NCBI GenBank assembly: GCA_039588295.1
Contig: JBDHAB010000001.1
Coordinates: forward strand, 384,001 to 448,000
Length of the DNA: 64,000 nucleotides
Direction of reading: 5' to 3'
From: Gemmatimonadota bacterium
GTDB lineage: Bacteria > Gemmatimonadota > Gemmatimonadetes > Gemmatimonadales > GWC2-71-9
In this document: one piece after another, positions 1 to 64,000 of the stretch
How the letters are laid out: each line of letters starts with the position of its first letter
Numbering within the stretch: position 1 is the first letter of the stretch
Position numbers and translations under genes: made by a program
Notes under the pieces: model-generated
Database searches by the model: none
What the model was told of the DNA's origin: nothing
What the model saw: the letters and a program-made list of their open reading frames with translations, nothing else

Positions 1-811
1 GCGTTGCGGGCGGCGGGAAGAAGAACTGTTCGGTCGTGCTGTGCAGATCGACGAATACTTGTGGGTGCCAGCGCATGAGCGCTCGGAGCATGGCACGTGT
101 GGGCTTCTGCGTGAGGGCGAGGAAGTCCCGGTTCATGTCGAACCGGTAATGGCTGTAACGGCCCCAGATACCCCAGGGTTCGTTCCACTCGTACGCAAAG
201 GGCTCGTCCGTTCCGACGGCGAGCGAGTTATACCAGACCGCAAAGCGCTCGTGGCCGTCGGGGTTGGCCGACGGATTGAGGATGACGAGGGTGTGCTGGA
301 GCATCCCGAGCGTTTGCGGTTCCTCGGAGGCCAGCAGCTGGTGCGCCACCCACATGGCGGCCTCGAAGCCACCCGGCTCGTTTCCGTGGATCGAGAACGA
401 GAGCATGACGGCGGCCGGCGTGCGGGCGGCGATGCTCGCAGCCTCCGCGGAAGTCGTGGCGCGGGGGTCGGCCAAGCGGGCGAGGTCTTCCCGAATCTCG
501 TCGAGCCGCGCGATGTTCTCCGGTGCCGAGATCAGGAGCGCACGCATCACGCGGCCTTCCTCGGTCACGCCAATGTCCTCGGTTCGGACCCGATCCCCAG
601 CGGCTGCGATCATCGCGTCGAGCACGCGCTGCTGCTCCTGGTACTGAGTGTGGCGCGCGCCGGCGCCGTATCCTAGGAGGCTGTGTGGCCGTGGGACGGC
701 GGGTCGGTATGGCCCCCGGTCGTAGAAGTCGAACGGCTCCTGCGCCGGGGCTGAACCGGCCATCGCCGCGAACACGACGGCTGCGAGGGCGAGTGTGAAA
801 CGATGGATCAT
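1..811 (-). CDS. M14 family zinc carboxypeptidase, secreted (C-terminus runs off left edge)
   Basis: Not in ORF track; manual translation from ATG 811 gives MIHRFTLALAAVVFAAMAGSAPAQEP (signal peptide) ... SFSIHGNE (HxxE) ... NPSANPDGHER ... FDMNRD ... VDLH, typical M14 motifs. Confidence 0.85.
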   Translation of the reverse strand, partial: MIHRFTLALAAVVFAAMAGSAPAQEPFDFYDRGPYRPAVPRPHSLLGYGAGARHTQYQEQQRVLDAMIAAAGDRVRTEDIGVTEEGRVMRALLISAPENIARLDEIREDLARLADPRATTSAEAASIAARTPAAVMLSFSIHGNEPGGFEAAMWVAHQLLASEEPQTLGMLQHTLVILNPSANPDGHERFAVWYNSLAVGTDEPFAYEWNEPWGIWGRYSHYRFDMNRDFLALTQKPTRAMLRALMRWHPQVFVDLHSTTEQFFFPPPAT

Positions 812-987
812 GGTTGCGCCTTGGGTCGGGAATGGGGGCAAACGTATGCGGCCGTCGTGGTTGACGCGAGACCGCGGTCCGTCTGGTCTTGGACTCAGCG
901 TTTCGGGAGGTGGATGAGGCGGAACCGCGTCACCGCAGCGACGTCGAGCTCGTCCCGGTGTCGGTACACACCGAGTCGCCTCGCCGC

Positions 988-1045
988 TTGACAGCTAAGA
1001 TATATCGTACGATATTACGGCCGTAACAACGCCACGATATATCTT
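988..1045 (+). promoter_or_regulatory. PadR promoter with inverted-repeat operator
   Basis: TTGACA at 988-993; perfect 12-bp inverted repeat AAGATATATCGT (997-1008) / ACGATATATCTT (1034-1045); AT-rich island just upstream of padR. Confidence 0.65.
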
Positions 1046-1070
1046 GCCGTTGAAGGAGTGAGGTGATCGC

Positions 1071-1616
1071 ATGAGAGGATCCACCTGGGGATTCGGATTC
1101 GGTCCAGGCGAGTGGTGGGGGTGGGGCGGTGGCAAAGGCGGCCGCCGCCGTCGTCGTGTGTGGTTCGAACCGGGCGACATGAAGTACGTGATTCTCAAGC
1201 TCCTCCGGGATAAGCCGATGCATGGCTACGAGGTGATGAAAGCTCTCGAAGAACGGACGCACGGATGTTACAAGCCATCTCCGGGGACGGTGTATCCCAC
1301 ATTGCAGTGGCTCGAAGATGAGGGACTCGTACTGAGTGAGGAGCGGGAGGGCAAACGCGTCTACTCGATTACCGATGACGGCCGCGCATTCCTGGTGGAG
1401 AATAAGTCAACCGTGGAAGACATCTTCGACCGCGTCGAGGAGACGATCGACAACCTACTGAGTGATCCGATGCCCGAGGTGACCCGTCTTGTCGGCAGGA
1501 TAGTGACCCAAAGCTACCGCGCTGCGTGGAAGTTGCGGGACGATCAGGAAGAACGCCGTAAGGTACGGGACATCCTTGAGCACGCCGCGAAGGACCTGGA
1601 AGCTCTAGTAGGCTAG
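1071..1616 (+). CDS. PadR family transcriptional regulator
   Basis: GDMKYVILKLL..PMHGYEVMK...YKPSPGTVYPTLQWLEDEG winged helix; Gly-rich N-terminus; RBS GAGGTG. Confidence 0.92.
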   Translation: MRGSTWGFGFGPGEWWGWGGGKGGRRRRRVWFEPGDMKYVILKLLRDKPMHGYEVMKALEERTHGCYKPSPGTVYPTLQWLEDEGLVLSEEREGKRVYSITDDGRAFLVENKSTVEDIFDRVEETIDNLLSDPMPEVTRLVGRIVTQSYRAAWKLRDDQEERRKVRDILEHAAKDLEALVG

Positions 1617-1696
1617 CGACGTTATCGTCGCCACGACATGCCCCAAACGGGTAACGGTGCCGTTCGCACCGCCACCCACCCGTCTTGCGAGCTGCG

Positions 1697-1873
1697 TCAG
1701 TCAGCCTCGCCGTCGCTCTCCGCTCGCTTGGATCTCCCGGCGCTGCGCAGCGCACGTCTCAGCAAGAACTCCATCTGGCCGTTCACGCTGCGCAGCTCGT
1801 CCTTTGCCCAGCGTTCGACGGCGGCATACGTCTCAGGATCGAGTCGGAGCAGGAACGCCTTTCGATCGACCAC
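1697..1873 (-). CDS. Small Arc/ribbon-helix-helix DNA-binding protein (58 aa)
   Basis: Below ORF-track cutoff; GTG start, [58 protein letters not shown]; 7 nt after SPFH stop. Confidence 0.8.
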
Positions 1874-1880
1874 GACACGG

Positions 1881-2750
1881 CTACTGGTACAATGACCCCG
1901 TGTTCACGACCGGCTGCGTCCCGCGATCCGAGCACAAGACCACGAGCAGGTTGCTCACCATCGTCGCCCGTCGTTCCTCGTCGAGCTGAATGATGTTCTT
2001 CTGAGAGAGCTGCTCCAGGGCCATTTCAACCATGCCGACGGCGCCGTCCACAATTTTGCGCCTGGCGGCAATGATCGCGCTCGCCTGCTGGCGCTGCAGC
2101 ATCGCGTGGGCAATCTCGGGCGCATACGCCAGGTGGCTCATGCGTGCTTCGAGGACCTCGACCCCGGCCTTTTCCAGACGCTCCTGGATCTCTGTCTGAA
2201 GCTGCTCAGCGATCTGCGCGGTGTGGCTCGTGAGCGCTTCCTCATGGGTCTCGTGGGCGTCGTACGGGTACCGTGTTGCGAGCCCACGGAGTGCGGCCTC
2301 GCTCTGCACGTGGACGTACTCCTCGAAGTCATCGACCTCGAACAACGCCTCGGCGGTGTCGACCACACGCCAGACCACGACGGTAGCGATCTCGATCGGG
2401 TTGCTGTTGCAGTCGTTGACCTTGAGCTTGCCCGTCTCGAAGTTGCGCACCCGAACCGACACCTTCCGCTTCGTGTAGAAGGGGTTCGCGTACCGCAGGC
2501 CGGGCGTCTTCACCGTGCCCACGTACTTCCCGAAGAGCTGTAGTATCCGGGCCTCGTTCGGGTTGACCACGAAGAAGCCGGCCATCAAGAACGACAGCAC
2601 CGTGAACACGAAGCTGGCGGCAATGATCTGTCCCACCGACTCTGCGCGCACCGCAGTGAAGAACCAGTAGCCAACCACGAACATCCCGAAGATGAGTCCG
2701 GCGAGGGCGGTATAGCCCGACCCGACCTCACGCTGCTGTTCCTTAATCAC
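1881..2750 (-). CDS. SPFH (Band 7) domain membrane protein
   Basis: Two N-terminal TM helices; [48 protein letters not shown]. Confidence 0.92.
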
Positions 2751-2777
2751 CGCTGCCTCCTGCGAAGAAGACTATCA

Positions 2778-2808
2778 ATATGATATCATATAGCTAGCGT
2801 TGTGTCAA
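2778..2808 (-). promoter_or_regulatory. sigma70 promoter overlapped by 14-bp palindrome
   Basis: Minus strand TTGACA (2808-2803), 17 nt spacer, TATCAT (2785-2780); perfect palindrome ATATGATATCATAT at 2778-2791 covers the -10. Confidence 0.7.
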
Positions 2809-2856
2809 GTAGCTTGGGTGAAACCGAGAGTCGGGGAGTTTGGTGAATCCATCCCG

Positions 2857-3381
2857 TCAGTCGCCGAGTACCCGGAGGTATGCCTTCCACGGTCCCACGG
2901 CGCCGCCGTATCGCTTCGCCATCACTCGCGTGATTTGTCCAAGGTGTCCGAAGTCGTGCACGACCCAGGTCGCCAGGAGTTCCCGCAGCGTGACGGATCC
3001 GAACTCGGGGTGTCGTCCTCGGCGATCGAGGTCTGCATCGGAGAGCTTCCATGCGCGAAGCGTCTCGACGCTTCGCGCGCGACGCTGGGCGAACTCGTCG
3101 AGCAGCTGGCGTGGAGATTTGTCTTCGGAATCTGCGAACTGCGCAAACCGATCGAACGGCTCGAACTGGCGGCTTTCGCCGCGCTCGAGGATGATCTGCG
3201 CGCGCGGGATCCAGTTGGTCTCTTCGCCATGAATCAGGTGCCCGACAACATCAAACGGGCTCCACGTGTCTGGTCCCTCCGTGTGGTGCCACCAACCTTC
3301 TGAGAGGCCGTCAAGCAGCACGCGCAGCACGTCAGGCGTGCGGGCGAGTATCCGAATAGTGTGGTCCAGTTCGAACGGCAT
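2857..3381 (-). CDS. DinB family protein
   Basis: Start re-assigned to MPFELD; WSPFDVVGHL..GE..NWIPR, ATWVVHD.GHLGQI His motifs. Confidence 0.85.
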   Translation of the reverse strand: MPFELDHTIRILARTPDVLRVLLDGLSEGWWHHTEGPDTWSPFDVVGHLIHGEETNWIPRAQIILERGESRQFEPFDRFAQFADSEDKSPRQLLDEFAQRRARSVETLRAWKLSDADLDRRGRHPEFGSVTLRELLATWVVHDFGHLGQITRVMAKRYGGAVGPWKAYLRVLGD

Positions 3382-3416
3382 GCGAGCCTCCGCGTCCTGA
3401 GTCTGGGGTGACGCTC

Positions 3417-3804
3417 CTAGGTGCCCGACTCTTCGAATCGCTTCAGTCGAAGACCCATCATCAGCAACACCACCCCCAAGACAACGAGCATCGGTCCGCG
3501 GCCGTTCCAACGCCATAGGTCATCCCAGTCCCGTTCCCGACGCTGGAGGTGATCGCGTGCCTGTGAGAGGCCGCGGCGCGTTCCCTGCATGTGTTGGGCG
3601 ATCCCCTGGGGGGTCCGCGATGGCAGTATCGCTGGCGACGACTTGGAGGCTGTCGAGGCTCCGAGACAGCGACGCTACGGTCGCTCGCTGTGAGTCGAGT
3701 GCGCTCTTGACTGCCAGGGTGTATCCAAGCGATCCCAACATGAAGACGAGGCCGAGACCTCTGAGCCAGCGGGAGAGAGAGGTCAACCGGGATGCCCGTA
3801 CCAT
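3417..3804 (-). pseudogene. Two-TM membrane protein interrupted by +1 frameshift at G6 tract (3608-3613)
   Basis: Removing one base joins MVRASRL..TAIAD to PQGIAQHMQG..WDDLWRWNGRGPMLVVLGVVLLMMGLRLKRFEESGT*; span is 3n+1. Confidence 0.55.
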
Positions 3805-3808
3805 ACGT

Positions 3809-5257
3809 CTAGTCGCTCTTTCCGGTCTCGGCCGTGGCCGCTTGCTGGAGGAGTTCCCAGGCGCGCTCGACGTGCCGCCGCTCGGTATAGGGCCCGCCGA
3901 TGGCCATCCGGAGCACGGTGTGATCGTGGAGCCGAGTGTGGGTGAGGAAGACGGCTCCGGATGCGTTGAGGCGGTTCATGATACGCTCGTTGACGGCGTC
4001 ACCACCGATGTGGCGGAAACAGACGAGATTGAGTGGCACGGGTGCGACGATTTCGTACTGCGGGCTCGCATTCACCCAGGAGGCGAAGTCTCGGGCGAGC
4101 GCTACGTGCCGGCGGATGTGATCGCGCAACCCATCGACGCCGTAGTGGCGAATGACGAACCACAGCTTGAGCGCCCGAAACCTCCGGCCAAGCGGAATAT
4201 GCCAGTCGCGATAATCGAACACTGCACCTGATTCCGTCGCTGTGGTTCGCAGGTACTCCGGGAGGACGCGGAGGGCTCGGATCAGTCCGGAGCGGTCGGC
4301 GACGTAGAACGCATCGCAATCGAAGTTAGTGAGCATCCACTTGTGCGGGTTGAAACAGTAGCTATCCGCCAGCTCCATGCCGTCGTGGACCCATCGATGT
4401 TCAGGGCATAGGGCCGCGCTTCCCGCGAGGGCGGCGTCGACGTGCAACCAGAGTTCATTGCCCTGACAGATCTCTCCAATCGCGCGGACCGGGTCGATGG
4501 CAGTGGACGATGTCGTACCGACGGTGGCGCACACGAGGAACGGAATGCGGCCGGCTTGGCGATCGTCGTCGATCGCGCGTTCCAGCATCTCCGGCCGCAT
4601 CGCGAATGCCTCATCCACTTCGATGCGCCGGAGGTTCTCCCGGCCGATGCCTGCAATCGCGATACTCTTTTCGACTGACGAATGTGCTTGCGTCGAAGCG
4701 TACGCGGTGAAACGCCGATCCACACCCGTCTCGTTGGTTCGGTAACTGCTGGCGCGCTCCCGAGCCGCCACTACGGCGCACAACGTGGAGGACGATGCCG
4801 TGTCTTGAATGACTCCGCCGCCGCTCCCCGAAGAGTTGAATCGTTGCGGTAGTCCGAGGAGCTCCACCAACCAGTCGAGCACATGTGTCTCGAGTTCCGT
4901 GCAGGCGGGGCTGGTGGTCCATGACATGCCTTGCACGCCGAGTCCTGAAGACACCAGGTCGCCGAGCATGGCAGGTGGGGAGGCGTTGGCGGGAAAATAG
5001 GCGAAGAAGTTGGGTGACTGCCAGTGCGTAATGCCTGGTATGACAATCTCGTCCAGGTCTCGCAGAATTGCGTCGAATGGCTCGCCCTGCACCGGCGGCG
5101 TCGCGGGAAGTCGGGCGCGAATCTCTCCCGGTTCGGCTTGGGAGAGGACTGGGAACCGCTCGAGTTCCTCAAGGTATCGTGCGACCCAATCGACTGTCTG
5201 GTAGCCTGCCCGTCGGAACGCTGCGGCCGTCATGTGTCGGTGTGATGGCTCGGACAT
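3809..5257 (-). CDS. Aromatic L-amino acid decarboxylase (PLP-dependent group II)
   Basis: PGITHWQSPNFFAYFP, SPACTELE, WLHVDAA, FNPHKW (PLP lysine), IPLGRRFRALKLW. Confidence 0.92.
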   Translation of the reverse strand: MSEPSHRHMTAAAFRRAGYQTVDWVARYLEELERFPVLSQAEPGEIRARLPATPPVQGEPFDAILRDLDEIVIPGITHWQSPNFFAYFPANASPPAMLGDLVSSGLGVQGMSWTTSPACTELETHVLDWLVELLGLPQRFNSSGSGGGVIQDTASSSTLCAVVAARERASSYRTNETGVDRRFTAYASTQAHSSVEKSIAIAGIGRENLRRIEVDEAFAMRPEMLERAIDDDRQAGRIPFLVCATVGTTSSTAIDPVRAIGEICQGNELWLHVDAALAGSAALCPEHRWVHDGMELADSYCFNPHKWMLTNFDCDAFYVADRSGLIRALRVLPEYLRTTATESGAVFDYRDWHIPLGRRFRALKLWFVIRHYGVDGLRDHIRRHVALARDFASWVNASPQYEIVAPVPLNLVCFRHIGGDAVNERIMNRLNASGAVFLTHTRLHDHTVLRMAIGGPYTERRHVERAWELLQQAATAETGKSD

Positions 5258-5258
5258 C

Positions 5259-6209
5259 TCACCGCTCCTGTTCCGTGGATTGGGACCCGTCGCAGAAGGT
5301 GACGAGGGCCGACATCACCTCACGCTGCTCGCTGCTTCCCGCGGGGCGGTTCAGGAGCACTCCGTTCACGACGAGGGCAGACGATCCGCCGCCGTCCAGA
5401 TTGAGCGCTTGTACGGCACCCAGGTCCTGCAGGATGGTTGCGAGCTCCTCGAGATCGACACCGCGACTCTGCGGTTGTCGGCCATCGACCACCACGATGA
5501 GGAGTGCCCCGTCGCCGGTGATGCCTACGGCAGTTCGTGGATGGACCCTGGGAATCGAACTGCCGAAGAACACCTCCTCGTCGACGGTCACGCGAGGCCG
5601 TCCATCGACCACCAACATGGGACCAGCCGCGACGGCGTCCCGAACGTCCCATCGACGGGCTCGTTGTCGAGGTGGGAGGCTCGAGGGCACGCCCGGGCGG
5701 TGTGCTGGCGGCGTTCGCCAGGCGAGAACCGTGTCGTTATGCGTCGAGGCCCACGTGATTTCGATCTCATCATGCTCTGTGAAGCCGATCGCGGCCCGCG
5801 CAGTCTCGTATCGGAGCGAGTCTCGTGTCACCGTTCGCGTCGCCGCCGCTCGAAGCTGACCGGCCGTCAACAGCAAACCGGCATGGATGGCGGGCGTTCG
5901 GCTCATGTTGAAGTAGCCGGCATTGACAGCCACGCATGCATCATGGTCCGCGGCAAAGCTGGTCACGGTCTCGCGGTTGTCTGCAATGTCGTCGGACATC
6001 AGCACCCGAGTGACGATCGATGGATCACGTTCGTCGACGCGGACATACCAGGCTCGAAGTGGCAGCGCACTGTTTAAGCCGGCGTAGACCCGGACACCCG
6101 GTGGGAGGGCGTTGTTGACCGCCGTCATGGGTTCCCAGGAAATCGGGATCGGGCCCGGGTCCGATCCGGTGCACGAGCTTCCGGCCAGGAGGCTCAGGAT
6201 GGACAGCAC
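5259..6209 (-). CDS. Phosphodiester glycosidase (NAGPA-like) family protein
   Basis: VNAGYF, GPMLV.DG, HPRTAVG, VVVDGR, ALNLDGGGSS. Confidence 0.85.
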   Translation of the reverse strand: MLSILSLLAGSSCTGSDPGPIPISWEPMTAVNNALPPGVRVYAGLNSALPLRAWYVRVDERDPSIVTRVLMSDDIADNRETVTSFAADHDACVAVNAGYFNMSRTPAIHAGLLLTAGQLRAAATRTVTRDSLRYETARAAIGFTEHDEIEITWASTHNDTVLAWRTPPAHRPGVPSSLPPRQRARRWDVRDAVAAGPMLVVDGRPRVTVDEEVFFGSSIPRVHPRTAVGITGDGALLIVVVDGRQPQSRGVDLEELATILQDLGAVQALNLDGGGSSALVVNGVLLNRPAGSSEQREVMSALVTFCDGSQSTEQER

Positions 6210-6245
6210 GGCGGTCCGGCGTGTCGCTGGAATGGGCAGGGTCTC

Positions 6246-6881
6246 CTACGTCGCGGGTTTACGCCCGACCACTTGCACGACAGCGCTCCTGCCGTGATGC
6301 AGCCGGCCTTCGACCACGTCCCGATCGACCTCCCGTGCCACGACGAGATCGAGTCCTACGAGCTCCTCGCGGAGCTCGGTCAGCGACACCAGTAGCTCTC
6401 GGATGGGCGGTCCACCCGTGCCGTAGTCGAGCTGGCGAGGTAAATAGGCTTCGAGAATCAACGCTCCGCCGGGCCGGAGGCCGGCTGCCGCAGCTTTGTG
6501 TAAACGCGTGCGGATGTCGGGGAGTAGATGGCAGAATATGGAAACAATGCCGTCCCGCGAGTCCGGCTCGATAACATAGTCCGACAGATCGGTGACTTCT
6601 GTGGTGATGGACAGGCCGGCCGCTGCCGCGAGACGGCTGGCTTTCTCGAGGCCAACCCTCGAAGCATCGACGGCATGCACCTGGTGCCCTTTCCGTGCAA
6701 GGTACACCGCGTTACGTCCCTCGCCCTCCCCGAGGCTCAGGACGCGACCCCCGGGAATGTGGTGAGCCACGGCTCGCAGGAACGCGTTCGGAGTGGTGCC
6801 GTATGCGTACCCCGGCTTGGAGTACCGAGCATCCCACACATCTGACGAGCTCGTCACGATCTGCTGAACACCATGGTGCAC
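6246..6881 (-). CDS. Class I SAM-dependent methyltransferase (TehB-like)
   Basis: WDARY..YAYG..PN.FL, VLSLGEGEGRNA; exact start uncertain. Confidence 0.85.
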   Translation of the reverse strand: MHHGVQQIVTSSSDVWDARYSKPGYAYGTTPNAFLRAVAHHIPGGRVLSLGEGEGRNAVYLARKGHQVHAVDASRVGLEKASRLAAAAGLSITTEVTDLSDYVIEPDSRDGIVSIFCHLLPDIRTRLHKAAAAGLRPGGALILEAYLPRQLDYGTGGPPIRELLVSLTELREELVGLDLVVAREVDRDVVEGRLHHGRSAVVQVVGRKPAT

Positions 6882-7535
6882 CTATTCCGCCCGGAAACCT
6901 TCGTCGGCGTGCGATCCGTCGCAGAACGGTTTGTTGTACGAGAACCCACAGCGGCACAGCGCCGCCTTGTTGTTGCGTGACTTGGGAACGCCGAGCCCGT
7001 CTACAATTCTGAAGTTTCCGCGAAGGAGCAGCGGCCCGTCGGGCTGGACGGTGATCGTGACCTCTCCCCCTGACTCGCCTTCGTCGTCCTTGGTCCCGCC
7101 CTGAAGGGTCCCGTCGTCGCGAAAGCCAGCGTCTGCGTGTCGGCCGTCACAGAGTGGCTTGTTGTGCGAGGCACCGCAGCGGCACAGTGCTACCCTGACG
7201 TCGCGGAGCAGCTCCTCGTCGCCAGGGCGCCGGATCGTGATGTTGCCGTTCACATAGAGTGGACCGTCCGGGCAGACCGTTACCGTGTTGTCGGTCGGCG
7301 ACGCTTCCGCGGCACCGCCGTCCAGCCGCTGGGCGCTCAGCGCGCCGGTTGGGCACCTTGTGACAACGCGTGCTACCTCGTCCGGCGAGCCGCGACTGAC
7401 ATCAATCCACGGACGCCGATCGGGGTCGAAGACCTCCGGCAAGCCGTGCACGCATTCGGCAGCGTGAATGCAGCGTGCGGTATCGTAGGTGACGCGAAGT
7501 TGCTCGGTCTCGTATGTGCGCTTGCTGCTCTTCAT
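6882..7535 (-). CDS. Divergent 4Fe-4S (Fer4_19) domain fused to two CDGSH Fe-S domains
   Basis: CIHAAEC..LPEVF...CPTGAL; CRCG.S.NKPLCDGRH and CRCG.S.NKPFCDGSH; start re-assigned to MKSSK. Confidence 0.88.
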   Translation of the reverse strand: MKSSKRTYETEQLRVTYDTARCIHAAECVHGLPEVFDPDRRPWIDVSRGSPDEVARVVTRCPTGALSAQRLDGGAAEASPTDNTVTVCPDGPLYVNGNITIRRPGDEELLRDVRVALCRCGASHNKPLCDGRHADAGFRDDGTLQGGTKDDEGESGGEVTITVQPDGPLLLRGNFRIVDGLGVPKSRNNKAALCRCGFSYNKPFCDGSHADEGFRAE

Positions 7536-7575
7536 GATCCGTGCTTCCCGCTCTGGTCTGCGATATGGTCGGCTG

Positions 7576-8088
7576 CTACGCCGATCCCGTACTCCCCAGG
7601 CCGCCAACGCGGTCGGTCGACTGACCAACCGCACCAGCAGTCCACGGCAACGCCACGAACCTGCTGAGCACGGCTTGGGCAACGCGCTCGTTGTGTTCCA
7701 CGTGGACCGTGCGCGGTGAGTCATTCTTCACCATGACCAACCATTCGTCGGGGTAGTCCGGGTCGATAGTCCCAGGGGCGTTGGGAAGCACCAGGCCGCG
7801 TTGGAAGGCCATGGAGGAGCGAATCCGGACTTGTGCCTCATAGCCCTTGGGGACGCGAGCCTTGAATCCTGTTGGAATGAGAGCAACGTCCCCCGGTTCG
7901 AGCAGGAGCCGATCGTCGGTCACCGGTACCTCCGTTCGCTTTCCACTGACACCGCGTATCACGGTGACGTGGCGGCCCCGCAAGTATGCTCGAAGGTCGT
8001 ATCCGGCAGAGCCGTCAGTCTCCCTTCTAGGTGGCAACACGTCTGCGTGCAACGGATCGAAGACGATGTTCGGGGTCGCGTCTGCCAT
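7576..8088 (-). CDS. dut: dUTP diphosphatase
   Basis: GSAGYDL, RSS, NAPGTIDPDY, RVAQ, RVGGLGSTG motifs. Confidence 0.92.
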   Translation of the reverse strand: MADATPNIVFDPLHADVLPPRRETDGSAGYDLRAYLRGRHVTVIRGVSGKRTEVPVTDDRLLLEPGDVALIPTGFKARVPKGYEAQVRIRSSMAFQRGLVLPNAPGTIDPDYPDEWLVMVKNDSPRTVHVEHNERVAQAVLSRFVALPWTAGAVGQSTDRVGGLGSTGSA

Positions 8089-8142
8089 CGGGCTCCCTGC
8101 GGGTGGGACCGAATTATAGTCAATCACACGTTGATCGCTCGA

Positions 8143-8466
8143 TTACGGCGAGCGCGGGCGCCAACGATGGCGCTCAAGGTCCAGGCGGCCATCGCTGTCA
8201 AACTGTATGCCCTCGGCTTCGAGCAGAACCCGCTGCAGTTTGTCGTAGCCAGGCTGTGATCTGGGGCTCACTCGTCCCCGAGCGTTGACCACGCGGTGCC
8301 AGGGAACGGCCGCGTCGTCCTCAAGTGCGTTCAACGCATAACCGACCTGACGAGCGTGCCCGGATAACCCCGCGAGGGTTGCAACCTGTCCGTAGGTTGC
8401 GATGCGACCTCGTGGAATGCGGCGGACGACCGCGTAGATCCGTTCGTACGTCGAGCGTGTAGGCAA
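8143..8466 (-). CDS. Alkyltransferase-like (ATL/MGMT family) protein
   Basis: IPRGRIATYGQVA, ARQVGYAL, PWHRVVN (Trp in place of catalytic Cys). Confidence 0.88.
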   Translation of the reverse strand: MPTRSTYERIYAVVRRIPRGRIATYGQVATLAGLSGHARQVGYALNALEDDAAVPWHRVVNARGRVSPRSQPGYDKLQRVLLEAEGIQFDSDGRLDLERHRWRPRSP

Positions 8467-8519
8467 TGCGGCGTTGGTACGATTCGATCGGCCGGGGTCG
8501 TCGAGCCGCGGTAACGGCC

Positions 8520-8918
8520 CTACCGCGTTTCGACAGGCAGCCGACTGCGACGCCAGCCCGCCATGTCCCCGTCGAGGTGCAGTACGTTGTAGCCCGCTTC
8601 CTTGAGCACGGACTCAGCGTACTCGGCACGAGGTCCCTCCTCGCAGTAGACGACAACGTGCCGGTCGCTGGGAATCTCGGTGAGACGTGCACCGACCTGC
8701 ACATGGGGGATGTTGAGTGCGGCCGGCACGTGTCCGTTGCGGTATTCTCCCGGTGCGCGGACGTCGAGGACAAGTGGAGCGGAGTCGGAGGCGAGGAGCC
8801 GAGCGAGATCCGCAGGTGCGATGACCTGGTGGGTAGTCATGGCGTCGCTGCACGCCATGAGCGCGGCGACCGATGTCACGGTAGACAACAACAACATACG
8901 AACGCGGTATCTCTGCAT
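8520..8918 (-). CDS. Rhodanese-like lipoprotein
   Basis: Lipobox LMAC; LDVR..EY..GHVPAA.NIP, YCEEG.RA, LDG.M.GW. Confidence 0.82.
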   Translation of the reverse strand: MQRYRVRMLLLSTVTSVAALMACSDAMTTHQVIAPADLARLLASDSAPLVLDVRAPGEYRNGHVPAALNIPHVQVGARLTEIPSDRHVVVYCEEGPRAEYAESVLKEAGYNVLHLDGDMAGWRRSRLPVETR

Positions 8919-9042
8919 GCTGCTACCTCTCAGAGCCACAGAATTCCGATGGCTCGGCCACCTGTGCCGGGCCGACTTCGTGGCACAAGCTAGTGGGGAT
9001 CGATCTGTCTCGGCAACGGCCGCCACGGAACACGCGGGCGAG

Positions 9043-10233
9043 TCATTCGTCTCGCGGTCGGCGGAGTAGGCGGATCGACCAGATTCCGAACGCGGGGCCG
9101 AGCGTGAGGATCGCGAACGCCCACCGCCAACCGATCCCGTCGGCAATGGCAGGCACGAGCTGAATCGTGAGCATGGTGAGGAGGAATCCAAGGGAGGTTT
9201 GCAGTGTCAGCGCCGTTCCCACTGCGTGGGCGGGAACGACCTCGGTGATCATTGCGCTGAACTGTGCTGAATCGGCGATGACAGCGATCCCCCAGAGAAC
9301 AGCGAGCGGCACGAGGAGCCAGAAGCTCGTGCCGAAGACCGCCCCAATTGCGAGAGCACACATGCCACTCACGGTCATGGCCCGGACCACCAGTCGGTCG
9401 TAACCGATACGGTCGGCAACCCAGCCGCCCCATACACATCCGAGCCCGCCCAGGGCGATGGCGACGAATGCCACGAGGTTCACGGTCTCGTCCGGCACTG
9501 CGGGCCCGCCGCGCATCGCGTGATGCGCCGCGCTGGCGGCCAGGAATGCCGGGATCCAAGTCCAGAACGCATAGAGCTCCCACATGTGGCCGAGATATCC
9601 TCCGGTGACGAGCCGCATCTCCCGCTGGCGCAGGACACTCCCAACGAGGTGCCACGAAAAAGGGCGCCGGGGAAAAGGGTACGGGCCGTCGCGGTAGGTG
9701 GTTAGCACGAGCAACGCCGCGAGTGTGGCGCCACCGGAGACGCTGAGGACGACGGGAGCAATCCCCCCCGGTACCCAGGCCCGCATCAAATACGGAGCTG
9801 CCTTCCCGACGGTGAGCGCGCCGACCAACGTGCCGATGGCAAGCCCACGGCCGTGACGGAACCACGTCGCGATCATCTTCATACCGGGAGGATAGACCGC
9901 CGCGAGGCAAAAACCGGTGGCGAACCGGAGCGCAAGTGCAGCACCGTAGCTTGGGGCCAAGGTGAGTGCGGCGTTCGCCATAGCCCCCAGTAATGCGGCG
10001 GACGCGAAGTAGGTTCGGGCGGGAACGACGTCGGCGAGATTCAAGAACGCGGCGGCCGCAGTACCGACGACGAACCCCAATTGCACGACTGTGGTGAGCC
10101 ATCCCGTCTGCCCTCGGTCGAGTGACCAGAGCTGTTGAAACTCGTCGGCCACTGCGTTTGCGGAGAACCACAGGCTCATGCCGAGCAGCTCGGCCAGTGC
10201 GAGCACAACGAGGATGACGAACCGTCGATTCAT
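9043..10233 (-). CDS. MFS transporter
   Basis: About 12 hydrophobic segments; SLWFSA, VYPPGMK, GHMWELYAFW, ADSAQFS. Confidence 0.9.
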   Translation of the reverse strand: MNRRFVILVVLALAELLGMSLWFSANAVADEFQQLWSLDRGQTGWLTTVVQLGFVVGTAAAAFLNLADVVPARTYFASAALLGAMANAALTLAPSYGAALALRFATGFCLAAVYPPGMKMIATWFRHGRGLAIGTLVGALTVGKAAPYLMRAWVPGGIAPVVLSVSGGATLAALLVLTTYRDGPYPFPRRPFSWHLVGSVLRQREMRLVTGGYLGHMWELYAFWTWIPAFLAASAAHHAMRGGPAVPDETVNLVAFVAIALGGLGCVWGGWVADRIGYDRLVVRAMTVSGMCALAIGAVFGTSFWLLVPLAVLWGIAVIADSAQFSAMITEVVPAHAVGTALTLQTSLGFLLTMLTIQLVPAIADGIGWRWAFAILTLGPAFGIWSIRLLRRPRDE

Positions 10234-10306
10234 TCGCGGGGGGTGGGGTGAGGAGGTCGAGGTCGGGTCCTGGCTGAAAGGGTAACGATCGTTCAGGTGC
10301 TCAGTG

Positions 10307-10579
10307 TCAGATCTCCCGCAGCCAGAAGGTCAGAACGGTGAATACGTGACCGGTCGCGGCAGCCAGCATTCCCAAGACGTAGAGTACGCGAGCTACGTCA
10401 TAGCTCGTGACGTGCCAGCTCATGCCGATGAGGAACAGGCCGCCAAAGTACCAAGTCGCACAGCGCACGATAACGATGGCCACGCGCCGCCGCCACGCGC
10501 GGTCTGCTTCGTCCTGCCCGCGGATCCGACCGAGCTCTCTCTCGATGCGCTCGGGGCCCAGTACGAGGAGTCGACCCAT
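10307..10579 (-). CDS. Small hypothetical membrane protein
   Basis: Two hydrophobic helices; RBS AGGAGG upstream. Confidence 0.6.
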   Translation of the reverse strand: MGRLLVLGPERIERELGRIRGQDEADRAWRRRVAIVIVRCATWYFGGLFLIGMSWHVTSYDVARVLYVLGMLAAATGHVFTVLTFWLREI

Positions 10580-10677
10580 TGGACGGGTCCTCCTGCCATG
10601 CTGTAGTGCTGACTCGTGCTGCCGTGCCGAGCGAGTTCAAGTTGCCGCTACCGACCTCACACGCGCAACCGGGCGTA

Positions 10678-11169
10678 TCAGATGGAGTTGCCGGAACGCG
10701 GTATCCACTCCAGGACGGGCAGCGATCGCGGTACTCCATCCGTCGTGGCATCGACGACGCCGATGCGGCGGGCTCCCATTCTCACGTAGAAGCCCTCGGC
10801 ATTCGGATCGGACTCGATACGGATCGGTGCTCGCCGGAGCCTGAGCACTACGCGGAGTGCGTGCTGAAAGAGGCGACGGCCGACGCCTCGTCTCACGTAG
10901 TCCGGTCGCACCCACAGGTGGTCGAGATCCCAAAATGGCTCGAGATCCTGGAAGGCGCAGAAGCCGACGAGCGCGTCCTGGTGTTGGGCCACAAACACTT
11001 CGTTCGTTTCGATATACGCTGGCGTGACGGTGAGCAGCCCACGCCACTGATCGAGCCATCGAGGCGGGTAGCCCCACAGAGCCTTGGCAGCCATCGCGAT
11101 CTCGGTGAGGAGCGCGGCGTCGTGTGGCGTGGCACGACGGATCCGGAGGTCGATCACTGCGAGGGCCAC
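10678..11169 (-). CDS. GNAT N-acetyltransferase
   Basis: AKALWGY, LDHLWV.P...RRGVGRRL, SDPNAEGFY. Confidence 0.88.
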   Translation of the reverse strand: MALAVIDLRIRRATPHDAALLTEIAMAAKALWGYPPRWLDQWRGLLTVTPAYIETNEVFVAQHQDALVGFCAFQDLEPFWDLDHLWVRPDYVRRGVGRRLFQHALRVVLRLRRAPIRIESDPNAEGFYVRMGARRIGVVDATTDGVPRSLPVLEWIPRSGNSI

Positions 11170-11184
11170 GAAGCTTCGAGCGAT

Positions 11185-11733
11185 CTACCTGACGCGGCGA
11201 TACGGGAATTCCAACTCGTGCACGCTGCCGTCATTTCGATGACTGGCGACGAATACATGGAGCCTGTCTTCGTCGCTGCGTCGGAAGGTCATGCCATCGA
11301 AGTACGCCTCGTTCGCGGTCAGGCGTACGAGCCGGAATTCGACTGTCTCGTCCTGTGCCTCCCAACCGGTGAGATCGGGATTGAAGTGCTTCAGCCGGAG
11401 GATCAGGCTCCCAGCTTCCTCCACGATGGTCAGCAATTCGTAAAACCTCACTGATTCGCCGTTGAGCAGGCGATACATGCCCATCATGGTGCCGCCGAGT
11501 GGTGGGCTCCACACCTCCTCGGCAGTGCCACCGAGTGCCTCGCCTCTCCAGTGGCCTGCGATCCACGCTACATCGACAATGGCTGCGGCGGGCCTGGCGG
11601 TGGGGTCGTCGAGTGTCACGATGTTGGCGGTGAGCGCGGACTGACCGAGCGCGGACGGCGTCACACCGGAACAAGCTGCGAGAAGGAGCGCGGTGATCTG
11701 GAACGTTGATCGTGGGGTCACGAACCGTAGCAT
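11185..11733 (-). CDS. DUF6265-like exported protein
   Basis: Signal/lipobox; WIAGHWRG....EEVWSPP.GG.MMG, LKHF..DL.GWE. Confidence 0.7.
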   Translation of the reverse strand: MLRFVTPRSTFQITALLLAACSGVTPSALGQSALTANIVTLDDPTARPAAAIVDVAWIAGHWRGEALGGTAEEVWSPPLGGTMMGMYRLLNGESVRFYELLTIVEEAGSLILRLKHFNPDLTGWEAQDETVEFRLVRLTANEAYFDGMTFRRSDEDRLHVFVASHRNDGSVHELEFPYRRVR

Positions 11734-11803
11734 CTGAGATACCTCCGATTGTGCTGTGTTGATGGACTACCCCCGCGATGCTTCCGAGTGCCGCTGCACC
11801 TGT

Positions 11804-12004
11804 CTAGTCATGATGATCTGCTGGCCGCAGGTTCTCTGCTCCGGGGAGCCGACCGACCAGTCTCGCAGGATCGTGGATCAGTACGGGAAGGTGCTGCGGG
11901 CAGATCTGCAGGGTATTCCCCCGATATTCAAAGGTAAGCAGCGGAACGGAATCCGAGCCGCTTCCGCAGGCAAGGCATCTCTTAGTGGTCGCTTGATCGT
12001 TCAT
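11804..12004 (-). CDS. Small Cys/His putative metal-binding protein
   Basis: CLAC ... ICPQHLP.LIH.P; RBS GGAG before MNDQ. Confidence 0.65.
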   Translation of the reverse strand: MNDQATTKRCLACGSGSDSVPLLTFEYRGNTLQICPQHLPVLIHDPARLVGRLPGAENLRPADHHD

Positions 12005-12018
12005 GTCGCTCTCCATAA

Positions 12019-12525
12019 TCAGAATCGGCGCTCGTACCACCCGACATTCCAGAACTTTCCGAACTTCCAGCCGGCTTCGTCGAAGGTACCGACATGACGA
12101 AAGCCGAACCGTTCGTGGAATGCGATGGACTCCGGATTCGGCAAGGCGATCCCGGCATAGGCGCGGTGGACGCTCTCGGCCGCGAGGGTGTTGAACAACG
12201 CCGCGTACAGCCGAGTCCCGATGCCTCGACGGATGGAATGCGGATCGAGGTACACGGTCGTTTCAACCGACGTTGCGTATGCTGGTTTTGGACGGATCGG
12301 CGTGCTCGTCGCGTACCCGACGACTCCCGCACCGGTCTCAGCTACCAGCAGCCGCTGTCGTCCCGCGTGGCGAAATCCGGCAAACCAATCCTCCCGTTCG
12401 TCTGCGGTGAATGGCTCGAGATCGAACGTGACATGTGAGGTCCGCACGTAGTGGTTGTAGATGGTTACCAGATCGGGAAGATCACGATGCTCACCGATGC
12501 GCATGTTCACGGACTCGTTCGTCAC
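12019..12525 (-). CDS. GNAT acetyltransferase (phosphinothricin acetyltransferase/YncA-like)
   Basis: IYNHYV, AY..SVETTVYL, GIALPN..SIAFHERFGF, GWKFG. Confidence 0.88.
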   Translation of the reverse strand: MTNESVNMRIGEHRDLPDLVTIYNHYVRTSHVTFDLEPFTADEREDWFAGFRHAGRQRLLVAETGAGVVGYATSTPIRPKPAYATSVETTVYLDPHSIRRGIGTRLYAALFNTLAAESVHRAYAGIALPNPESIAFHERFGFRHVGTFDEAGWKFGKFWNVGWYERRF

Positions 12526-12570
12526 GATGCGATTTGCGAATTGGTTGAGGCTTCGTCGGTCGCGCTCGCC

Positions 12571-13719
12571 TTACCAAACGACGAACACCCCGACCTCGCC
12601 GCCAAACTCGTCCCGTTCGACCCGCGCGCCCTGTGGGACCAACCAAGGACCGCCGTCGACACGAACGTTGAGGCGATGGACACCTGGCACAATGGAGGTT
12701 TGAAGCTCCCATCGGCCGCCGTCAAGGTCACGCATCGTAACGGGATGCCAATCTGTGAAGTCTGCCATGATCTCCACGGTACGCGCAGTGGCTGCATGCA
12801 CGCGAATCGTCCGTTGGCTGTCCGAGTAGGAGATCAGTTCGATTCGCACCGTCGCTGGGGACAACGGTAGCCGGAATTCCTCAGGCGGTTGCCGTAGCAG
12901 TCGAGAGATTCGCGGCGGAGGGCGCTGTCCCACCGTAAACGCTCTGAACTGCAGGCCGGCGCTGAGATACCGCCCGGCGAGCACACCGCGGGCCGGATCG
13001 GACGGATAGCGGCCACCACTCACGAGCACCGCGACGCGTCTTCCGACAGCCGCTCGAGCACTGACTTCTCCATAGACCCCGCGTCCGCCCCCACGACTCC
13101 ACGTCCGTACGCCTGTCGAGCCGTCGAATTCCACCGAGGCAAGGGTCCAGCGGGCGCGTCCTTCGATATCGAGGTATGCGGTGTCGCCCACCCAGGTACG
13201 TTGGACGTGTGCGCCGAGTGTGAAGATCCGCGGGGTGACCCACGCGCCCAGACCTACGCCGGAGACGGATCGGGTGGTTGGACCGAGAAATGTTGCGCCG
13301 GCGGTGCCGCCGACCCACATACCGTACCCTCTCCCGATGGCGTGCGCTCGGCCGCGCGCGAGGGCGTGGCCGGAGCGCGGGAAATCGGCATACGTGCCGA
13401 TTCCAGCCGTCCCCGAAACTTCACCGCGAAGTCGGCCGATGCGCGGTGTGAGTGCGGCCCCGAACACGGACCCTTGAAGCACGGTGTTGCCGCTCTCGAA
13501 TACGAGATACGTCCCCTGAACCGCCAGCATCGCGTTGGGAGCTTCGAAGCGGAGGGACGGGGTCGCGAAGGCGGCCCCTGACGCAAGGAACCCCTCAACG
13601 CTGACCGTCGAGACACCGACGTCGACCGTCCCGGTGGTCTGTGCGGCGAGCGCCGGCACGCAGGTGAGGTACAACACCGCTCTGGCCGCTTTGGCGGCGC
13701 GCCGGCGGCTTCGCGTCAC
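12571..13719 (-). CDS. Exported beta-strand-rich (probable outer-membrane) protein with C-terminal CBM48/AMPK-type glycogen-binding domain
   Basis: Signal peptide ALAAQ; alternating amphipathic beta strands; C-term VEIMADFTDW....PGVHR.NVRVDGG.W....DEFGG. Confidence 0.75.
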   Translation of the reverse strand: MTRSRRRAAKAARAVLYLTCVPALAAQTTGTVDVGVSTVSVEGFLASGAAFATPSLRFEAPNAMLAVQGTYLVFESGNTVLQGSVFGAALTPRIGRLRGEVSGTAGIGTYADFPRSGHALARGRAHAIGRGYGMWVGGTAGATFLGPTTRSVSGVGLGAWVTPRIFTLGAHVQRTWVGDTAYLDIEGRARWTLASVEFDGSTGVRTWSRGGGRGVYGEVSARAAVGRRVAVLVSGGRYPSDPARGVLAGRYLSAGLQFRAFTVGQRPPPRISRLLRQPPEEFRLPLSPATVRIELISYSDSQRTIRVHAATARTVEIMADFTDWHPVTMRDLDGGRWELQTSIVPGVHRLNVRVDGGPWLVPQGARVERDEFGGEVGVFVVW

Positions 13720-13733
13720 AGGACGCGCGACAC

Positions 13734-14387
13734 CTAAGGTTTCCGGGGCCTCTGCGCCCCCTGTTGCGTAGCTGAGAGATCGGCCTCTGCGGCGGTCCCG
13801 GGCAGTCGCAACGCCAGCGCCGCCTCAGGGGCAGCCCCGAGTGCGATGTCCCGCTCGACATCCCGGCGGAAGGCGAGGTACAAGTCGTCCTCGGCGTTCA
13901 CTGCCAGTGCAAGGACCGCCTCGGTAGCCGTCTCGGCCGGCACACCCGCGGCGACCAGGTCGGCCAATACGGCCGCGGCGATCGTCAGTGACCGCGGCTG
14001 ACGCAGCGTGCGGAGCCGGGACAGGTCAGTAGGTGCAGCTCCTGCATGAAGTGCGCTGGCGCCGGCGGTGACCTCGGCGCCGGTGGAGCGTGGCCCGAGG
14101 GCGTCGTGTGCTGTGCGGAGTTCATCCACCAGCCTGCGCACGGCGAGCAGGATGCGATCTCCGGGAGCGCGTTTGCTGGCTCCTTCGAGTGCACGGTCCA
14201 CGAGTGGCTCCGTGGGCAATCCAGCGGCGCGCGCCGAGTCCAGCAGGAGATCGATCTGCACACGGACCGGATCGGACACTCTCCCTACCAGTCGTGGCTC
14301 TTGGCCGTGCGCCTGTAGCGCACCGAGCCCGAGCCATCCGGCAGCGAGGGCGATCGTGACACTCAGATGGCGCATTCGATACATCAT
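13734..14387 (-). CDS. Exported alpha-helical hypothetical protein
   Basis: ATG overlaps upstream stop (ATGA); signal peptide LQAHG; GLPTEPLVDRALEG.SKR. Confidence 0.7.
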   Translation of the reverse strand: MMYRMRHLSVTIALAAGWLGLGALQAHGQEPRLVGRVSDPVRVQIDLLLDSARAAGLPTEPLVDRALEGASKRAPGDRILLAVRRLVDELRTAHDALGPRSTGAEVTAGASALHAGAAPTDLSRLRTLRQPRSLTIAAAVLADLVAAGVPAETATEAVLALAVNAEDDLYLAFRRDVERDIALGAAPEAALALRLPGTAAEADLSATQQGAQRPRKP

Positions 14388-14950
14388 GAACCTCCCACGG
14401 TCACGACCGATCCGGGGAGACCGAAGTCCGAGTCGGGTGCCGGAGGCGCAGAGGGGTCGGCCAACCAGGTCTCGCCGTCCACCAGGAACGCGTACCGATA
14501 CCGGCCCGGTGCTAGAGGAACGGTAATCGACCAAACGCCGTTTCTGCGAACCGGCTGCATTGGGGTCGCAGAGAAATCCCAGTCGTTGAAGTCACCGACG
14601 AGGGAAACCGACCCGGCATTCTGTGCAACGATGACGAACTGAATGACCGCGGAATCGGACAAACTCCCCAGGGTAGCTCCTCCCACCGAACCAGGTGTCG
14701 GAGGGAACAGGAGTCGGCTGCCGACCACCAAGACAACGAGGCTCGCGGCCACAGCCAGTCCCCCCAGAGGAGTCACGGTGAGCGGGCGTCCCGTCCGCAG
14801 CCAGCGAATGACTCCGAGCACCCCGCGGCTCTTGGCTGGATACGCCTCTATCTCAGCCATGACCCGCGCATCCAGCGCCGGATCGATCCGTACTGGCTCT
14901 TTCAGGCTGGTTGTGACCCGTTCCACCAGATCGTCATGGAGTTCAGGCAC
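14384..14950 (-). CDS. Putative anti-sigma factor with TM helix and CBM48/AMPK-type glycogen-binding domain
   Basis: N-term LDARVMAEI, TM LAVAASLVVLVVG, then SVSLVGDFNDW...GVWSITVPL.PGRYRYAFLVDG..W..DP. Confidence 0.82.
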   Translation of the reverse strand: MPELHDDLVERVTTSLKEPVRIDPALDARVMAEIEAYPAKSRGVLGVIRWLRTGRPLTVTPLGGLAVAASLVVLVVGSRLLFPPTPGSVGGATLGSLSDSAVIQFVIVAQNAGSVSLVGDFNDWDFSATPMQPVRRNGVWSITVPLAPGRYRYAFLVDGETWLADPSAPPAPDSDFGLPGSVVTVGGS

Positions 14951-15503
14951 GTTCGACCTCCACCAGGATTCGCCTCAGTTCCTCTCGAGCTCGCAGGACC
15001 CGCATCTTCAACGCCGACACACTCGCGCCTGTTAACTCGGCCATCTCTTCGTAGCTCAGTTCCTCGACATGCTTGAGCAGGAACGCCTCACGGTTCGGCG
15101 GAGCCAACTGGGCCAATGCACGCTCGATCTCCTCCCGCCACGCGAAGCGGTCCGCCGCATCACCGACTGAGGCCCGTGCGAGCGCCGTCTCGTCCCGTAC
15201 CAGCACCCGATCCCGCCGCGCGCGTTGCGCCCCATGTGTGCGGCAACGGTTCACGAGAATCCCGAACATCCATGCCCCGTATCGTTCGGGATCCGTGCAC
15301 CGGTTCAAGGATCGGTACCCCCGGACGAACGTGTCCTGCAAGGCTTCCTCGGCGTCCGCCAGGTTGCCGAGCATGCGGAGGGCGTAGCGACCCAGTCGGT
15401 CCCGATACCGGGCGACGAGCGTGGCGTACGCGCGGGTGTCGCCGGCCAGGACACGTCGTACGACCGCGCCATCGCTCGGCTCCTTCACATTGTGCATACC
15501 CAT
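14943..15503 (-). CDS. ECF RNA polymerase sigma factor
   Basis: DAEEALQDTF region 2, WMFGILVN.CR, REAFLLK..EELSYEEMAEL.G..VSALKMRV.RAR region 4. Confidence 0.92.
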   Translation of the reverse strand: MGMHNVKEPSDGAVVRRVLAGDTRAYATLVARYRDRLGRYALRMLGNLADAEEALQDTFVRGYRSLNRCTDPERYGAWMFGILVNRCRTHGAQRARRDRVLVRDETALARASVGDAADRFAWREEIERALAQLAPPNREAFLLKHVEELSYEEMAELTGASVSALKMRVLRAREELRRILVEVERA

Positions 15504-15629
15504 GCTCTTGATACACCGTCACATACAGCTATCGATCCCTGCGTGACCCCGGAAGCTCCTGCAAGGTATGGACGATGTCGAAGGCCGCGACGGTTCGAGC
15601 CGTATCGGGAAAGTCGGATGGAAGGGTCT

Positions 15630-17042
15630 ATGAGACGCAAATTGCTCGCGATCTCCCTCGGAATCGCCGTGGCAGGGGTGGGCTGCTACCAGGATGAGTT
15701 GGGCCCAAGCCGCTTCGGCACCGCGACGCAGGTGTTGTTGACAGACGCGCCGTTCCCATTCGAGCTCGTCGATCGGGTGGAAGTGTACGTCGTAGAGGTG
15801 GCGGCGTCCACCGTCGCCGACACCGTACCCGGCCAGCAGGAGTGGGTGACCATCACGACGCCTCGGAGGCGCTTTGACCTGCTCGCCGTCCAGCAGGCCC
15901 AGACGGTGCTGGTCGGGGAGGGGGTTCTCCCCGCTGGCGACTATCGCGCTGTGCGTCTCACCGTCGACGGCGACTCGTCACGCCTCGTGATGCGAGACGG
16001 TCGCGATGCGACGGTCCACTGGCCGGTGGCCGGCGAATTCTCGACCTTCGCGCTCGTCGAGGCCCCGCTCGCCGTCACCGACTCCGGTACGCAGATCGTC
16101 ATCGACTTCGACGTGGGAAGGAGCTTTGCCTATCCGCTCTTTAACCCTGCGTTCGATTTCCTCTTCGTCCCGCACATCCGGGCCGTCAACGCCGCTGCGA
16201 CCGGATCACTGACAGGTGTGGTGCAAGGGGATATCGACGGCGACGGCTCGCCTGAGCCGGTTGAGAACGCGTCGGTCACGGTCTACCGTGGCGACCCGGC
16301 CCAACCATCGTTCTCATGGTGGGTTGCCGCAACGGGCCATTCCGATCAACGAGGAGCGTACACGGTTGGGTTTCTGCTCGGTGGTTCCTACATCGTTCAG
16401 GTTGACGCCCCCGGATCGGTGCACCTCGGTTCGGTCTCGAGTCCCGATGTCGCTATCACTCCGGGGATGGCGACCACCCACTCCGTGACGCTTCCGCAGT
16501 TCGATGCATCGTCAATCGTCATCGAGGGAACGCTCGGTGTGGCCGTCGGTGCGAGCACCGCGCTCCAAGCCATCGTACGTGACACGCAGGGGGTGGTGGT
16601 GGCCAACCCGCTTGTGCGATGGCAGAGCCTCAATCCGGCAGTCGCCACCGTGAACGATCTCGGCGAGTATGGCGTGGTCTCCGGTCTGACGCCCGGGATC
16701 GCGCCGATCGTCGCGACGAGTCTCGGCCTGAGCGATTCCGTGGATGTGATCGTTGGGACCGGAGCCGACACGACATCGGTTGCGTCAGTGACCGTGACGC
16801 CGGCCACACTCACGCTGGCGGTTGGGGACAGCGCCGTCGTGACGGCGATTGTGACGGATGCAGCTGGAAACGTGCTCGCGAGCCGAGCAATTACGTGGAC
16901 GACAAGCGATTCCTCGGTCGTGCAGATCATGGACACGGCGGGTGCCCAAGGGTATCTGCGGGCGACGGGCGTCGGAAGTGCCAGCGTAAGTGCTACCAGC
17001 GAAGCCACAACCGGCTCGGCCGCCGTCACGGTAGGTACCTAG
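15630..17042 (+). CDS. DUF4382 domain lipoprotein with carboxypeptidase-regulatory-like and Ig-like (Big_2) domains
   Basis: Lipobox GVGC; VLLTDAPFP, LPAGDY..VRL, IVIDFDVGRS; two VTVTP / WTTSDSSVV-type Ig repeats. Confidence 0.8.
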   Translation: MRRKLLAISLGIAVAGVGCYQDELGPSRFGTATQVLLTDAPFPFELVDRVEVYVVEVAASTVADTVPGQQEWVTITTPRRRFDLLAVQQAQTVLVGEGVLPAGDYRAVRLTVDGDSSRLVMRDGRDATVHWPVAGEFSTFALVEAPLAVTDSGTQIVIDFDVGRSFAYPLFNPAFDFLFVPHIRAVNAAATGSLTGVVQGDIDGDGSPEPVENASVTVYRGDPAQPSFSWWVAATGHSDQRGAYTVGFLLGGSYIVQVDAPGSVHLGSVSSPDVAITPGMATTHSVTLPQFDASSIVIEGTLGVAVGASTALQAIVRDTQGVVVANPLVRWQSLNPAVATVNDLGEYGVVSGLTPGIAPIVATSLGLSDSVDVIVGTGADTTSVASVTVTPATLTLAVGDSAVVTAIVTDAAGNVLASRAITWTTSDSSVVQIMDTAGAQGYLRATGVGSASVSATSEATTGSAAVTVGT

Positions 17043-17076
17043 CTCCGCGTACAGGGTCGGGGTCGACGTCGGACCC

Positions 17077-17745
17077 CTAGCGTGCCACTGGAAGCTGGTG
17101 GGCGAGAAACCCGGCGCGCAAACCGGACACCATTACGACAACCGCCACTATCTGGACCAGATGGAACACTCCGTTGTGATCCAGCGGCCAGATGATCTCG
17201 AGCGAGATGGACCCACTCGCCTGAATCGCCGCGGCCAAGATGTTGAGCGCAATCGCCACGGCGATGACACCACTGCCGGGCAGCCGTCGTCGGACGGCCA
17301 GCACGGAGTACACGGTCAGTGCTGCGATCATCGCGGCGGCCTCGTACACGACGAACACCAAGAAACTGCCTACAAACAGCCGGGTGGCACCGAAGAACCC
17401 GATGGCAATTACGATCATGATCGGGACCATCCGCCGCGCGAAGTGCCGGCCTTTCCAGTCGTAGGCCGCTGCAACAACGAAGAGCGCCACCACTAGGCCG
17501 AGGCACAGGTAGAGGGGCTGCCACAGGGCGTCCCGTGCGCTTGGTGCCAGTTGGATTCCGTGCGCTACTGCCCCCAGGACGCTGGCGAACCCCAGCAGTC
17601 CGAATACCCACGACCAGATGGCGACGCGCCACGGATCTCGATCCGAGAAACGTCTGAGGTAGCCAACGCAGGCAATGGCGAGTAGCCCCAGCAGCACGTC
17701 GGTCGCTGCTGTCGTGAGCTCCGTCGGTACCGGGTTGAAGGACAT
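17077..17745 (-). CDS. Multi-pass membrane protein (DUF6962-like)
   Basis: TE.TTAATD, LGAVAHG, DHNGVFHLVQ; about 7 TM. Confidence 0.65.
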   Translation of the reverse strand: MSFNPVPTELTTAATDVLLGLLAIACVGYLRRFSDRDPWRVAIWSWVFGLLGFASVLGAVAHGIQLAPSARDALWQPLYLCLGLVVALFVVAAAYDWKGRHFARRMVPIMIVIAIGFFGATRLFVGSFLVFVVYEAAAMIAALTVYSVLAVRRRLPGSGVIAVAIALNILAAAIQASGSISLEIIWPLDHNGVFHLVQIVAVVVMVSGLRAGFLAHQLPVAR

Positions 17746-17964
17746 GGTGGTGATCGCTCTATCGTTTGACGAATCGTTGAGTGTACTTCGTCCAATTCCC
17801 AAACCGCTCACTGCGGTCGAATCCCGTTGAGTCTGCAAGCTTGCACAGGGTCCGGTGCCGCACATAGGCAGGGTCGGGCATTCCCTCCGTCACCGCTAGG
17901 ATCCCGCTAGGCCGCAGGGTCCGCCGACAGTCGCCAATCGTCTTGTGCACAGTCGAAACCTTTA

Positions 17965-18249
17965 CTACGGGTTCGGCAACCGGCGGCCCTTCCAGTTCCA
18001 CCACTTGAGCAACGATGGCTCGTGGTTCGCAGTGCTCGCGAAGTACACCGCCGTCCGGAAGACGTAGAGCACGCACGGATCCACCCGGGTTCCGCGGAGT
18101 GCGCACACCTGTTTGTACAGTGCCTCCGGGTCTTGGCCCTCGAGGTCCTCGACCCGCGCGAATCCCAGATCCCGAAGATCGCGTGCGATGCTCGGTCCGA
18201 CACCGGGAATCGTCTGCAGGTCACTCTCGGTGCTCAGTGGGCCGCTCAC
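17965..18249 (-). CDS. Helix-hairpin-helix (Cdd1-like) protein
   Basis: LQTIPGVGPSIARDL, DPCVLYVFR.AVYFA, KWWNWK; GTGA overlap with upstream stop. Confidence 0.85.
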   Translation of the reverse strand: MSGPLSTESDLQTIPGVGPSIARDLRDLGFARVEDLEGQDPEALYKQVCALRGTRVDPCVLYVFRTAVYFASTANHEPSLLKWWNWKGRRLPNP

Positions 18250-18701
18250 GCGTCCGCCTTCGGCTTGCTGCTGAGCATGCCTGCACCGATGAGCACGCCT
18301 ACCGCCCCCAACACCGGATTGAGGAGTGCGATCCAGGTCGGCTGTCGGGCGTTCTGCATAGCTTCGGTCATGCTGACCTCGACGGGACGCGGTTCGGGCG
18401 TTTCGTCGGATTGGGTCAACACCGGGATGGCCATGACCAGCCCCAGAATCACGACTACTGCAGCGAGTATCTGTGGACCGCTCGCCTTCTTGGCCAGCGC
18501 CGCGCAGGCCATCCCGCCAAGCACGGCACTCAAGATGGTCAGGACGATACTGAAGACGAGCCAAGTACCAGAGATTTCCCACGAACCGGGCTTGTAGGCC
18601 CCGTCCGTACCGAGAATCATCCACAAGATCGTGAACGTCACGAACACGAACGCCGCCATCACGAGGTACCCGATGACAACACTGCCGATCAATCGTCCCA
18701 T
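18246..18701 (-). CDS. Hypothetical membrane protein
   Basis: Four hydrophobic helices; RBS AGGAG. Confidence 0.7.
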   Translation of the reverse strand: MGRLIGSVVIGYLVMAAFVFVTFTILWMILGTDGAYKPGSWEISGTWLVFSIVLTILSAVLGGMACAALAKKASGPQILAAVVVILGLVMAIPVLTQSDETPEPRPVEVSMTEAMQNARQPTWIALLNPVLGAVGVLIGAGMLSSKPKADA

Positions 18702-18769
18702 GCCTGCTCTCCTGTCTTCGAACGTTGCGTGATAGAGCCGTGGATGGCCGGACTCAGTAGTGTCGGGAT

Positions 18770-18846
18770 TCAGCTGGCGTACTCGTCGGCGCCAAGAACG
18801 TGCAGCGAGACGTAGGGCTCATCCCCAACGACCCAGCTATCGTGGC
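18770..18846 (-). pseudogene. C-terminal remnant of a cupin-domain gene
   Basis: GHDSWVVGDEPYVSLHVLGADEYAS* with no credible N-terminus. Confidence 0.6.
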
Positions 18847-18914
18847 CTTGATGATCGCATGCACGGTGTTGCTCCGCTGTAGCGAGTCGAATTGGGTTCG
18901 GGAGTCTGGTGAAC

Positions 18915-19133
18915 TCAGGCTTGAGCAGGTGTACCTCGAACCTCGAGCGTCTCGAACAATCGCCGTGAAGCCATCGCAATCTCCTCTACAGCGTGCTGGA
19001 ATGCGGCTTCGTTGGCCCGCGAAGGGACTCGAAACCCGCTGATCTTGCGGACGAACTGCAGCGCTGCGTCGTGGAGTTCCTGGTCTGCCGGATGGCCGTC
19101 TGGTCGACGGAGCTTCTTGATGTTGCGACACAT
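18915..19133 (-). CDS. DUF2277 family protein
   Basis: MCRNIK.L, AALQFVRKISGF..PS.ANE.AF. Confidence 0.88.
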   Translation of the reverse strand: MCRNIKKLRRPDGHPADQELHDAALQFVRKISGFRVPSRANEAAFQHAVEEIAMASRRLFETLEVRGTPAQA

Positions 19134-19342
19134 AGGAGGTTGGCTCGGGAATGATGGTGATTGGCTCGGGTCCTAGAACATGCGGCAATGGACCCGCTAC
19201 CGCCACGTCTCGTCGATGATGGTGTCGGCTCGGATCAGGCGGAGTTCGCGCGGTCCTCCGCAGGCAGCTCTGGCTGTCCGCTATGCCAGGGTTGTGATTC
19301 CCGCGACAACCGGCGTGACGGAGTGCCTACGCAGCAGGAGAC

Positions 19343-19735
19343 TCATTCCACTCCGTTCGCCACGGGTCGTTCCTGCCATCGGGCAAGATGCCCCCTCACA
19401 TAGAGGCCAAACGCCACGAGGGTTGCTACGGCGACGGATGTCGTGAAGACCACGCGGCTCTTGGGAGCTGCTCCCGCGACTCCCGGCAGCACGGTGGCAA
19501 TGACGGCCACAACCGCCCACAATGCGAACATGCGCATCGCCCACCGAGCCATGCGGAGGAGTCCGTAGCCTGTGACGGCAACGAGGACCGCGTGGGTCAG
19601 TCCGACACCGGCGAAGAGATACCAGGGCAAGCCGACACGGGCAAACATCGGCGACAGTCCCGCCATGGCAACGCCCCCCACCGCTGCCCCGAACAGGAGG
19701 AGTGCAATTGCCGTGATGCCGGGAGGGCGGGTCAA
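19343..19735 (-). CDS. Hypothetical membrane protein
   Basis: RPPGITAIA start, four TM helices. Confidence 0.6.
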   Translation of the reverse strand: MTRPPGITAIALLLFGAAVGGVAMAGLSPMFARVGLPWYLFAGVGLTHAVLVAVTGYGLLRMARWAMRMFALWAVVAVIATVLPGVAGAAPKSRVVFTTSVAVATLVAFGLYVRGHLARWQERPVANGVE

Positions 19736-19759
19736 CCCTACTTCACCCCCGTACCTGTC

Positions 19760-20311
19760 TCAAGTGGGAGGCTTGAGTTTCGCATGGTACTTGGCTCGGA
19801 ACTTGGTGACTTTTGGATCGATGACAACTTGGCAGTACGGCTGCGCCTGGTTCCGCTGGTAATACTCGCGGTGATACGGCTCAGCGGGATAGAACGTCTC
19901 GAACGGTGAAATCTCGGTCACAATCGGGTCACCCCAAAGGCCGGCTGCGTCGAGTTCCCGAAGGACTTGCTCGGCCGTGGTCTGCTGCTCCGGCGTGTGG
20001 ACGAAGATGGCTGAGCGGTACTGCGTTCCCACGTCTCCGCCCTGGCGATTGGGCGTCGTGGGGTCGTGGATCGAGAAGAAGATCTCGAGCAACTCCCGGT
20101 AGGTGATGACGGTGGGGTCGAACTGCAGCTGCACGACTTCCGCGTGACCCGTGGTGCCGGAGCAGACCAGCTCATAGGACGGGCTGGAGATCTCCCCCCC
20201 CGAATAGCCGGACTCTACTCGATCAACACCCTGAAGCTGCTCGAAGATGGCTTCGAGGCACCAGAAGCAACCGCCTGCGAGGGTCGCGGTTTCCATCGAT
20301 TCAGCCGCCAT
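19760..20311 (-). CDS. msrA: Peptide-methionine (S)-S-oxide reductase
   Basis: GGCFWC, GTTGHAEV, HDPT..NRQG.DVGTQYRS, AEPYH..YY. Confidence 0.95.
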   Translation of the reverse strand: MAAESMETATLAGGCFWCLEAIFEQLQGVDRVESGYSGGEISSPSYELVCSGTTGHAEVVQLQFDPTVITYRELLEIFFSIHDPTTPNRQGGDVGTQYRSAIFVHTPEQQTTAEQVLRELDAAGLWGDPIVTEISPFETFYPAEPYHREYYQRNQAQPYCQVVIDPKVTKFRAKYHAKLKPPT

Positions 20312-20371
20312 GCTCCACCCCGTCATCTGTGGGTGTTGTGATCCGTTGTTCCGCTACGGGGGCGCCTTCGC

Positions 20372-20980
20372 TCAGCGGACTCGGACGAACGTTACTGTGT
20401 TGTCGGCGGTGACTTCGCAGCGGTATACCACAACGTCGACCCCGGTCCAGAGACCCGATGCGAGAACGTCCCCCGCATCCTGCTCCTGCCGGAGTCGAAT
20501 CTCGTGCGCTGAGGCCCTCGGTAGCTTCCGCCGGTAATCTCCGCAGACGGCTTCGTCGGGCCCACCCGCGGCTGGGCCGTGAAACACCAGAACCGTATGC
20601 TCGATACCGTGTGCCGCGATGAGGAAGCGACACTCAGTCCGCAGTTGATGAGAACGGGAGAACTCGATCCCCGTCGGTGCCAGACCGCCGGGCCCTCCGG
20701 GAATGTACAGGCGATCGTAATGGTCGATTCCCAGTTCGCGGTGAAGGAAATCGTCCAGATCCTTCTGGAAGCGGCCATCTGAACAGGCGATCACCAGCGT
20801 GTGGGGACGCTCATGATTCCAGCGTCGGACCTCGCCGTTCTCGTGGTCATCAACGGGTGGCTCGACCTGCTCCTCAGGAGGCCTTCCATGCACCTGTGAG
20901 TCTTCAGTGTGGATGCGATCGTCTTCCGACACCGAATGCTGGTGCTCGTGAATCCCCGACTCGATCGGATGACGAGACAT
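20372..20980 (-). CDS. Beta-carbonic-anhydrase-like protein
   Basis: VIACSDGR, IPGG, LVFH...CGDY; His/acidic N-terminal tail. Confidence 0.6.
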   Translation of the reverse strand: MSRHPIESGIHEHQHSVSEDDRIHTEDSQVHGRPPEEQVEPPVDDHENGEVRRWNHERPHTLVIACSDGRFQKDLDDFLHRELGIDHYDRLYIPGGPGGLAPTGIEFSRSHQLRTECRFLIAAHGIEHTVLVFHGPAAGGPDEAVCGDYRRKLPRASAHEIRLRQEQDAGDVLASGLWTGVDVVVYRCEVTADNTVTFVRVR

Positions 20981-21000
20981 CAGTGCGGGGGACGCGAGGC

Positions 21001-21858
21001 CTACCGGTTCATCGCAAACGTGTCGCAATCGTTGGGGGTGCCTGACTGCAAGCCCCGCCTGAACCACGCGACACGCTGTTCCGATGAACCGTGCGTGAAC
21101 GTCTCCGGATTGACGTACCCCGATGACTGCCGCTGAATTCGGTCGTCTCCCACAGCCGCGGCCGCGCCCAGTCCCTCTTCGACGTCGCCGCCGTCGAGCA
21201 TATCCCGCTGGACGGTCGAGTGTGCCCAAATACCCGCATAACAGTCGGCCTGCAGCTCCATGCGCACCGACAGTTCGTTTCTGAGCTGTGGTTGCGCCCG
21301 TTGCGCGCGCCGCATTTCCGCTTCAGTACCGAGCAGGTTCTGTACATGGTGTCCGATCTCGTGTGCGAGCACGTACGCCTGCGCGAAGTCTCCCGGGGCA
21401 CCGAACCGGCTTCGGAGCTCGTCGTAGAAAGCGAGATCGATATAGACCTTCTGGTCGCCGGGGCAGTAGAACGGTCCAGTAACCGCCTGCGCGAATCCAC
21501 ACGCGGAGCGTACGGCATCTCGGAAGAGGACCAACTTGGCGTCGCGATACCCTGCACCGCTTCGGCTGAAGACACTGGCCCAGGTGGTTTGGGCGTCGTC
21601 GAGTACGAACGAGACGAATTCAACGAGTGGCTCTTGGTTCTCGATGAACTGTGGTGAGGCGGCCGAAACTCCCGATGTCGTTCCGGTGGCGCCGAGCAGG
21701 CTCAAGAAATCCTGTTTGAAGACGAAGCTGAGAACCAGAAGGACGAGAATGCCACCGAGGCCGAGTCGCGTCCCACCTCGCCCGAGACCCAACCGAGTGG
21801 ATCTCTGGCCTCGTCGGTCTTCTAGATTCGCGCTACGACCGCGACGCTTCCACCGCAT
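21001..21858 (-). CDS. Neutral zinc metallopeptidase (YpfJ family)
   Basis: GPFYCP.D.KVYIDL, YVLAHEIGHHVQ, ELQADC.AG.W, FTHGSS.QR. Confidence 0.92.
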   Translation of the reverse strand: MRWKRRGRSANLEDRRGQRSTRLGLGRGGTRLGLGGILVLLVLSFVFKQDFLSLLGATGTTSGVSAASPQFIENQEPLVEFVSFVLDDAQTTWASVFSRSGAGYRDAKLVLFRDAVRSACGFAQAVTGPFYCPGDQKVYIDLAFYDELRSRFGAPGDFAQAYVLAHEIGHHVQNLLGTEAEMRRAQRAQPQLRNELSVRMELQADCYAGIWAHSTVQRDMLDGGDVEEGLGAAAAVGDDRIQRQSSGYVNPETFTHGSSEQRVAWFRRGLQSGTPNDCDTFAMNR

Positions 21859-21932
21859 CCACGTACTCCTTCGAATTCACCATCCTGAGCTTGCATTGAA
21901 CGAGTCTCGCTCTGTGATGGGCCTGGTGTCCG

Positions 21933-22718
21933 CTACCTGGACTTGCGGGTCGCAAACTTGAGCCCTGACCACGTGGCGTCGATTGCGCTGATCTTGTAGT
22001 CGACGAGTCCCGAGTCGAGTCCCACCCTGCGAACGTCCGCTTGTGAGAGATTCGACGCGACGCCAGAGGCCTTCTTCGGCCACACGATCCACAGTCCTCC
22101 GTTCTTGACGGCGCTGGCCATAGAGGAGATGCGACGTTCGAGATCTTTGCGTGACTTCACGAACCAGATGGTGAGGTCCCGTGTTCCACGGGCCTGTTTG
22201 CGTATCACCACACCTTCTGGCAACCGACCGAGGGTCTGCTCGAATCGCTCGGGAGCATTCACCAGAGCCACGGTCGCGTTGCGCCTGATCCCCAGTTTCG
22301 TGACCAGTGGTGTGCCAGAGTAGCCGGCGAGGCTCGAGTCTGGTACAACCGGATCCTTCGGCGGGTTCGCGATGGCCCGCTTGAGTGCACTCCGGATGCT
22401 GGACCAGCTCGTATACTCTGCATCGGGCAGCATACGCTTCATGCGCTCGACCTTGTCTGGCTCACCGGCGACGAATACGAGCGGAACGTGTCGTGTCGCC
22501 GTGGAATGTCGAATTCCCAGGCCGACATCCCGGCCCTGTGCCGGGAGCCGTGTGAGGTCGATGACAGCCGCAGCGGGTGGACGTGCCCGTAGCGCGCGCA
22601 GCGAGTCCGGCCCGAACGGCTCGGCGGATACGACATAGCCCGCGGCTCGCAGCTTCCGAGCGCGCTGCTTCGCCTCGGTGGCGTTCCAATGAACCAGACG
22701 AATCCGGCCGGTAGGCAT
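21933..22718 (-). CDS. Receiver-like domain fused to DUF3052-like domain
   Basis: N-half AVIDL.RLP..G..V...IR....T..VPLVFV; C-half GYSGTPL..KLGI, LWIVWPKKAS, GLVDYK..AID..WSGLKF. Confidence 0.65.
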   Translation of the reverse strand: MPTGRIRLVHWNATEAKQRARKLRAAGYVVSAEPFGPDSLRALRARPPAAAVIDLTRLPAQGRDVGLGIRHSTATRHVPLVFVAGEPDKVERMKRMLPDAEYTSWSSIRSALKRAIANPPKDPVVPDSSLAGYSGTPLVTKLGIRRNATVALVNAPERFEQTLGRLPEGVVIRKQARGTRDLTIWFVKSRKDLERRISSMASAVKNGGLWIVWPKKASGVASNLSQADVRRVGLDSGLVDYKISAIDATWSGLKFATRKSR

Positions 22719-22812
22719 GGTTGGACCTCGTTATTTCCAGGCTCGCCGTGGTGGAAGCTACGCCGGGGTCCGCCCATCTCGCCAGCCGACGCCACCGGTC
22801 CAGAGATCGCCG

Positions 22813-23301
22813 CTACTTCCTCTCCGTCACCTGCTGGAGCGCGGCTTTCTTGAGAAGGCTGATCTGTCCTGCATGATATAGCATGTGCTGTACGTAGCCG
22901 TGCAAGTTGTTGTACGCCGAGCTGCTGCCGTTGATGAGGGGGGCATCGAGCTTGGCTCGCGGGAGGCGCTCCACACCACACTGCAGATCTGCCTCGCCGG
23001 CGTTCAAGATATCCAGGGTCTCTTGCCAGTTCGCCTCCGTCGGGTCCGGAGCGGGGGGCCAATCTTCATCCGGCGCCAGCTCAATCGCCGAGGAGTCGCC
23101 ACGCATTCTCCGAAGCATGAGCTTCTGAGTTCCAGTGAGGTGCAGGACGATCTCCCAGATACTGTGGATCCCAGAAACGGGTCTCGCGGCCGCAATCGTG
23201 CTGCCGATTCCGTCCAGGAGCTCCAATAGTGCCGGCCCATGCCACGCTCCGCCTTCAAACGCCTGCTTCAGCTGCTCATGAATACGGTCGGTCTCCTTCA
23301 T
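22813..23301 (-). CDS. DinB family protein
   Basis: AWHGP, HSIWEIVLH, QH..YHAGQI..LKK. Confidence 0.88.
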   Translation of the reverse strand: MKETDRIHEQLKQAFEGGAWHGPALLELLDGIGSTIAAARPVSGIHSIWEIVLHLTGTQKLMLRRMRGDSSAIELAPDEDWPPAPDPTEANWQETLDILNAGEADLQCGVERLPRAKLDAPLINGSSSAYNNLHGYVQHMLYHAGQISLLKKAALQQVTERK

Positions 23302-23378
23302 GGCCTACGCTCCCCGAGCAAAGCTGCGGGTGTTCCGAAGCAACGCTTGGATGGAAGATAGGTGGTTTTCCGGTGCGC

Positions 23379-23413
23379 AGACCGCTGGCGTGACAGTCTC
23401 ACGCCAGCGGTCT
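23379..23413. terminator. 15-bp perfect hairpin just after trpB2 stop
   Basis: AGACCGCTGGCGTGA-cagtc-TCACGCCAGCGGTCT; no clear U-tract. Confidence 0.45.
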
Positions 23414-23427
23414 TGACCGGTTCCAAC

Positions 23428-24801
23428 TCAGACCGCGGTCACGACTTCAGGGAGCCGATTCATCGCGTCCGCGACTGCCGCCGCCGGGTACTCGTAGTCG
23501 ACGAGCTTCCCCCGGAGATACGCCTCATATGCGGTAAGATCGAAGTGGCCGTGCCCGCACAAGTTGAAGAGAATCACCCGTTTCTCCCCCTGCGTCTTGG
23601 CTTCGAGTGCTTCGTCGATGGCCACCCGAATCGCATGGGAGGGCTCAGGGGCCGGGATGATTCCCTCACATCGCGCGAACTGGACGGCGGCGGCAAAGGT
23701 TGGGAGTTGAGGTACCGCGAGCGCCTCGAGGTGACCGGCATCGTAGAGTGCGCTCAGACTCGGCGCCATTCCGTGATAACGGAGTCCGCCAGCGTGGATC
23801 GGCGCCGGGATGAAATCGTGACCCAACGTATGCATCTTCACGATGGGCGCCATCTGCGCGGTGTCCCCGTAATCGAACGCATACGTCCCCTTGGTGAGCG
23901 TCGGGGCTGCTGTAGGCTCGACCGCCACGATGCGCGTGCGCTGGCCGTCGCGCAGGTTGTGCCGCAGGAATGGGTACGCGAGGCCGGCGAAGTTGGAGCC
24001 GCCACCCACGCAGCCAATCACCACATCCGGGTATTCACCCGCCAAGTCCATCTGCTTCAACGCCTCCTCACCGATCACCGTCTGGTGCATCAGCACGTGG
24101 TTGAGAACGGAACCGAGGCTGTACTTCTTGGCACCGTTTGACGTTACCGCCACTTCAACGGCTTCGGAAATTGCGATCCCGAGAGACCCGGGGCTTTCCG
24201 GATCGTCCGCGAGCACGGACCGGCCGAACTCGGTCCGATTGGTGGGACTGGCGAACACCTCGGCACCGTAGCTCTCCATCATCACACGGCGATAGGGCTT
24301 CTGCTGGTAGGAGACGTTGACCATGTAGACCTCGAGTGCGAGGTCGAACGCGTTGCAGGCCATGGCCAGAGCCGAACCCCACTGACCGGCTCCAGTCTCC
24401 GTTGTGAGGGCGTTGGTTCCGCCAGCCTTATTGTAGTACGCCTGCGCTACCGCTGTATTGGGTTTGTGGCTGCCTGTCGGAGACACTCCCTCGTACTTGT
24501 AGTAGATATGTGCGGGTGTATCCAACGCGCGTTCAAGCCGACGCGCCCGATGCAACGGCGTTGGTCGCCAGAGCTTGTAGACCTCCCGCACGTCTTCCGG
24601 AATCTCGATGTAGCGCTCAGCGCTGATCTCCTGTTGTATCAACTCCATAGGGAAAAGCGCCGAGAGGAAATCCGGGGTCACCGGCTCTTTTGAGCCGGGA
24701 TGGAGGACGGGTGACGCCTCGACCGGCATGTCGGCGGCGATGTTGTACCACGTCCTTGGCAGATCGGACTCGGTGAGGAGCAAACGCGTTGTGTCAGACA
24801 T
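23428..24801 (-). CDS. trpB2: Tryptophan synthase beta chain, TrpB2 type
   Basis: [66 protein letters not shown]. Confidence 0.93.
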
Positions 24802-24856
24802 GCCACCTCCTGGAACGTTGGTCTTTCGCTTTGAGTGCACCTCGCGCCAATACGAA

Positions 24857-24902
24857 CGGCGACGGGCGCGTACCTCTGAGGAGAGGTACGCGCCCGTCGC
24901 CG
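24857..24902 (-). terminator. Attenuator terminator hairpin
   Basis: Perfect 21-bp stem (24857-24877 / 24882-24902), 4-nt loop, followed by UUCGUAUU on the minus strand. Confidence 0.75.
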
Positions 24903-24925
24903 AGGGGGGCTCGGGGTGCGGTGTC

Positions 24926-25033
24926 TTACTCGATCACACCCGGGCCTACGCGCACCACTCCTGAAGGCGGACGCCACCACCAGGCCCACCAGTGGCCAGT
25001 GCCGAGTGTCTGCGAGGATGCGGTGCGCAGCAT
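24926..25033 (-). CDS. Trp-rich leader peptide (TrpL-like, 35 aa)
   Basis: [35 protein letters not shown]; five TGG in six codons, upstream of trpB2. Confidence 0.85.
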
Positions 25034-25040
25034 GATCGTG

Positions 25041-25069
25041 AGGTTATCACCGGGGTTGGGAAGCGTCAA
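25041..25069 (-). promoter_or_regulatory. sigma70 promoter of trp leader
   Basis: TTGACG-17 nt-TAACCT with extended TG, 7 nt before leader ATG. Confidence 0.7.
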
Positions 25070-25093
25070 GGGAGCGGCGAGGCTTCCCATGCC

Positions 25094-25756
25094 TCAGCGC
25101 CCAGTTGCGCTCTTCGACTTGGCGATGTCGTAGCGCATGTATGGACGCGTGGGGGACGGACGCTTGCATTCAACGAATCCGGCCTGGCGGAACGCGGCGG
25201 CGAGGCCGGTCCAGGCGAACGCCGCCGGAACGGAGCCGGCCTTGGGGTCGATTGGGTACCCCTCCAGGATGGTGCCACCCCTGCGCGCCACATGCTCGAT
25301 CGCTGCTCGAAGGAGCTTCACTGTCACCCCTTGCTGGCGGTACTCCTTCGCGATGAAGAAGCACGTCACCGACCAGACCGGCGCGTCGTCGAGTCGCTGA
25401 AACAGTCGGGAGCGCTCCAACCCAGGGTATGCATCTCTTGGAGCGACTGCGCACCAACCGATCGGCGCCCTTCCTGCGTATGCGAGGATCCCAGGAACTT
25501 GACGTGATGCCACAATTGCCTGCATGGCGCTCCTGGTGCCGCTACCCTTCTTTCGCTCAAACTCGGTGCGTGTCATGCGATGCCACATGCACCAGCATCC
25601 GCCACAGGCGCCGCGTGGACCGAAGAGTTGCTCGAAATCCTTCCACCGAGCCGGCGTGAGCGGTTGAAACCGGAGCGGCTCGGTGTGGGCATCACCTTGC
25701 TCCAACGAGGTGCGTCGCTGCAGCGCAGTCTTCTTCAACATTCCCATCGTGACCAA
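25094..25756 (-). CDS. GNAT N-acetyltransferase
   Basis: LFG.RGACGGCWCM, GWCAVAPR, VWSVTCFFI, EGYP; start uncertain. Confidence 0.88.
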   Translation of the reverse strand: MVTMGMLKKTALQRRTSLEQGDAHTEPLRFQPLTPARWKDFEQLFGPRGACGGCWCMWHRMTRTEFERKKGSGTRSAMQAIVASRQVPGILAYAGRAPIGWCAVAPRDAYPGLERSRLFQRLDDAPVWSVTCFFIAKEYRQQGVTVKLLRAAIEHVARRGGTILEGYPIDPKAGSVPAAFAWTGLAAAFRQAGFVECKRPSPTRPYMRYDIAKSKSATGR

Positions 25757-25771
25757 GGCTTCCGCTACGGG

Positions 25772-27343
25772 TCAGCGACCTCCGTTGCGGACCGGTCGCA
25801 ACATCAGATCGTGGAAATCGAAGCTGAAGTCGGTTGCGGGAGACACCGCTCGCATTTTCGCGTGGTCGATGCGTCCGTCGGGATCTAATGCGAACGTGAC
25901 GTACGCGTCTGCGCGGAGCTCACGATCGCGCCATCGGACAACGAACGTGTCGTACTGCCAATGCTCCAGATCGCCAACGAGCAATGGTGTATGCGAGAAG
26001 CGCAACGCCAACCTCCCGTCATCATGGGTGATCGTGATGTCCCCATACCAGCGGTCTCGATACGTGTTCGCATATTGCTCGAGCGGTAGGGCGGGGCGAG
26101 AGGCCACATTCCGTTGGTCGACGACGCTTCGCTCACGGCTGCGGATCATGGAGTCCCTTCGTGCCATGACCCGCCGATAAGCGGCGAGCCAATCGAATTT
26201 GCCGGCATCAAGGTAATGGTCGATAACCCGCCACGTGATGGCGTAGAACGCAGCGCCCGATTCCTGGTTGGTGAGCACGGCGACACCGAGCCTTTTCGCG
26301 GGAACCATGGCGACCCGTGAGACGTAGCCAGGAAGGCCTCCGGTGTGGGTTACGAGCTTGTTGCCCCGAAAGTCCGTGACGCGAAATCCCAGTGCGTAGC
26401 TCGAGAAGTTCGCCCGCAGCGGCGCCAGATCGACGGGAGGTGTGCCGAGCGGGATCGGGGTGACCGGCGCCCACAGGTGGCGAGTGGTGCGGGGCGAGAA
26501 GAGCCGCGTGCCGTTTGCGAGCCGCCCGGAATCCAGCTGCACGATCATCCACTTCGCCATGTCCTCGGCGTTGGAGTTGATTCCGCCGGCCGGATTGGTG
26601 TTGTCGCTGAGAAACGGAGCGATCGGTCGCACCTCGCCTTCGATCCGTGCATGCGTCGTCGCCACGTTGGCGCCGCTGCTGGCAGCCGAATGGAGGACGT
26701 TGCTGCCTGCCATACCGACTGGCGTGAGTATGTTGGAGACCACAAAGTCTTCCCACCTCTGGCCGGACACGGCTTCGATCACCTCACCGGCAATGAGGTA
26801 GAGCACGTTGTCGTAGGCGTAGGCGCTTCGAAAGCTGGTCGCCAGGGGTAAGTGGCGGATGCGACGCGCGATCTCCTTGCGGTCGTAGGTCGATGGCGGC
26901 CACCAGAGCAGGTCTCCGGCGCCAAGCCCGAGGCCGCTGCGATGCACGAGGAGATCACGGACGGTGAGTTCGCGGGTGACGTAAGGATTGGACAACTGAA
27001 ACCATGGGAGGTACTGCACGACCGGTGCATCCCACTCGATCTTGCCCTCTTCGACGAGCATCCCAAGCGCCGTCGCGGTGAAGGCCTTGGTGTTCGAGGC
27101 GATTCCGAACAGGGTCTGCGCATCGACCGGATGTTGCTCACCGAGCGTCTTGACCCCGTACCCCCTTGCGAGCACGACCCGCCCGTCCTTGACGATGGCG
27201 AGCGACACGCCCGGCACCTCGAATGCCCGCATGACTCGTGTCACGTAGTCGTCGAGATCTGCGGGGGGTGTATCCGGTCGTTGCTGCGACTGCAGCGGAG
27301 ACACCGCTACGACCAGCAAGACCGCAAGCTGTCTGAATCGCAT
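25772..27343 (-). CDS. Serine hydrolase (beta-lactamase family) with C-terminal DUF3471-like domain
   Basis: Signal peptide; FGIASNTK (SxxK), YDN, HTGG; start MRFRQL with RBS AGGAG. Confidence 0.88.
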   Translation of the reverse strand: MRFRQLAVLLVVAVSPLQSQQRPDTPPADLDDYVTRVMRAFEVPGVSLAIVKDGRVVLARGYGVKTLGEQHPVDAQTLFGIASNTKAFTATALGMLVEEGKIEWDAPVVQYLPWFQLSNPYVTRELTVRDLLVHRSGLGLGAGDLLWWPPSTYDRKEIARRIRHLPLATSFRSAYAYDNVLYLIAGEVIEAVSGQRWEDFVVSNILTPVGMAGSNVLHSAASSGANVATTHARIEGEVRPIAPFLSDNTNPAGGINSNAEDMAKWMIVQLDSGRLANGTRLFSPRTTRHLWAPVTPIPLGTPPVDLAPLRANFSSYALGFRVTDFRGNKLVTHTGGLPGYVSRVAMVPAKRLGVAVLTNQESGAAFYAITWRVIDHYLDAGKFDWLAAYRRVMARRDSMIRSRERSVVDQRNVASRPALPLEQYANTYRDRWYGDITITHDDGRLALRFSHTPLLVGDLEHWQYDTFVVRWRDRELRADAYVTFALDPDGRIDHAKMRAVSPATDFSFDFHDLMLRPVRNGGR

Positions 27344-27369
27344 GGCTACTCCTGGAGGCATCGATAGTC

Positions 27370-28020
27370 TCACGGTTGATCCGGCCTGAAGCGTTGAAGA
27401 ATCTGCTGATAGATCGCCTGGTGTCTTGGGAAGTCGGGATCGTTCGAGTTGTGTTCGGCAAAGAAGACATGATACACCCGGTCGTCCACCACGAGCACAT
27501 ACTCCCGCTGCGTCTGGTCGTACATCCAGCGAACCAGCGTCCTGGCCCGATAGGTGCCGAGGGTCGTATCCGACGGCTGGTGCTCCCAGAGATCGCTCAG
27601 ATTGAAATCGGTGAACCACTCGTCAAGTGACAGCCGATTGGGGTTCGGGAGTACTCGGACGGTGAACTCGCCAGGCCACAGCGGTCCCTCGGGTTCGCGG
27701 ATCGTGACCTTGGCGACCTCGCCGGCAATCAAGATCTCACCGGCCCGATACGATCTCTGGTCGCGACGGGGCCTTGCCTGGATGAGATGCCAGCGGCGCG
27801 GGTAGCCGATCTGAAACTGGCCGATCGAGTCGCGCCACGTGGTCCACTGAATCTGCGTCGCATCCAGTACATCCGGCCGAGCTCTCGCAGCCTCGGTGCT
27901 CCGCGCTCCTCCGGCATAGGGGATCGTTCCGCGCCCCGGTGCTCCAAGGAAGAAGCCGTAGAGACACACGAGCGTGACCGGGTGAAGTAGCAGTGAGCGA
28001 ACGCGTCCGGTGTGATCCAT
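27370..28020 (-). CDS. Hypothetical exported protein (PsbP-like pattern)
   Basis: W.TWRD..GQFQIGYP..W; C-term YQQILQRFRP. Confidence 0.5.
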   Translation of the reverse strand: MDHTGRVRSLLLHPVTLVCLYGFFLGAPGRGTIPYAGGARSTEAARARPDVLDATQIQWTTWRDSIGQFQIGYPRRWHLIQARPRRDQRSYRAGEILIAGEVAKVTIREPEGPLWPGEFTVRVLPNPNRLSLDEWFTDFNLSDLWEHQPSDTTLGTYRARTLVRWMYDQTQREYVLVVDDRVYHVFFAEHNSNDPDFPRHQAIYQQILQRFRPDQP

Positions 28021-28681
28021 CCTCGGGAACCTCACCTAACCGATAGGTTACGAGCCAATAATACTCCAGTGACAGCACATCGAGACGCTCGACAATAGGC
28101 GCAAAGGTAGCCTCAAGTTCATCAACCGTTGAGAAATTCTTGAGTACGTGATGCTCGCTGTTGTCGGAGAGTATCCGTCGCTGATATGTGTTGCCATCGT
28201 GGTCTTGGTGTGTAATCGGTGTGGTGCTACCGTCAACATACTGATTGTCCATCATCACCACGAGTGCACCACGTCCCAGCTGGTCATGGAAACGCTGCAA
28301 GAACTGTTGCCTCTCCTGCGTGGGGACATGCGACCACCAGAACCCCGCGAATCCGGCCGTGAACGTTCCGTGACGGAAGGCGAGCTCGTAGGCATCTGCG
28401 AGCGCGAAGCGTACGCGACCTTTGGGATAGGTCTTCGAGCGAGCTGCCGCGATTACGGTGGCGCTCGCGTCGGTGGCCAAAATCGACCTGGCAACGGGGG
28501 CAACGAGCGCGGTCCAGTGACCAGTACCGCAGGCAATCTCGAGGATGTCGTGACCCGTCAATTCTGGTTGCAGCCGACGGGTGAGCGCAGCGAGGTTCTG
28601 CTGACGCTCGGGCTTGTGATAGATGCGCTCGTACTCTGCCACGCGCTGTGTGTAATACGCCAGCAAACGGGTGTCAGCCAT
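27737..28681 (-). CDS. Class I SAM-dependent methyltransferase (apparent read-through C-terminus)
   Basis: YY.QR..EYERIY.KPERQ, LEIACGTGHWT, GFWWSHVP, VLKNF; domain appears to end near 28040. Confidence 0.8.
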   Translation of the reverse strand: MADTRLLAYYTQRVAEYERIYHKPERQQNLAALTRRLQPELTGHDILEIACGTGHWTALVAPVARSILATDASATVIAAARSKTYPKGRVRFALADAYELAFRHGTFTAGFAGFWWSHVPTQERQQFLQRFHDQLGRGALVVMMDNQYVDGSTTPITHQDHDGNTYQRRILSDNSEHHVLKNFSTVDELEATFAPIVERLDVLSLEYYWLVTYRLGEVPEDGSHRTRSLTATSPGHARVSLRLLPWSTGARNDPLCRRSAEHRGCESSAGCTGCDADSVDHVARLDRPVSDRLPAPLASHPGKAPSRPEIVSGR

Positions 28682-28758
28682 GGCCGGTCTGGTCATTCAT
28701 GATCAGAGTGGAAGGTAGTCACCCGGGCGGGCGCTGAATATGGTTGCGACGGCTAGCC

Positions 28759-28815
28759 TTACTCCTTGAGAACCATGTCGATGCATATCACTGTCGCCAG
28801 AATGGTCACGTGCTC
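28759..28815 (-). pseudogene. C-terminal remnant of LURP-one/scramblase-like gene
   Basis: VTILATVICIDMVLKE* in intergenic DNA. Confidence 0.45.
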
Positions 28816-28893
28816 GCTGCTGTTGCGAGTCTGCTTCATCACCATCGCCAGATTCGAGCGATCATTCTGACGTCCTCGAGGCGCAACGGCGAT

Positions 28894-29481
28894 CTAGTCG
28901 ATAGTCTCGATGGTAATCCCGTCGTGTATGATGCGGCTTCTGATGAAGTCCCCCCATGCAGTGGCCTGGGTGACGCGAGCGATCATGTGATGCATGATGA
29001 TACCCCCGCCCTCCCGCACCAGGCTTTCTTCCACGTAGAACATGACAAGACTGTAGTAGTGTCGATCGTCGTCGCTTGGGATCGTATACGCGCCTGTGTC
29101 ATAGTGAAAGGCGAGATTGCCGCTCTGGGAGTCTTGCGGAATGGCGAGCTCGGGGCGGAGACCCAAGTACCGTGGACGGTCGATGTCGGAGATGTCGATC
29201 GCGTGGCCATTGCGGAAGACGATGAGTTCGCCGCCGCAGTACATGCCGTTGACGTGGAACTCCTCGATCGTCACGGTGATCGGATCCGAGATTCCTTCCT
29301 GACCGCCGACCTTCACAATGAAGACCGTGTGTGTCTCGGCGGGAATGCTGAGGCCACGCCCTTCGTAGGCGACGTATCCGTGGCCGATGCAGTAGAAACC
29401 GTCGCTGTCGGCATGTGCCGGCGGCACCAGGCCCGCTGTGAGGCCCAGAGCGGCAACGAGGCCGCGCAGTGTGTGATTCAT
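28894..29481 (-). CDS. Hypothetical secreted protein
   Basis: Signal peptide PAHA-DSDG; RBS GGAG. Confidence 0.7.
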   Translation of the reverse strand: MNHTLRGLVAALGLTAGLVPPAHADSDGFYCIGHGYVAYEGRGLSIPAETHTVFIVKVGGQEGISDPITVTIEEFHVNGMYCGGELIVFRNGHAIDISDIDRPRYLGLRPELAIPQDSQSGNLAFHYDTGAYTIPSDDDRHYYSLVMFYVEESLVREGGGIIMHHMIARVTQATAWGDFIRSRIIHDGITIETID

Positions 29482-29527
29482 AGCCTACTCCACCCAAATC
29501 CGATGCCGGATGAGTTGACTCGGCTCG

Positions 29528-30217
29528 TTATGGGACCTCGATCTCCTCCGGTCTGCCCGCGCCGGTAACCATGAGCTTCCACGCCGTGACGATGGCGAGC
29601 CCGAACCACAGGAGGTCCCAGGGACTCAACTGCGCGCGGAACAGCTCCACAAATCCGACGGCACCGACGAGTAGATCCGCATACTCGATGGCAACACGCT
29701 CTCGTTCGGCGGCACTCATCTGGGCGGCGTGCTCGGACCCCGCCGCCAGCATCTCCTCCCACAGCGCATCCGGCAGCGTGTCGGTGAAGGAAAGCCCGTC
29801 GAGCTGCTGCTGGATCTCAGTCGGGAAGCCATCGGTCTCACGCATGTTCTGGAGGGCGATTTGTGACATCCACTCCTGGTCGGCCTGAATCTCCTCAACC
29901 AGGGCTGGTTTGGTGCCAACGGTGATGATCAGTGTCTTGCCCGCTGCCAAGCCGGCGGCTGCGAGCAGAGCCGCGAGGACACCCAAGGCTTGGCCGCGGG
30001 CTGGGGTGGCGCGAGACATCGCAAAGCCCACGAGCGCCCCAACGCCCCAGGCCACATAGCCGACCTCGAGGTGGGCGACCAGCACGATTACAGCCCAAAT
30101 CGCCCCCCCCAGAAGCGCGGCAACCGCCCCGGCGATTAGCGCTGGAACGACTCCTTCCTCCGCAATCGCCGCCGTGGAAACCTGAGCGCCCTGGTCCTGA
30201 GGCTGCACGTCCGTCAT
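29528..30217 (-). CDS. Hypothetical membrane protein
   Basis: AALLGGAIW...EVGYVAWGVG.LVG TM pattern; C-term DLLWFGLAIVTAWK. Confidence 0.75.
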   Translation of the reverse strand: MTDVQPQDQGAQVSTAAIAEEGVVPALIAGAVAALLGGAIWAVIVLVAHLEVGYVAWGVGALVGFAMSRATPARGQALGVLAALLAAAGLAAGKTLIITVGTKPALVEEIQADQEWMSQIALQNMRETDGFPTEIQQQLDGLSFTDTLPDALWEEMLAAGSEHAAQMSAAERERVAIEYADLLVGAVGFVELFRAQLSPWDLLWFGLAIVTAWKLMVTGAGRPEEIEVP

Positions 30218-30270
30218 GTGACCCCCTGGCTGAGACGTGGAGGACGGGTGGGTACCCTACGAGCCGGCAG

Positions 30271-30891
30271 CTACCCCTGACGGTGCCCGCGGCGCTCAAA
30301 CTGCCAGATCAGCAGTGACGCCACGGTGGCGCCGGTCAGATTCGCGACCAGGTCCCAACCCGTGTTCAGATAACCCCCTACATTTGTCTCCGGGACCAGC
30401 AATGTCGCTGTGAACTCGATCACTTCATTCAGTGCGCCGAAGCCCATGCCTCCCGCCGCGGCCAGCACGAGCAATCCGAAGGTCGGGGCTGTCTGGGCCC
30501 CACGTCGGCGCAGCGCAGCCCGGAGACCCTGCCAGCAGACCCAGGTCGTCATGCCAAACCCGTACGCGTGAACGACATGGTCGTATTTGAGACGATCCGG
30601 AATCAGCCACAGCGTGTAGAGGACCCTGCTATCGGCACTCACCGGCCAGCCGGGTGGGACCGTGAGCAGGCCACCGGCCATATGCGCGAGTCCCCAAAGA
30701 CTCAGCCCCCAAAGCACCGCTGAGGTCAGTCCAACCTGCCGGTGCACGCTCCACACAACGACGATCAGCACGAGCATGACAGCGATGTAGAAAAGGAACT
30801 CGGTGTTCCCCCGCACCACGGCCCCGACCGCGGCCAGGGAGAGGTATGACGCGGTGAAGGTTGCGACAGGCCACACACGCTGACCGCTCAT
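30271..30891 (-). CDS. DUF2238-like membrane protein
   Basis: GN.EFLFY, HMAGG, YDHVVH.YGFG, GALNEVIEF, GGY.NT.WDLVAN. Confidence 0.75.
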   Translation of the reverse strand: MSGQRVWPVATFTASYLSLAAVGAVVRGNTEFLFYIAVMLVLIVVVWSVHRQVGLTSAVLWGLSLWGLAHMAGGLLTVPPGWPVSADSRVLYTLWLIPDRLKYDHVVHAYGFGMTTWVCWQGLRAALRRRGAQTAPTFGLLVLAAAGGMGFGALNEVIEFTATLLVPETNVGGYLNTGWDLVANLTGATVASLLIWQFERRGHRQG

Positions 30892-31025
30892 CGTTGACGC
30901 TCACGGGGTCCGACGAAGGCCATGGCAAAGAGGCTGCCAAGGACGAGACATGACACCGTCAGAACACGGTTCGCGCGTTCGAGGCGCCTGAGGCGTACCT
31001 CGAGATCGGGGGCCTTGTGCGGCAT
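30888..31025 (-). CDS. Small single-TM ORF (45 aa), possibly truncated
   Basis: MPHKAPDLEVRLRRLERANRVLTVSCLVLGSLFAMAFVGPRERQR*; stop overlaps next ATG. Confidence 0.45.
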   Translation of the reverse strand: MPHKAPDLEVRLRRLERANRVLTVSCLVLGSLFAMAFVGPRERQR

Positions 31026-31228
31026 TAGCTGACTCCGGCGGAGACGGAAGAGTTGGAGCGCGGCGGGACTCGATCGCCGTCATCCGTGCGTGCGGTGGTC
31101 AATATATGAAGAACACGCCACGCGAGCCGAGAAACGGACTCCACCACGCACCCCCGGTGCGGGGCGCCAGCGGTAGAACGGCGGGGGAGGATGCATGAAC
31201 CTGGACCGCTCCGACCACGGAATCCTGG

Positions 31229-32134
31229 CTAGGCGAGCACGGCATCAAGCCTCGCCCAGTTTGCTGAAACCCATTTGTCGAACGGCTGCATTGCAGGGTA
31301 GAGTGCGCGGCACTCGTCGAGGTCTGCCCTACGATTTGGGATGTACAGGCGGTTGAACTCGAACATGTTGGCGAGATCCTCGGCGCCGGGGAACTCGAAC
31401 GTCGCAAACGTCTCACGCGGGATGTAGTTGTAGACGATCTGCTTGCCCAGGGCATCGGACATCAACTTGGCGTACTCCGCTGGCGGACGATCGTCGCCAA
31501 CGATGCCCACCACTCTGCCTCGGAACTTTGCGGGATCCTTGAAGATGGGAGTGACTACACCGCCGACGTCCTCCACGGCGACCGCAGCCAGCCGCGTGTC
31601 GCCCTGCGGAAATCCGAACGCGTAGGACCCGTCCTCCTGTTTCTGTGGTGGGAAGAACGAGAGGAAGTTCTCGTAGTAGAACGCGACGTGGACAAACGTG
31701 GCGCCGATGTCTTTCCCCCGGGCGTATCGCTCGAGCCGCGCCTTGATGTCGAAGTGCGGAACTTCCAGTTTCTGACCGCTCAAGTCATAGGCGTCGGGAA
31801 GCGTGCTCAACACGAGATGGGAAACGTTGGAATCAGCCACCGCGTCGATCAAGTGCTTGCCATGCTGCGCCTCGCGGTCGAAGTGCTCCCAGAAGTTGGT
31901 GACGCCAAATACCCCCTCACATCCTGCGAGGGCGGTGTCGAGACTCGAGCGATCGTCCAGGTCTCCTTGGATGACGTCGGCGCCGATCGCCGCCAGCGCC
32001 TGGGCCTTATCCGAATTGGGATTCCGCGTGAGGCAGCGAATTGTGAACCCGTTGCCCTCCAGCAAGTGACGAGCGACGCTGCCTCCCTGTGCGCCCGTCG
32101 CCCCGGTCACGAGAACGGTCTTGCGATCCGCCAT
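31229..32134 (-). CDS. NmrA/HSCARG family protein
   Basis: VTGATGAQGGSVA, GVFGVTNFWE, VPHFDIK, FYYEN. Confidence 0.92.
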   Translation of the reverse strand: MADRKTVLVTGATGAQGGSVARHLLEGNGFTIRCLTRNPNSDKAQALAAIGADVIQGDLDDRSSLDTALAGCEGVFGVTNFWEHFDREAQHGKHLIDAVADSNVSHLVLSTLPDAYDLSGQKLEVPHFDIKARLERYARGKDIGATFVHVAFYYENFLSFFPPQKQEDGSYAFGFPQGDTRLAAVAVEDVGGVVTPIFKDPAKFRGRVVGIVGDDRPPAEYAKLMSDALGKQIVYNYIPRETFATFEFPGAEDLANMFEFNRLYIPNRRADLDECRALYPAMQPFDKWVSANWARLDAVLA

Positions 32135-32266
32135 GCTGCAGGTCTCCTCTACGATGTGGTTGCCGAGAACGCGTGATCAGTGCTTGCATCAATCCGGCTG
32201 AAGGGTCCCCGCGGAGCACCGGTTCGGTCGAACATGTGTGCTGAGAGCCCGGTTGCTCCGATTTCT

Positions 32267-32851
32267 CTAGTCGTCTTCCTTCCACACCTCGGCCTCAAAG
32301 GCATAGAGTTCTACGTCGCCTCCGCGCCATGCGTCGCGCGGCAGCCCTGCCTTCCAGCACACCGCGTCGAGATACTTCACGCGATCCCAGTTGTAGCTCT
32401 GCGCCACTTGGGGTAGGAGCAGGCCTGAGACGGGACCGCGAACGATCATGAGGCCGTGTCGTCCGACCTCTACGTCCTCCGGCCTGATGGGCTCGAGCGG
32501 AGTGAGAGCACTGATCTCGATGTGCAGGCGGGGGATCTCATCGACCGTCACCGGCGGAAAACGCGGATCCTCGGTGGCCGATGCGATGGCCATGTGCGCG
32601 ACGGATTCGATCAGCGGCTGCCGCGCCACGCATTCCCCACGGCAACCGCGCAATTCTCCAGTGTCATGCCGCCTGAGTGTGACGAAGGTCGGGCGGTGTT
32701 CGAGCAGCGCAGGTGCTTTACTGCGGCAGTCGGGCAACGTTCGGTTACGGAGATAATCCACCAGCGCCTGTCGCGCGAGTCGCAACAGGGTGGACCTGTC
32801 CTGATCGGAGAGCCCGCTGGGTGAATCGTCGTGGGGGCCTGATGTGGTCAC
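32267..32851 (-). CDS. amrA: AmmeMemoRadiSam system protein A (AMMECR1 domain)
   Basis: FVTL, LRGC.G, DPRFPP, EISAL, GLLLPQV, KAGL; start uncertain. Confidence 0.88.
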   Translation of the reverse strand: MTTSGPHDDSPSGLSDQDRSTLLRLARQALVDYLRNRTLPDCRSKAPALLEHRPTFVTLRRHDTGELRGCRGECVARQPLIESVAHMAIASATEDPRFPPVTVDEIPRLHIEISALTPLEPIRPEDVEVGRHGLMIVRGPVSGLLLPQVAQSYNWDRVKYLDAVCWKAGLPRDAWRGGDVELYAFEAEVWKEDD

Positions 32852-32980
32852 TGGATACCGGCCTTCATCCGAGACGGAGGGCACCGTCGGCGGAGTGGCA
32901 ATCAGTGGCCCTACGCGGGTGCCGTGAGCCAAGCACTCCACCAGGTGCCCAGACTCGATCCAATTCCTCAGCGCACATCC

Positions 32981-33379
32981 TCACGGCCATTGAATGTCCG
33001 AGGGGTTCACCTGCAGCCATTCACATGCCTCGTCAGTGCTCCGAAACAGCATGAAGTCATGGGGCACGGGGTTCCGCGCTGAGGCTTCCAGCATTTTCAG
33101 CATGCCGAAGTCGTAATCGGCTGAGGCGACGATTGCCACCCGAGCCTCGCCGAACTTGTCGAGGTTGTCGCGCACCAATGCGAGTTGCGGCTGGACGTGT
33201 TCGGGAGCCACGGTCATCTGGGCACGCGATCTGTCCACTAGGATCCTCGCGTCCCGGATCATCCGGGTGTCGTTCACCGTGTCCCGAAGCGCCTGCGTTT
33301 CTTCCTCGGGGGAGATGGTGCCCTCGAAGACGATGACGATCAGGTTCTCTGCGTCGTGAAACGAAACTCGATGGCTCAT
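32981..33379 (-). CDS. STAS/SpoIIAA-like hypothetical protein
   Basis: ILVD, RVAIVAS...FGM..M, F....EA.EWL. Confidence 0.65.
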   Translation of the reverse strand: MSHRVSFHDAENLIVIVFEGTISPEEETQALRDTVNDTRMIRDARILVDRSRAQMTVAPEHVQPQLALVRDNLDKFGEARVAIVASADYDFGMLKMLEASARNPVPHDFMLFRSTDEACEWLQVNPSDIQWP

Positions 33380-33515
33380 TTCTCCACCACTCCGTGCCAA
33401 CGGTGCGGAGCGGCCCTATCGTCCTCGAGGGCCGTCGTCGGTCACTGTTTCCCAATACACCAACTTGCGATCATTCGGCCGACCTCCGCCAGATCTGCTT
33501 GCTGGCGTGTCGATT

Positions 33516-34232
33516 TCATCCAAGCAGGAAGTCGAGCGCTCCACCGGGCTCGATGTCGAACGGATCCGAGTCGCTCATGAAGATGCGAGCTGGTTTGGCG
33601 CCCGACAGCGCAAGCGTCCCCGCCTCGACCAGCAAGATTCCGCCTTCTGGCAGGCCGACGGCGTAGATGCCCGGATTCTCCTCCACAAACTCGAGCAGTC
33701 GCTCGGCCCGTGTCTCGCCCGCGTGCTGTGGGATCTGTGCCTCCGTGTAGTGGGGGTTGATCTGGAACGGCACGAGCCCGAGTGCCTCGAAGCTTGGGGG
33801 CTCCACAATCGGCATGTCGTTGGTGGTGCGGATCGTGGGGCAGACAATATTCGATCCGGCGCTCCAGCCTATGTAGGGCGTGCCGGACCGTGCGCTTTCG
33901 CGGATGGGTTCCAAGAGATCGAACTCGTGCAGCGCGTGTAGCAGGTGGAATGTGTTGCCGCCCCCGACGGCGATGGCCTGTGCTCCGCGGACCGCCGCGT
34001 GAGCGTCTGCGGCCTCGTGCACTGACGAAACGGTGTACCCAAGCGTTCGGAAGCGGTCTCTCACCAGCGCCGTGTACTCATCGAAGCTGATGCGCACCGC
34101 AGCGAACGGCACGAAAAGGATCTCACCCACCTCGGGCGGGAGAAAATCCGTAATCGCGTGCTCCGCGTGCTCGAGGTACCCGTGGCCGTAGTTCTTCGAG
34201 TTGCTGAGCAGTAACAGCTTGCGATGCTGCAT
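33516..34232 (-). CDS. pepE: Dipeptidase E
   Basis: LLLLSNS, VGGGNTF.L, GWSAG, TTNDMPI, FQINPHY, GETR..RL.EF. Confidence 0.93.
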   Translation of the reverse strand: MQHRKLLLLSNSKNYGHGYLEHAEHAITDFLPPEVGEILFVPFAAVRISFDEYTALVRDRFRTLGYTVSSVHEAADAHAAVRGAQAIAVGGGNTFHLLHALHEFDLLEPIRESARSGTPYIGWSAGSNIVCPTIRTTNDMPIVEPPSFEALGLVPFQINPHYTEAQIPQHAGETRAERLLEFVEENPGIYAVGLPEGGILLVEAGTLALSGAKPARIFMSDSDPFDIEPGGALDFLLG

Positions 34233-34453
34233 GGTGGCTCCCGTCGATGCTCAACCCAATGGTCCGCGACGTCCTGGCGAGCGTTGCGCCCGGCTTCGGC
34301 GCCCGAGCATCTAAGTGGTTCTAATTGAACACGTTACATGCTGATCGATTCAGGGTCGTCCCTCACGTAAGGCGCAAGGTCAATGTGGACCCTTGGGGTC
34401 CGGTGGCGGAGCGTCGGACTCCCCGTATAGTGGATGCTTCAGGAGACTGGTCC

Positions 34454-34927
34454 TCAGCAGTGGTGCTGGTGCACCGTCGAGGCCATCGGCACGTACCGAA
34501 TTCCGTTTTCCACCCGTTCGGCGCCTTCAGGAGTGAAGCCGAGCCGTTCGTAGGCGGGCACCGCGGACGGTGCCGAGTGAACCGTGATGCGTTCGAGGTC
34601 CGGCGAGTGCGCTCGACAGACGGTGAGCGCTTGGCGGAGGAGCTGTCGGCCAATCCCGCGGCCGCTCCGTGTCGTGAACAGCATCGCCACGTGGTGGTAG
34701 CGGCGTACTTCTATCATGCCCACGAGCGTCCCCTGCTCCTCCGCCACGAGCACGAAGTGATCTCCTTCGGCACGACGAGCCAGCGCTTTCGGTGCCGCGT
34801 AGCGCCGGAATTCCCTGACACCGTTCTTCGAGAACTCAGGAGCGACGGCCCGGTCGAAGATATCCAAGGCCAGCTGGGAGACGAGATGTTCCTCTCCCGG
34901 AACCATGGCGCGATAGGAGACTGTCAT
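34454..34927 (-). CDS. GNAT N-acetyltransferase
   Basis: GRGIGRQL, ITVHS.P.AVPAYERLGF, NGIRY.PM. Confidence 0.85.
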   Translation of the reverse strand: MTVSYRAMVPGEEHLVSQLALDIFDRAVAPEFSKNGVREFRRYAAPKALARRAEGDHFVLVAEEQGTLVGMIEVRRYHHVAMLFTTRSGRGIGRQLLRQALTVCRAHSPDLERITVHSAPSAVPAYERLGFTPEGAERVENGIRYVPMASTVHQHHC

Positions 34928-35032
34928 CGTCGACGCCGCATCGATCTGGTCGCCGTAGCACCGCCAGGGGATCGAGTCTGCTGCACGCTCACTACGGAGC
35001 TGGAGGCAACACGAAGTCGATCGCCCAGCTGT

Positions 35033-35395
35033 CTAGGCTCGGCTGGCGTGGGCTCCGCCTCCGGTCACGTCCAAGCCACGTAGTGTCTCATCGACGGTTC
35101 TTCGCAACTGGTCGAACCCGGGTGTGGCGGCGTTGATGGTGCCATCCAGGATCCCGAAGAGGACGCTCTGGCAGACCTGCGAGGCACGTCGCAACCGCAA
35201 CTTTTGAACGTTGCGGGAAGAATTGTCGGACTCCGTGTCGAAGATCGCGATGAGTACGGTACGCACGCCGTCCAGGGTGGATTTGAAATCCTCTAGCGTG
35301 GCATCGGGAAGCTCACCCGCCTTCAATTTCGAATCCATGGTATCGAGTGCCTGCCGAAGGGCATCGACGACTTCGCCCAGTTCCTTCATCGTCAT
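35033..35395 (-). CDS. Hypothetical helical protein (paralogue A)
   Basis: ATGA-coupled to upstream paralogue; D.VRT.L, RLRRA..C, TPGF. Confidence 0.7.
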   Translation of the reverse strand: MTMKELGEVVDALRQALDTMDSKLKAGELPDATLEDFKSTLDGVRTVLIAIFDTESDNSSRNVQKLRLRRASQVCQSVLFGILDGTINAATPGFDQLRRTVDETLRGLDVTGGGAHASRA

Positions 35396-35730
35396 GCCTT
35401 CCTACACACGTCGGACAGTTCGTGCAACGTTGCCTGGAAGACCTTGAAGCCCGGTGTGTTGGCGTTCATGGTCTCGGCGCGCACGTCGGCCAGGATCTCC
35501 TCGCAGGTGTCGATGGCACGCCGCACACGCATCCGTCCTAGAAGGGCCTCGTAACCACGAGGGTGCTTTTCCTTGAGGATGGTCCACAGTGTGGTGCGCA
35601 CGTTGTCGACGGCGATACCGAGATCACGCATTCCTTCCTGCAGTCGATCCCCCGACGAGGATTGGGCAAGTACGAGGTCGAGTCCGCCTCTCAGCTGACT
35701 GATCCCTTTCTGGAGGGCTTCTCTATCCAT
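35392..35730 (-). CDS. Hypothetical helical protein (paralogue B)
   Basis: DNVRTTL, RVRRA..C, NTPGF. Confidence 0.7.
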   Translation of the reverse strand: MDREALQKGISQLRGGLDLVLAQSSSGDRLQEGMRDLGIAVDNVRTTLWTILKEKHPRGYEALLGRMRVRRAIDTCEEILADVRAETMNANTPGFKVFQATLHELSDVCRKA

Positions 35731-35863
35731 GAGGCGTCGTGGCAAAGGGCCTGGTAGTTGAACAGCGTGCAGGCAAGATGTGGGTGCGAGCGGTCTGCTG
35801 TCCAGTGGCGGCGGGCGGCTCTGGTGCAGCCTGAGCCTCGCGGTGTGGGACGCTACGGCAGCG

Positions 35864-36223
35864 CTAGATCTGCTCCAAGTTCTCGATGGTTCGCTCGTTC
35901 CGGACGTTGCCGGTGTTCAGTGTGCTCGCGGGTTCGAACAGCAGAACGTGGACTTCATCTCGAGCTACCGGTCTGTGGTCCATTCCACGGGGTACAATAA
36001 TGCACTCACCTTGCTCCAGCACGACGTTCCGATCGCGGAGCTGGATGGTTAGGCGACCGGAAAGCACGAGGAAGAACTCATCCTCGTGTTCGTGGTGATG
36101 CCACACGAACTCCCCTTTGAGCTTGGCAAGCTTGACTTGTTGGCCGTTGAGGTCACCAACGACGCGCGGATGCCAATGATCGGTAATGTGTCTCAGCTTA
36201 TCCGAAAGACGAATCTTGTCCAT
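35864..36223 (-). CDS. Cupin domain protein
   Basis: GEFVWH.H..EDE.FLV, VPRG..HRP. Confidence 0.9.
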   Translation of the reverse strand: MDKIRLSDKLRHITDHWHPRVVGDLNGQQVKLAKLKGEFVWHHHEHEDEFFLVLSGRLTIQLRDRNVVLEQGECIIVPRGMDHRPVARDEVHVLLFEPASTLNTGNVRNERTIENLEQI

Positions 36224-36280
36224 GAGTGCACTCCGATGCTCGTGCATGGAAGCTAAGGTCTTCGTGAAAAGACTCGCGCC

Positions 36281-36541
36281 CTACGGCCACAGCTGACCAT
36301 GACACGAGAAACAGGAAGGTTGTCCCGACGGTCCACCACGAAGATCGGCCCCGTGACACGTCGTACAATTCTGGGTCGGATTGTCGAGTCCGGGAGCGTG
36401 TGCAATTCCGTCCTGTACCACTGTGTGTCCTGCCGGCGCGTTGATCGGACCGGTGTTGTCGTCGTCACACCCCATGGTACCGACGACTGCCAAGAGAGCG
36501 ATGACCCCAAGTAGTTTGCATGATTTCACAGAACTCGTCAC
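36281..36541 (-). CDS. Small dihaem c-type cytochrome lipoprotein
   Basis: Lipobox TMGC; CTTCH and CFSCH; two extra His; RBS GGAGG. Confidence 0.75.
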   Translation of the reverse strand: MTSSVKSCKLLGVIALLAVVGTMGCDDDNTGPINAPAGHTVVQDGIAHAPGLDNPTQNCTTCHGADLRGGPSGQPSCFSCHGQLWP

Positions 36542-36657
36542 GCTTCCTCCACGTCGATTCGACCGGTTCTCGGATCTGGTCCTTGTGTGAGCGCCCTTGG
36601 GCCAGTACGCCCGCCGCTCGCAAAATGTTCCGCTCGTCCGCTGGTAGATTGTCGCGA

Positions 36658-37713
36658 TCAGCCCTGAGCAACCGGGCTTTCCAGCACCACCTTACCGAGG
36701 TTGTGCCGCGCGTGGAGGTAGCGGTGTGCGTCCACCGCTCCGTCGCGGGTGAGGGGAAACACGCGATCGATGACCGGGCGCAACTCTCCCGCCGCAATGC
36801 CGCGGTGGATCTCCTCGAGAGTGGTTCCAAGCATCAACTCCTTGGCGCCCAGGTGGAGGAGGTGCACTCCAAACACGCCGATGTTTGGCTCGATCAGGGA
36901 GAGCGGATGTATGCGTGGGGTCCGCAGCCAGGCCAAGGCTGCACGCAGCCAGTTGCGCCTTCGCCCCGGTATCGCCTCGCTGAGGCCATAGAACACCAGG
37001 CGCCCGAGCGGGGCCAGCAGCCGGCGGCAGGCCGCGGTAGCGGACCCGCCCACGGGGTCGAGGGCGATATCGATGCCCCGTTCGCCTACGAGTTGGCGCA
37101 CGTCAGTCTCCCAGTCGCTGCGGGAGTCGAAGCAGGCGTCTGCGCCGAGCGCTTCGATGACATATGTTCGCTTACGCTGGTCCCCGGCAGTACCGACCAC
37201 CCGGAGCCCGCGCCGCACGGCGAGTTGTACTGCCGCGGTACCCACCCCACCGCCGGCTCCCAGCACAAGGACGGTTTCCCCTGCACGCGCACTGCCCGCC
37301 TCGAATAGACAGATCCACGCCGTGAGGAAGACGACCGGAATCGCGGCAGCTTCTACGGGAGTGAGGGTGTGGGGGTAGGGAAAGAGTTGGTGCTCTCCGA
37401 CCAGCACGTGGCGTGCGTAGCCACCGTGACGCAGCAGGGCGATCGCGCGCGCTCCTTTTCGCCACCCTTCCACTTCGGCGCCCACCTCCACGAGCTCGCC
37501 TGCCACCTCGAAGCCCGGGCTGTACGGGCGCGGCGGCACGGTCCCATAGAGACCGGCACGCATCACGAGATCAGCGAAGTTGACCCCGGCTGCGTCGACC
37601 CGCAGCAACACCTCCTTCGGACCGCTGTTGCGTAGGGGAATCTGCCGCTCGACCAAGGCCTCCGGTGGGCCGTGGCGCTCGATGCGGACTGCGGTGGTTG
37701 TCCGAGGCGTCAC
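36658..37713 (-). CDS. MDR family NADPH:quinone oxidoreductase (VAT-1-like)
   Basis: GVNFAD...R.G.Y, PGFEVAG, GAGGGVG, N.GKVVL. Confidence 0.9.
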   Translation of the reverse strand: MTPRTTTAVRIERHGPPEALVERQIPLRNSGPKEVLLRVDAAGVNFADLVMRAGLYGTVPPRPYSPGFEVAGELVEVGAEVEGWRKGARAIALLRHGGYARHVLVGEHQLFPYPHTLTPVEAAAIPVVFLTAWICLFEAGSARAGETVLVLGAGGGVGTAAVQLAVRRGLRVVGTAGDQRKRTYVIEALGADACFDSRSDWETDVRQLVGERGIDIALDPVGGSATAACRRLLAPLGRLVFYGLSEAIPGRRRNWLRAALAWLRTPRIHPLSLIEPNIGVFGVHLLHLGAKELMLGTTLEEIHRGIAAGELRPVIDRVFPLTRDGAVDAHRYLHARHNLGKVVLESPVAQG

Positions 37714-37815
37714 GGTGCCCCCTTTAGCACTCCGCGCTGGCAGCGAACATCTAATCCCTCGACGGTCGATGCGACATGTGGTACCGAATCCCCCCAGGCG
37801 CCTTGTGCCGACCTG

Positions 37816-38328
37816 TCACGCATGGTCGACTCGCTTCGTCGCTGCAAACGGGCGGAGGAGTCGGCGCAACATTCGGACGCGGATTGACCAGGCTCGAGGT
37901 GGCGGATGTGTACCGAGTGCGCGTTCTGCGTTGTCGAGCGAGTCCTCGATGAGCGCGTTGTGCAGCGGCTGAAATACGATTGGCCAGAGAAGCAACGCGG
38001 CTCCGCGTGCGGCGATCTGAAGGGTGTGTCGTAGCCTGGTACGGCCGGGGGCGGGTTCATCGACCGTGTACTCGTGGAACCCGTTGAATCCGCGGGGGAG
38101 CCTAAATCGAAACCGTACATGCCGACCGGGTTCGTAAGCGTCGACGACGTAGTGCACCGGGCCGTGACCTCCCGAGGCTCCAACCTGCAGAGCCCGATCG
38201 AGGCGCATTTGGGGCCAGCGATCGCCGGGCCAGAGACGATCGTCAGACGAGGCGAGCGCATCGAGTAGCACGCCGACCGTTTCGGGACCGGCAGCCAACG
38301 TCCGTTCGTGAACATTGAGCACGTGCAC
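37816..38328 (-). CDS. SRPBCC-like protein
   Basis: NVHER, LWP...WP.M, GGHGP..Y, PLHNALIED.LD. Confidence 0.75.
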   Translation of the reverse strand: MHVLNVHERTLAAGPETVGVLLDALASSDDRLWPGDRWPQMRLDRALQVGASGGHGPVHYVVDAYEPGRHVRFRFRLPRGFNGFHEYTVDEPAPGRTRLRHTLQIAARGAALLLWPIVFQPLHNALIEDSLDNAERALGTHPPPRAWSIRVRMLRRLLRPFAATKRVDHA

Positions 38329-38339
38329 GGATCAGTCCT

Positions 38340-38516
38340 TCAGGTGGTCTTGGGCGGCCAGACGGGCTGCGCGCCATCGACGTCGGTGAAGCCGTACTCC
38401 TTGCGAGCACTGACGTATACCGTCGCGCCAGCTTCGCCGAGTGCGAGGGCAATGCCGCGCCCGGCGCCGCGACTGGCACCGGCAACGACTGCGACCTTCC
38501 CTGTGAGGCGATTCAT
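38340..38516 (-). pseudogene. SDR oxidoreductase collapsed by in-frame internal deletion (58 aa)
   Basis: [38 protein letters not shown] joined to [13 protein letters not shown]. Confidence 0.7.
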
Positions 38517-38978
38517 CTATGAGCCGGTCGGGTACGCGCCTTCATCCCGTCGAAACTCGAGGAGCTCCACCGGTGCGCCGTCATCGACGATCATGGCCAC
38601 GCGCACACCGGCGGCGGGGGAACTCGGCACGGCCAGGATCTCCTTGCCTTCGAGTTCCGCGTCCAGGTCGTCGACTTCGAATGCGACATGGGGAACGGTC
38701 TTCACGAGCTCGGACACTGTGCTCTCCGGCTCGAAGCGCATCCATTCGATCCCGTAGGGGCTGGTCTCAAAACCGGACACATACATCTTGAACTGCTCGA
38801 GATACCGCTCGCCGGGGCGAGGTGTCGCCGTTGGCACGCCTAGATGGTGATAGCGCCAGCCGCACTGAGCGATAGCTGCCGGGGCCTCATGATCGCGACG
38901 TCGCTCAGCTGGCCTCGCTGTATGATTTGCGGTGTGTCCGGGTGTCATCTCATGCTCTCTCATTCCGAGCGTTTGCAA
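38517..38978 (-). CDS. VOC/glyoxalase-like protein
   Basis: YHHLGVPT, IEWMRF, PHVAFEVDDL, GAPVELLEF; start uncertain. Confidence 0.75.
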   Translation of the reverse strand: MQTLGMREHEMTPGHTANHTARPAERRRDHEAPAAIAQCGWRYHHLGVPTATPRPGERYLEQFKMYVSGFETSPYGIEWMRFEPESTVSELVKTVPHVAFEVDDLDAELEGKEILAVPSSPAAGVRVAMIVDDGAPVELLEFRRDEGAYPTGS

Positions 38979-39025
38979 TCCAGACTCTCAGTTGATCGTG
39001 ACCTGGAGCGTGTCGCTTTGCGCAA

Positions 39026-39487
39026 TCACTGTGGCAAGTTGCTGTTGCCTATGAGGCGAGCGAGCTTCCAGCGACCGTTTGATTGTCGCCGATAGAGTGC
39101 GATCTGCTTCATGTCGATGCGGATCGGATTGCCGTCGCCTCTGGGTACGACGGAGCCTGTCACGGCCGTGCGCGCGAACGCCCAGTCACCGAATACCTCG
39201 ATCTCGACCGGCGTGATCTCGATGTTCGAGCGGTAGCGCGAGAAACCGGAGACAGCGATGGACTCGAGACCGTCTCGAGTGGTGACGGCCGGTCCGTTGG
39301 CCGGCATGTACACGGCGTCGTCCGTGAAGAGCTCGACCCAGCCCATGATGTCGCCAGCATTGTTCGCATCGGCCGTGCGGTCGATCAGTGTCTGGATTGC
39401 AGCGACATCGGCATCGAGCGGCGGTGGGGCTTCCCCACACGCAAGGCCGCTCACGGCGACGAGGACGGCAAGGAATCGGATTCTCAT
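39026..39487 (-). CDS. NTF2/DUF4440 family lipoprotein
   Basis: Lipobox GLAC; LFTDDAV.MP, GDWAF, RRQ..G.WK. Confidence 0.82.
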   Translation of the reverse strand: MRIRFLAVLVAVSGLACGEAPPPLDADVAAIQTLIDRTADANNAGDIMGWVELFTDDAVYMPANGPAVTTRDGLESIAVSGFSRYRSNIEITPVEIEVFGDWAFARTAVTGSVVPRGDGNPIRIDMKQIALYRRQSNGRWKLARLIGNSNLPQ

Positions 39488-39595
39488 CGGTGTCACCCGG
39501 TGATCAATGGGCCTGATGTCCACGAATTGGCTGTGGTTGTATGGGAATCACGGAACCAGGAGGAGGAGGGTATGCTCCACCTGAATCCGATTCCC

Positions 39596-39817
39596 TCAGG
39601 GTTCTCGTAGAGCCGAATCGAGCCGGGCGCGGCGAGCAGCCGCCGAGTCCGCCACGTCCAGCGCCTTCTTCACGCCGGCTGCGCCAGGGAGGTTCGACTC
39701 CGCCAGCACGCTGTCGCGGGCGCGCTCCGCTTGCGGATCTTGCGGGCGCTCGGCGGTGTCTTGAGAGCCGCAGCCTAGGGTCATTGAAAGCAGGAGTCCG
39801 GCGATCATGGCGCGCAT
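39596..39817 (-). CDS. Small lipoprotein
   Basis: TLGC lipobox; DS.LAES.LPGA.GV..AL...DSA. Confidence 0.7.
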   Translation of the reverse strand: MRAMIAGLLLSMTLGCGSQDTAERPQDPQAERARDSVLAESNLPGAAGVKKALDVADSAAARRARLDSALREP

Positions 39818-39870
39818 GAGGGTTCCCCGCTGAAGAGACTATCACAGTGTGGTCGGTGATCGACCGGGGG

Positions 39871-40347
39871 TCAAGCGATGGAGGCCAGCTGCCTCAAGTC
39901 TTCAGCCGTGAGGCTGATCGCTTGGGCGAATCCGCCGACGTAGCGTCCCCTTTCAAGCTGCAATCGGTAGAGCCTGAAGTCACCGAGCGAGAAAGTCGGC
40001 TCGCTGGACGGGAATCGCCGAGTGAACAGCCGCTGCCCATCGCGATACGCGTCGGTTCCCCTGTCGATCGGCTGCACGACGCCGTGGAGGGTCAACCGTG
40101 GAATCTGCAGGGGATCGATGTCGGGCCCGTCGGGCTTGTGAATCAGCGCGCTGAAGTGCGCTCCCGGCTGAAGGCCACGGCTGTGACGGGCCAAATCCGA
40201 AGCGTGCACGAGCACGGCCCGATAGTCGGGAGTCATGGCGTACGGCAGAAGACCGACATGCGGCTCGCCGGACACGAGCAGCGACAGTGCGAGCACCCGT
40301 TGGGTCTCGAGCAGATCTCGCAACTCCTGAAGGTGATCCGGGTTCAT
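39871..40347 (-). CDS. Pyridoxamine 5'-phosphate oxidase-like (HugZ) protein
   Basis: S.LARH..., RLTL.G, LGDF.LY.L, YVGGF.QA. Confidence 0.85.
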   Translation of the reverse strand: MNPDHLQELRDLLETQRVLALSLLVSGEPHVGLLPYAMTPDYRAVLVHASDLARHSRGLQPGAHFSALIHKPDGPDIDPLQIPRLTLHGVVQPIDRGTDAYRDGQRLFTRRFPSSEPTFSLGDFRLYRLQLERGRYVGGFAQAISLTAEDLRQLASIA

Positions 40348-40361
40348 GCGGGCACGAGTGG

Positions 40362-40628
40362 CTAGCGCAACAGATCCAAGGTCCGCTCGATGAGGGCGAC
40401 GGCCTCAACGGAGTCTTCGGGGTCCACATAGTCGAGGGCAGAGGCGAGTTCGCGGAGTGCCTCCTCCCCTGCGGCATCGGTCCCCTCAATCGCGTCCGCA
40501 GCCAGAACCTGCTCCTGAAACGCTGTGATCGAGGGCGAACGTTGCCCCGGCACTTGGAGAGCTTCGTGCAGCAGGTTCAAGAGGTCGGACAAGTGCGGTA
40601 CCATGGCGGCGTGCAATTCGTTCGGCAC
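40362..40628 (-). CDS. Hypothetical protein
   Basis: Helical acidic ORF co-oriented with neighbours. Confidence 0.5.
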   Translation of the reverse strand: MPNELHAAMVPHLSDLLNLLHEALQVPGQRSPSITAFQEQVLAADAIEGTDAAGEEALRELASALDYVDPEDSVEAVALIERTLDLLR

Positions 40629-40913
40629 GGATTATGGCCTCGGGCACAGGCTCGTGCCGGGTCGGTCGTCGAGGCCCGCGGGCATTACCAGCGTGACCGT
40701 CTCACCGGCTCGGCGTAGACGCGCCGCCCCACCAGGCTGCCGCCGCGGCACGTACCTCCCCGTCGTAAAGCCGAGGACCACGGCCACGGAGAGGATCTCG
40801 CTTATGGAGATACGATAATCTGGTACCATGCGAAAGTAACCCACCCAGACGTTACGGACCTCTTCGCACCACGAACCTCGTCGTCGCCAGCTCGACGGCC
40901 ACACGAGGGATTG

Positions 40914-41876
40914 CTACCGGCCGCGCCCGGTGGCCGGGTCGCGTCCATAGAACGCCGACAGCTCATCGTACAAATCGGGTGCGCTTCTGCGCAGTTGCGC
41001 CGGCTTCTCAAAGAACGCCTCAGTCGCCACGGCAAAGAACTCTGCACGGTTCGTTGCCCCATATTTATTGAGCACCGTTCGACGGAATTGCTTTCTCGCT
41101 CGTTTCAATCGCTCGTGGTGCTTGCCCACGACGGCCGCCCATGTCTGCAGCGAGGAAGTCGGCAGCGCTGCGGGTACGCCGTCCGCGATCCCATCCTGCT
41201 GGTCCAGCCGGTGGGCGAACTCGTGAAACACCACGTTCCGCCCGTCGTCTGCATTCGCGGCGCCCCTACGCGCCGCATCCCAGGATACGACGACGGTACC
41301 GCCGATCCAAGACTCTCCCAGTCTCGACTCACGCGGCGGCGCAATCTGTCCGGTGGACAGCGCGTGCTGGCGGAGGGCGTCATCCGGTGGTGTGTACGCT
41401 CGTGGGTAGACCAAGATCGTCTTGAGATCCGGATAGCATCCGCTTTCGAGGCTCAGCAGGAGGTAACAGGCTTGGGAGGCGATGTTGAGCTTCATCTCCT
41501 CAGTCAGCTCGAGCCCACCGCATCCCTCGAACCGCTTCTCGTGCAGGAACACCTGTACATAGCGCAGGAGCCGCGCACGCTCAGGATCCGAGAGGGCGTG
41601 GGAAAGGGGAAAGGTCCGGTGGAGGATTTCGAACCAGTGCGATGGTATCGGTTCGTCGCGGAACTCAACCGGTCGAGTCCAGCGGATACTGGCGAGCCAT
41701 TGCCTTGCGAGATACATGAATGCGGCGACGGCTGCGAGGCCAAGTAGCCCGGCACCGACCAAGATGAAGAGCTCCATCGGACGACCCGTCACAAGCGCAA
41801 AGCCAACCAGGACGATACCGCCGAAGGCGGCGAGGAGCGGAAGTCGCCGTCTGGCGGTCAGATCAGGTATCGACAT
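40914..41876 (-). CDS. M90 family zinc peptidase (MtfA-like) with N-terminal TM helices
   Basis: IASQAC.L, ILVYP, NVVFHEFAH.LD, YGATN.AEFFAVATE.FFE. Confidence 0.9.
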   Translation of the reverse strand: MSIPDLTARRRLPLLAAFGGIVLVGFALVTGRPMELFILVGAGLLGLAAVAAFMYLARQWLASIRWTRPVEFRDEPIPSHWFEILHRTFPLSHALSDPERARLLRYVQVFLHEKRFEGCGGLELTEEMKLNIASQACYLLLSLESGCYPDLKTILVYPRAYTPPDDALRQHALSTGQIAPPRESRLGESWIGGTVVVSWDAARRGAANADDGRNVVFHEFAHRLDQQDGIADGVPAALPTSSLQTWAAVVGKHHERLKRARKQFRRTVLNKYGATNRAEFFAVATEAFFEKPAQLRRSAPDLYDELSAFYGRDPATGRGR

Positions 41877-41926
41877 CCGTGGCTTGCGGAGTTGCGCACC
41901 GGCGATCTAGTCCGGGAGCGTGGTGC

Positions 41927-42178
41927 TCAAAAGATGCGGTATTTGACCGCCAGGTACACTAGCATCGCCACGCAAGCCAAGATGGCGGGTATAGCGAGGG
42001 ACGTGATCAGCTTTGCCCGCGCCATCGCTTGCTTCTGAAGGGCGATGGCCTCGCTCCGCACCTTCTTGGTTTCTTCCGCCGCCTCGTGCAGGAACTGAAG
42101 CGTCTCGTCTTGTTTCGCCAGCAATTCTCGTTGCGCCTGACGCATTGCGTCGAGCGCCTCGTGCATCTGTTGGTCCAC
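41927..42178 (-). CDS. Small coiled-coil membrane protein
   Basis: Heptad-rich N-half, C-terminal TM. Confidence 0.6.
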   Translation of the reverse strand: MDQQMHEALDAMRQAQRELLAKQDETLQFLHEAAEETKKVRSEAIALQKQAMARAKLITSLAIPAILACVAMLVYLAVKYRIF

Positions 42179-42197
42179 AGCTCATCCCTCTTGAAGG

Positions 42198-43436
42198 TCA
42201 ATTGCCTGGCATTGCTCGATGTCTCACCGTCGCGAGCAAGGCGTCGAGAAATGGCCCGAGAACGGACGGACGTCCGCCGCCAAAGATATTCCAACTGTTG
42301 ACCACACCGATCAGGCGGTATTCCGGGATAACGACCAGGAATTGTCCGCCAAAACCGAGACCGGCCCACACGTCCGCCGCGTCGCGATCGATCCGCCACC
42401 ACTGATAGCCATATCCCCAGCCCGCGCGATTGACACCCTCAACCCGGCGCGCGGTTGAGGCCTCGACCCAACCCTCCGGGAGGATGCGACGGCCGTCCCA
42501 GATGCCGTCGTTCATGTACAGATACCCGATCTTGGCCAACTGCTCTGCCTCGAGGTAGAGGCCGCCTTCGGTGTCCGGCAGGCCCCTTGGCGTCTTCTTC
42601 CAGTGGTAGTCGTGAATGCCAAGCGGGCCAAACAGGTGTTGTTCCGCGTATTCGTCGACATAGCTCCCGGTGGCGTTCTTCACGATCGCAGACATCAGGT
42701 GGCTTCCGCCGCTATTGTAGACCCACTTCTCACCCGGGTTGGCGTCCATCGGCTGGTCGAGGGTGAATTGGACCCAGTCATCACTCGCCTCGAGCTGCAG
42801 CGTGGTGTTGGTTTCGTCGAACGGGCGGTCCGATTCGTGCCACTCGATCCCGGAGCGCATGGTCAGCAGATCGTCCAGCGTCACATTCCGTAACCACTCG
42901 TCGGCATTCGACAGATCATAGTTGTCGAGAAAGGCCACAATTGGGGTGTCGATCCCTTCGATCTCGCCTTGCCCGATCGCGATCCCAATCAATGCCGACG
43001 TCACGGATTTCGTCACGGACTGGAGCGAGTGAATGTCCCGGCCTTGGTAGTATGGGTGCCAGTCGGGATGATAGTAGTTGTACTGGTGTATGTCGCTTGC
43101 GTCGCGGCATGTACCTTGACCGCATCCCAGTGTCCCCTCATGTCCTTGGCTGATCGTGCGGTAGTCGTTTTCGTATTGCTCGCTGACTACGAGATATCCG
43201 TTGCGCACGACGACCATGCGATCGACGTAGCCGTACGTTCCAGCCTGGATGGTTCGGTGCAGCGCTTCGAGTGGTGCAGGGTGGAGGCCCTGAGCCTCGG
43301 GTGAGCTGAGGCTCCAGCCACTGGTGGGCCCGGCCGCCTGCTGAGCGGCGATTCGCGAGCCGTGTGCGCTCGCGAGAAGCATGATGGTAAGCCGCAGGCA
43401 AGCGCGGAGTAGGCGAGCGGCGGTCACAGCACACAT
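42198..43436 (-). CDS. Serine hydrolase (class C beta-lactamase-like)
   Basis: QSVTKS (SxxK), LLTMRSG, YNS, YGYQWW, G.GGQ. Confidence 0.9.
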   Translation of the reverse strand: MCAVTAARLLRACLRLTIMLLASAHGSRIAAQQAAGPTSGWSLSSPEAQGLHPAPLEALHRTIQAGTYGYVDRMVVVRNGYLVVSEQYENDYRTISQGHEGTLGCGQGTCRDASDIHQYNYYHPDWHPYYQGRDIHSLQSVTKSVTSALIGIAIGQGEIEGIDTPIVAFLDNYDLSNADEWLRNVTLDDLLTMRSGIEWHESDRPFDETNTTLQLEASDDWVQFTLDQPMDANPGEKWVYNSGGSHLMSAIVKNATGSYVDEYAEQHLFGPLGIHDYHWKKTPRGLPDTEGGLYLEAEQLAKIGYLYMNDGIWDGRRILPEGWVEASTARRVEGVNRAGWGYGYQWWRIDRDAADVWAGLGFGGQFLVVIPEYRLIGVVNSWNIFGGGRPSVLGPFLDALLATVRHRAMPGN

Positions 43437-43473
43437 CGGTTCCTCCCCGAAGATGGCCCAGCGCGGAGGTGCG

Positions 43474-43947
43474 CTAGTCGAGGCGCGCAATGGAGCGCTC
43501 GAAGTCGCGCACGAACATCCGGCTGCCTTTCGCGAATACCTCGTGTCCCTCTGATTCCAAGTGTCTCTTCTGACCGGTGACCCCTCCGGGGTACTTCGGG
43601 TTCAACTCACCACCCGCCTTCAAGGTACGCCAGTACGGTGTGATCGCTGTCCGGCCGTCGGCTTCATCTTCCCCTGCCGCACCTGCGGCAATCCGCGCCA
43701 GAATCCCGGTGGTAATCGGGCAGCCGATCGTCGCGTCATGTCGACGGGCGACGATCTCTCGGATGTGATTGATCGTGATGAGCTTACGCTTCGGCACCCT
43801 GCGCATGATCTCGTCGACTTCTCGGGGAGCCGGGATGACGATCGTTCCGGTTCCCCACTGCTTGCGCATTCCGTCTGAGATGGCTTCCACACGCGGTAGG
43901 TCCTTGCTGTCTGCCAACTTCTCCCGGAAGGCCTTGCGTCGTCCCAC
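43474..43947 (-). CDS. MGMT-family-like DNA-binding protein
   Basis: VP..KLIT, CPITTGI, TPYWRTLK..GELNPKYPGG...Q...LE.EG. Confidence 0.75.
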   Translation of the reverse strand: MGRRKAFREKLADSKDLPRVEAISDGMRKQWGTGTIVIPAPREVDEIMRRVPKRKLITINHIREIVARRHDATIGCPITTGILARIAAGAAGEDEADGRTAITPYWRTLKAGGELNPKYPGGVTGQKRHLESEGHEVFAKGSRMFVRDFERSIARLD

Positions 43948-43985
43948 TGTCGCACTCCCCTCGGCGAACCGTTCGGCCTGCCGAA

Positions 43986-44567
43986 CTAACGTGAGATCAT
44001 CACGTGCGCGGTCGGCTTGCCGGGAAACATCAGCCACGGGACACCGTCACCCGGACGGCTGGGTAAACCGGTCTGCTCAGCCGTCGCGTAGGCCATGTAG
44101 ATCACGGTCAGGTGGTTGAGCCCCTCCATGTTCTCGGGGCTCACGGTAGAGGGATCGGATCCAAACAGTTGATGCAGTGCGGCTGGGTGTCGCGGCATCT
44201 CCAGACGACCGGCCTCGATCTCTTCCCACCGCCGCTCGATCGACGGCTGTCCCGTGATCCCCTGGGCGTGTAGTTCGCGACCGCGCGCCATGTATGGCGC
44301 GAGGGACTTGTGATAGCAGGCAGCCTGGAACCGATCGTCTCCCGGGCGGTCTGCCAGGCAGATGAAGTCGCCGGTGCCGCGGCGGAGCGGCACGACGGTG
44401 CCATCCTCATAGCCGAGCACAGTGGCGCTTACTCGTTCGGCCTCGGGGAGCGGTAGCACCGCGAGCGCGATCTGGCGGTCGGCCGCCTGGGCGACGGCGG
44501 TGATCGGTGTGACCGCCGCAAGAAGGAGGAAGCCGATCGGCAGTGCGAACCGGTTGAGCCTCATCAT
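43986..44567 (-). CDS. Hypothetical secreted protein
   Basis: Signal peptide; ICLAD.P, ACYH, PWLM.PG...AH.M. Confidence 0.75.
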   Translation of the reverse strand: MMRLNRFALPIGFLLLAAVTPITAVAQAADRQIALAVLPLPEAERVSATVLGYEDGTVVPLRRGTGDFICLADRPGDDRFQAACYHKSLAPYMARGRELHAQGITGQPSIERRWEEIEAGRLEMPRHPAALHQLFGSDPSTVSPENMEGLNHLTVIYMAYATAEQTGLPSRPGDGVPWLMFPGKPTAHVMISR

Positions 44568-44659
44568 TGGACCTCCCCTGGATCCGTGGTGTGAAGTTGG
44601 TGTCCCCGCCGGAGTGCTTGGTCACGCTTACGCGAGTGAGCTGCGTTCTCGTCAACGTG

Positions 44660-45124
44660 CTATGCCTTCTTGCGGGGTCTTTGCTTGGAGTGGACGTCCT
44701 TCGCTCGGGCAATCAGCTTCTCAACTTCCAACGATGCGATCGTATCGCCTATGAGCGGTAGCGGGAGGTCGTCCAGCTTGCGGAATCGCACGCACGACTT
44801 GCCAACGTCAAATCGCTTGCCAGTTGCCCTGTAGGCCGTCTCGAACTCTCGGCACGACTCTTCCGAGCTATAGATACCGGTGAGGTAGACTGCCATGTGG
44901 TTCTTCTGCGATGCCAGAGCGGCATACATGAGTGGCTGACCGTTATACGTGTCTGGATACGTCTTCAAGGGTACCTGATACGTGATCATCCCCCAGTTCA
45001 TCACCTCTTCGTAGCCCGCAGGTAGATTCTCGAGAATGACCTGGCGAACCGTGGAGAGAGCCTGACGTCGTGTGTCGGGCAGTGCCGTGAGGTACTGCTC
45101 AACGGTGGTGGCCTCCGATCGCAT
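44660..45124 (-). CDS. DUF1801 domain protein
   Basis: YEEVMNWGMI.Y, YNGQPL, LASQK, GKSCVRF. Confidence 0.88.
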   Translation of the reverse strand: MRSEATTVEQYLTALPDTRRQALSTVRQVILENLPAGYEEVMNWGMITYQVPLKTYPDTYNGQPLMYAALASQKNHMAVYLTGIYSSEESCREFETAYRATGKRFDVGKSCVRFRKLDDLPLPLIGDTIASLEVEKLIARAKDVHSKQRPRKKA

Positions 45125-45175
45125 AACGATCCTCCTCTTTCTTGATCAGTGGCGTCGATGTGGAGCCTGATAGCG

Positions 45176-45904
45176 TCATGCATCCTCTATTTGGGAGAGA
45201 CGGGCCACGTACTCGCCATGTTGCTCGCTCAGTACCTCGCAGGTCCATCCCATTGACACGGCGTGCTGCCGCAAGGTCTGCGGATCCACGTGCAACCAGT
45301 CACAATACGGGCCCGTCTGACCCTGAAACTCGAACTGGATGCGGATCATTCCGACATACCGCCCTTGTTGACGATTTGTTTCATGGTAGGCCAGATGGAT
45401 CGGATCGTCGGTCTGCCGAACGTCCACGGAATGGATGAGCACCTGTCCCTCGGTACTGGTGAGTTGATGGGCGTGGCCAAGGAACCGGTCCAGACCCGAT
45501 AAGCCTTGAACCATTCCTATGCCATGACCCAGCATCAAGAGAGTATCGAACGGGCCGCCGTCAAACTGGAATACGTCGGCGCGCTGAACGTCCTGCACAC
45601 CGCGCTCGGCCATGATATCGACCGCCTGTGGGCTGATGTCGATGGCCGTGACGTGCAGTCCCTGAGATTGCATGACCAGAGCGTGAAGTCCTGAGCCGGC
45701 GCCAATGTCGAGCACGTGCCCCTGACAGCGCTCGAGCGCTGCCACCTCGAGCGGCGAGAACTCGGTTGGCGGGCGGAAGAAATGGCTCACCGGTACAGGG
45801 TCCTCGAATCCGTCATCGCGTCGTATGGTGAGCCGGGTGTCCGTCTCACCGGTGAAGTACGCGAGAAGCGCGAGTCCGTGTGGCATCATGGCGTCTGGAT
45901 GCAT
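45176..45904 (-). CDS. Class I SAM-dependent methyltransferase
   Basis: G.ALLAY, VLDIGAGSG.HAL, FDTLLMLG.GIG; start re-assigned to MHPDA. Confidence 0.85.
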   Translation of the reverse strand: MHPDAMMPHGLALLAYFTGETDTRLTIRRDDGFEDPVPVSHFFRPPTEFSPLEVAALERCQGHVLDIGAGSGLHALVMQSQGLHVTAIDISPQAVDIMAERGVQDVQRADVFQFDGGPFDTLLMLGHGIGMVQGLSGLDRFLGHAHQLTSTEGQVLIHSVDVRQTDDPIHLAYHETNRQQGRYVGMIRIQFEFQGQTGPYCDWLHVDPQTLRQHAVSMGWTCEVLSEQHGEYVARLSQIEDA

Positions 45905-46194
45905 CGCAATCAGGTCTTGTCGTTGACGGTTCTCGTGTCCAGTGACGCTTGGCATCCTTGGGCGCTCGTTGCGTGGATCTGGTTCTAACAACCGCGCAAC
46001 CAGCTGCTCTGGGGTATCCACCGAGTTCTCGACGAAACACTCAGGTCCGAAGATCGCCCCGGTGAACACGGTACGTAGCAGGTTCACTCGCTCCGTCCCG
46101 ATTGTCCAGGCATCGCGGGGCGGCATCGCGTGCCGCCGCTACCTCCGGGACTCAAGAGAACTCTCGATTCTCCTGAAAGACCGCTGGTGGCGCC

Positions 46195-46704
46195 TCATGC
46201 GCTGTGGCTGAGACACCGATCGGGACGTCGCGGCAGCCACCGGTTGACTCGCTGCAGATACCGCGAGTACGTGGTCCCGAAGCGCTGTGACAACACTGGT
46301 TCCTCATAGAGTCGCACGAAGAGATGCGCAAGAAGCCATCCGCAGGCGGCAAGCAGCTCGATGGCGGGAGAGCGTAACCACAGTCCGACGCCACCCAGCA
46401 GTCCGAGTGCGCCGAGGTACATGGGGTTCCGGACCCAGCGATAGGGACCCACCACGACGAACGTCCGCGGCGCATCAAAGGGTGCCGGTGTGCCTCTACC
46501 CGCGGCAACGAAGAGGATGCCACACAGGAGTACCAGGGCGCCTCCCAGACCCGCCAACACGAGGCCCAACGGCTGGACCCACTGCGGAAGGCTCACGCCG
46601 AGCCGAGTGTCCAGGGGTCGGATCAGGACTGCGAGCCAGGCCCACAGTAGCATGAAACCGGTCATGTAAAGAAGAGCGCGAACGGCAAGCAATAGGCCAG
46701 TCAT
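46195..46704 (-). CDS. Isoprenylcysteine carboxyl methyltransferase/PEMT family membrane protein
   Basis: G.GTPAPFD, GPY.WVRNPMY, EEP.L..RFG..Y..Y...V.RW.PR. Confidence 0.88.
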   Translation of the reverse strand: MTGLLLAVRALLYMTGFMLLWAWLAVLIRPLDTRLGVSLPQWVQPLGLVLAGLGGALVLLCGILFVAAGRGTPAPFDAPRTFVVVGPYRWVRNPMYLGALGLLGGVGLWLRSPAIELLAACGWLLAHLFVRLYEEPVLSQRFGTTYSRYLQRVNRWLPRRPDRCLSHSA

Positions 46705-46717
46705 GATCCACTGATGG

Positions 46718-47185
46718 TCAAATCTTGTCCCAATTCCAGATCGCGTACTGTGTCGCCTGATTCAATTTGTGGCCGCACTCCTTGAGGGTCAGGAGGATGC
46801 TTCCTCGATGGTGACTCTCATGCGCGACGAAGTATGCGAGGCTGGTCGCGACCCCCTTCTTGAAGCCGCGGCGCTTGGCTTCCCCCGCGATCAGATCGGC
46901 GAGAAACGATTCCACCGCGGCCCCTGACGCGGAAAGGGCCTTTCTAAGCTGCGGCTCTGTGGGGTGCGTCTTGGCCTGGAACGTCTTGAGCTTCTGCGCG
47001 AGATCTCTTGCCCGTTGTTGCAGGTGCCACACACGCACATTGTGGATATGAGCGAACTGCCCAGCGACGTCGCGGCCGCCGTGCTTCGAGAGGGTGCACC
47101 GCATGCCCGCACTACTGATGCGGTCGATCAGAAACAGGTTGATGCGGTTGTTCGTGCGCCAGGCTTCGAGCACCTCCTCGAGCAT
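46718..47185 (-). CDS. DinB family protein
   Basis: FAHIHNVR..., YFVAHESHHRG. Confidence 0.85.
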   Translation of the reverse strand: MLEEVLEAWRTNNRINLFLIDRISSAGMRCTLSKHGGRDVAGQFAHIHNVRVWHLQQRARDLAQKLKTFQAKTHPTEPQLRKALSASGAAVESFLADLIAGEAKRRGFKKGVATSLAYFVAHESHHRGSILLTLKECGHKLNQATQYAIWNWDKI

Positions 47186-47246
47186 ACACCCTCCAGTTCC
47201 GGCGGAGGCCGGCTGGTGCCTCAGGCGTTCGCGTCGTGGCACGTTG

Positions 47247-47753
47247 CTATCCGTCGCGCCGTTCCGACACCAATCGCGAAATGGACTGGGCGCCGATCCC
47301 TGCGGATTGGCCGGTCACGACTCGCCGGTGATAGTCCACTTGTCCGAGGTGGAATGCTAGGTGAGCGGCCAGATGGGTCAGGAACAGGCCGGTCGCGAGC
47401 CGGGTGCCGCCGACAGCAAGTGGGTACTGCTGGCTGAGATTTCCATCGTCGAGGCGCTCGAACGTCTGTCGTACCACCCGGATGGTGGCCTCAATCCTAG
47501 CCTCTAGCTCGGAGCGCGGCACCGAGCGGTCGGCAAACTCGGCCTCGCGGTCGCGAACGTAGCCGGTACCGCCCAACTGTGCTCCGATGAAGTGCTGGAG
47601 GTTACCGGTGAGGTGAAGCGCGAGTGTGCCAGCCGAGTTCGCGATTCCCTGGGGGCACGCCCACAGCGCGTCCTCCTCGGGGTACGCACGAATCTCCTCG
47701 CGGAGCGCCGCCAGATCCCGAGCGATGACTAGTTGAAGGAACTCTGTTGTCAT
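47247..47753 (-). CDS. DinB/DUF1572 family protein
   Basis: NSAG.LALHL.GNL.HFIG, RDREAEF, HL..HL.FHLGQ..YHRR. Confidence 0.85.
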   Translation of the reverse strand: MTTEFLQLVIARDLAALREEIRAYPEEDALWACPQGIANSAGTLALHLTGNLQHFIGAQLGGTGYVRDREAEFADRSVPRSELEARIEATIRVVRQTFERLDDGNLSQQYPLAVGGTRLATGLFLTHLAAHLAFHLGQVDYHRRVVTGQSAGIGAQSISRLVSERRDG

Positions 47754-47834
47754 GTCGAACCCCGAAGTCTCCAAACATGGTGGTTTCGCTGCCCTGCCGG
47801 GCACCCACGCGCCGATGGCGGCAGGTAGAGCCCG

Positions 47835-48731
47835 TCAGTTCCCACTGGATCTCAAGAACTCTCGAATCAACGTTCGGAACCGACTGGGATCTTCGATGAA
47901 TGGAAAATGACCGACGTTTGACAATACTTCGAGACGCGCGTTCGGGACCGCAGCTGCCGTCGCCCGGATTGCCGTCGGTGCGAAGACAGAGCAGTCGCCG
48001 TAGATCAGCAAGACGGAGACATCCAGCGCTTGCAGCGGGCCCGTGATATCCCATTCTCCCAGATCGGCCCGAAGGGCGGCAGCGGCAGCGTTCAGGTTTG
48101 CAAGACTGTCCGCGGTGAATCCGAAGTTCAGTGCCTCAGCCTGTGCCGGATCGGCAAAGTACGGCCGTAGAAACACCCGGAAGTAGGCTTCGACGAGTTC
48201 CGGTTGCCGTTGCCAATCGGGATTCGCGGTGAACGCATCGAGGCGTGCCGCGTCCGCGGGCGAACGGCGCGTCGCGATGGTGTCGCGGTAGGTCGCCCAA
48301 CCTGCATAGGTGATCGGGTCGCCGTCGATCACGACCACTCGATCCGTCCGATCCGGATAGGCGATGGCATAATGCAGGGCCAACAACCCACCGAACGAGT
48401 GCCCCAGGAGAGTGACGCGGTCGATGCCGACGGCCGCTCTGACTGCGTCGAGGTCGGCCACGAACTGGGCCATCGTCAGCAACGCGGGCCGATCGGCGCC
48501 GGTCGATGCTCCACTGCCGCGCTGCTCGTAGAAGATGAGCTGCACGATGTCCGAGAGTTGCGCGGTGATCGCATCCTCGAGGTACTGGCGCCCGAACCCT
48601 GGCCCACCCGGAACCACGATCACCGGGGCTCCCGTGCCAACGGCCGTGTACCGCAGCCACGTCCCAGCTACTTCAACACCCCGCCCCAATGGCTCGGCTC
48701 GAGCATGTGGTTGCGTGGAGCCTGGCTTCAT
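47835..48731 (-). CDS. Alpha/beta hydrolase (proline iminopeptidase-like)
   Basis: GGPG, YEQRG.G.S, GHSFGG, GHFPFIE. Confidence 0.88.
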   Translation of the reverse strand: MKPGSTQPHARAEPLGRGVEVAGTWLRYTAVGTGAPVIVVPGGPGFGRQYLEDAITAQLSDIVQLIFYEQRGSGASTGADRPALLTMAQFVADLDAVRAAVGIDRVTLLGHSFGGLLALHYAIAYPDRTDRVVVIDGDPITYAGWATYRDTIATRRSPADAARLDAFTANPDWQRQPELVEAYFRVFLRPYFADPAQAEALNFGFTADSLANLNAAAAALRADLGEWDITGPLQALDVSVLLIYGDCSVFAPTAIRATAAAVPNARLEVLSNVGHFPFIEDPSRFRTLIREFLRSSGN

Positions 48732-48736
48732 GATGG

Positions 48737-49164
48737 CTAACGATCGGTGTAGTGGTCCGCGTCCGCGTACGTGATCAACCAGTCCTTGCCCCGGCGCTGC
48801 CACACGAGCGTGAGTCACGGAAGGTGAACGAAACGACGGCGCCGTCTCGTCCCAGCACGATCACCTCCACAGCGGTAAACCCTGGTTCGAAATGCTGGAA
48901 CGTCCCGAGCGTGCGCCGGATACTGGCGGCGACCGAGTCGTACTCTGAACGGACCCCGTCGTTGTACATGTAGAACTCCGGTGCCAGATGCGCAATCACA
49001 CGCTCGGCATCCAGCGCCCGTTCGGCGGACTCGAACGCACGGGTGGCGGAATCGGCGCTCGCCGCAATGGCCGCGCGCTCCGCGTCAGTCAGAGACGCAC
49101 CGCCGGCCTGACACGCACTGAAGAGTACGCAGCCGAAGAGGAAGGTCGGTCGACAGAATCGCAT
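48737..49164 (-). pseudogene. NTF2/DUF4440 lipoprotein with frameshifting internal deletion
   Basis: ..AVVSFTFRDS then, in another frame, TLVWQRRGKDWLITYADADHYTDR*. Confidence 0.65.
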
Positions 49165-49263
49165 AGCGGGCCCTGCAAGGTTCTCGTCGAAAGCCATGGT
49201 CAACGCTCAAGCGTTAGCGAAATCTACGCGTCGTCAGCCGCTCGCTGGCGCATGCAGAGATCG

Positions 49264-50073
49264 TCACTGAAGCTGGTGACAGCGCCACTCCCCCAGGGAG
49301 GTGAGTTGCAGCGTGCGGAGGTCAAAAGCAAACAGGCTGTCCACTCCCACGTCAAACATGTCAGGGATCTCCGGACAGAGCGAGCGCGGTAGCTCGGCGC
49401 CGCTGAGGAGCCAGATGCGGACTGTGGTGCTATCGATCACGCCGGCCATCTCTCCAGCGCCTTCCAGTGTGAGCAACTTCTTCCGGGACGGCACGTCGTA
49501 CAGGATCAGGTCCCGTAGTTGACCCGTCCCACTGTCGAGGAGGAGGAGGTCTTCCCACAGGCCGGAGTAGTACTCGGCCCACTCGTTGCGGAGGACGAAG
49601 TCGCCAGCTAGGCTATCCGTCGTGCAATCAGCGACGGCAACCGGCGCTCCTGGGGCCCGCTCGCGCACGATGGCAACGGGCTCCGGGTCGGGTGATTCCC
49701 ATTCGACGACCACGTACCGATCGTAATGATGGCAACGCACGCGAGGGGCAACCTCCCTGCTTTCGGTGGCACGGAAGAACATGCGGTAGACGGAGTCCCC
49801 ACCGGTCTGTCCCGCGGGCATGGTAGGGGCGGGCACCTCGAGGTCGGCGGAGTCGAGCGGCTCGGAGGACGCCGGCTGGTTCGTGTCCGGCACGGGCTCG
49901 GCTATAAGGGAATCGGAGGAGAGGGCCGAATGGCCGACGTCGACCGCAGGGTGATCTCGCTTGTCACCTGCGGTGCAGCCAAGGGTGTAAGCCGCGACGA
50001 TGAGCGCAAGAGCGCCCCACCAGCGCTGACGTCGAAGCGCAGCGACCTTCTGCCGCTTCAACACGTGGCTCAC
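49264..50073 (-). CDS. Hypothetical lipoprotein
   Basis: TLGC lipobox, Pro-rich linker, LLLDSGTG motif. Confidence 0.65.
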   Translation of the reverse strand: MSHVLKRQKVAALRRQRWWGALALIVAAYTLGCTAGDKRDHPAVDVGHSALSSDSLIAEPVPDTNQPASSEPLDSADLEVPAPTMPAGQTGGDSVYRMFFRATESREVAPRVRCHHYDRYVVVEWESPDPEPVAIVRERAPGAPVAVADCTTDSLAGDFVLRNEWAEYYSGLWEDLLLLDSGTGQLRDLILYDVPSRKKLLTLEGAGEMAGVIDSTTVRIWLLSGAELPRSLCPEIPDMFDVGVDSLFAFDLRTLQLTSLGEWRCHQLQ

Positions 50074-50265
50074 GGTTCAGATTCCAAGCGGCGACTCCAA
50101 CAACGATTCGAGCCGGAGATCGGCGTAGACTTTAGCGTTGTCGTCTCCCAGTTTGCGGATCATGGTGCCCATGACGCCGTGTAGCATTCACGGTCGAGCT
50201 GTGGATGTCGCTCCAGCTGTGCACCACCATCATCTCCTCTGTTCGCCATCGGCGCCATCCGGCAC

Positions 50266-50646
50266 TCACCGTTGCATGCCGAGGTACATACCGCCGAAGT
50301 AGGGAATCAGCCAGGCCAACCACACGAGCAGACTGTATCGGTGGAAGCCTGCCCGCACCTCTTCGCTTCCCCTCCGCGTGACCCAGCTGGCCCAGATGGC
50401 GTGGGCCAGCATGAGCCAGAGGGCGATTTGTCCGGTGAGTGTGTGCAGCTCCCGCAGGTCGAACGGTCCTTCGGCCATGCGGTGCATGGCCCATGTGCCG
50501 GAAACGTCGAACACGAAGCCGGTCCAGAAGGCGGCCACATGCCACGGCTTCAGGTAGCGGGCGATCCGCTCGGACCAGACCCCCAGGGAGTAGAAGACGA
50601 GCGCGAGCGTGATCAGGGTAGAGGATACGATCAACGGGGTCGACAC
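50266..50646 (-). CDS. HsmA-like small membrane protein
   Basis: ALVFYS.GVW.E, FD.SGT..M, H..TG..A..LM..HA.WA, W..WLIPY. Confidence 0.8.
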   Translation of the reverse strand: MSTPLIVSSTLITLALVFYSLGVWSERIARYLKPWHVAAFWTGFVFDVSGTWAMHRMAEGPFDLRELHTLTGQIALWLMLAHAIWASWVTRRGSEEVRAGFHRYSLLVWLAWLIPYFGGMYLGMQR

Positions 50647-50725
50647 GGGTGCGCCCTAGATGGAAACTGCCTACGTCCCTTGTTCAAATTCATTTCTGCA
50701 CCTCGCCGTGATCCTGCCGTGGCGA

Positions 50726-50914
50726 CTACCCAACGGGACGTTCGAATATCACTTCGCAGAAGTTGGCGCTTGCCCACAAGCCACCGGCCCCGGGCGCGAA
50801 TACCTGCACCAACCGCCAGCCTTCGGAGGCATGGTCCCGGACGACGCTTTGGTACTCTTTGCTCTTTGCACGGCCCTTGAGAGGGACAAATCTGTACTCA
50901 TATCTGGTCTGCAT
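50726..50914 (-). CDS. DUF4177 domain protein
   Basis: YEYRFV ... A.EGWRLVQ ... IFERP. Confidence 0.8.
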   Translation of the reverse strand: MQTRYEYRFVPLKGRAKSKEYQSVVRDHASEGWRLVQVFAPGAGGLWASANFCEVIFERPVG

Positions 50915-50936
50915 GATGAGATCTCCCGATGGATTC

Positions 50937-51065
50937 GCCTAACGGTTCGCGCTTGATTCGGGGCACCGCCACCTACTACCGCTGATGAGCTAGGACCACG
51001 TCGATCGTAGAAACCGCGAATGCTCACCGTGATGCTGCCAGCGGCCTGCTGCAGCTCAGTTTCCA
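50937..51065 (-). mobile_element. attC-like site (R' intact, R'' degenerate)
   Basis: Minus strand ends AATCAAGCGCGAACC-GTTAGGC; begins GGAAAC-TGAG-CTGCAGCAG at the upstream gene stop. Confidence 0.6.
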
Positions 51066-51409
51066 CCAGTCAGCGACGGGAAGCCGATTGCCACCGTGAG
51101 CCGCAGGGCCTGTTCCTCGGAAAATCCCTCCTGCAGCAGCGCCTCGTAGTAGTTGCGGGCAAAGGACGCCAGGCGCTCGGCGGTCTCAGGGCGCTCGAGC
51201 ACGTTCAGCATCGCCTCCATCATGTTCTCCATCATCATGCCGAACGCCGGCCCCATGCTCTGCATCATCGTCGTGACCGAATCCGATGCAGCGCTCGCAT
51301 CGAACGCGGAGGGTTCCTGAGCGCGACCGGAACGTGGCGCTTCGCAGGCGGCCGCGAGCAGGACGACTGCAAGAGCATAGAAGAGTCTGAAACGAAAGGT
51401 GCGAAGCAT
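51056..51409 (-). CDS. Hypothetical lipoprotein
   Basis: LAAAC lipobox; Met-rich; YYEAL..EGFS.EQAL. Confidence 0.7.
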   Translation of the reverse strand: MLRTFRFRLFYALAVVLLAAACEAPRSGRAQEPSAFDASAASDSVTTMMQSMGPAFGMMMENMMEAMLNVLERPETAERLASFARNYYEALLQEGFSEEQALRLTVAIGFPSLTGGN

Positions 51410-51480
51410 AATTCCCCTCTTGTGAAAGGTGCGCAGTGCGCCGCCTAGTGGCTCTGTCCCTCAATACCGTGACGATGCCG

Positions 51481-51786
51481 TCATCGAGGTCCAGTCGCAA
51501 CGTAGTGAGCAAACCCGACCAGGACGAGCACACAAGCCGCCACGACGGGGAGCAGGATCTGCACGTCTCTCACCCCGCTACGGAACAGCCAGGCAGCCGG
51601 GGCGAGGGCAAAGAGCACGAACGCGAGCAGCGTTGGCACAACCCAACGGTGGCCGAAATTCCACGTCCATCCTACGACAAAGCGGTTCCGAACGATGACG
51701 CGTGGATCGGCACGACAGGCATAGATGACGCCCAGCGTCCAATGTCGGTCGTCACTTCGCAGCGCTTCGGCTTCTTCGCGGGTCAT
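51481..51786 (-). CDS. DUF5808-like membrane protein
   Basis: HW.LG.IY....DPR.IV..R...GWT.NFG. Confidence 0.75.
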   Translation of the reverse strand: MTREEAEALRSDDRHWTLGVIYACRADPRVIVRNRFVVGWTWNFGHRWVVPTLLAFVLFALAPAAWLFRSGVRDVQILLPVVAACVLVLVGFAHYVATGPR

Positions 51787-52457
51787 GGCATGTCTCTCGC
51801 CAGTTCATTGATGTCGTGACTCTCGATGATGCGTTTCGAGTATCCGCTCGCGGCCACCCGTATCATGGCGCGACCAACGTTCTCCGTGGTCGTCACGTAT
51901 TTCGGAGCCAGCCGCCTCAGCAGCGGGTACAGAGGACCAACCAATGTGTAGATGGCTTGGTAGAGCTTCGTCTTCGAGCGGACACCCTTGAGCGGCTGGA
52001 TGAAGCCCGGCCGAAACATAAACGCGGCTTTGAACGGCAGGCGGAGCAGGTGGTTCTCGGTCTTGCCCTTCACGCGAGCCCACATGAAGCGCCCGCGTTC
52101 CGTGCTGTCCGTACCCGCTCCCGAGACATAACAGAAGGTCAGAGTGGGATTCAGCGCCACGATCGCTTTTGCCGTGGCCACGGTCAGCTCATACGTCAAG
52201 CGGTGATACTGTTTCTCATTCAGTCGCGCCGCAGACACTCCGAGGCAGAAGAGGCAGGCATCGTAACCCGCCAGATCGGCCTTGATGTCAGCGTAGTCGA
52301 AGAAGTCGGCACGGATGATTTCGTGGACCTTCGGATGCGTCATCCCGCAGGTGCTACGCCCCACGACCAACACTGAAAGCACCCGAGCATCGGCCAGGCA
52401 CTCCTTCAGGACCCCCGACCCAACCATCCCTGTGGCGCCGAAGAGGATGACCTTCAT
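51783..52457 (-). CDS. NAD(P)-binding epimerase-like protein
   Basis: FGATGMVG.GVL.EC, YDAC.FCLG, YVSGAGTD, WARVKG.TEN. Confidence 0.88.
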   Translation of the reverse strand: MKVILFGATGMVGSGVLKECLADARVLSVLVVGRSTCGMTHPKVHEIIRADFFDYADIKADLAGYDACLFCLGVSAARLNEKQYHRLTYELTVATAKAIVALNPTLTFCYVSGAGTDSTERGRFMWARVKGKTENHLLRLPFKAAFMFRPGFIQPLKGVRSKTKLYQAIYTLVGPLYPLLRRLAPKYVTTTENVGRAMIRVAASGYSKRIIESHDINELARDMP

Positions 52458-52545
52458 CGTGTGTCTGCGTCCAGGCTAGGACTCATGTCGGCTCGGCTCG
52501 CAGCGTTCCACCGCGCACGGTTGCACCCATGATGATGGCCGCGCC

Positions 52546-52624
52546 GCCCAAAGGTGCTTCGATAGCGCACGAGCACAATGGTCGCGGTCACGAATCTACG
52601 GCCTCGATACATGCTCTCGTGGAC
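52546..52624 (-). mobile_element. Degenerate attC-like site
   Basis: GTCCAC-GAGAG-CATGTATCG right after the stop; ends GAAGCACC-TTTGGGC. Confidence 0.35.
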
Positions 52625-52625
52625 C

Positions 52626-53888
52626 TCATCGTCGAGTTGGGCTCCCGGGCTGCTCAGTCGACAGAATCGCCTCCATGGCCGCATCCCGCCCGGCGAAGTA
52701 GTCCTCGGAGGAAGGTGGCGCCCAAAGGTCTGGCTCAATCGAGCGGCGTCCATCACCCGGTGCGTCACCGTGGTACACCGACGACACCGTGAGCGTGAGG
52801 TCACTGTTGGGCAGGCGAAGCCTGACGGCGTCGCCGAAGTGGTTGGGGCTCCCCCCGGTCGGCTCCCCGACGAATACCACGCCCGTCGTGGCGTCCAGCC
52901 GCGTGACGAGCTTCTGCGCGGCGGAGTAGGTTCCGCGCCCGATGATCACGTAGAACCGTCCCCTGGTGACCGACGGCGACGACTTCACCCATTCGACGAC
53001 GGGGGCGTTCAGGTAATCATTGCCGCCGCCATTGCCGCGGACGTCCAGCACGATACGCTGGATCGGGAGATCCCTCGCGAACTGCGAAACGCGGTCGAAG
53101 TACTGTGCAATCGTTTCGTCGGAGGCATCCCGCACGCGATTGTACTGCACATAGAGCGTCTGAGATTCCTCCAAGTACTGATGCCAGTAGTTGTCGGCCA
53201 CCCGCCGACGGTAGAGCGGCTCGGTGTCACCTTCCGCCGCGTCGATCCAGTTCAGGGTGGCGTCAAACGGCAGCGGCGTGAGATCGACGGTGAGTTCTCG
53301 GCCCTGGCGGTCCGCCAACACGAAGCGCGCCTGATCTCGGTCCGGGGTGATCTCGAGCGCGTGTAGGATCTCGGGAAGCACCATGGCGTCCGGCACCCGA
53401 TTCTTCAGTGTCATCGCATTGTCATGGGCCGTGATGGTAGCGACCGCAGTGTACGCCTCCTCGGCGGTCCTGTCGCCGAGCTTCAGGAGGCGAGCGCCGA
53501 CGGCGCCTCTCAGCGCAGAGGGCGCGCTGCGCACGAAGATCCCGTCGTCAAAGACGTGGAGACGAAGTGGATACTGACCGGTCAAGAACTGGAGGCCACC
53601 CCGAATGCCGGTATGACCATCCTGGATCATCGCAACGATCCGAGCCATTTCCACGATGATCTCATGGCTGTCCAGCGTGGGAATCCTTGCGTACAGGGCA
53701 TCGACCATGCTTTGCAGGGACTCTTCCGTAACGGCGTGGAACGGGTTCGGGTGATGCGTCCGGATCGATTGCCAAAGGAACGCCAGATCCTCGCGCCATT
53801 GCGACGTGGGGAGAGTCTGAGCTTGTGAAGTGGCGAAGCCCCCGGCGAGCAGCAATGTCAAGAAGACTGGAAGAAATGAACGTTTCAC
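52626..53888 (-). CDS. S41 family peptidase-like secreted protein
   Basis: W.EDL......H.NPF, DGHT, LDVRGNGGGN, GR.TYSAA, VGEPTG. Confidence 0.82.
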   Translation of the reverse strand: MKRSFLPVFLTLLLAGGFATSQAQTLPTSQWREDLAFLWQSIRTHHPNPFHAVTEESLQSMVDALYARIPTLDSHEIIVEMARIVAMIQDGHTGIRGGLQFLTGQYPLRLHVFDDGIFVRSAPSALRGAVGARLLKLGDRTAEEAYTAVATITAHDNAMTLKNRVPDAMVLPEILHALEITPDRDQARFVLADRQGRELTVDLTPLPFDATLNWIDAAEGDTEPLYRRRVADNYWHQYLEESQTLYVQYNRVRDASDETIAQYFDRVSQFARDLPIQRIVLDVRGNGGGNDYLNAPVVEWVKSSPSVTRGRFYVIIGRGTYSAAQKLVTRLDATTGVVFVGEPTGGSPNHFGDAVRLRLPNSDLTLTVSSVYHGDAPGDGRRSIEPDLWAPPSSEDYFAGRDAAMEAILSTEQPGSPTRR

Positions 53889-53972
53889 AAGATCAACTCA
53901 CTCAGTTGACACGTTTCCGTGGCAAGTCAGCGGCACATTCGGGCTGCAGCCGATCTATGGTTGGCGTGTGTG

Positions 53973-54503
53973 CTACCGTGACCAGGGCGGTACGATGTCG
54001 TTCATCCGTGCGTAGGCAACCGACTGCCCGACATGCTCGTTCATATGTGCCAGCAGCTGAAATAGCACCGCCCACCCGGGAACGCTCCGGCCGTAAAGCG
54101 TCGTCAAGCGTGTGAGGTCCGCCTCGCCCATATCATTGACTGACGCTCGGACGTGCTCGATCGATTGCGCCAACAGCTGGGTTACTGTTGCCTTGTCCGT
54201 GATCGACTCGAAGTTCTGCCAATCGACACCTGGAGCGGCGTCAATGCCAAGTGACTGCTCGAGGTACAGATAGTTGTAGCGCGCGATGTGCGCGTAAACG
54301 CGCCCGATCGACATGACGCCCTCGCCGGGACTCCACGTGTAGAGATCTGCGGGAATCTCCCTCGAGAGCATCATGAGTTTTCGACTCGACCGGTCGAAGT
54401 GATTCGCAAACTCATCGCGATAGTCCGTCGGTGCGCTCTGAGCGAGAGAAGTTGTCGCGCCGACGAGCAATGCGAACGCCAGAAGCAGGATGGTACGCGT
54501 CAT
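53973..54503 (-). CDS. Secreted DinB family protein
   Basis: Signal peptide; Y.W.PGEGVMS...V..HIA..N, H..EH.GQ..AYAR.N.IVPPWS. Confidence 0.85.
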   Translation of the reverse strand: MTRTILLLAFALLVGATTSLAQSAPTDYRDEFANHFDRSSRKLMMLSREIPADLYTWSPGEGVMSIGRVYAHIARYNYLYLEQSLGIDAAPGVDWQNFESITDKATVTQLLAQSIEHVRASVNDMGEADLTRLTTLYGRSVPGWAVLFQLLAHMNEHVGQSVAYARMNDIVPPWSR

Positions 54504-54514
54504 TTCAGTCGACC

Positions 54515-54973
54515 TCAAAGTGATGGTGGGGTCATCGAGTCGGCCGCTCCCAGCTCGGGGAGGCGCCGCGCACGGTCGATCGCGGCAGCCATTGCGCTCG
54601 CCTGCTCCCGGTCTCGACGGCGGATCTTAAGCCTGAGTACTCCGAGTCGAGCGCTTGGGATCCCCTCGAAGACCTCGAGGCTTCGCCCCTGGAGCTCCAG
54701 GCGCGGCGTCCACCATGCGCGGAACCGCACGCTTGCGATAGCATTCGCCGGGACCTCGAGCCTCCCGATGGGCGAGCGGTCGACCTCATCAGTCACGCCA
54801 CTGAACGTCACCCACTGCGAATTCCGTGTCGCGGCCCACTGCAAGGAGATGGTGTCCCCGTCGAGATGAAGCAGGCCTTCCACCCGATAGGAGATGGAGC
54901 GCACGCCCTGAGAATCGAGGGCGTCGATGCCCGGAACCCGCAGCCGAAACGGGAGCGGATCGGTCAACGACAT
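54515..54973 (-). CDS. Hypothetical protein
   Basis: RBS AGGAGG; co-oriented; PH-like beta pattern. Confidence 0.65.
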   Translation of the reverse strand: MSLTDPLPFRLRVPGIDALDSQGVRSISYRVEGLLHLDGDTISLQWAATRNSQWVTFSGVTDEVDRSPIGRLEVPANAIASVRFRAWWTPRLELQGRSLEVFEGIPSARLGVLRLKIRRRDREQASAMAAAIDRARRLPELGAADSMTPPSL

Positions 54974-55007
54974 GACCCCTCCTGGCAGCTCGATGCGTCT
55001 GATGCAG

Positions 55008-55463
55008 CTAGGCGCGCGGGTTGCATGCGACTCGAGCACCCTCGTAGCTCACAAGCGCGCTCGCTCCAAACCTCGTAAAGACGTGGCCTCTTCCGGTGAA
55101 TCGCTCGTCTCGGACGTTGCCGAAGAGCCAGATCCACCACGATGCGTCTCCCCACTCAACCCGAACGGAACCAGCCCTCAGCGGTTCCCACCGCCCGCGC
55201 ATCCGTGACCCAGGGATAATGACAACGCCGCGGGCCGTGATCCCAAGCTCGATGTGAGACGGCGCAATGCTCGTGTCAGGATTGGCCATTGGCTCACCGG
55301 CTATACGCTGCAGGGACCAACAAACGCTCGGGAGGTCATCGGGGGGCGGCCGCCGACCCAGCACACCGCAGCCGCTTGCGAGGACCGTGACCAGGAACGC
55401 AACGGCGGCCGGTGAATGGGGGCCGCCTCGAGAGCCGGACAACGCGCCCCTGCCGCTATGCAA
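55008..55463 (-). CDS. Hypothetical lipoprotein
   Basis: LASGC lipobox; start uncertain. Confidence 0.45.
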   Translation of the reverse strand: MHSGRGALSGSRGGPHSPAAVAFLVTVLASGCGVLGRRPPPDDLPSVCWSLQRIAGEPMANPDTSIAPSHIELGITARGVVIIPGSRMRGRWEPLRAGSVRVEWGDASWWIWLFGNVRDERFTGRGHVFTRFGASALVSYEGARVACNPRA

Positions 55464-55641
55464 TAGTCATCTCGGGTAAAGGCAGTTCCTTCAAGTACAG
55501 CGACTCGAGGGCAGCGCCGGTCTCGATGTTGTCGAAGTAGCAGAACTCGCCATGCTCGCCAAGGTTGCCGCTTTGAATCATCTCCTGCCCTTGTCTGGAG
55601 AGTTCATCTTTGGTCGACCGCTCCTTCTCGAGTACATCCAA
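55456..55641 (-). pseudogene. C-terminal remnant of VOC (methylmalonyl-CoA epimerase-like) gene
   Basis: G.EMIQSG....GEFCYFD....GAALE half-domain only. Confidence 0.5.
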
Positions 55642-55665
55642 CTTCTCTTCTAGTTTGTGTCCACG

Positions 55666-56160
55666 TCAGTTCGTGCAATTTGGGGGACGTGGCGGCTGTT
55701 CGGCCAAGTTGGCGGCGAAGGACGCGGGCAGATTGGCCGCATGGAAACCGTCCCGTACCGATCCTTTGAACGCCGTTCCACCGTAGCCGGTCGGATGCAT
55801 GTGTGCCCGCACCAAGATGACTGTGTCGGCCAGCACCGACACCGGCCCGCCGCCCCGTGTGAATGGTTGCTCCGCGACGTGGCTGTGCGACAGCGTTCGC
55901 CGGTAGATCAACCGACCATCCTGGCTCAGCACTTCCCACCAATCGGCGTATAGCCGGCAACCCCTGTCAGGACTTCGGACTCCCACGTCGAATCTATAGG
56001 CCCCTGGCTCTCCAGTGGTGCGCACCGACACGACATCGGCGGCGGGCCCAGGCGATTCGAGTTGAGAGGTCTTCGGTGCCGTCGTCCGACACGCGACCGC
56101 CAGGAGGAGGAGCGGCCACACACCAAGGCAGGCCTTGGGGACTCCAGTACCGAACCTCAT
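55666..56160 (-). CDS. Hypothetical lipoprotein
   Basis: LAVAC lipobox; SPD.GC..YADWWEV, YRR.L.HSHV.EQPF.R, RAHM...GYG. Confidence 0.78.
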   Translation of the reverse strand: MRFGTGVPKACLGVWPLLLLAVACRTTAPKTSQLESPGPAADVVSVRTTGEPGAYRFDVGVRSPDRGCRLYADWWEVLSQDGRLIYRRTLSHSHVAEQPFTRGGGPVSVLADTVILVRAHMHPTGYGGTAFKGSVRDGFHAANLPASFAANLAEQPPRPPNCTN

Positions 56161-56444
56161 CGCTCTATTGATAGGTGACGTCCAGCGCCTGTGCTGCGCG
56201 CGTGCTCGATCATCATGTGGGAACATGTCATTTGAACCACGGTGTCGTCCAGCCAGCATACATCACTCTTCAATCGGGATCGCCGCCCTAGCCGGGGCTT
56301 TACCGGGGGCGCTGGCGGCGGCGAAGTGAAGGAACGGTGTTCAGTTGAGACTCTTCGAGCAAGCGTCATTACGCTGCAGCATTCTGCAACCCACGTTTGC
56401 GTGATGGAACCTCGTGTGACGATGAGCGCCCAACCTGCATGCGA

Positions 56445-56660
56445 TCACCGTTTGGGCAGGAACCAGTGGATGTAACCACAGTCGGCGCAGACGAAGCAAT
56501 CCGCATTTGGCGAGGCCCACTCGAGGTCGAAGAAGGTGGCGACTTGAGTGTGGAGCTGTGCCCGCCGGTGCCAGAACCGATCGTGGTGACAGATTTCACA
56601 CCGGAGGTCGTGTCCTTCGACTTGGGCGGGTTCAGGTTCGCGCTTGCCAAATAGTCCCAT
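56445..56660 (-). CDS. Small zinc-ribbon protein
   Basis: CEIC ... CFVCADCGYIHWF; RBS AGGAGG. Confidence 0.8.
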   Translation of the reverse strand: MGLFGKREPEPAQVEGHDLRCEICHHDRFWHRRAQLHTQVATFFDLEWASPNADCFVCADCGYIHWFLPKR

Positions 56661-56684
56661 TGGACCTCCTTGCCTTCAGACCAC

Positions 56685-56736
56685 GCTGAACGGTCCGTGC
56701 CGCTGCCAGGGGGCCGGCTTCAGGCGCCCATTAGAC
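56685..56736 (-). mobile_element. attC-like site (short)
   Basis: GTCTAAT (contains gene stop TAA)-GGGCG-CCTGAAGC ... GCACGGACC-GTTCAGC. Confidence 0.6.
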
Positions 56737-57105
56737 ATCACCATCCTGCCAACGGCGACCGCCAAGTACCCAAAGTGGTATCGTGAGGGGTAGCAGGAGA
56801 GACGCGGACCACCAACCCGTGATTCCCATTTGTCGCGCGTCACCGAGCGCCCAGACCCCCCACGCCACTGCGGTGAAGAAGAGGATGTAGATCGGCGTCA
56901 TGAGGCGTCGATAGCTGACGGCTGGGTATCGCCACGGAGCGAAGAGTAGAATCGAAGTCACGGCCGCTCCGAGGATGGCGAGCCCCAGCGCCGCACGCTC
57001 GGGCTCGCCCTGAGCTAAGACGATTACCGAAAGAATCAACACCCACACGAATCCTCCGGACCACCCTAGCACCCAGCCGAGCTTCTCGCCGGACCGTGTT
57101 GTCAT
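56731..57105 (-). CDS. Hypothetical membrane protein
   Basis: GEKLGW..GW.GGF.W, APWR.P...Y..LM.P.Y; four TM. Confidence 0.75.
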   Translation of the reverse strand: MTTRSGEKLGWVLGWSGGFVWVLILSVIVLAQGEPERAALGLAILGAAVTSILLFAPWRYPAVSYRRLMTPIYILFFTAVAWGVWALGDARQMGITGWWSASLLLPLTIPLWVLGGRRWQDGDV

Positions 57106-57129
57106 GACCCCCACCGGGACAGAAGTGAT

Positions 57130-57265
57130 GTCCAACGTGCCGGCGTGTGAGCCGCGGGCGACGTGCCCGCCAGTCGCACCTCTGAGTTGGATCTGCTCGT
57201 ATTTAGCCAGGCGCTCGCATCCGCGCCACCTACCGCCCCCGCTCAGCTCCTAACGCGTGCTAGGC
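57130..57265 (-). mobile_element. attC-like site
   Basis: GCCTAGC-ACGCG-TTAGGAGCTG ... CGGCTCACACGCCGGCAC-GTTGGAC, complementary arms. Confidence 0.7.
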
Positions 57266-57298
57266 AGTGGGCTCGGCGATGCACTCCGAGCGGACACA

Positions 57299-57703
57299 TC
57301 AACAGGTCGAGTGGATAAGCGCCCCGGCCGGATGTGCCTCCGACAGCTCGTTGTAGAGGCGTACGGCCTCCTCGGTCTTGACCACATGTGCGATGACGTT
57401 GTTCGACTCGAGCATTCGCAGGGTCTCGGGACACACTTGCAGGCGGCCGAGCATACCCGTTGACAGCACCACCACTACCGCGCCGCGCACGAGTAGCTCT
57501 TCGACATCAGCAGGTTGCGTCCCGGGTTGATGATTGGTGCCAGTTTCCCGCCAGTCCCATTCCCGAGCACCGCCGGGAAAGAGCTTGGCGTCCTTGAATG
57601 CACCATGGGACTCCACACGCACGTGACCCCAAGAGAGGTGCGCAATGCGCGGGGATACGGGCTGTTCCTTCAGGAGGGCCGTCTCCAATCCGATGATTGT
57701 CAC
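57299..57703 (-). CDS. Mth938-like (AAMDC) domain protein
   Basis: SPRI.HLSWG, KDAKLFPGG.REWDW.ETGT.H.PG, G.LIHSTC; start placed after attC. Confidence 0.88.
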   Translation of the reverse strand: MTIIGLETALLKEQPVSPRIAHLSWGHVRVESHGAFKDAKLFPGGAREWDWRETGTNHQPGTQPADVEELLVRGAVVVVLSTGMLGRLQVCPETLRMLESNNVIAHVVKTEEAVRLYNELSEAHPAGALIHSTC

Positions 57704-57711
57704 TCGCCGCT

Positions 57712-57776
57712 GTCCAACGACCTGGCGCTGAGCTACAGCGCCACGGAACCTGCGCCTTTGAGCGTTCCCGCTAGGC
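57712..57776 (-). mobile_element. attC-like site
   Basis: GCCTAGC (contains gene stop TAG)-GGGAACGCTCAAAGG ... GTAGCTCAGCGCCAGGTC-GTTGGAC. Confidence 0.7.
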
Positions 57777-58172
57777 CGCTTCAATGCGGTTGAAGATCTC
57801 CACCATCCGCTCAGGATTGACATAGAGCTGCCATACAGCGACACGCCCATCTTCGACCACGACACGCCACGCCGCCTGCGCTACCCAGTGATTCTCTGAT
57901 TTGAGCACTCCGTCCTGATCGAATGTACCCTCGGCGACGCCAAACAGTGCGACTGTGTCACCCTGCGAAAACGCGTCTTTCACGTGAATCTGAAAGTCAG
58001 GAACCATCGAGAAGTACTTCTCCCATCCCCGACGCATCTCCTCGCGTCCGGAATGTTCACTGCCATCAGAGTCCACGAACGCGTGGTTCTCTGTCATCAG
58101 AGTTGAAAGCAGATCCGGATTGCCGGAATTGATGGCATCGACGAATGAATATGCAACCTGAGTGGGAGTCAT
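57771..58172 (-). CDS. SnoaL/NTF2 family protein
   Basis: FVDAIN, LMT..H.FVD..G, W..YF...PD, AAWR, WQ.Y. Confidence 0.85.
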   Translation of the reverse strand: MTPTQVAYSFVDAINSGNPDLLSTLMTENHAFVDSDGSEHSGREEMRRGWEKYFSMVPDFQIHVKDAFSQGDTVALFGVAEGTFDQDGVLKSENHWVAQAAWRVVVEDGRVAVWQLYVNPERMVEIFNRIEAA

Positions 58173-58202
58173 TCTGTGACACTCCTCTACGCCACCTAAC
58201 GG

Positions 58203-58472
58203 TCAGGCCAGGGTGGTGAACCATATTGCTGGCTCGCCAGCCACGCCGGCTGCTGACATCACTTCACCCAAGCGGTCGGACGCTACAAAGGCTCGGGTAG
58301 CCTGCAGTGTCTCAAAGTCATGCCACGCGGTCACGTCGTTGGGGTCGTCCGCCGACATGAAGACCGCGTCACCAATCACGCCCATGCCCTTCCGCTCATC
58401 GTCGAAATCGTCATAGGCCTGTTTCCACTTGGCGAAGTCGGCTACTGGATGGCGCACAAACATGCGAATCAT
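58203..58472 (-). CDS. Small cyclase/ABM-like protein
   Basis: VRH.V.DF..WK..YD, DPNDV...HDF, M..AGV.GEP. Confidence 0.8.
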   Translation of the reverse strand: MIRMFVRHPVADFAKWKQAYDDFDDERKGMGVIGDAVFMSADDPNDVTAWHDFETLQATRAFVASDRLGEVMSAAGVAGEPAIWFTTLA

Positions 58473-58509
58473 GGTGACCTCGTGAGTGGGTGTTGTGAGT
58501 TGGGACTGC

Positions 58510-58598
58510 CGCTAACGTGCAGCGCGGCCGCACACAGGAGATACACTGCTCGGCAGCGCTAGGGCAACTGCCGGTCTCCCCTGCAAATGGCGGTCACC
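58510..58598 (-). mobile_element. Degenerate attC-like site
   Basis: Stop TAA-A-GGTGACC-GCCAT-TTGCAGGGG ... GCTGCAC-GTTAGCG. Confidence 0.5.
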
Positions 58599-58599
58599 T

Positions 58600-58953
58600 T
58601 TACACGCTCATCGCCTTCGGTCGTGCATGCCGTGACTGATAGATGCCGAGCTTGCCGCCGCCCGGCAGGGTCAGGCGCGTGATCAAGCCCCAACTCTCGG
58701 TCTGCACGGGGCTGCTCGTGATGCCGTATTTCTTCATTTCCGCGGTGAACGCCTCGACATCGTCGCACATCAGATAGAACTCGTGCACGTCGTTCTGTTC
58801 GGATGGATGTACTGCAACCTCCGCCGGTGGCAATCCGAAGATCAGCCAGCCGCCGCCCACATCGACATTCGTCAGCTTGAGTACGTCCCGCAGAAAGGCG
58901 CGGTCGGCATCCGGATTCGTGCTGTAGATGATTGAATGCGCACCGATGATCAT
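58600..58953 (-). CDS. VOC family (extradiol dioxygenase-like) protein
   Basis: MIIGAH.IIYS....ADRAF.RDVL, GWLIFGLPP.EVAVHP, LMCDD. Confidence 0.88.
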   Translation of the reverse strand: MIIGAHSIIYSTNPDADRAFLRDVLKLTNVDVGGGWLIFGLPPAEVAVHPSEQNDVHEFYLMCDDVEAFTAEMKKYGITSSPVQTESWGLITRLTLPGGGKLGIYQSRHARPKAMSV

Positions 58954-59229
58954 GGTAGCTGTTCCTCCACTATCGGCACCATGTTGCTGACAGATCCGGT
59001 GGTGTCTCGCTCCAACCTTGGGGTGTCATGCGAGGTCATAGTCGAGTGTAAGCGTGTGCCGGCCGCAACGGGCTGGCGCGGGGGCAGGGACGATTGCATC
59101 GCGTAGCGAAGCATGTCACTGTCCAGCGAAGGTTTCCATCTCAACCAGAAGCTCGGGAAACACGAGAGGGTTGACGCCGAGCAAAGACTGGGGAGGACGG
59201 GTCCGCGCCTCTCCATTTCACAAGGACGC

Positions 59230-60015
59230 TCATGATCGCCGGTTCAGGATTTCTTTGCGCAGGATGTTCCTGAACCGCCCCTTGCTCACGTAATGATCGG
59301 ACAGCAGCTTGCCGTTCCACACCAGGTTAAAGACACCGTAATAGGAAGGAGCATGTTGCGCTTCTTCCGGACTGTCGAGCACCGTGACATTCAGTTCGAG
59401 TCCGTGTTCGGCCGCCATCTCTGAGAGGTCGCTCACCGACTTCGGCAGCATGGGACATTGAGCGCCGTAAACGATGTGCAGGCCCTTGTACCGTGCCAGG
59501 TTGGCGGTGATGTCGCGGAAGCGCGGTGCGGGGCCTTCTTCCAGCCGGTGAATGACAAGCTCGAACCGATCGGCCTGTGCTATCGGCTCGAATCCGTTGT
59601 TGAGAAACACTTGCCTGCCTGCCATCCACGGGCCCTCGCTCACCATCGCTGCGACCCCTCTGACGCCCACCTGTCGGGCTTCCTCTACGCAGGCTTGGAT
59701 CAAGCGGCTCCCGAGCCCGCCCACCTTTTGCCCTGCGGAATAGACCCACAGGCAATGCACAAACAGCCAGCCTTTGGCGTCCACCGGCCGCCAGGCGTAT
59801 TCGCCCGGCACGTATTCGAGGAACGCCAACGGCTTGCCCTTGCCGTCACGGAACAGCAGAAAGCGCAGGCCCTCGGCGAACCGCTCTTGTAGCCATTCGA
59901 CTTTGGGATCATGGCCAAGATGCTTCGGATTCGTGATGCAGCCGATGCCGCACGGCGCCAGGTTTCCAGGACCGACCTTTTCCAGGGTAGCCTCAGGCAT
60001 TCGTTGCTGCTTCAT
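59230..60015 (-). CDS. GNAT acetyltransferase with YoaP domain
   Basis: K..WL..RF.EGL, EYVPGEYAWRPV, HCLWV, QCP, AQ.APS.Y. Confidence 0.88.
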   Translation of the reverse strand: MKQQRMPEATLEKVGPGNLAPCGIGCITNPKHLGHDPKVEWLQERFAEGLRFLLFRDGKGKPLAFLEYVPGEYAWRPVDAKGWLFVHCLWVYSAGQKVGGLGSRLIQACVEEARQVGVRGVAAMVSEGPWMAGRQVFLNNGFEPIAQADRFELVIHRLEEGPAPRFRDITANLARYKGLHIVYGAQCPMLPKSVSDLSEMAAEHGLELNVTVLDSPEEAQHAPSYYGVFNLVWNGKLLSDHYVSKGRFRNILRKEILNRRS

Positions 60016-60016
60016 G

Positions 60017-60496
60017 CTACGTCCCGTCCTGAACCCAGGTCCAGCTCAGGAACAGCCACTTGCCTCCCTCCTTCACCAGCGTCGCCGTCCACCTCCCAGC
60101 AACAGACTGATCCACGCCCGCTCCAAACTTCATTGCTTCCCGGTAACGGAGGTGGACGATCGCCACGTCATGACGCAGCTGCACCGCAAGTGGCTCAACG
60201 TCGAACTCCGTGATCGTACCATTCGCGTAGAAACCCTCAATCATTGTTCTGATTTGTCGGCGACCCAGGGGTACATCCTGCTTGTAGTCCCAGCCTTGAA
60301 ACTCCTCATGGAAGTAGCTCATGATCTCTTCCACATCCCCTGCAATCGATACCCGGGTGTACTCATCGAGCGCCGCAAGCACCTCTTGTTGGGCCGGCGA
60401 CCATTCCTGGGCAATCAGCGACGCCGGCCTCACGACTGGAACAACGATGCTGGCCAGCACCGCACAGCCGGTGACGAGTTGTTTCATGGTACTCAT
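60017..60496 (-). CDS. Secreted NTF2/DUF4440 protein
   Basis: Signal peptide; W...Q.EV, DVAIVH, GRWT..LVKEGGKW. Confidence 0.8.
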   Translation of the reverse strand: MSTMKQLVTGCAVLASIVVPVVRPASLIAQEWSPAQQEVLAALDEYTRVSIAGDVEEIMSYFHEEFQGWDYKQDVPLGRRQIRTMIEGFYANGTITEFDVEPLAVQLRHDVAIVHLRYREAMKFGAGVDQSVAGRWTATLVKEGGKWLFLSWTWVQDGT

Positions 60497-60604
60497 GCCT
60501 CCGTCATAGACCCCCGGTGATACCGGATTCGGACCAACGGGTTGCCGCGGTTGAACGGTTCTCGGTTTTGCTGTGGGCGTCACGCCCACGGTACACGATC
60601 ATCA

Positions 60605-60699
60605 TTTCCTCGCATCAGTCTCTTGCCTTGACGCGGCAGCCGACACGCGGGCCTCCCCGAGTCGTGCGCGGCAGCGAGCTGATGAGGTGCGTGTTAGGC
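60605..60699 (-). mobile_element. attC-like site (R'' intact, R' lost)
   Basis: GCCTAAC 8 nt after stop, then ACGCACCTCATCAGCT ... GACTGATGCG. Confidence 0.5.
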
Positions 60700-60707
60700 A
60701 GCGGCGG

Positions 60708-60875
60708 TCAGGACGCCTGTTTGCCTTTGTAGACAGTGACAAGCCCCTTGATGATGAAGAAGGTCCCGAGGCCGTCAAAGAAGAGGTTGAAAAGGCTGAA
60801 ATCGCCCAAGAAGACGGATCCGCCAAAGAAGAGACCGATGGCGATCAGAACCACACCCGTGATGATATCCCGCAC
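60708..60875 (-). CDS. Small two-TM protein (55 aa)
   Basis: Not in ORF track; RBS GGGAGG, MRDIITGVVLIAIGLFFGGSVFLGDFSLFNLFFDGLGTFFIIKGLVTVYKGKQAS*. Confidence 0.75.
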   Translation of the reverse strand: MRDIITGVVLIAIGLFFGGSVFLGDFSLFNLFFDGLGTFFIIKGLVTVYKGKQAS

Positions 60876-60949
60876 TTGGAGCCCTCCCTGAGGTAGACGG
60901 TTCGTGCTATGGTTTCCGCGCTACGTCACGCTGCCGGCTGACGTCGGTA

Positions 60950-61043
60950 GCCGAACGTGCACAGTTTCCCGATGGCGCACAACCCACCGGCTTTCAGTCA
61001 GACGAACGGGCCCGTGCTCGCCAGGTCCTCACACGTGTTTGGC
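60950..61043 (-). mobile_element. Degenerate attC-like site
   Basis: GCCAAAC-ACGTG-TGAGGACCTG ... TGTGCAC-GTTCGGC. Confidence 0.45.
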
Positions 61044-61188
61044 TGCCCGTTTCGACGGCGGCGAACGAGCTCGTTGGCGATAGGCCGCTGGAATAGGAGA
61101 CGCACCACCCGCAAGCCGCGTGCTCGCTTGACGGTGGCTTGACGCACTTTCGAGACCTTGTCCGCAGGCGCCGACAAGGTGTTCCGAC

Positions 61189-63408
61189 GTGCGATTCCCG
61201 AGGCTGTTCGCTGCTCATGCGCTGACCAATACCTCAGGTCCCTTCGCGTTCGCGTGGGTCCGCAGGGCCATTCTGGCCGGGTGGTTGGCGGCGATGGTCG
61301 TGGCCGTCGGCGTCGGCGTCTTCGGATTTCGCATCGACAACTCCGTTGGGGTGTGGTTCGCGGCGGATGATCCCGCGCTCGCGGACTATCGCCGCTTTCT
61401 GACGGATTTCGGGAACCGCGAGTGGATACTCGTGGCCCTGGAGCGCCACCCTGCCAATCGTCACGCTCGGGTCGCCGGTCGGGATGCGCTGGTCGCGACG
61501 CTGGGGCAGATGGATCATGTGCACCGGGTCCTCTCGTCCTCGGACTTCCCGGAGGAAAGTGATCTCGTCCGGAAGTTCCTGAAGCCGAACACGGAGAGTC
61601 CCTACGAGGCGCTGCTGCTCCAAGTCACCAACGACATCGAGACGCAGGACGGATATCGCGAGGCGCTCGTCACCGAGATCCGGCGGGTCGCGCAGGCGTT
61701 TCCGACCATCGACAACGTACATGTTGCGGGTACGGCGGTGATCAACGGAGAGCTGAACCGTGCCGCCCGTCGGGACATGTTCCTCTTTTTCCCGGTCGTC
61801 GCCCTGTTCGTTGCCCTCTTGGGAGGCGTGATCTTCCGCAACGCGCGCGACACAGCCGTTCTGCTCAGCGTGTCGCTCGGGACGGTCGTCGGCACTGAAA
61901 GTCTTCTCATCGGCATTGGGTACCCGCTGAATATGATCACCATCATGCTGCCGACGGTGCTCATCGCCCTCTCGGTGGCCGATGCGGTTCATCTGATCCA
62001 TGCCTTTCACACCTTCCGCGCGAGCGTGGGAGACGCTGCGTCTGCCACCACCCGGGCGGTGAAGTCCATCGCCTGGCCCTGCGCCGGCACCAGTCTGACG
62101 ACCATCGCGGGTTTCCTCGCCTTCTCCGGAAGCGACGTTCTCCCGGTCTTCCAGCTGGCGGTCTTTGGTGCGGTCGGCATCGCGATGGCCTGGGTGCTGA
62201 CAATGACCGTCGCACCTGTCCTCCTCACGGTGCTGTGGCGGGAAACCCGGCGCCCGGAGCTCCCGGCTGCGGCGCTGGGGGAGCGACTCCTCGGACAGTG
62301 GTGGCGGTTTGCCGACCGGCACCCCCGCTGGATCGTTGCCGCGTTCTCGGTGGCAGCTGTCTTGTTGGTCGGCTTGGTGTCGTTGCGGGCCGATACGGAC
62401 TACGTGAAGTTCTTCCGATCCGGGACCAGGGTTCCACAGGACTACCAGGTGCTCCAGCGGGAGGGATTTCCCCAGAACCCACTCAACCTCGTACTCCGGT
62501 TGCCGGCGGGCGAATCCCCCCTCTCGCCGGAGTACTTGAGTCCCCTGCGGTCGTTTGCCAGCAGCTTGGAGACGCTTCCCGGTGTGCAATCGGTGCTGTC
62601 TCCGTTCGTCATGGCGAACGCGCCGGCTGCCATGGGCGACCAAGCGGCGAGCCACGGCGGCATGCTCTCCCGCCAGTCGGACCAGCTGCAGTTCGTCGTG
62701 ATGATGGATCACACGAGCAGCCAAGAACTCTTCAAGCTGCTCCCGGAGATTCGGGCGTTGGCCCGGCGAGTCCTTCCGTCCGAAATGCGCCTGATCCCCA
62801 CCGGGACCTCTCTCCTCTGGGCCCGCATGGACGACGGTGTCATCCGCACACAGAGGCAATCGTTGCTCATCGTGTCCGTGGTGTGCTTCGGCATTCTCGC
62901 CGTGCTGTTCCGCTCTCTCTGGTTGGCCGCGCTCGGTCTGGTGTTCAGCCTTTATCCGGTGGCCATGGTCCTGGGTCTGATGGGCCTGTGGCGTATCCCG
63001 GTGAACATCGCGACGGTGCTCATCGCCGGGATCGCTGTAGGGCTCGCCGTGGACGACACGATCCACGTCGTCCACACGTTCCAGGAGCTGCGCCGGCGGG
63101 GCATGGACCGCAGCAAAGCCTGTGAGGAGACCCTGGTCGCGGTGGGTCTGCGGATGGTGATGACGTCGTGCATTCTGGTGGGGTCGTTCGCCATCATGGG
63201 GCTCTCCGACTTCATGCCCACCTCGCAGTTCGGGCTTCTCAGCTCGCTCACCATCGTGCTGGCCCTCGCGGCGGACGCGACGCTTCTCCCCGTCGTTCTG
63301 GCGTGGCGCCGTCGAGAACCCGCTGGACAGCGCCGCACCGATCGCGCACTGGCGGAGACCGTCGATGCCGACCCCGGGCTCTCGAGCCCAACTGCATGGG
63401 GAGGCTGA
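61189..63408 (+). CDS. MMPL/RND family transporter
   Basis: Two repeats of TM + loop + TM bundle; ALSVADAVH, TSLTTIAGF, GLAVDDTIH. Confidence 0.9.
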   Translation: MRFPRLFAAHALTNTSGPFAFAWVRRAILAGWLAAMVVAVGVGVFGFRIDNSVGVWFAADDPALADYRRFLTDFGNREWILVALERHPANRHARVAGRDALVATLGQMDHVHRVLSSSDFPEESDLVRKFLKPNTESPYEALLLQVTNDIETQDGYREALVTEIRRVAQAFPTIDNVHVAGTAVINGELNRAARRDMFLFFPVVALFVALLGGVIFRNARDTAVLLSVSLGTVVGTESLLIGIGYPLNMITIMLPTVLIALSVADAVHLIHAFHTFRASVGDAASATTRAVKSIAWPCAGTSLTTIAGFLAFSGSDVLPVFQLAVFGAVGIAMAWVLTMTVAPVLLTVLWRETRRPELPAAALGERLLGQWWRFADRHPRWIVAAFSVAAVLLVGLVSLRADTDYVKFFRSGTRVPQDYQVLQREGFPQNPLNLVLRLPAGESPLSPEYLSPLRSFASSLETLPGVQSVLSPFVMANAPAAMGDQAASHGGMLSRQSDQLQFVVMMDHTSSQELFKLLPEIRALARRVLPSEMRLIPTGTSLLWARMDDGVIRTQRQSLLIVSVVCFGILAVLFRSLWLAALGLVFSLYPVAMVLGLMGLWRIPVNIATVLIAGIAVGLAVDDTIHVVHTFQELRRRGMDRSKACEETLVAVGLRMVMTSCILVGSFAIMGLSDFMPTSQFGLLSSLTIVLALAADATLLPVVLAWRRREPAGQRRTDRALAETVDADPGLSSPTAWGG

Positions 63409-63409
63409 C

Positions 63410-64000
63410 ATGACGGACCCCTGGACCGGATCCACTTCCTATGCGGCCTACTGCCGCCCGAAGCTCTCGGGCCTCCTCGAGAGCCTGGGCCTCAATGTGG
63501 TGTTCACCAAGGCCCGGGGAGCCTACTTGTACGTGAGGGATGATGACGGGAACGAGGTGAGGGTGCTGGACCTCGTCGGTGGGTTCGGAGCCGGACTGCT
63601 GGGGCATAACAACCCCGAACTGAAAGAGCTTCTCAAGTCCGAGCTGGATGCGGACGTTCCGTTTCTCGTCCAGAGCTCCGAGCGTCGGGAAGCGGGCCGA
63701 CTGGCCGAAAAGCTCAACCGGGTGCTGCCGACCCGAACGCGATACCTGTGTCACCTGACCAATAGCGGCGCTGAGGCCGTCGAGGCGGCTTTGAAGCACG
63801 CGTACAAGGTGCGGTTCGATGCTCTCCGACGTCAGTTCGATCGCATCTCGCGGGACATCGAGCGGTTCTTCCACGCAACGGAGAGGGACCACCCGGACAT
63901 CGAGATTCCGGGACACGACCGGGACCTCGGCAAGTTCCGTGACGATCTGGACGAACACAACCTTGCCCAATTCGAGCGCTTTCGGCAGAGGCCCGTGGTG
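63410..64000 (+). CDS. Class III PLP-dependent aminotransferase (runs off right edge)
   Basis: Not in ORF track; YC.PKL..LL..LGL.V.F.KA.GAYLY, VLDLVGGFG..LLGHN.P, TNSGAEAVEAALKHA. Confidence 0.88.
   Translation, partial: MTDPWTGSTSYAAYCRPKLSGLLESLGLNVVFTKARGAYLYVRDDDGNEVRVLDLVGGFGAGLLGHNNPELKELLKSELDADVPFLVQSSERREAGRLAEKLNRVLPTRTRYLCHLTNSGAEAVEAALKHAYKVRFDALRRQFDRISRDIERFFHATERDHPDIEIPGHDRDLGKFRDDLDEHNLAQFERFRQRPVV

Follow-up and report, generated by a model that had tools for sequence, protein, structure and literature searches.

A decayed integron cassette array with a probable fossil tail in a 59-kb co-oriented gene run of a Gemmatimonadota bacterium

Introduction

Can an integron leave behind a long stretch of ordinary chromosome? 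Passage of cassettes into ordinary chromosomal genes has already been proposed for small degenerate CALINs (PMC4889954; bioRxiv 10.1101/2022.09.11.507474), and such domestication is hard to see because its evidence erases itself. The window analysed here, a stretch of 64,000 nucleotides from a Gemmatimonadota genome (G000), raises the question through a 59-kb run of genes that almost all lie on the minus strand. A sequence-only reading had taken the whole run for a fossil, domesticated array whose attC sites fade with distance from the array head. The right 17 kb carries mutated attC sites; the left 44 kb has no detectable attC. We favour, at a probability of nearly six in ten, the reading that this left part is an older tail of the integron locus, since fixed in the chromosome, into which some genes moved later. 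The locus would then combine a decayed CALIN with what is probably a fossil tail.

Results

The dicodon gene caller gave 76 confident minus-strand genes and one plus-strand gene in the run, confirming the roughly 75 genes and single exception counted from the sequence. The plus-strand gene (15630-17042) separates minus runs of 59 genes (17077-60875) and 17 genes (1881-15497), and the 59-gene run ranks second by length among the 1070 same-strand runs of the genome. Run genes are short, with medians of 157 and 189 aa compared to 288 aa for the genome. Plus-strand calls at 8131 and 56466 were discarded; each lies across a minus ORF that had escaped the caller (8143-8466, with a Pfam hit, and 56445-56660, without one). 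The gene fragments described between intact genes, at least six, were recovered as three broken pieces (17762-17932, 18773-18844 and 55510-55632), a frameshift near 48811, an SDR N-terminal fragment (38340-38516) and a methyltransferase lacking its stop codon. In the proposed check on codon usage, neither dicodon score (p = 0.20) nor GC3 (p = 0.41) changed along the run.

Features of the co-oriented run (positions in the window)
Feature	Position	Strand	Remarks
Whole co-oriented run	1697..60875	-	94 minus ORFs, counting short ORFs and fragments, and a single plus gene; faces replication head-on
Genus-conserved block	1697..12525	-	colinear in G001, G003, G004, G005, G008; no attC relic, spacer tests negative
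Five-gene ECF sigma / CBM48 module	12571..17042	.	includes sole plus-strand gene; block at other loci in congeners
Mosaic middle	17077..43947	-	ancestral anchors in kept order, lineage-specific or relocated genes between; no significant attC relic
trpB2 and upstream Trp-rich leader peptide ORF (24926-25033)	23428..25033	-	
SAM methyltransferase without stop	28034..28681	-	ends at GTTAGGT (28040-28034), 14 nt before next ATG
Decayed cassette array (CALIN-like)	43950..61046	-	mostly missing from congeners' version of locus
Faint right-half attC relic	44624..44645	-	p 0.013 and p 0.02 in two tests
attC relic, intact R' core	50934..51010	-	p 0.002
attC relic, middle and right part	56178..56271	-	
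Left-half attC relic	56710..56739	-	
Best relic, full length, R'' core mutated	57130..57268	-	109/128 aligned bases identical to intact G000:C86 site
Right-half attC relic	57709..57740	-	
R' core only	58191..58204	-	immediately after stop codon
Full-length attC relic, degenerate R'	60548..60702	-	
attC relic upstream of first gene	60941..61046	-	

The gene dnaA lies at 190-192 kb of contig C1. To its right, plus genes have a skew of +0.07 to +0.08 and minus genes of -0.03 to -0.05, and the run therefore lies on the lagging strand. Its genes are not co-directional with replication, as those of a leading-strand gene cluster would be. Leading-strand (replichore) bias is excluded by this head-on position, and the earlier reading, which had named such bias as its possible undoing, is upheld here. 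G/C skew at fourfold sites was lagging-type at the left (-0.10, -0.06 and -0.08) and near zero (-0.02) at 44-61 kb (Fisher p = 0.017).

To search for attC, we trained our own models, not those of IntegronFinder, on 67 sites, none of them from this window. At 44-61 kb the HMM found minus-strand relics in 9 of 24 spacers and a plus-strand one in 1 of 24. The intergenic minus-strand hits, five within 56.2-61.05 kb and one at 50.9 kb, are all mutated. Three right-hand relics reached p = 0.002 against 500 shuffles. The best relic of the array, full length and at 57.2 kb, matched an intact site on contig C86 by blastn (74%, E 2e-14). The relics reported at the right end are confirmed. The right end carries the two or more clustered same-strand sites that mark a CALIN, in mutated form; attC sites do not extend across the whole 59 kb. 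A decayed cassette array, its sites being mutated copies of the attC of this genus, makes up the right 17 kb and is cut off by a plus-strand MMPL cluster (61189 onward).

Relic cores are mutated, and a strict core-plus-hairpin scan of the window found no intact attC, only the 63-nt internal hairpin of the 57.2-kb relic. This relic folded with a z of +1.26 and its intact relative with -1.59, in a weak test: another intact-looking site gave only -0.69, and an intact-looking site on C36 likewise did not pair its ends. A sequence-only model, R1, contained four window relics; its four strong hits are therefore circular, and apart from them it returned nothing below E 0.067. The segment 57250-57268 was dropped as a collapsed site, being the left half of the full-length relic.

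Left of 43.9 kb the HMM found attC in 0 of 41 spacers, and scores were not above those of 2523 control spacers. The fainter relics that had been traced leftwards, at 36558, 33458, 28728, 18717 and 17790, scored like shuffled spacers (p = 0.70, 0.36, 0.16, 0.16 and 0.45 against 500 shuffles, each the best among left half, right half and pair), an outcome that the sequence-only reading had itself set down as its refutation. A gradient of decay appears over the whole run (Spearman rho 0.25, p = 0.015) but not within the parts left (p = 0.14) or right (p = 0.076) of 44 kb: the "gradient" is a step near 44 kb.

The block at 1697-12525 holds genes for RHH, SPFH, DinB, PLP decarboxylase, NAGPA, SAM methyltransferase, CDGSH, dut, ATL/Ogt-type, rhodanese, MFS and GNAT. 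Anchors of the mosaic middle are msrA, 21933, 29528, 35033/35392, 39596, 39871 and 43474, and the last shared anchor, at 43.9 kb, coincides with the relic boundary. Database look-ups for 21933-22718 gave no function and only a weak taxon lead. In G001 and G008 the locus has 49 and 50 genes, 47 of them co-oriented in each, and has 21 and 22 genes in common with the window, their order almost unchanged (tau 0.92 and 0.93). By these comparisons, the locus formed by the left 44 kb is shared at the level of the genus.

The housekeeping genes dut, msrA and trpB2 had been correctly named in the run. However, dut and msrA, the only ones detected in the genome, are ancestral run members in 5 of 5 congeners compared rather than late intruders. 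By contrast, trpB2 occupies a different locus, common to all five, in G001, G002, G004, G006 and G008, suggesting that it came from elsewhere as an ordinary regulated gene. With trpB2 and its leader, an ADH gene and the five-gene ECF module all at other loci in congeners, the middle cannot be read as an array ordered simply by age. In appearance, trpB2, SPFH and the decarboxylase are not cassette-like.

Homologs of six left and middle families were examined for downstream attC at 240 related loci, some counts including one own locus each. No complete site was found for DinB 2857 (0/78), methyltransferase 6246 (0/78), the cupin (0/30), GNAT 12019 (0/15), gene 43474 (0/7) or GNAT 34454 (0/3); dut homologs had one weak half-site in 29. 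The locus of G176 was excluded from part of these counts, yet this genome is among the 42 dut-positive ones. Homologs flanked by attC were found for one of seven left and middle families (28034) and for none of the other six, in a test whose detector had a sensitivity of 44/67 with 0/300 false positives and whose positive control was weak (SnoaL 57771, 0/7 complete sites). Window proteins gave only three weak matches among 175 intact cassette ORFs of relatives. The stop-less methyltransferase shares 57% identity with a G188 cassette that is intact and flanked by attC, and is itself likely a fused cassette. Judged by homology, a cassette origin is shown for one left-hand family only.

A six-frame search with TIGR02249 (E<=0.001) gave hits on C3, C18, C42 and C44 only; with none on C1, the array has no nearby intI, as in a CALIN. 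Between the run and the end of C1 there is mixed-strand DNA, 42 kb or more in length, that carries no attC. The C3 intI has an attI-like GTTAGGC downstream and an array that runs off the contig end; lying at least 42 kb plus a gap away, it does not form a complete integron, with intI and attI adjoining the array, at this locus. In this genome and in G008, intI lies at a contig end and adjoins the core genes that follow the run in G001, where run and core genes are on one contig; the joins C1 to C3 and, in G008, C4 to C44 come from synteny and not from assembly. Intact attC lies directly upstream of the run in G008 and G003, oriented into it. Congeners thus probably have intI at the upstream end of the locus, but it is found at other loci in G002, G004 and G005. 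That intI might itself be a cassette was rejected, as none of 22 intI genes had an attC half upstream, the lowest p (0.05) coming from a simple repeat.

Arrays with attC-less tails also occur in other genera. In G184, of the same family, a 1.4-Mb contig has median attC scores of 119, 108, 104, 75 and 18 per 10 kb by our models, and this decay over 50 kb is followed by 68 kb without a hit. The tail of about 70 kb has 89 of 109 genes co-oriented (median 149 aa); 31 tail genes match G000, and five of these hit this run (p = 0.0008). An array followed by a tail was likewise seen in G026, G027 and one G033 array. Four of eight arrays outside the genus have a long tail and four do not, in a tally that leaves out G093, G128, G058, G077, G143, G102, G110 and G119. 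Tails occurred in both orientations, with no general link to a head-on position.

Discussion

We propose that an integron of the inverted type, its intI pointing the same way as the cassettes and placed by synteny at the right (upstream) end of the locus, would have deposited cassettes in one orientation. The array is head-on, which puts attC bottom strands on the lagging-strand template, the excision-prone orientation according to PMC5371416. Kept genes may then have lost attC by point mutation or deletion and become non-excisable, and unwanted cassettes would have decayed to fragments. The genus-wide pattern suggests that fixation of the left part predates the radiation of the genus, after which each lineage would have lost genes and gained others between anchors, nearly always in the same orientation. 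In this genome the plus-strand cluster cut off the array head at ~61 kb, leaving a relic zone without a nearby intI.

The strongest competitor, which we consider possible though clearly less probable, confines the integron to the right 17 kb: the left 44 kb would be an ordinary insertion-tolerant accessory region, in which incoming genes are retained chiefly when oriented with the prevailing transcription, and the integron would have landed beside it. In its favour are the negative attC tests on the left, a relic boundary that falls on the last shared anchor, the relocation of trpB2 together with its leader and of the ECF module in one piece, and the other long same-strand runs of the genome. 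However, nine of the ten such runs tested for skew are leading-type (the other is near zero), and seven of them have median genes of ~290 aa or more. Only 7 of 229 control 15-kb windows were as one-sided (at least 80% on one strand) and as short-gened (median at most 200 aa). The array-then-tail layout in other genera and the cassette homolog at 28 kb also speak against it, and the weak positive control lessens the force of the negative homolog counts.

A single age-ordered super-array with relics recognisable to ~17.8 kb, the full form of the earlier reading, is quite improbable. The overall correlation and the skew gradient agree with it, but the five named relics were not distinguishable from shuffles, and with lineage-specific or relocated genes between ancestral anchors the gene order is not a simple chronology. 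Still less credible is a run produced by leading-strand bias or mis-assembly. The genome is in 160 contigs, but dnaA position and skew place the run on the lagging strand, congeners have the same run, and a contig from a public run, possibly the source sample, covers the 57.2-kb relic with zero differences. Public-run contigs over 43.5-63.4 kb, all short, had no joint skipping a cassette.

Our favoured reading, array plus older tail, can be set beside known systems. CALINs have on average 5 sites and are bounded by detectable attC; very degenerate ones were proposed as a step to definitive gene stabilisation (PMC4889954). Like them, the run has several co-oriented attC, no nearby intI and intI elsewhere in the genome; unlike those described, its sites are all mutated, and beyond them co-oriented genes continue for 44 kb that lack attC and are partly conserved across the genus. 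In fused class 1 integron cassettes, slippage or illegitimate recombination removes attC in part or in full and leaves operon-like permanent arrays (PMC8876359), a pattern with which the 28-kb methyltransferase and the lone R' core at 58.2 kb agree, but those are resistance-cassette pairs in mobile integrons whereas the run has tens of chromosomal genes. For sedentary chromosomal integrons, Loot et al. 2017 placed attC bottom strands on the leading template in 25 of 30, with at most 22 cassettes in lagging-template arrays (PMC5371416). The run is likewise a chromosomal array of determinable orientation to replication; unlike most of them, it is on the lagging template and has no intact attC or adjacent intI. 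Work on SALINs and attG insertion also suggests domestication by attC deletion, but such insertion has no strand bias in E. coli and therefore does not alone explain 94 of 95 co-oriented ORFs (bioRxiv 10.1101/2022.09.11.507474). Eroded Xanthomonas integrons have likewise lost intI in particular lineages, with CALINs that occupy conserved loci apart from intI; the excerpt describes no attC-less tail (bioRxiv 10.1101/2025.06.18.660453). A literature search, with most subscription journals outside its coverage, found no paper describing long attC-less tails.

The locus and its relatives form a graded series, from intact to mutated to absent attC with genus-conserved genes at the far end, which opens domestication to testing by comparative genomics. 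Should the tails be former arrays, tools based on attC count too little integron-derived DNA; integrons could leave long stable chromosome that standard searches miss. A broader reading, tentative and on balance unlikely, is that integrons in this family are conveyor belts writing long permanent chromosome (44 kb in this genome and 70 kb or more in G184), made of ex-cassettes with attC erased, conserved in the genus and still taking host genes in array orientation; surveys based on attC would then fall far short of the true integron contribution to genomes. Direct-repeat and tRNA scans of the window gave nothing relevant; the top direct repeat is an internal duplication within the CDGSH gene.

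Orientation and content of the gene run

Our own dicodon gene caller, applied to the G000 genome that contains the window at C1:384001-448000 (4.5 Mb in 160 contigs), bore out the sequence-only reading of a single-strand minus run with one exception: a 59-gene and a 17-gene run are divided by a single plus gene, and the former ranks second by length among 1070 runs in the genome. Median protein lengths in the two runs were 157 and 189 aa versus 288 genome-wide. At least six genes are broken, as many as the fragments claimed earlier. A Pfam scan of 96 proteins (94 minus ORFs and two plus genes) gave no family for 40, and the families found included DinB-type and GNAT (n=5 each) and SnoaL/DUF4440 and class I SAM methyltransferase (n=3 each), all frequent in integron cassettes. 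NCBIfam cut-offs were passed by dut, msrA, trpB2 and pepE.

Right of dnaA, G/C skew at fourfold sites was +0.07 to +0.08 in plus genes and -0.03 to -0.05 in minus genes; plus is therefore the leading strand and the run lies head-on to replication. This rules out leading-strand bias, the ordinary source of co-orientation named beforehand as a possible refutation. Minus genes mildly outnumber plus genes on this replication arm anyway (94 vs 68). Among ten other long runs skew was positive in nine and near zero in one. Along the run it measured -0.10, -0.06 and -0.08 in three left bins and -0.02 in the right bin (p=0.017). This pattern would fit a recent arrival of the right part and agrees with the attC result below.

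Coordinates of features in the window and related loci
Feature	Location	Strand	Remark
17-gene run	window 1881-15497	-
59-gene run	window 17077-60875	-
dut	window 7576-8127	-	this type in 4/4 congeners but 6/96 family genomes searched
Leader peptide ORF	window 24926-25033	-	Trp-rich, upstream of trpB2; also in five congeners
Methyltransferase	window 28034-28681		no stop; terminates at GTTAGGT, 14 nt before next start
Last shared anchor	window 43474-43947		at start of relics
Methyltransferase ORF	window 45176-46087	-	N-terminus ~60 aa longer than in congener homologs; possibly read-in from a lost boundary
Best attC relic	window 57130-57268		109/128 aligned bases identical to intact C86 site; R'' core mutated
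Additional relic	window 60941-61046
dnaA	C1:190-192 kb
intI	G000:C3:777-1721		393 bits, cut-off 265
Second short-gene stretch	G000:C2:147662-207662		long, mostly co-oriented, behind attC at contig end
Spaced gene string	G000:C91:3599-8405		short unrelated genes
Array and tail (L421-L426)	G184:C1:1330001-1448225		clean attC decay, then >=68 kb attC-less co-oriented short genes

attC relics in the right part

Matrix and HMM models of attC were trained on 67 sites from relatives and other G000 contigs, with zero window sites, and applied to the 65 spacers that measure 25 bp or more (significance, p<=0.033 vs 60 shuffles). From 43.9 to 61 kb, 9/24 spacers were significant on the minus strand vs 1/24 on the plus. 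The R' core box exceeded the 95th percentile of 2523 control gene pairs at 9/29 right-hand junctions and 1/63 left-hand ones. Three right-hand relics reached p 0.002 versus best values of 0.16-0.70 for the five left-hand relics proposed from sequence, which thus fail. The proposed decay gradient becomes a step, with 0/41 spacers significant on the minus strand, and 3/41 on the plus, left of 43.9 kb; within the right 17 kb it survives as a noisy trend. The relic past the run's right end shows that the array once extended further and was cut there by the plus-strand MMPL cluster.

By our attC models the right 17 kb qualifies as a very degenerate CALIN (an attC cluster without nearby intI). PMC4889954 proposes such clusters as an intermediate, and the right part works like one.

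A profile search of G000 placed a true integron integrase gene at the left end of C3, in the same orientation as its array (an inverted layout), and found no intI remnant on C1. Small contigs and the ends of C2, C5, C7, C13 and C36 carry intact or near-intact attC, which gives G000 several array loci, facing either way with respect to replication. Arrays leave the contig at the ends of C5 and C13 and enter at those of C2, C7 and C36.

The locus in congeners

Five of eight congeners were compared by DNA search and fetched loci. The block at 1.7-12.5 kb is colinear in 5/5, and the locus extends as a 49-gene run in G001 and a 50-gene run in G008 (47 co-oriented in each). Window orthologs keep almost unchanged order, with 21 genes in G001 (tau 0.92) and 22 in G008 (tau 0.93). 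Of the remaining run genes, 12 in G001 and 13 in G008 match orthologs at other G000 loci; for a further 16 and 15, respectively, an ortholog is weak or missing. The relic-zone gene at 51056 is present in both runs too. The second G000 stretch, on C2, carries orthologs of genes from the congeners' version of the run.

Intact attC directed into the run lie upstream of it in G008 and G003. The G008 intI, at the end of C44, adjoins genes that in G001 follow the run on one contig, without any intI found there, and the G000 intI is joined to the same flank genes; joins across contig gaps would place both integrase genes on the flank of the run. In G002, G004 and G005 intI sits at three other loci, so the integron platform moves or gets replaced. 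Overall, five genomes of the genus show four distinct intI positions (the C3 locus, L011, L020, L024, L025), and each genome has several attC-bearing loci.

Interleaving of housekeeping genes in the run, also proposed earlier, holds for trpB2, found at another locus with the same neighbours in G001, G002, G004, G006 and G008, but not for dut and msrA, which are ancestral in the run and lack blastp paralogs among called G000 genes. The trpB2 leader looks like a tryptophan attenuator; with five genomes against one setting the direction, trpB2 would have entered the run together with its regulation and not as a bare cassette. Congeners likewise have the ADH gene, and the ECF module that includes the plus-strand gene, at other loci.

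Origin of the left part

The left 44 kb is probably a fossil tail, an attC-less co-oriented stretch beyond the last attC of an array (probability roughly 0.6). An integron would have laid it down, and the orientation relative to replication, described as excision-prone in PMC5371416, would have favoured the loss of attC from genes that were kept. A less probable, still serious alternative is an ordinary oriented accessory hotspot. The stopless methyltransferase is likely an ex-cassette: a 57% homolog in G188 lies between two intact attC sites, although the GTTAGGT could be a chance motif, and a second homolog has no attC. For six other left and middle families, no complete attC was found downstream of homologs in 240 loci (81 + 159), a test of limited power (detector sensitivity 44/67; relic-flanked control gene 0/7). 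Window proteins gave three weak matches to 175 intact cassette ORFs of relatives.

G184, a genome from another genus of the family, has on a 1.4-Mb contig a locus that is a better model than the window. Its array head runs off the contig and intI was not located. Median attC scores fall from 119 to 18 across 50 kb, then none occur for 68 kb, and significant spacers number 14/15, 10/15, 1/18, 0/16 and 1/25 with rising distance. Beyond 45 kb, 89/109 genes are co-oriented (median 149 aa). Of the 31 tail genes that have a G000 match, five match genes of the window run, including DinB 2857 and DUF2277 (p=0.0008); this could equally come from a stock of small accessory families common to both. Within 15 kb past the last site, co-orientation was high in G026 (20/20), one G033 array (13/14), G027 (13/15) and G184 (19/22), and lower in G032 (11/20), the other G033 array (3/10), G076 (4/13) and G147 (6/10). 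All of these genomes are kin, not independent samples; 19% of G000 control windows reached 80% on a pre-chosen strand. The concept is already known, but the scale is unusual, and the relatives form a graded series in which it can be tested.

Other contigs of G000

The genes on C91 are spaced by a repeated ~90-nt element with an inner palindrome, which is not attC; the contig is phage- or plasmid-like. C61 (18.8 kb) appears, from its translations, to carry a phage-like structural gene cluster.

Follow-up and report, generated by a model that had tools for sequence, protein, structure and literature searches.

The locus and its genes

The window, a stretch of 64,000 nucleotides from contig C1 of a draft Gemmatimonadota genome (GCA_039588295.1), contains a 59-kb tract (1697-61043) in which 78 of the 79 predicted genes lie on the minus strand, the exception being a plus-strand gene at 15630-17042. 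The genes of the tract are small, with a median of 159 amino acids versus 284 genome-wide, and attC relics are found at its head (Table 1). Besides the genes tabulated, the array at this head encodes DUF498, S41 peptidase, NAD(P)-binding and DUF4177 proteins, together with genes lacking a Pfam match. The initial annotation had read this region as a cassette array with typical cargo. Its cassette architecture holds, and NTF2/SnoaL, GNAT, DinB and DUF genes are indeed present, but the gene perhaps meant as VOC has no Pfam match. Genes stand singly and co-oriented between the sites and vary among relatives, as in CALINs, and a homolog of the gene at 54515-54973 is adjacent to attC in two relatives (G001 and G008). 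PADLOC matched none of 29 proteins.

The MMPL gene opens an unrelated block that abuts the array head. Upstream of the array stand this MMPL cluster, which has no DNA match in any of the five same-genus genomes searched, and a further 42 kb of genes; the array is not contiguous with intI and attI. A search of C1 with TIGR02249 and PF00589 in six frames, with stops read through, revealed no tyrosine recombinase, as none of the 13 matches in the genome falls on this contig. The array resembles the CALINs of Cury et al. 2016 (PMC4889954), which are likewise reported as same-strand attC clusters with cassette-type cargo and no intI within 4 or 10 kb.

Table 1. Coordinates of the array, its attC relics and neighbouring features in the window.
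Position	Strand	Feature	Basis
1697..50073	-	attC-less continuation of the one-strand small-gene tract	cassette origin partly supported
50179..50260	-	attC relic (right half)	alignment score 61; opposite strand 31
50266..60875	-	some 21 small genes in one orientation, likely once cassettes	gene calls, Pfam
50937..50980	-	attC relic, right arm only	alignment score 48.5; arm 14.0 bits
53973..54518	-	DinB gene	Pfam
56685..56736	-	attC relic, left arm retained, right lost	left arm 14.5 bits; R2 9.4 bits, E 4
57130..57265	-	full-length eroded attC, strongest in cluster	R2 50.1 bits, E 1e-8
57712..57776	-	attC relic, right arm retained, left mostly deleted	right arm 17.9 bits
57771..58172	-	SnoaL/NTF2 gene	Pfam
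58194..58208	-	possible collapsed attC (R''-like box with stop codon, then R' box)	unproven
59230..60015	-	GNAT gene	Pfam
60017..60487	-	SnoaL/NTF2 gene	Pfam
60550..60699	-	eroded attC	spacer score 58; R2 13.5 bits, E 0.57
60950..61043	-	eroded attC at array head, without cassette gene upstream	alignment score 69.5; R2 10.8 bits, E 2.1
61189..63408	+	MMPL transporter gene, outside array	Pfam MMPL

Relics of attC sites

Seven spacers of the array are attC relics, decayed into half-sites. All boxes quoted in the initial annotation were found in place on the minus strand, and six of its eight proposed sites are supported. The remaining two were rejected as attC evidence, with alignment scores of 38 (52546-52624) and 32 (58510-58598) and negative arm scores. 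The seventh relic, at 50179-50260, had been overlooked; it directly follows the stop of the gene at 50266-50646. The element extends past the limits originally given (50937-61043). This region is, very probably, an eroded cassette array.

The attC ancestry was established by aligning spacers to 203 non-redundant intact attC sites, all from other genomes, against a null of 350 co-oriented spacers whose 99th percentile is 43.5. Five spacers exceed this value, every one on the expected strand. The site at 57130-57265 (R'' box GCCTAGC, R' box GTTGGAC) scores 129, aligns end-to-end with an intact attC of G004 and matches an attC of this same genome, on C86, at 74%. The score at 60950-61043 was reached by none of the null spacers. 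The previously noted 60605-60699 covers the left two thirds of what is a longer site (60550-60699), whose internal motif and right arm are common to a genus attC family, and 50937-50980 shares a 20-base exact match with the right end of an intact attC of G003. The alignment scores of 57712-57776 and 56685-56736 (35 and 33) are not significant; at both, the stop codon of the upstream gene (57771 and 56731) lies within the R''-like box, as first described. Furthermore, six matches to attC arms above 11.5 bits fall on one strand within 10.15 kb, where 0.17 would be expected from the genome-wide rate, with a Poisson probability of 3e-8, or 3e-5 once about 900 such windows are allowed for.

Covariance models gave a divided answer. 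With a genus-trained model (R2), built from 79 same-genus attC sites, none from this genome, 57130-57265 alone among the window sites passes an E-value of 0.01; a broad attC model (R1) found no significant match in the window, its one marginal match being this same site (14.8 bits, E 0.22). A CALIN is defined as two or more attC sites that a covariance model detects within 4 kb of a single strand. By homology, five spacers qualify, and with R2 the sites at 57130-57265 and 60550-60699 lie at a distance of 3.3 kb on one strand (E-values in Table 1). As half-sites, most fall short of the model thresholds, so that at most one site would probably be reported by IntegronFinder. A strict filter for intact attC returned no site in the window, and 20 genome-wide versus 14-16 in shuffles; an Rfam scan gave two chance-level matches, neither relevant.

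The attC sites of the window are eroded relics and probably not working sites. Folding, which had been proposed as a check, gave a full hairpin with R and L boxes in none of ten bottom-strand stretches; nine folded no better than shuffles, and the tenth, at 57712, formed two unrelated local hairpins. A long stem is formed by most of the intact attC sites elsewhere in this genome. Watson-Crick pairs between R'' and R' number three or four of seven in five sites and six of seven only at 60950-61043, whose fold closes the R box and leaves the L box open, and the AAC triplet is altered at 57265, 57776 and 56736. A functional attC requires pairing RYYYAAC/GTTRRRY boxes and a bottom-strand hairpin whose L box bears extrahelical bases; neither is found in the window. 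The lone R' boxes at 56428-56434 and 58194-58200 are present as annotated, and the matrix score at 58194-58208 is 12.4 versus a 95th percentile of 6.4; such boxes are no commoner in the window than in shuffles (2 versus 3.3 and 11 versus 15.1 expected) and thus prove nothing by themselves, which leaves them unsupported as attC evidence.

The integrase and the orthologous locus in relatives

The array is integrase-less locally, as annotated, but the genome is not, for an intact, stop-free intI resides on contig C3 (393 bits versus a cut-off of 265). Its product aligns with IntI4 of structure 2A3V over 312 residues without large gaps (E 8e-78), carries the IntI-type insertion and the catalytic R-K-H-R-H-Y residues, and has relatives that point to Gemmatimonadota. 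An attI-like GTTAGGC stands at C3:525, about 250 bases beyond the intI stop, preceded by a motif common to relatives. It is followed by one co-oriented gene and an R'' box, at which the contig breaks off, and this truncated attC scores -3.5 bits with the arm model. The integrase is thus in the inverted layout, co-oriented with its cassettes and with attI downstream. Across the intI of C3 and of relatives, attC arms lie downstream in 27 of 42 rows (18 of 30 distinct intI), while upstream divergent arms occur in 0 of 42, the upstream flank being mostly only 1.5 kb. No overlap of contig ends connected C1 with C3.

The connection between the two contigs is provided by synteny, in which the tract adjoins intI-flanking genes in relatives. 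In G001 it runs unbroken into orthologs of the C3 genes, with neither intI nor array. The same tract in G008 stops where a contig ends, with four attC cassettes, and intI lies on C44 next to orthologs of genes from C3; in G003 the orthologous locus holds an intact array, and no intI was found. The links from tract to intI in G008 and G003 span contig gaps and are deduced from the contiguity in G001. In G007, orthologs of these C3 genes have an intI fragment and attC as neighbours. In G002, G004 and G005 intI is at other loci, so that the integron platform is not fixed in the genus, where at least four intI loci exist. Gene order is shuffled in relatives, as the array reading expects, and retention at the locus is 14 of 17 genes at 1.7-12.6 kb, 9 of 45 at 12.6-44 kb and 1 of 29 at 44-61 kb. 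Relatives also show attC gradients behind intI, from intact to half to none.

The lineage had been described as one with little known integron work. Integrons themselves are common there, with intI above cut-off in 35 and attC matches in 51 of 61 genomes, and Gemmatimonadota is listed among the integron-bearing phyla (PMC8618304). A literature search, supplements aside, retrieved no study dedicated to attC arrays of Gemmatimonadota or to tails lacking attC; Gemmatimonadota elements may be listed in Table S3 of PMC9024848.

Origin of the array and of its attC-less continuation

By established integron chemistry, incoming cassettes are placed at attI by IntI, which recombines attC as a folded bottom strand. 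Because new cassettes enter at attI, older ones are displaced from it. It is likely that the decayed CALIN is the old, presumably immobile tail of a resident chromosomal integron whose intI is now on C3. The attC sites would have been worn by point changes and internal deletions until excision stopped and the genes became fixed, and near 61043-61189 either a rearrangement or the insertion of a large segment would have parted the array from intI and attI. The integrase on C3 could still act in trans; since two usable sites are required for excision and 57130-57265 alone comes near substrate quality, little or no mobility is predicted.

Three other origins were considered. That the spacers hold boxes arisen by chance, or intergenic hairpins unrelated to attC, in a region of 62% GC would fit the poor folding and the strict filter, and this reading is true for 52546 and 58510 and probably for the lone boxes, but for the cluster it is largely refuted, and hardly credible, given the end-to-end homology of 57130-57265 to intact attC and the five spacers beyond the null, all on the expected strand. 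A very unlikely alternative is an assembly artefact, in which a false join in C1 near 61100 hides further cassettes, missing from the assembly, that lead from the array to attI and intI on C3, the whole being an ordinary complete integron with an old tail. The assembly, a draft, is split into 160 contigs, of which at least six besides C3 end in or near attC, as does C3, and among the matches listed no contig of other runs bridges the junction at 61043-61189, an absence that decides nothing; yet the junction is no repeat, erosion has already reached the site at 60950-61043 while contigs break in intact sites, and both sides occur at 99% identity or more in the same three low-depth runs, which indicates one organism though it does not imply adjacency. 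Among the public runs listed as containing the sequence, none is of RNA. Somewhat less improbable, though still unlikely, is assembly in place, with IntI acting in trans at a secondary site of attG type and then at resident attC, so that the cluster was never attached to intI or attI. Secondary-site insertion is listed as a CALIN origin (PMC8618304) and is reported as shown experimentally (10.1101/2022.09.11.507474), nearly all head genes are missing from the same locus in relatives, and attC clusters without intI on other contigs (C5, C13, C70 and C36) indicate that arrays can arise away from intI. However, the same tract leads to an intact array in G008 and G003 and to orthologs of C3 genes in G001, and the intI fragment and attC of G007 adjoin such orthologs. 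The array is probably a part that broke away from the resident integron, and not a cluster assembled in place.

The 48 kb behind the array is a separate question, on which the support for a cassette origin is mixed, one test being positive but small and one negative. The possibility that most of the 59-kb tract is integron sediment, with cassettes deposited in order at attI, attC lost and genes kept, is regarded as tentative, and it is doubtful that most of the attC-less 12-50 kb is cassette-derived as well. Quite plausibly, the 1.7-50 kb part is instead an ordinary region with strand bias, from replication or transcription bias or as an insertion hot spot, mostly never cassettes. Genome-wide, 75% of neighbouring pairs are already co-oriented; with arm and box matrices the spacers at 1.6-50 kb gave no attC relic above background; and the tail contains genes of ordinary kinds as well as blocks that relatives carry at other loci (MsrA, PLP enzymes, dUTPase, an ECF sigma operon). 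Among 40 targeted tail-homolog loci in other genera none is attC-adjacent, and co-orientation there is 0.77 versus a baseline of 0.72 (p 0.25); arms are nearby in three, and one incidental neighbour is attC-adjacent. None of 29 further tail-homolog loci, mostly of two large enzyme genes, is attC-adjacent, and none of 18 distal tail genes has an attC-adjacent homolog. Against this, attC-adjacent homologs were found for 3 of 65 genes here versus 13 of 2961 others (p 0.004), and homologs of the genes at 22813, 40914 and 46195 lie next to attC elsewhere. The 59-gene same-strand run, whose spacers are wide (median 134 bases), ranks second in length in the genome and is its only long run that is not operon-like. 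Nine arrays chosen by intI or attC alone divide on this point, four being without a long tail, as judged by eye, and four having tails of at least 10 kb. Two weak alignment matches were seen at 34254-34385 and 56178-56310; those at 39487-39871 and 54973-55456 were rejected, as the opposite strand scored almost equally.

As a CALIN the array is ordinary and of a kind already known. It differs in that most sites are half-sites under model thresholds, the cognate intI and ancestral locus are traceable, and it heads a 59-kb one-strand tract. The origin of CALINs is left open by Cury et al., who propose those with very degenerate attC as a step between gene capture and fixation (PMC4889954). The intI of C3 and of relatives, co-oriented with cassettes, recalls the inverted integron-integrase group of Treponema type, in which T. 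phagedenis retained attC sites after intI loss (PMC3607928, PMC4889954); here the phylum is another, intI is kept in the genome but detached, and several states of one locus occur within a genus. Xanthomonas likewise shows inactivation that is specific to lineages, and CALINs that occupy conserved loci not near intI, but its intI is fixed at one locus (ilvD) versus at least four within this genus, and attC-less tails do not figure in the portion of that report available (10.1101/2025.06.18.660453). SALIN/attG insertion also explains cassettes away from intI, and the study describing it reports that folded attC can be lost by replication slippage, fixing the gene (10.1101/2022.09.11.507474); it predicts scattered single insertions, whereas a polarised cluster at an ancestral integron locus is found here.

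In conclusion, the locus probably records captured genes becoming fixed chromosomal genes. One locus can be read across the genus as integrase with intact array, intact array alone, eroded array and tail only, and both attC decay and gene retention are graded along it, which opens the domestication idea to a direct test in closed genomes. Should the tail without attC derive from cassettes, current tools undercount integron contributions to genomes. Were the sediment reading true, Gemmatimonadota chromosomes would hold tens of kilobases of fossil cassettes per array, invisible to attC searches, age would be readable along the tract from intact sites through half-sites and no sites to genus-conserved genes, and integrons would be a major builder of the accessory, even the genus-core, genome in Gemmatimonadota.

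attC relics at the head of the tract

The minus strand carries 78 of the 79 genes predicted with a simple codon-model gene caller in the tract at 1697-61043, with an unbroken run of 59 and wide spacers, and the median gene length there is 159 aa against 284 genome-wide. Relics of attC occupy the upstream end, or head, of this tract. They were tested with attC sites harvested from other genomes only, to avoid circularity: an arm matrix made from 23 of the 39 sites considered as candidates, two covariance models, one broad (R1, 34 sites) and one same-genus (R2, 79 sites), and local alignment of spacers to 203 intact attC sites with 350 other spacers as the null. The arm matrix gave six minus-strand matches above 11.5 bits at 50943-61043, where 0.17 were expected. 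The initial annotation had described eight attC-like sites, and its boxes are indeed present in the sequence at the positions it gave. Alignment recovered four of these sites, one as a right arm and 60605-60699 in a longer form, and two more stand on one arm; 52546-52624 and 58510-58598 gained no support from the arm matrix or the alignment. Lone R' boxes, also offered as evidence, were unsupported.

attC relics of the window, with the basis of each call
Feature	Position	Strand	Basis
attC relic	57130-57265	minus	alignment to intact attC; R2 50.1 bits
attC relic	60950-61043	minus	alignment to intact attC
attC relic	60550-60699	minus	alignment to intact attC; R2 E 0.57
attC relic, right arm	at 50937	minus	alignment to intact attC
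attC relic, absent from the initial annotation	50179-50260		alignment to intact attC
attC relic	57712-57776	minus	one arm only
attC relic	56685-56736	minus	one arm only

The window sites are damaged, since none passes a strict filter for intact attC, none of ten stretches folds into a full attC hairpin, and covariance scores are low compared with sites elsewhere in the genome. R1 reached 14.8 bits at best in the window, against at least eight sites at 26-54 bits elsewhere (150 of 7457 candidates scored). R2 attained clear significance for 57130-57265 only; three sites beyond the two scored in the table lie at E 1-4. By homology the array is a CALIN (an attC cluster with no integrase nearby) whose sites are very degenerate, and it would work like one; it reaches the formal threshold of two sites marginally and with R2 only. 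CALINs, inverted integrases, Gemmatimonadota integrons and the domestication idea are already in print (PMC4889954, PMC3607928 and PMC8618304); no study of Gemmatimonadota arrays or attC-less tails was found in the literature searched.

Further attC clusters occur in the same genome, at the ends of contigs C5, C70 and C2, at the start of C13, and on C36, C86, C54 and C7. Three of them, on C5, C70 and C13, resemble the head of an array but have no intI, and on C36 intact sites fade into half-sites. A run of 65 same-strand genes, mostly operon-like, at C5:12685-80285 (minus strand) may be another old tail, with attC-arm matches of 14-17 bits at three scattered points.

The integrase and a probable split of the locus

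The array had been called integrase-less. This holds for contig C1, whose positions 384001-448000 are the window and on which none of the 13 tyrosine recombinase matches of the genome lies, and fails for the 4.5-Mb draft (160 contigs) as a whole, which has a gene for a full-length IntI at C3:777-1721 (393 bits in a profile search with a cut-off of 265; E 8e-78 to IntI4). Its nearest relatives, at 61-66% identity, are in Gemmatimonadota. An attI-like site lies about 250 bases downstream of intI, and after it come a gene of the same orientation and an R'' box that is truncated where the contig stops. Co-oriented attC arms were found downstream of 18 of 30 distinct intI genes of relatives and upstream of none (upstream flank mostly 1.5 kb), so that the inverted layout is the rule among them. 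Among 61 genomes, which are kin and not independent, 35 have intI above the cut-off and 51 have attC matches. Within one genus intI occupies at least four different chromosomal loci (L298, L174, L303, L297 and L287, in G002, G004, G005, G008 and G007); between species its identity is only 61-67%, a pattern that would fit relocation or regain of the platform. An extrahelical G is canonical in proteobacterial attC; at column 190 of attC alignment A2 many Gemmatimonadota sites have a bottom-strand C in its place, which may bear on IntI specificity.

An orthologous tract is present in five same-genus genomes, and 14 of 17 distal, 9 of 45 middle and 1 of 29 head genes were found at the orthologous locus. 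In G008 the tract head has four attC cassettes running off the contig end, and intI lies on a separate contig, adjoining orthologs of those C3 genes that are located upstream of the integrase gene. G003 (93% complete) has an intact array at the tract head and no detected intI; in G007 an intI fragment and attC adjoin orthologs of the same C3 genes; and in G001 (96% complete) the tract continues unbroken into these orthologs with neither intI nor attC between. Here the tract head abuts an MMPL cluster, unmatched at the DNA level in all five genus genomes, and then a block with homologs at other places; no independent low-depth contig among those listed bridged the tract-head/MMPL junction. We infer that tract and intI were once neighbours and were then split by rearrangement or insertion, the G008 and G003 joins crossing contig gaps.

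The MMPL side (window 61189-64000 and C1:447410-452322) encodes an MMPL transporter, a 1025-aa protein whose first domain is a class III aminotransferase, and an adjacent protein of 612 aa, and looks like an acquired biosynthetic cluster. Recent transfer within the genus is suggested in C1:452600-484500 (loci L295 and L296), where several blocks match G003 and G008 at 82-93% identity against the 70-78% typical of orthologous DNA. Genes 35864-36223 and 51056-51409, the latter followed by an attC relic, lie nearer the head than their homologs in relatives' orthologous tracts. A ~90% identical copy of the small membrane-protein gene at 60704-60897 occurs in another organism with both flanks different (two runs, one study), and sequence near-identical to the window is present in sediment metagenomes.

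Array order and the origin of the attC-less genes

The substrates that IntI joins are attI and the folded attC bottom strand, so new cassettes enter at the head while old ones shift away. This general scheme is laid out in PMC4889954 and PMC9024848. The order seen in relatives is that expected from head insertion: in G027, ~55 near-identical intact sites are followed by half-sites and then by same-strand small genes without sites. This large sedentary integron (G027:C1:1076380-1175000; L127-L129, L193, L308) has the inverted layout and 58 attC matches, most of one 141-base family; beyond the half-sites, small genes mostly on the same strand extend for a further ~35 kb. Nine arrays picked by intI or attC alone, read by eye, had such tails of at least 10 kb in four cases and lacked them in four, and one could not be judged; five further arrays with tails were selected because they contained window homologs. 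The window corresponds to the half-site zone of these arrays.

An origin of the attC-less part of the tract as old cassettes is doubtful. In favour of it, 4 of the 63 genes located at 17-61 kb have attC-adjacent homologs, versus 13 of 2961 other genes (3.0 Mb of loci covered), and three of the four (22813, 40914, 46195) come from independently chosen arrays and lie outside the relic zone (3/65, p 0.004). Among the homologs that head genes have at other loci, 9 of 43 matches fell within a tail headed by attC, versus 1 of 51 control matches, the nine not being independent because they represent five genes in two related tails and one array; 46 rows were used for this count, omitting G000, G005-G007 and attC-site matches, and 51 for the control, omitting mostly kinase paralogues. 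Against it, no attC relic signal was detected in the attC-less spacers and none of 18 distal genes has an attC-adjacent homolog. In other genera, 40 homolog loci were targeted; attC adjoins none of them, and co-orientation there shows no excess. Many genes of this part are also plainly ordinary. Two genes of the window, at 25772-27343 and 42198-43436, have a predicted Pfam beta-lactamase (serine hydrolase) fold. Slippage deletion of attC is suggested in 10.1101/2022.09.11.507474; through mutation and such deletion the attC sites would be lost, and the genes would become fixed.
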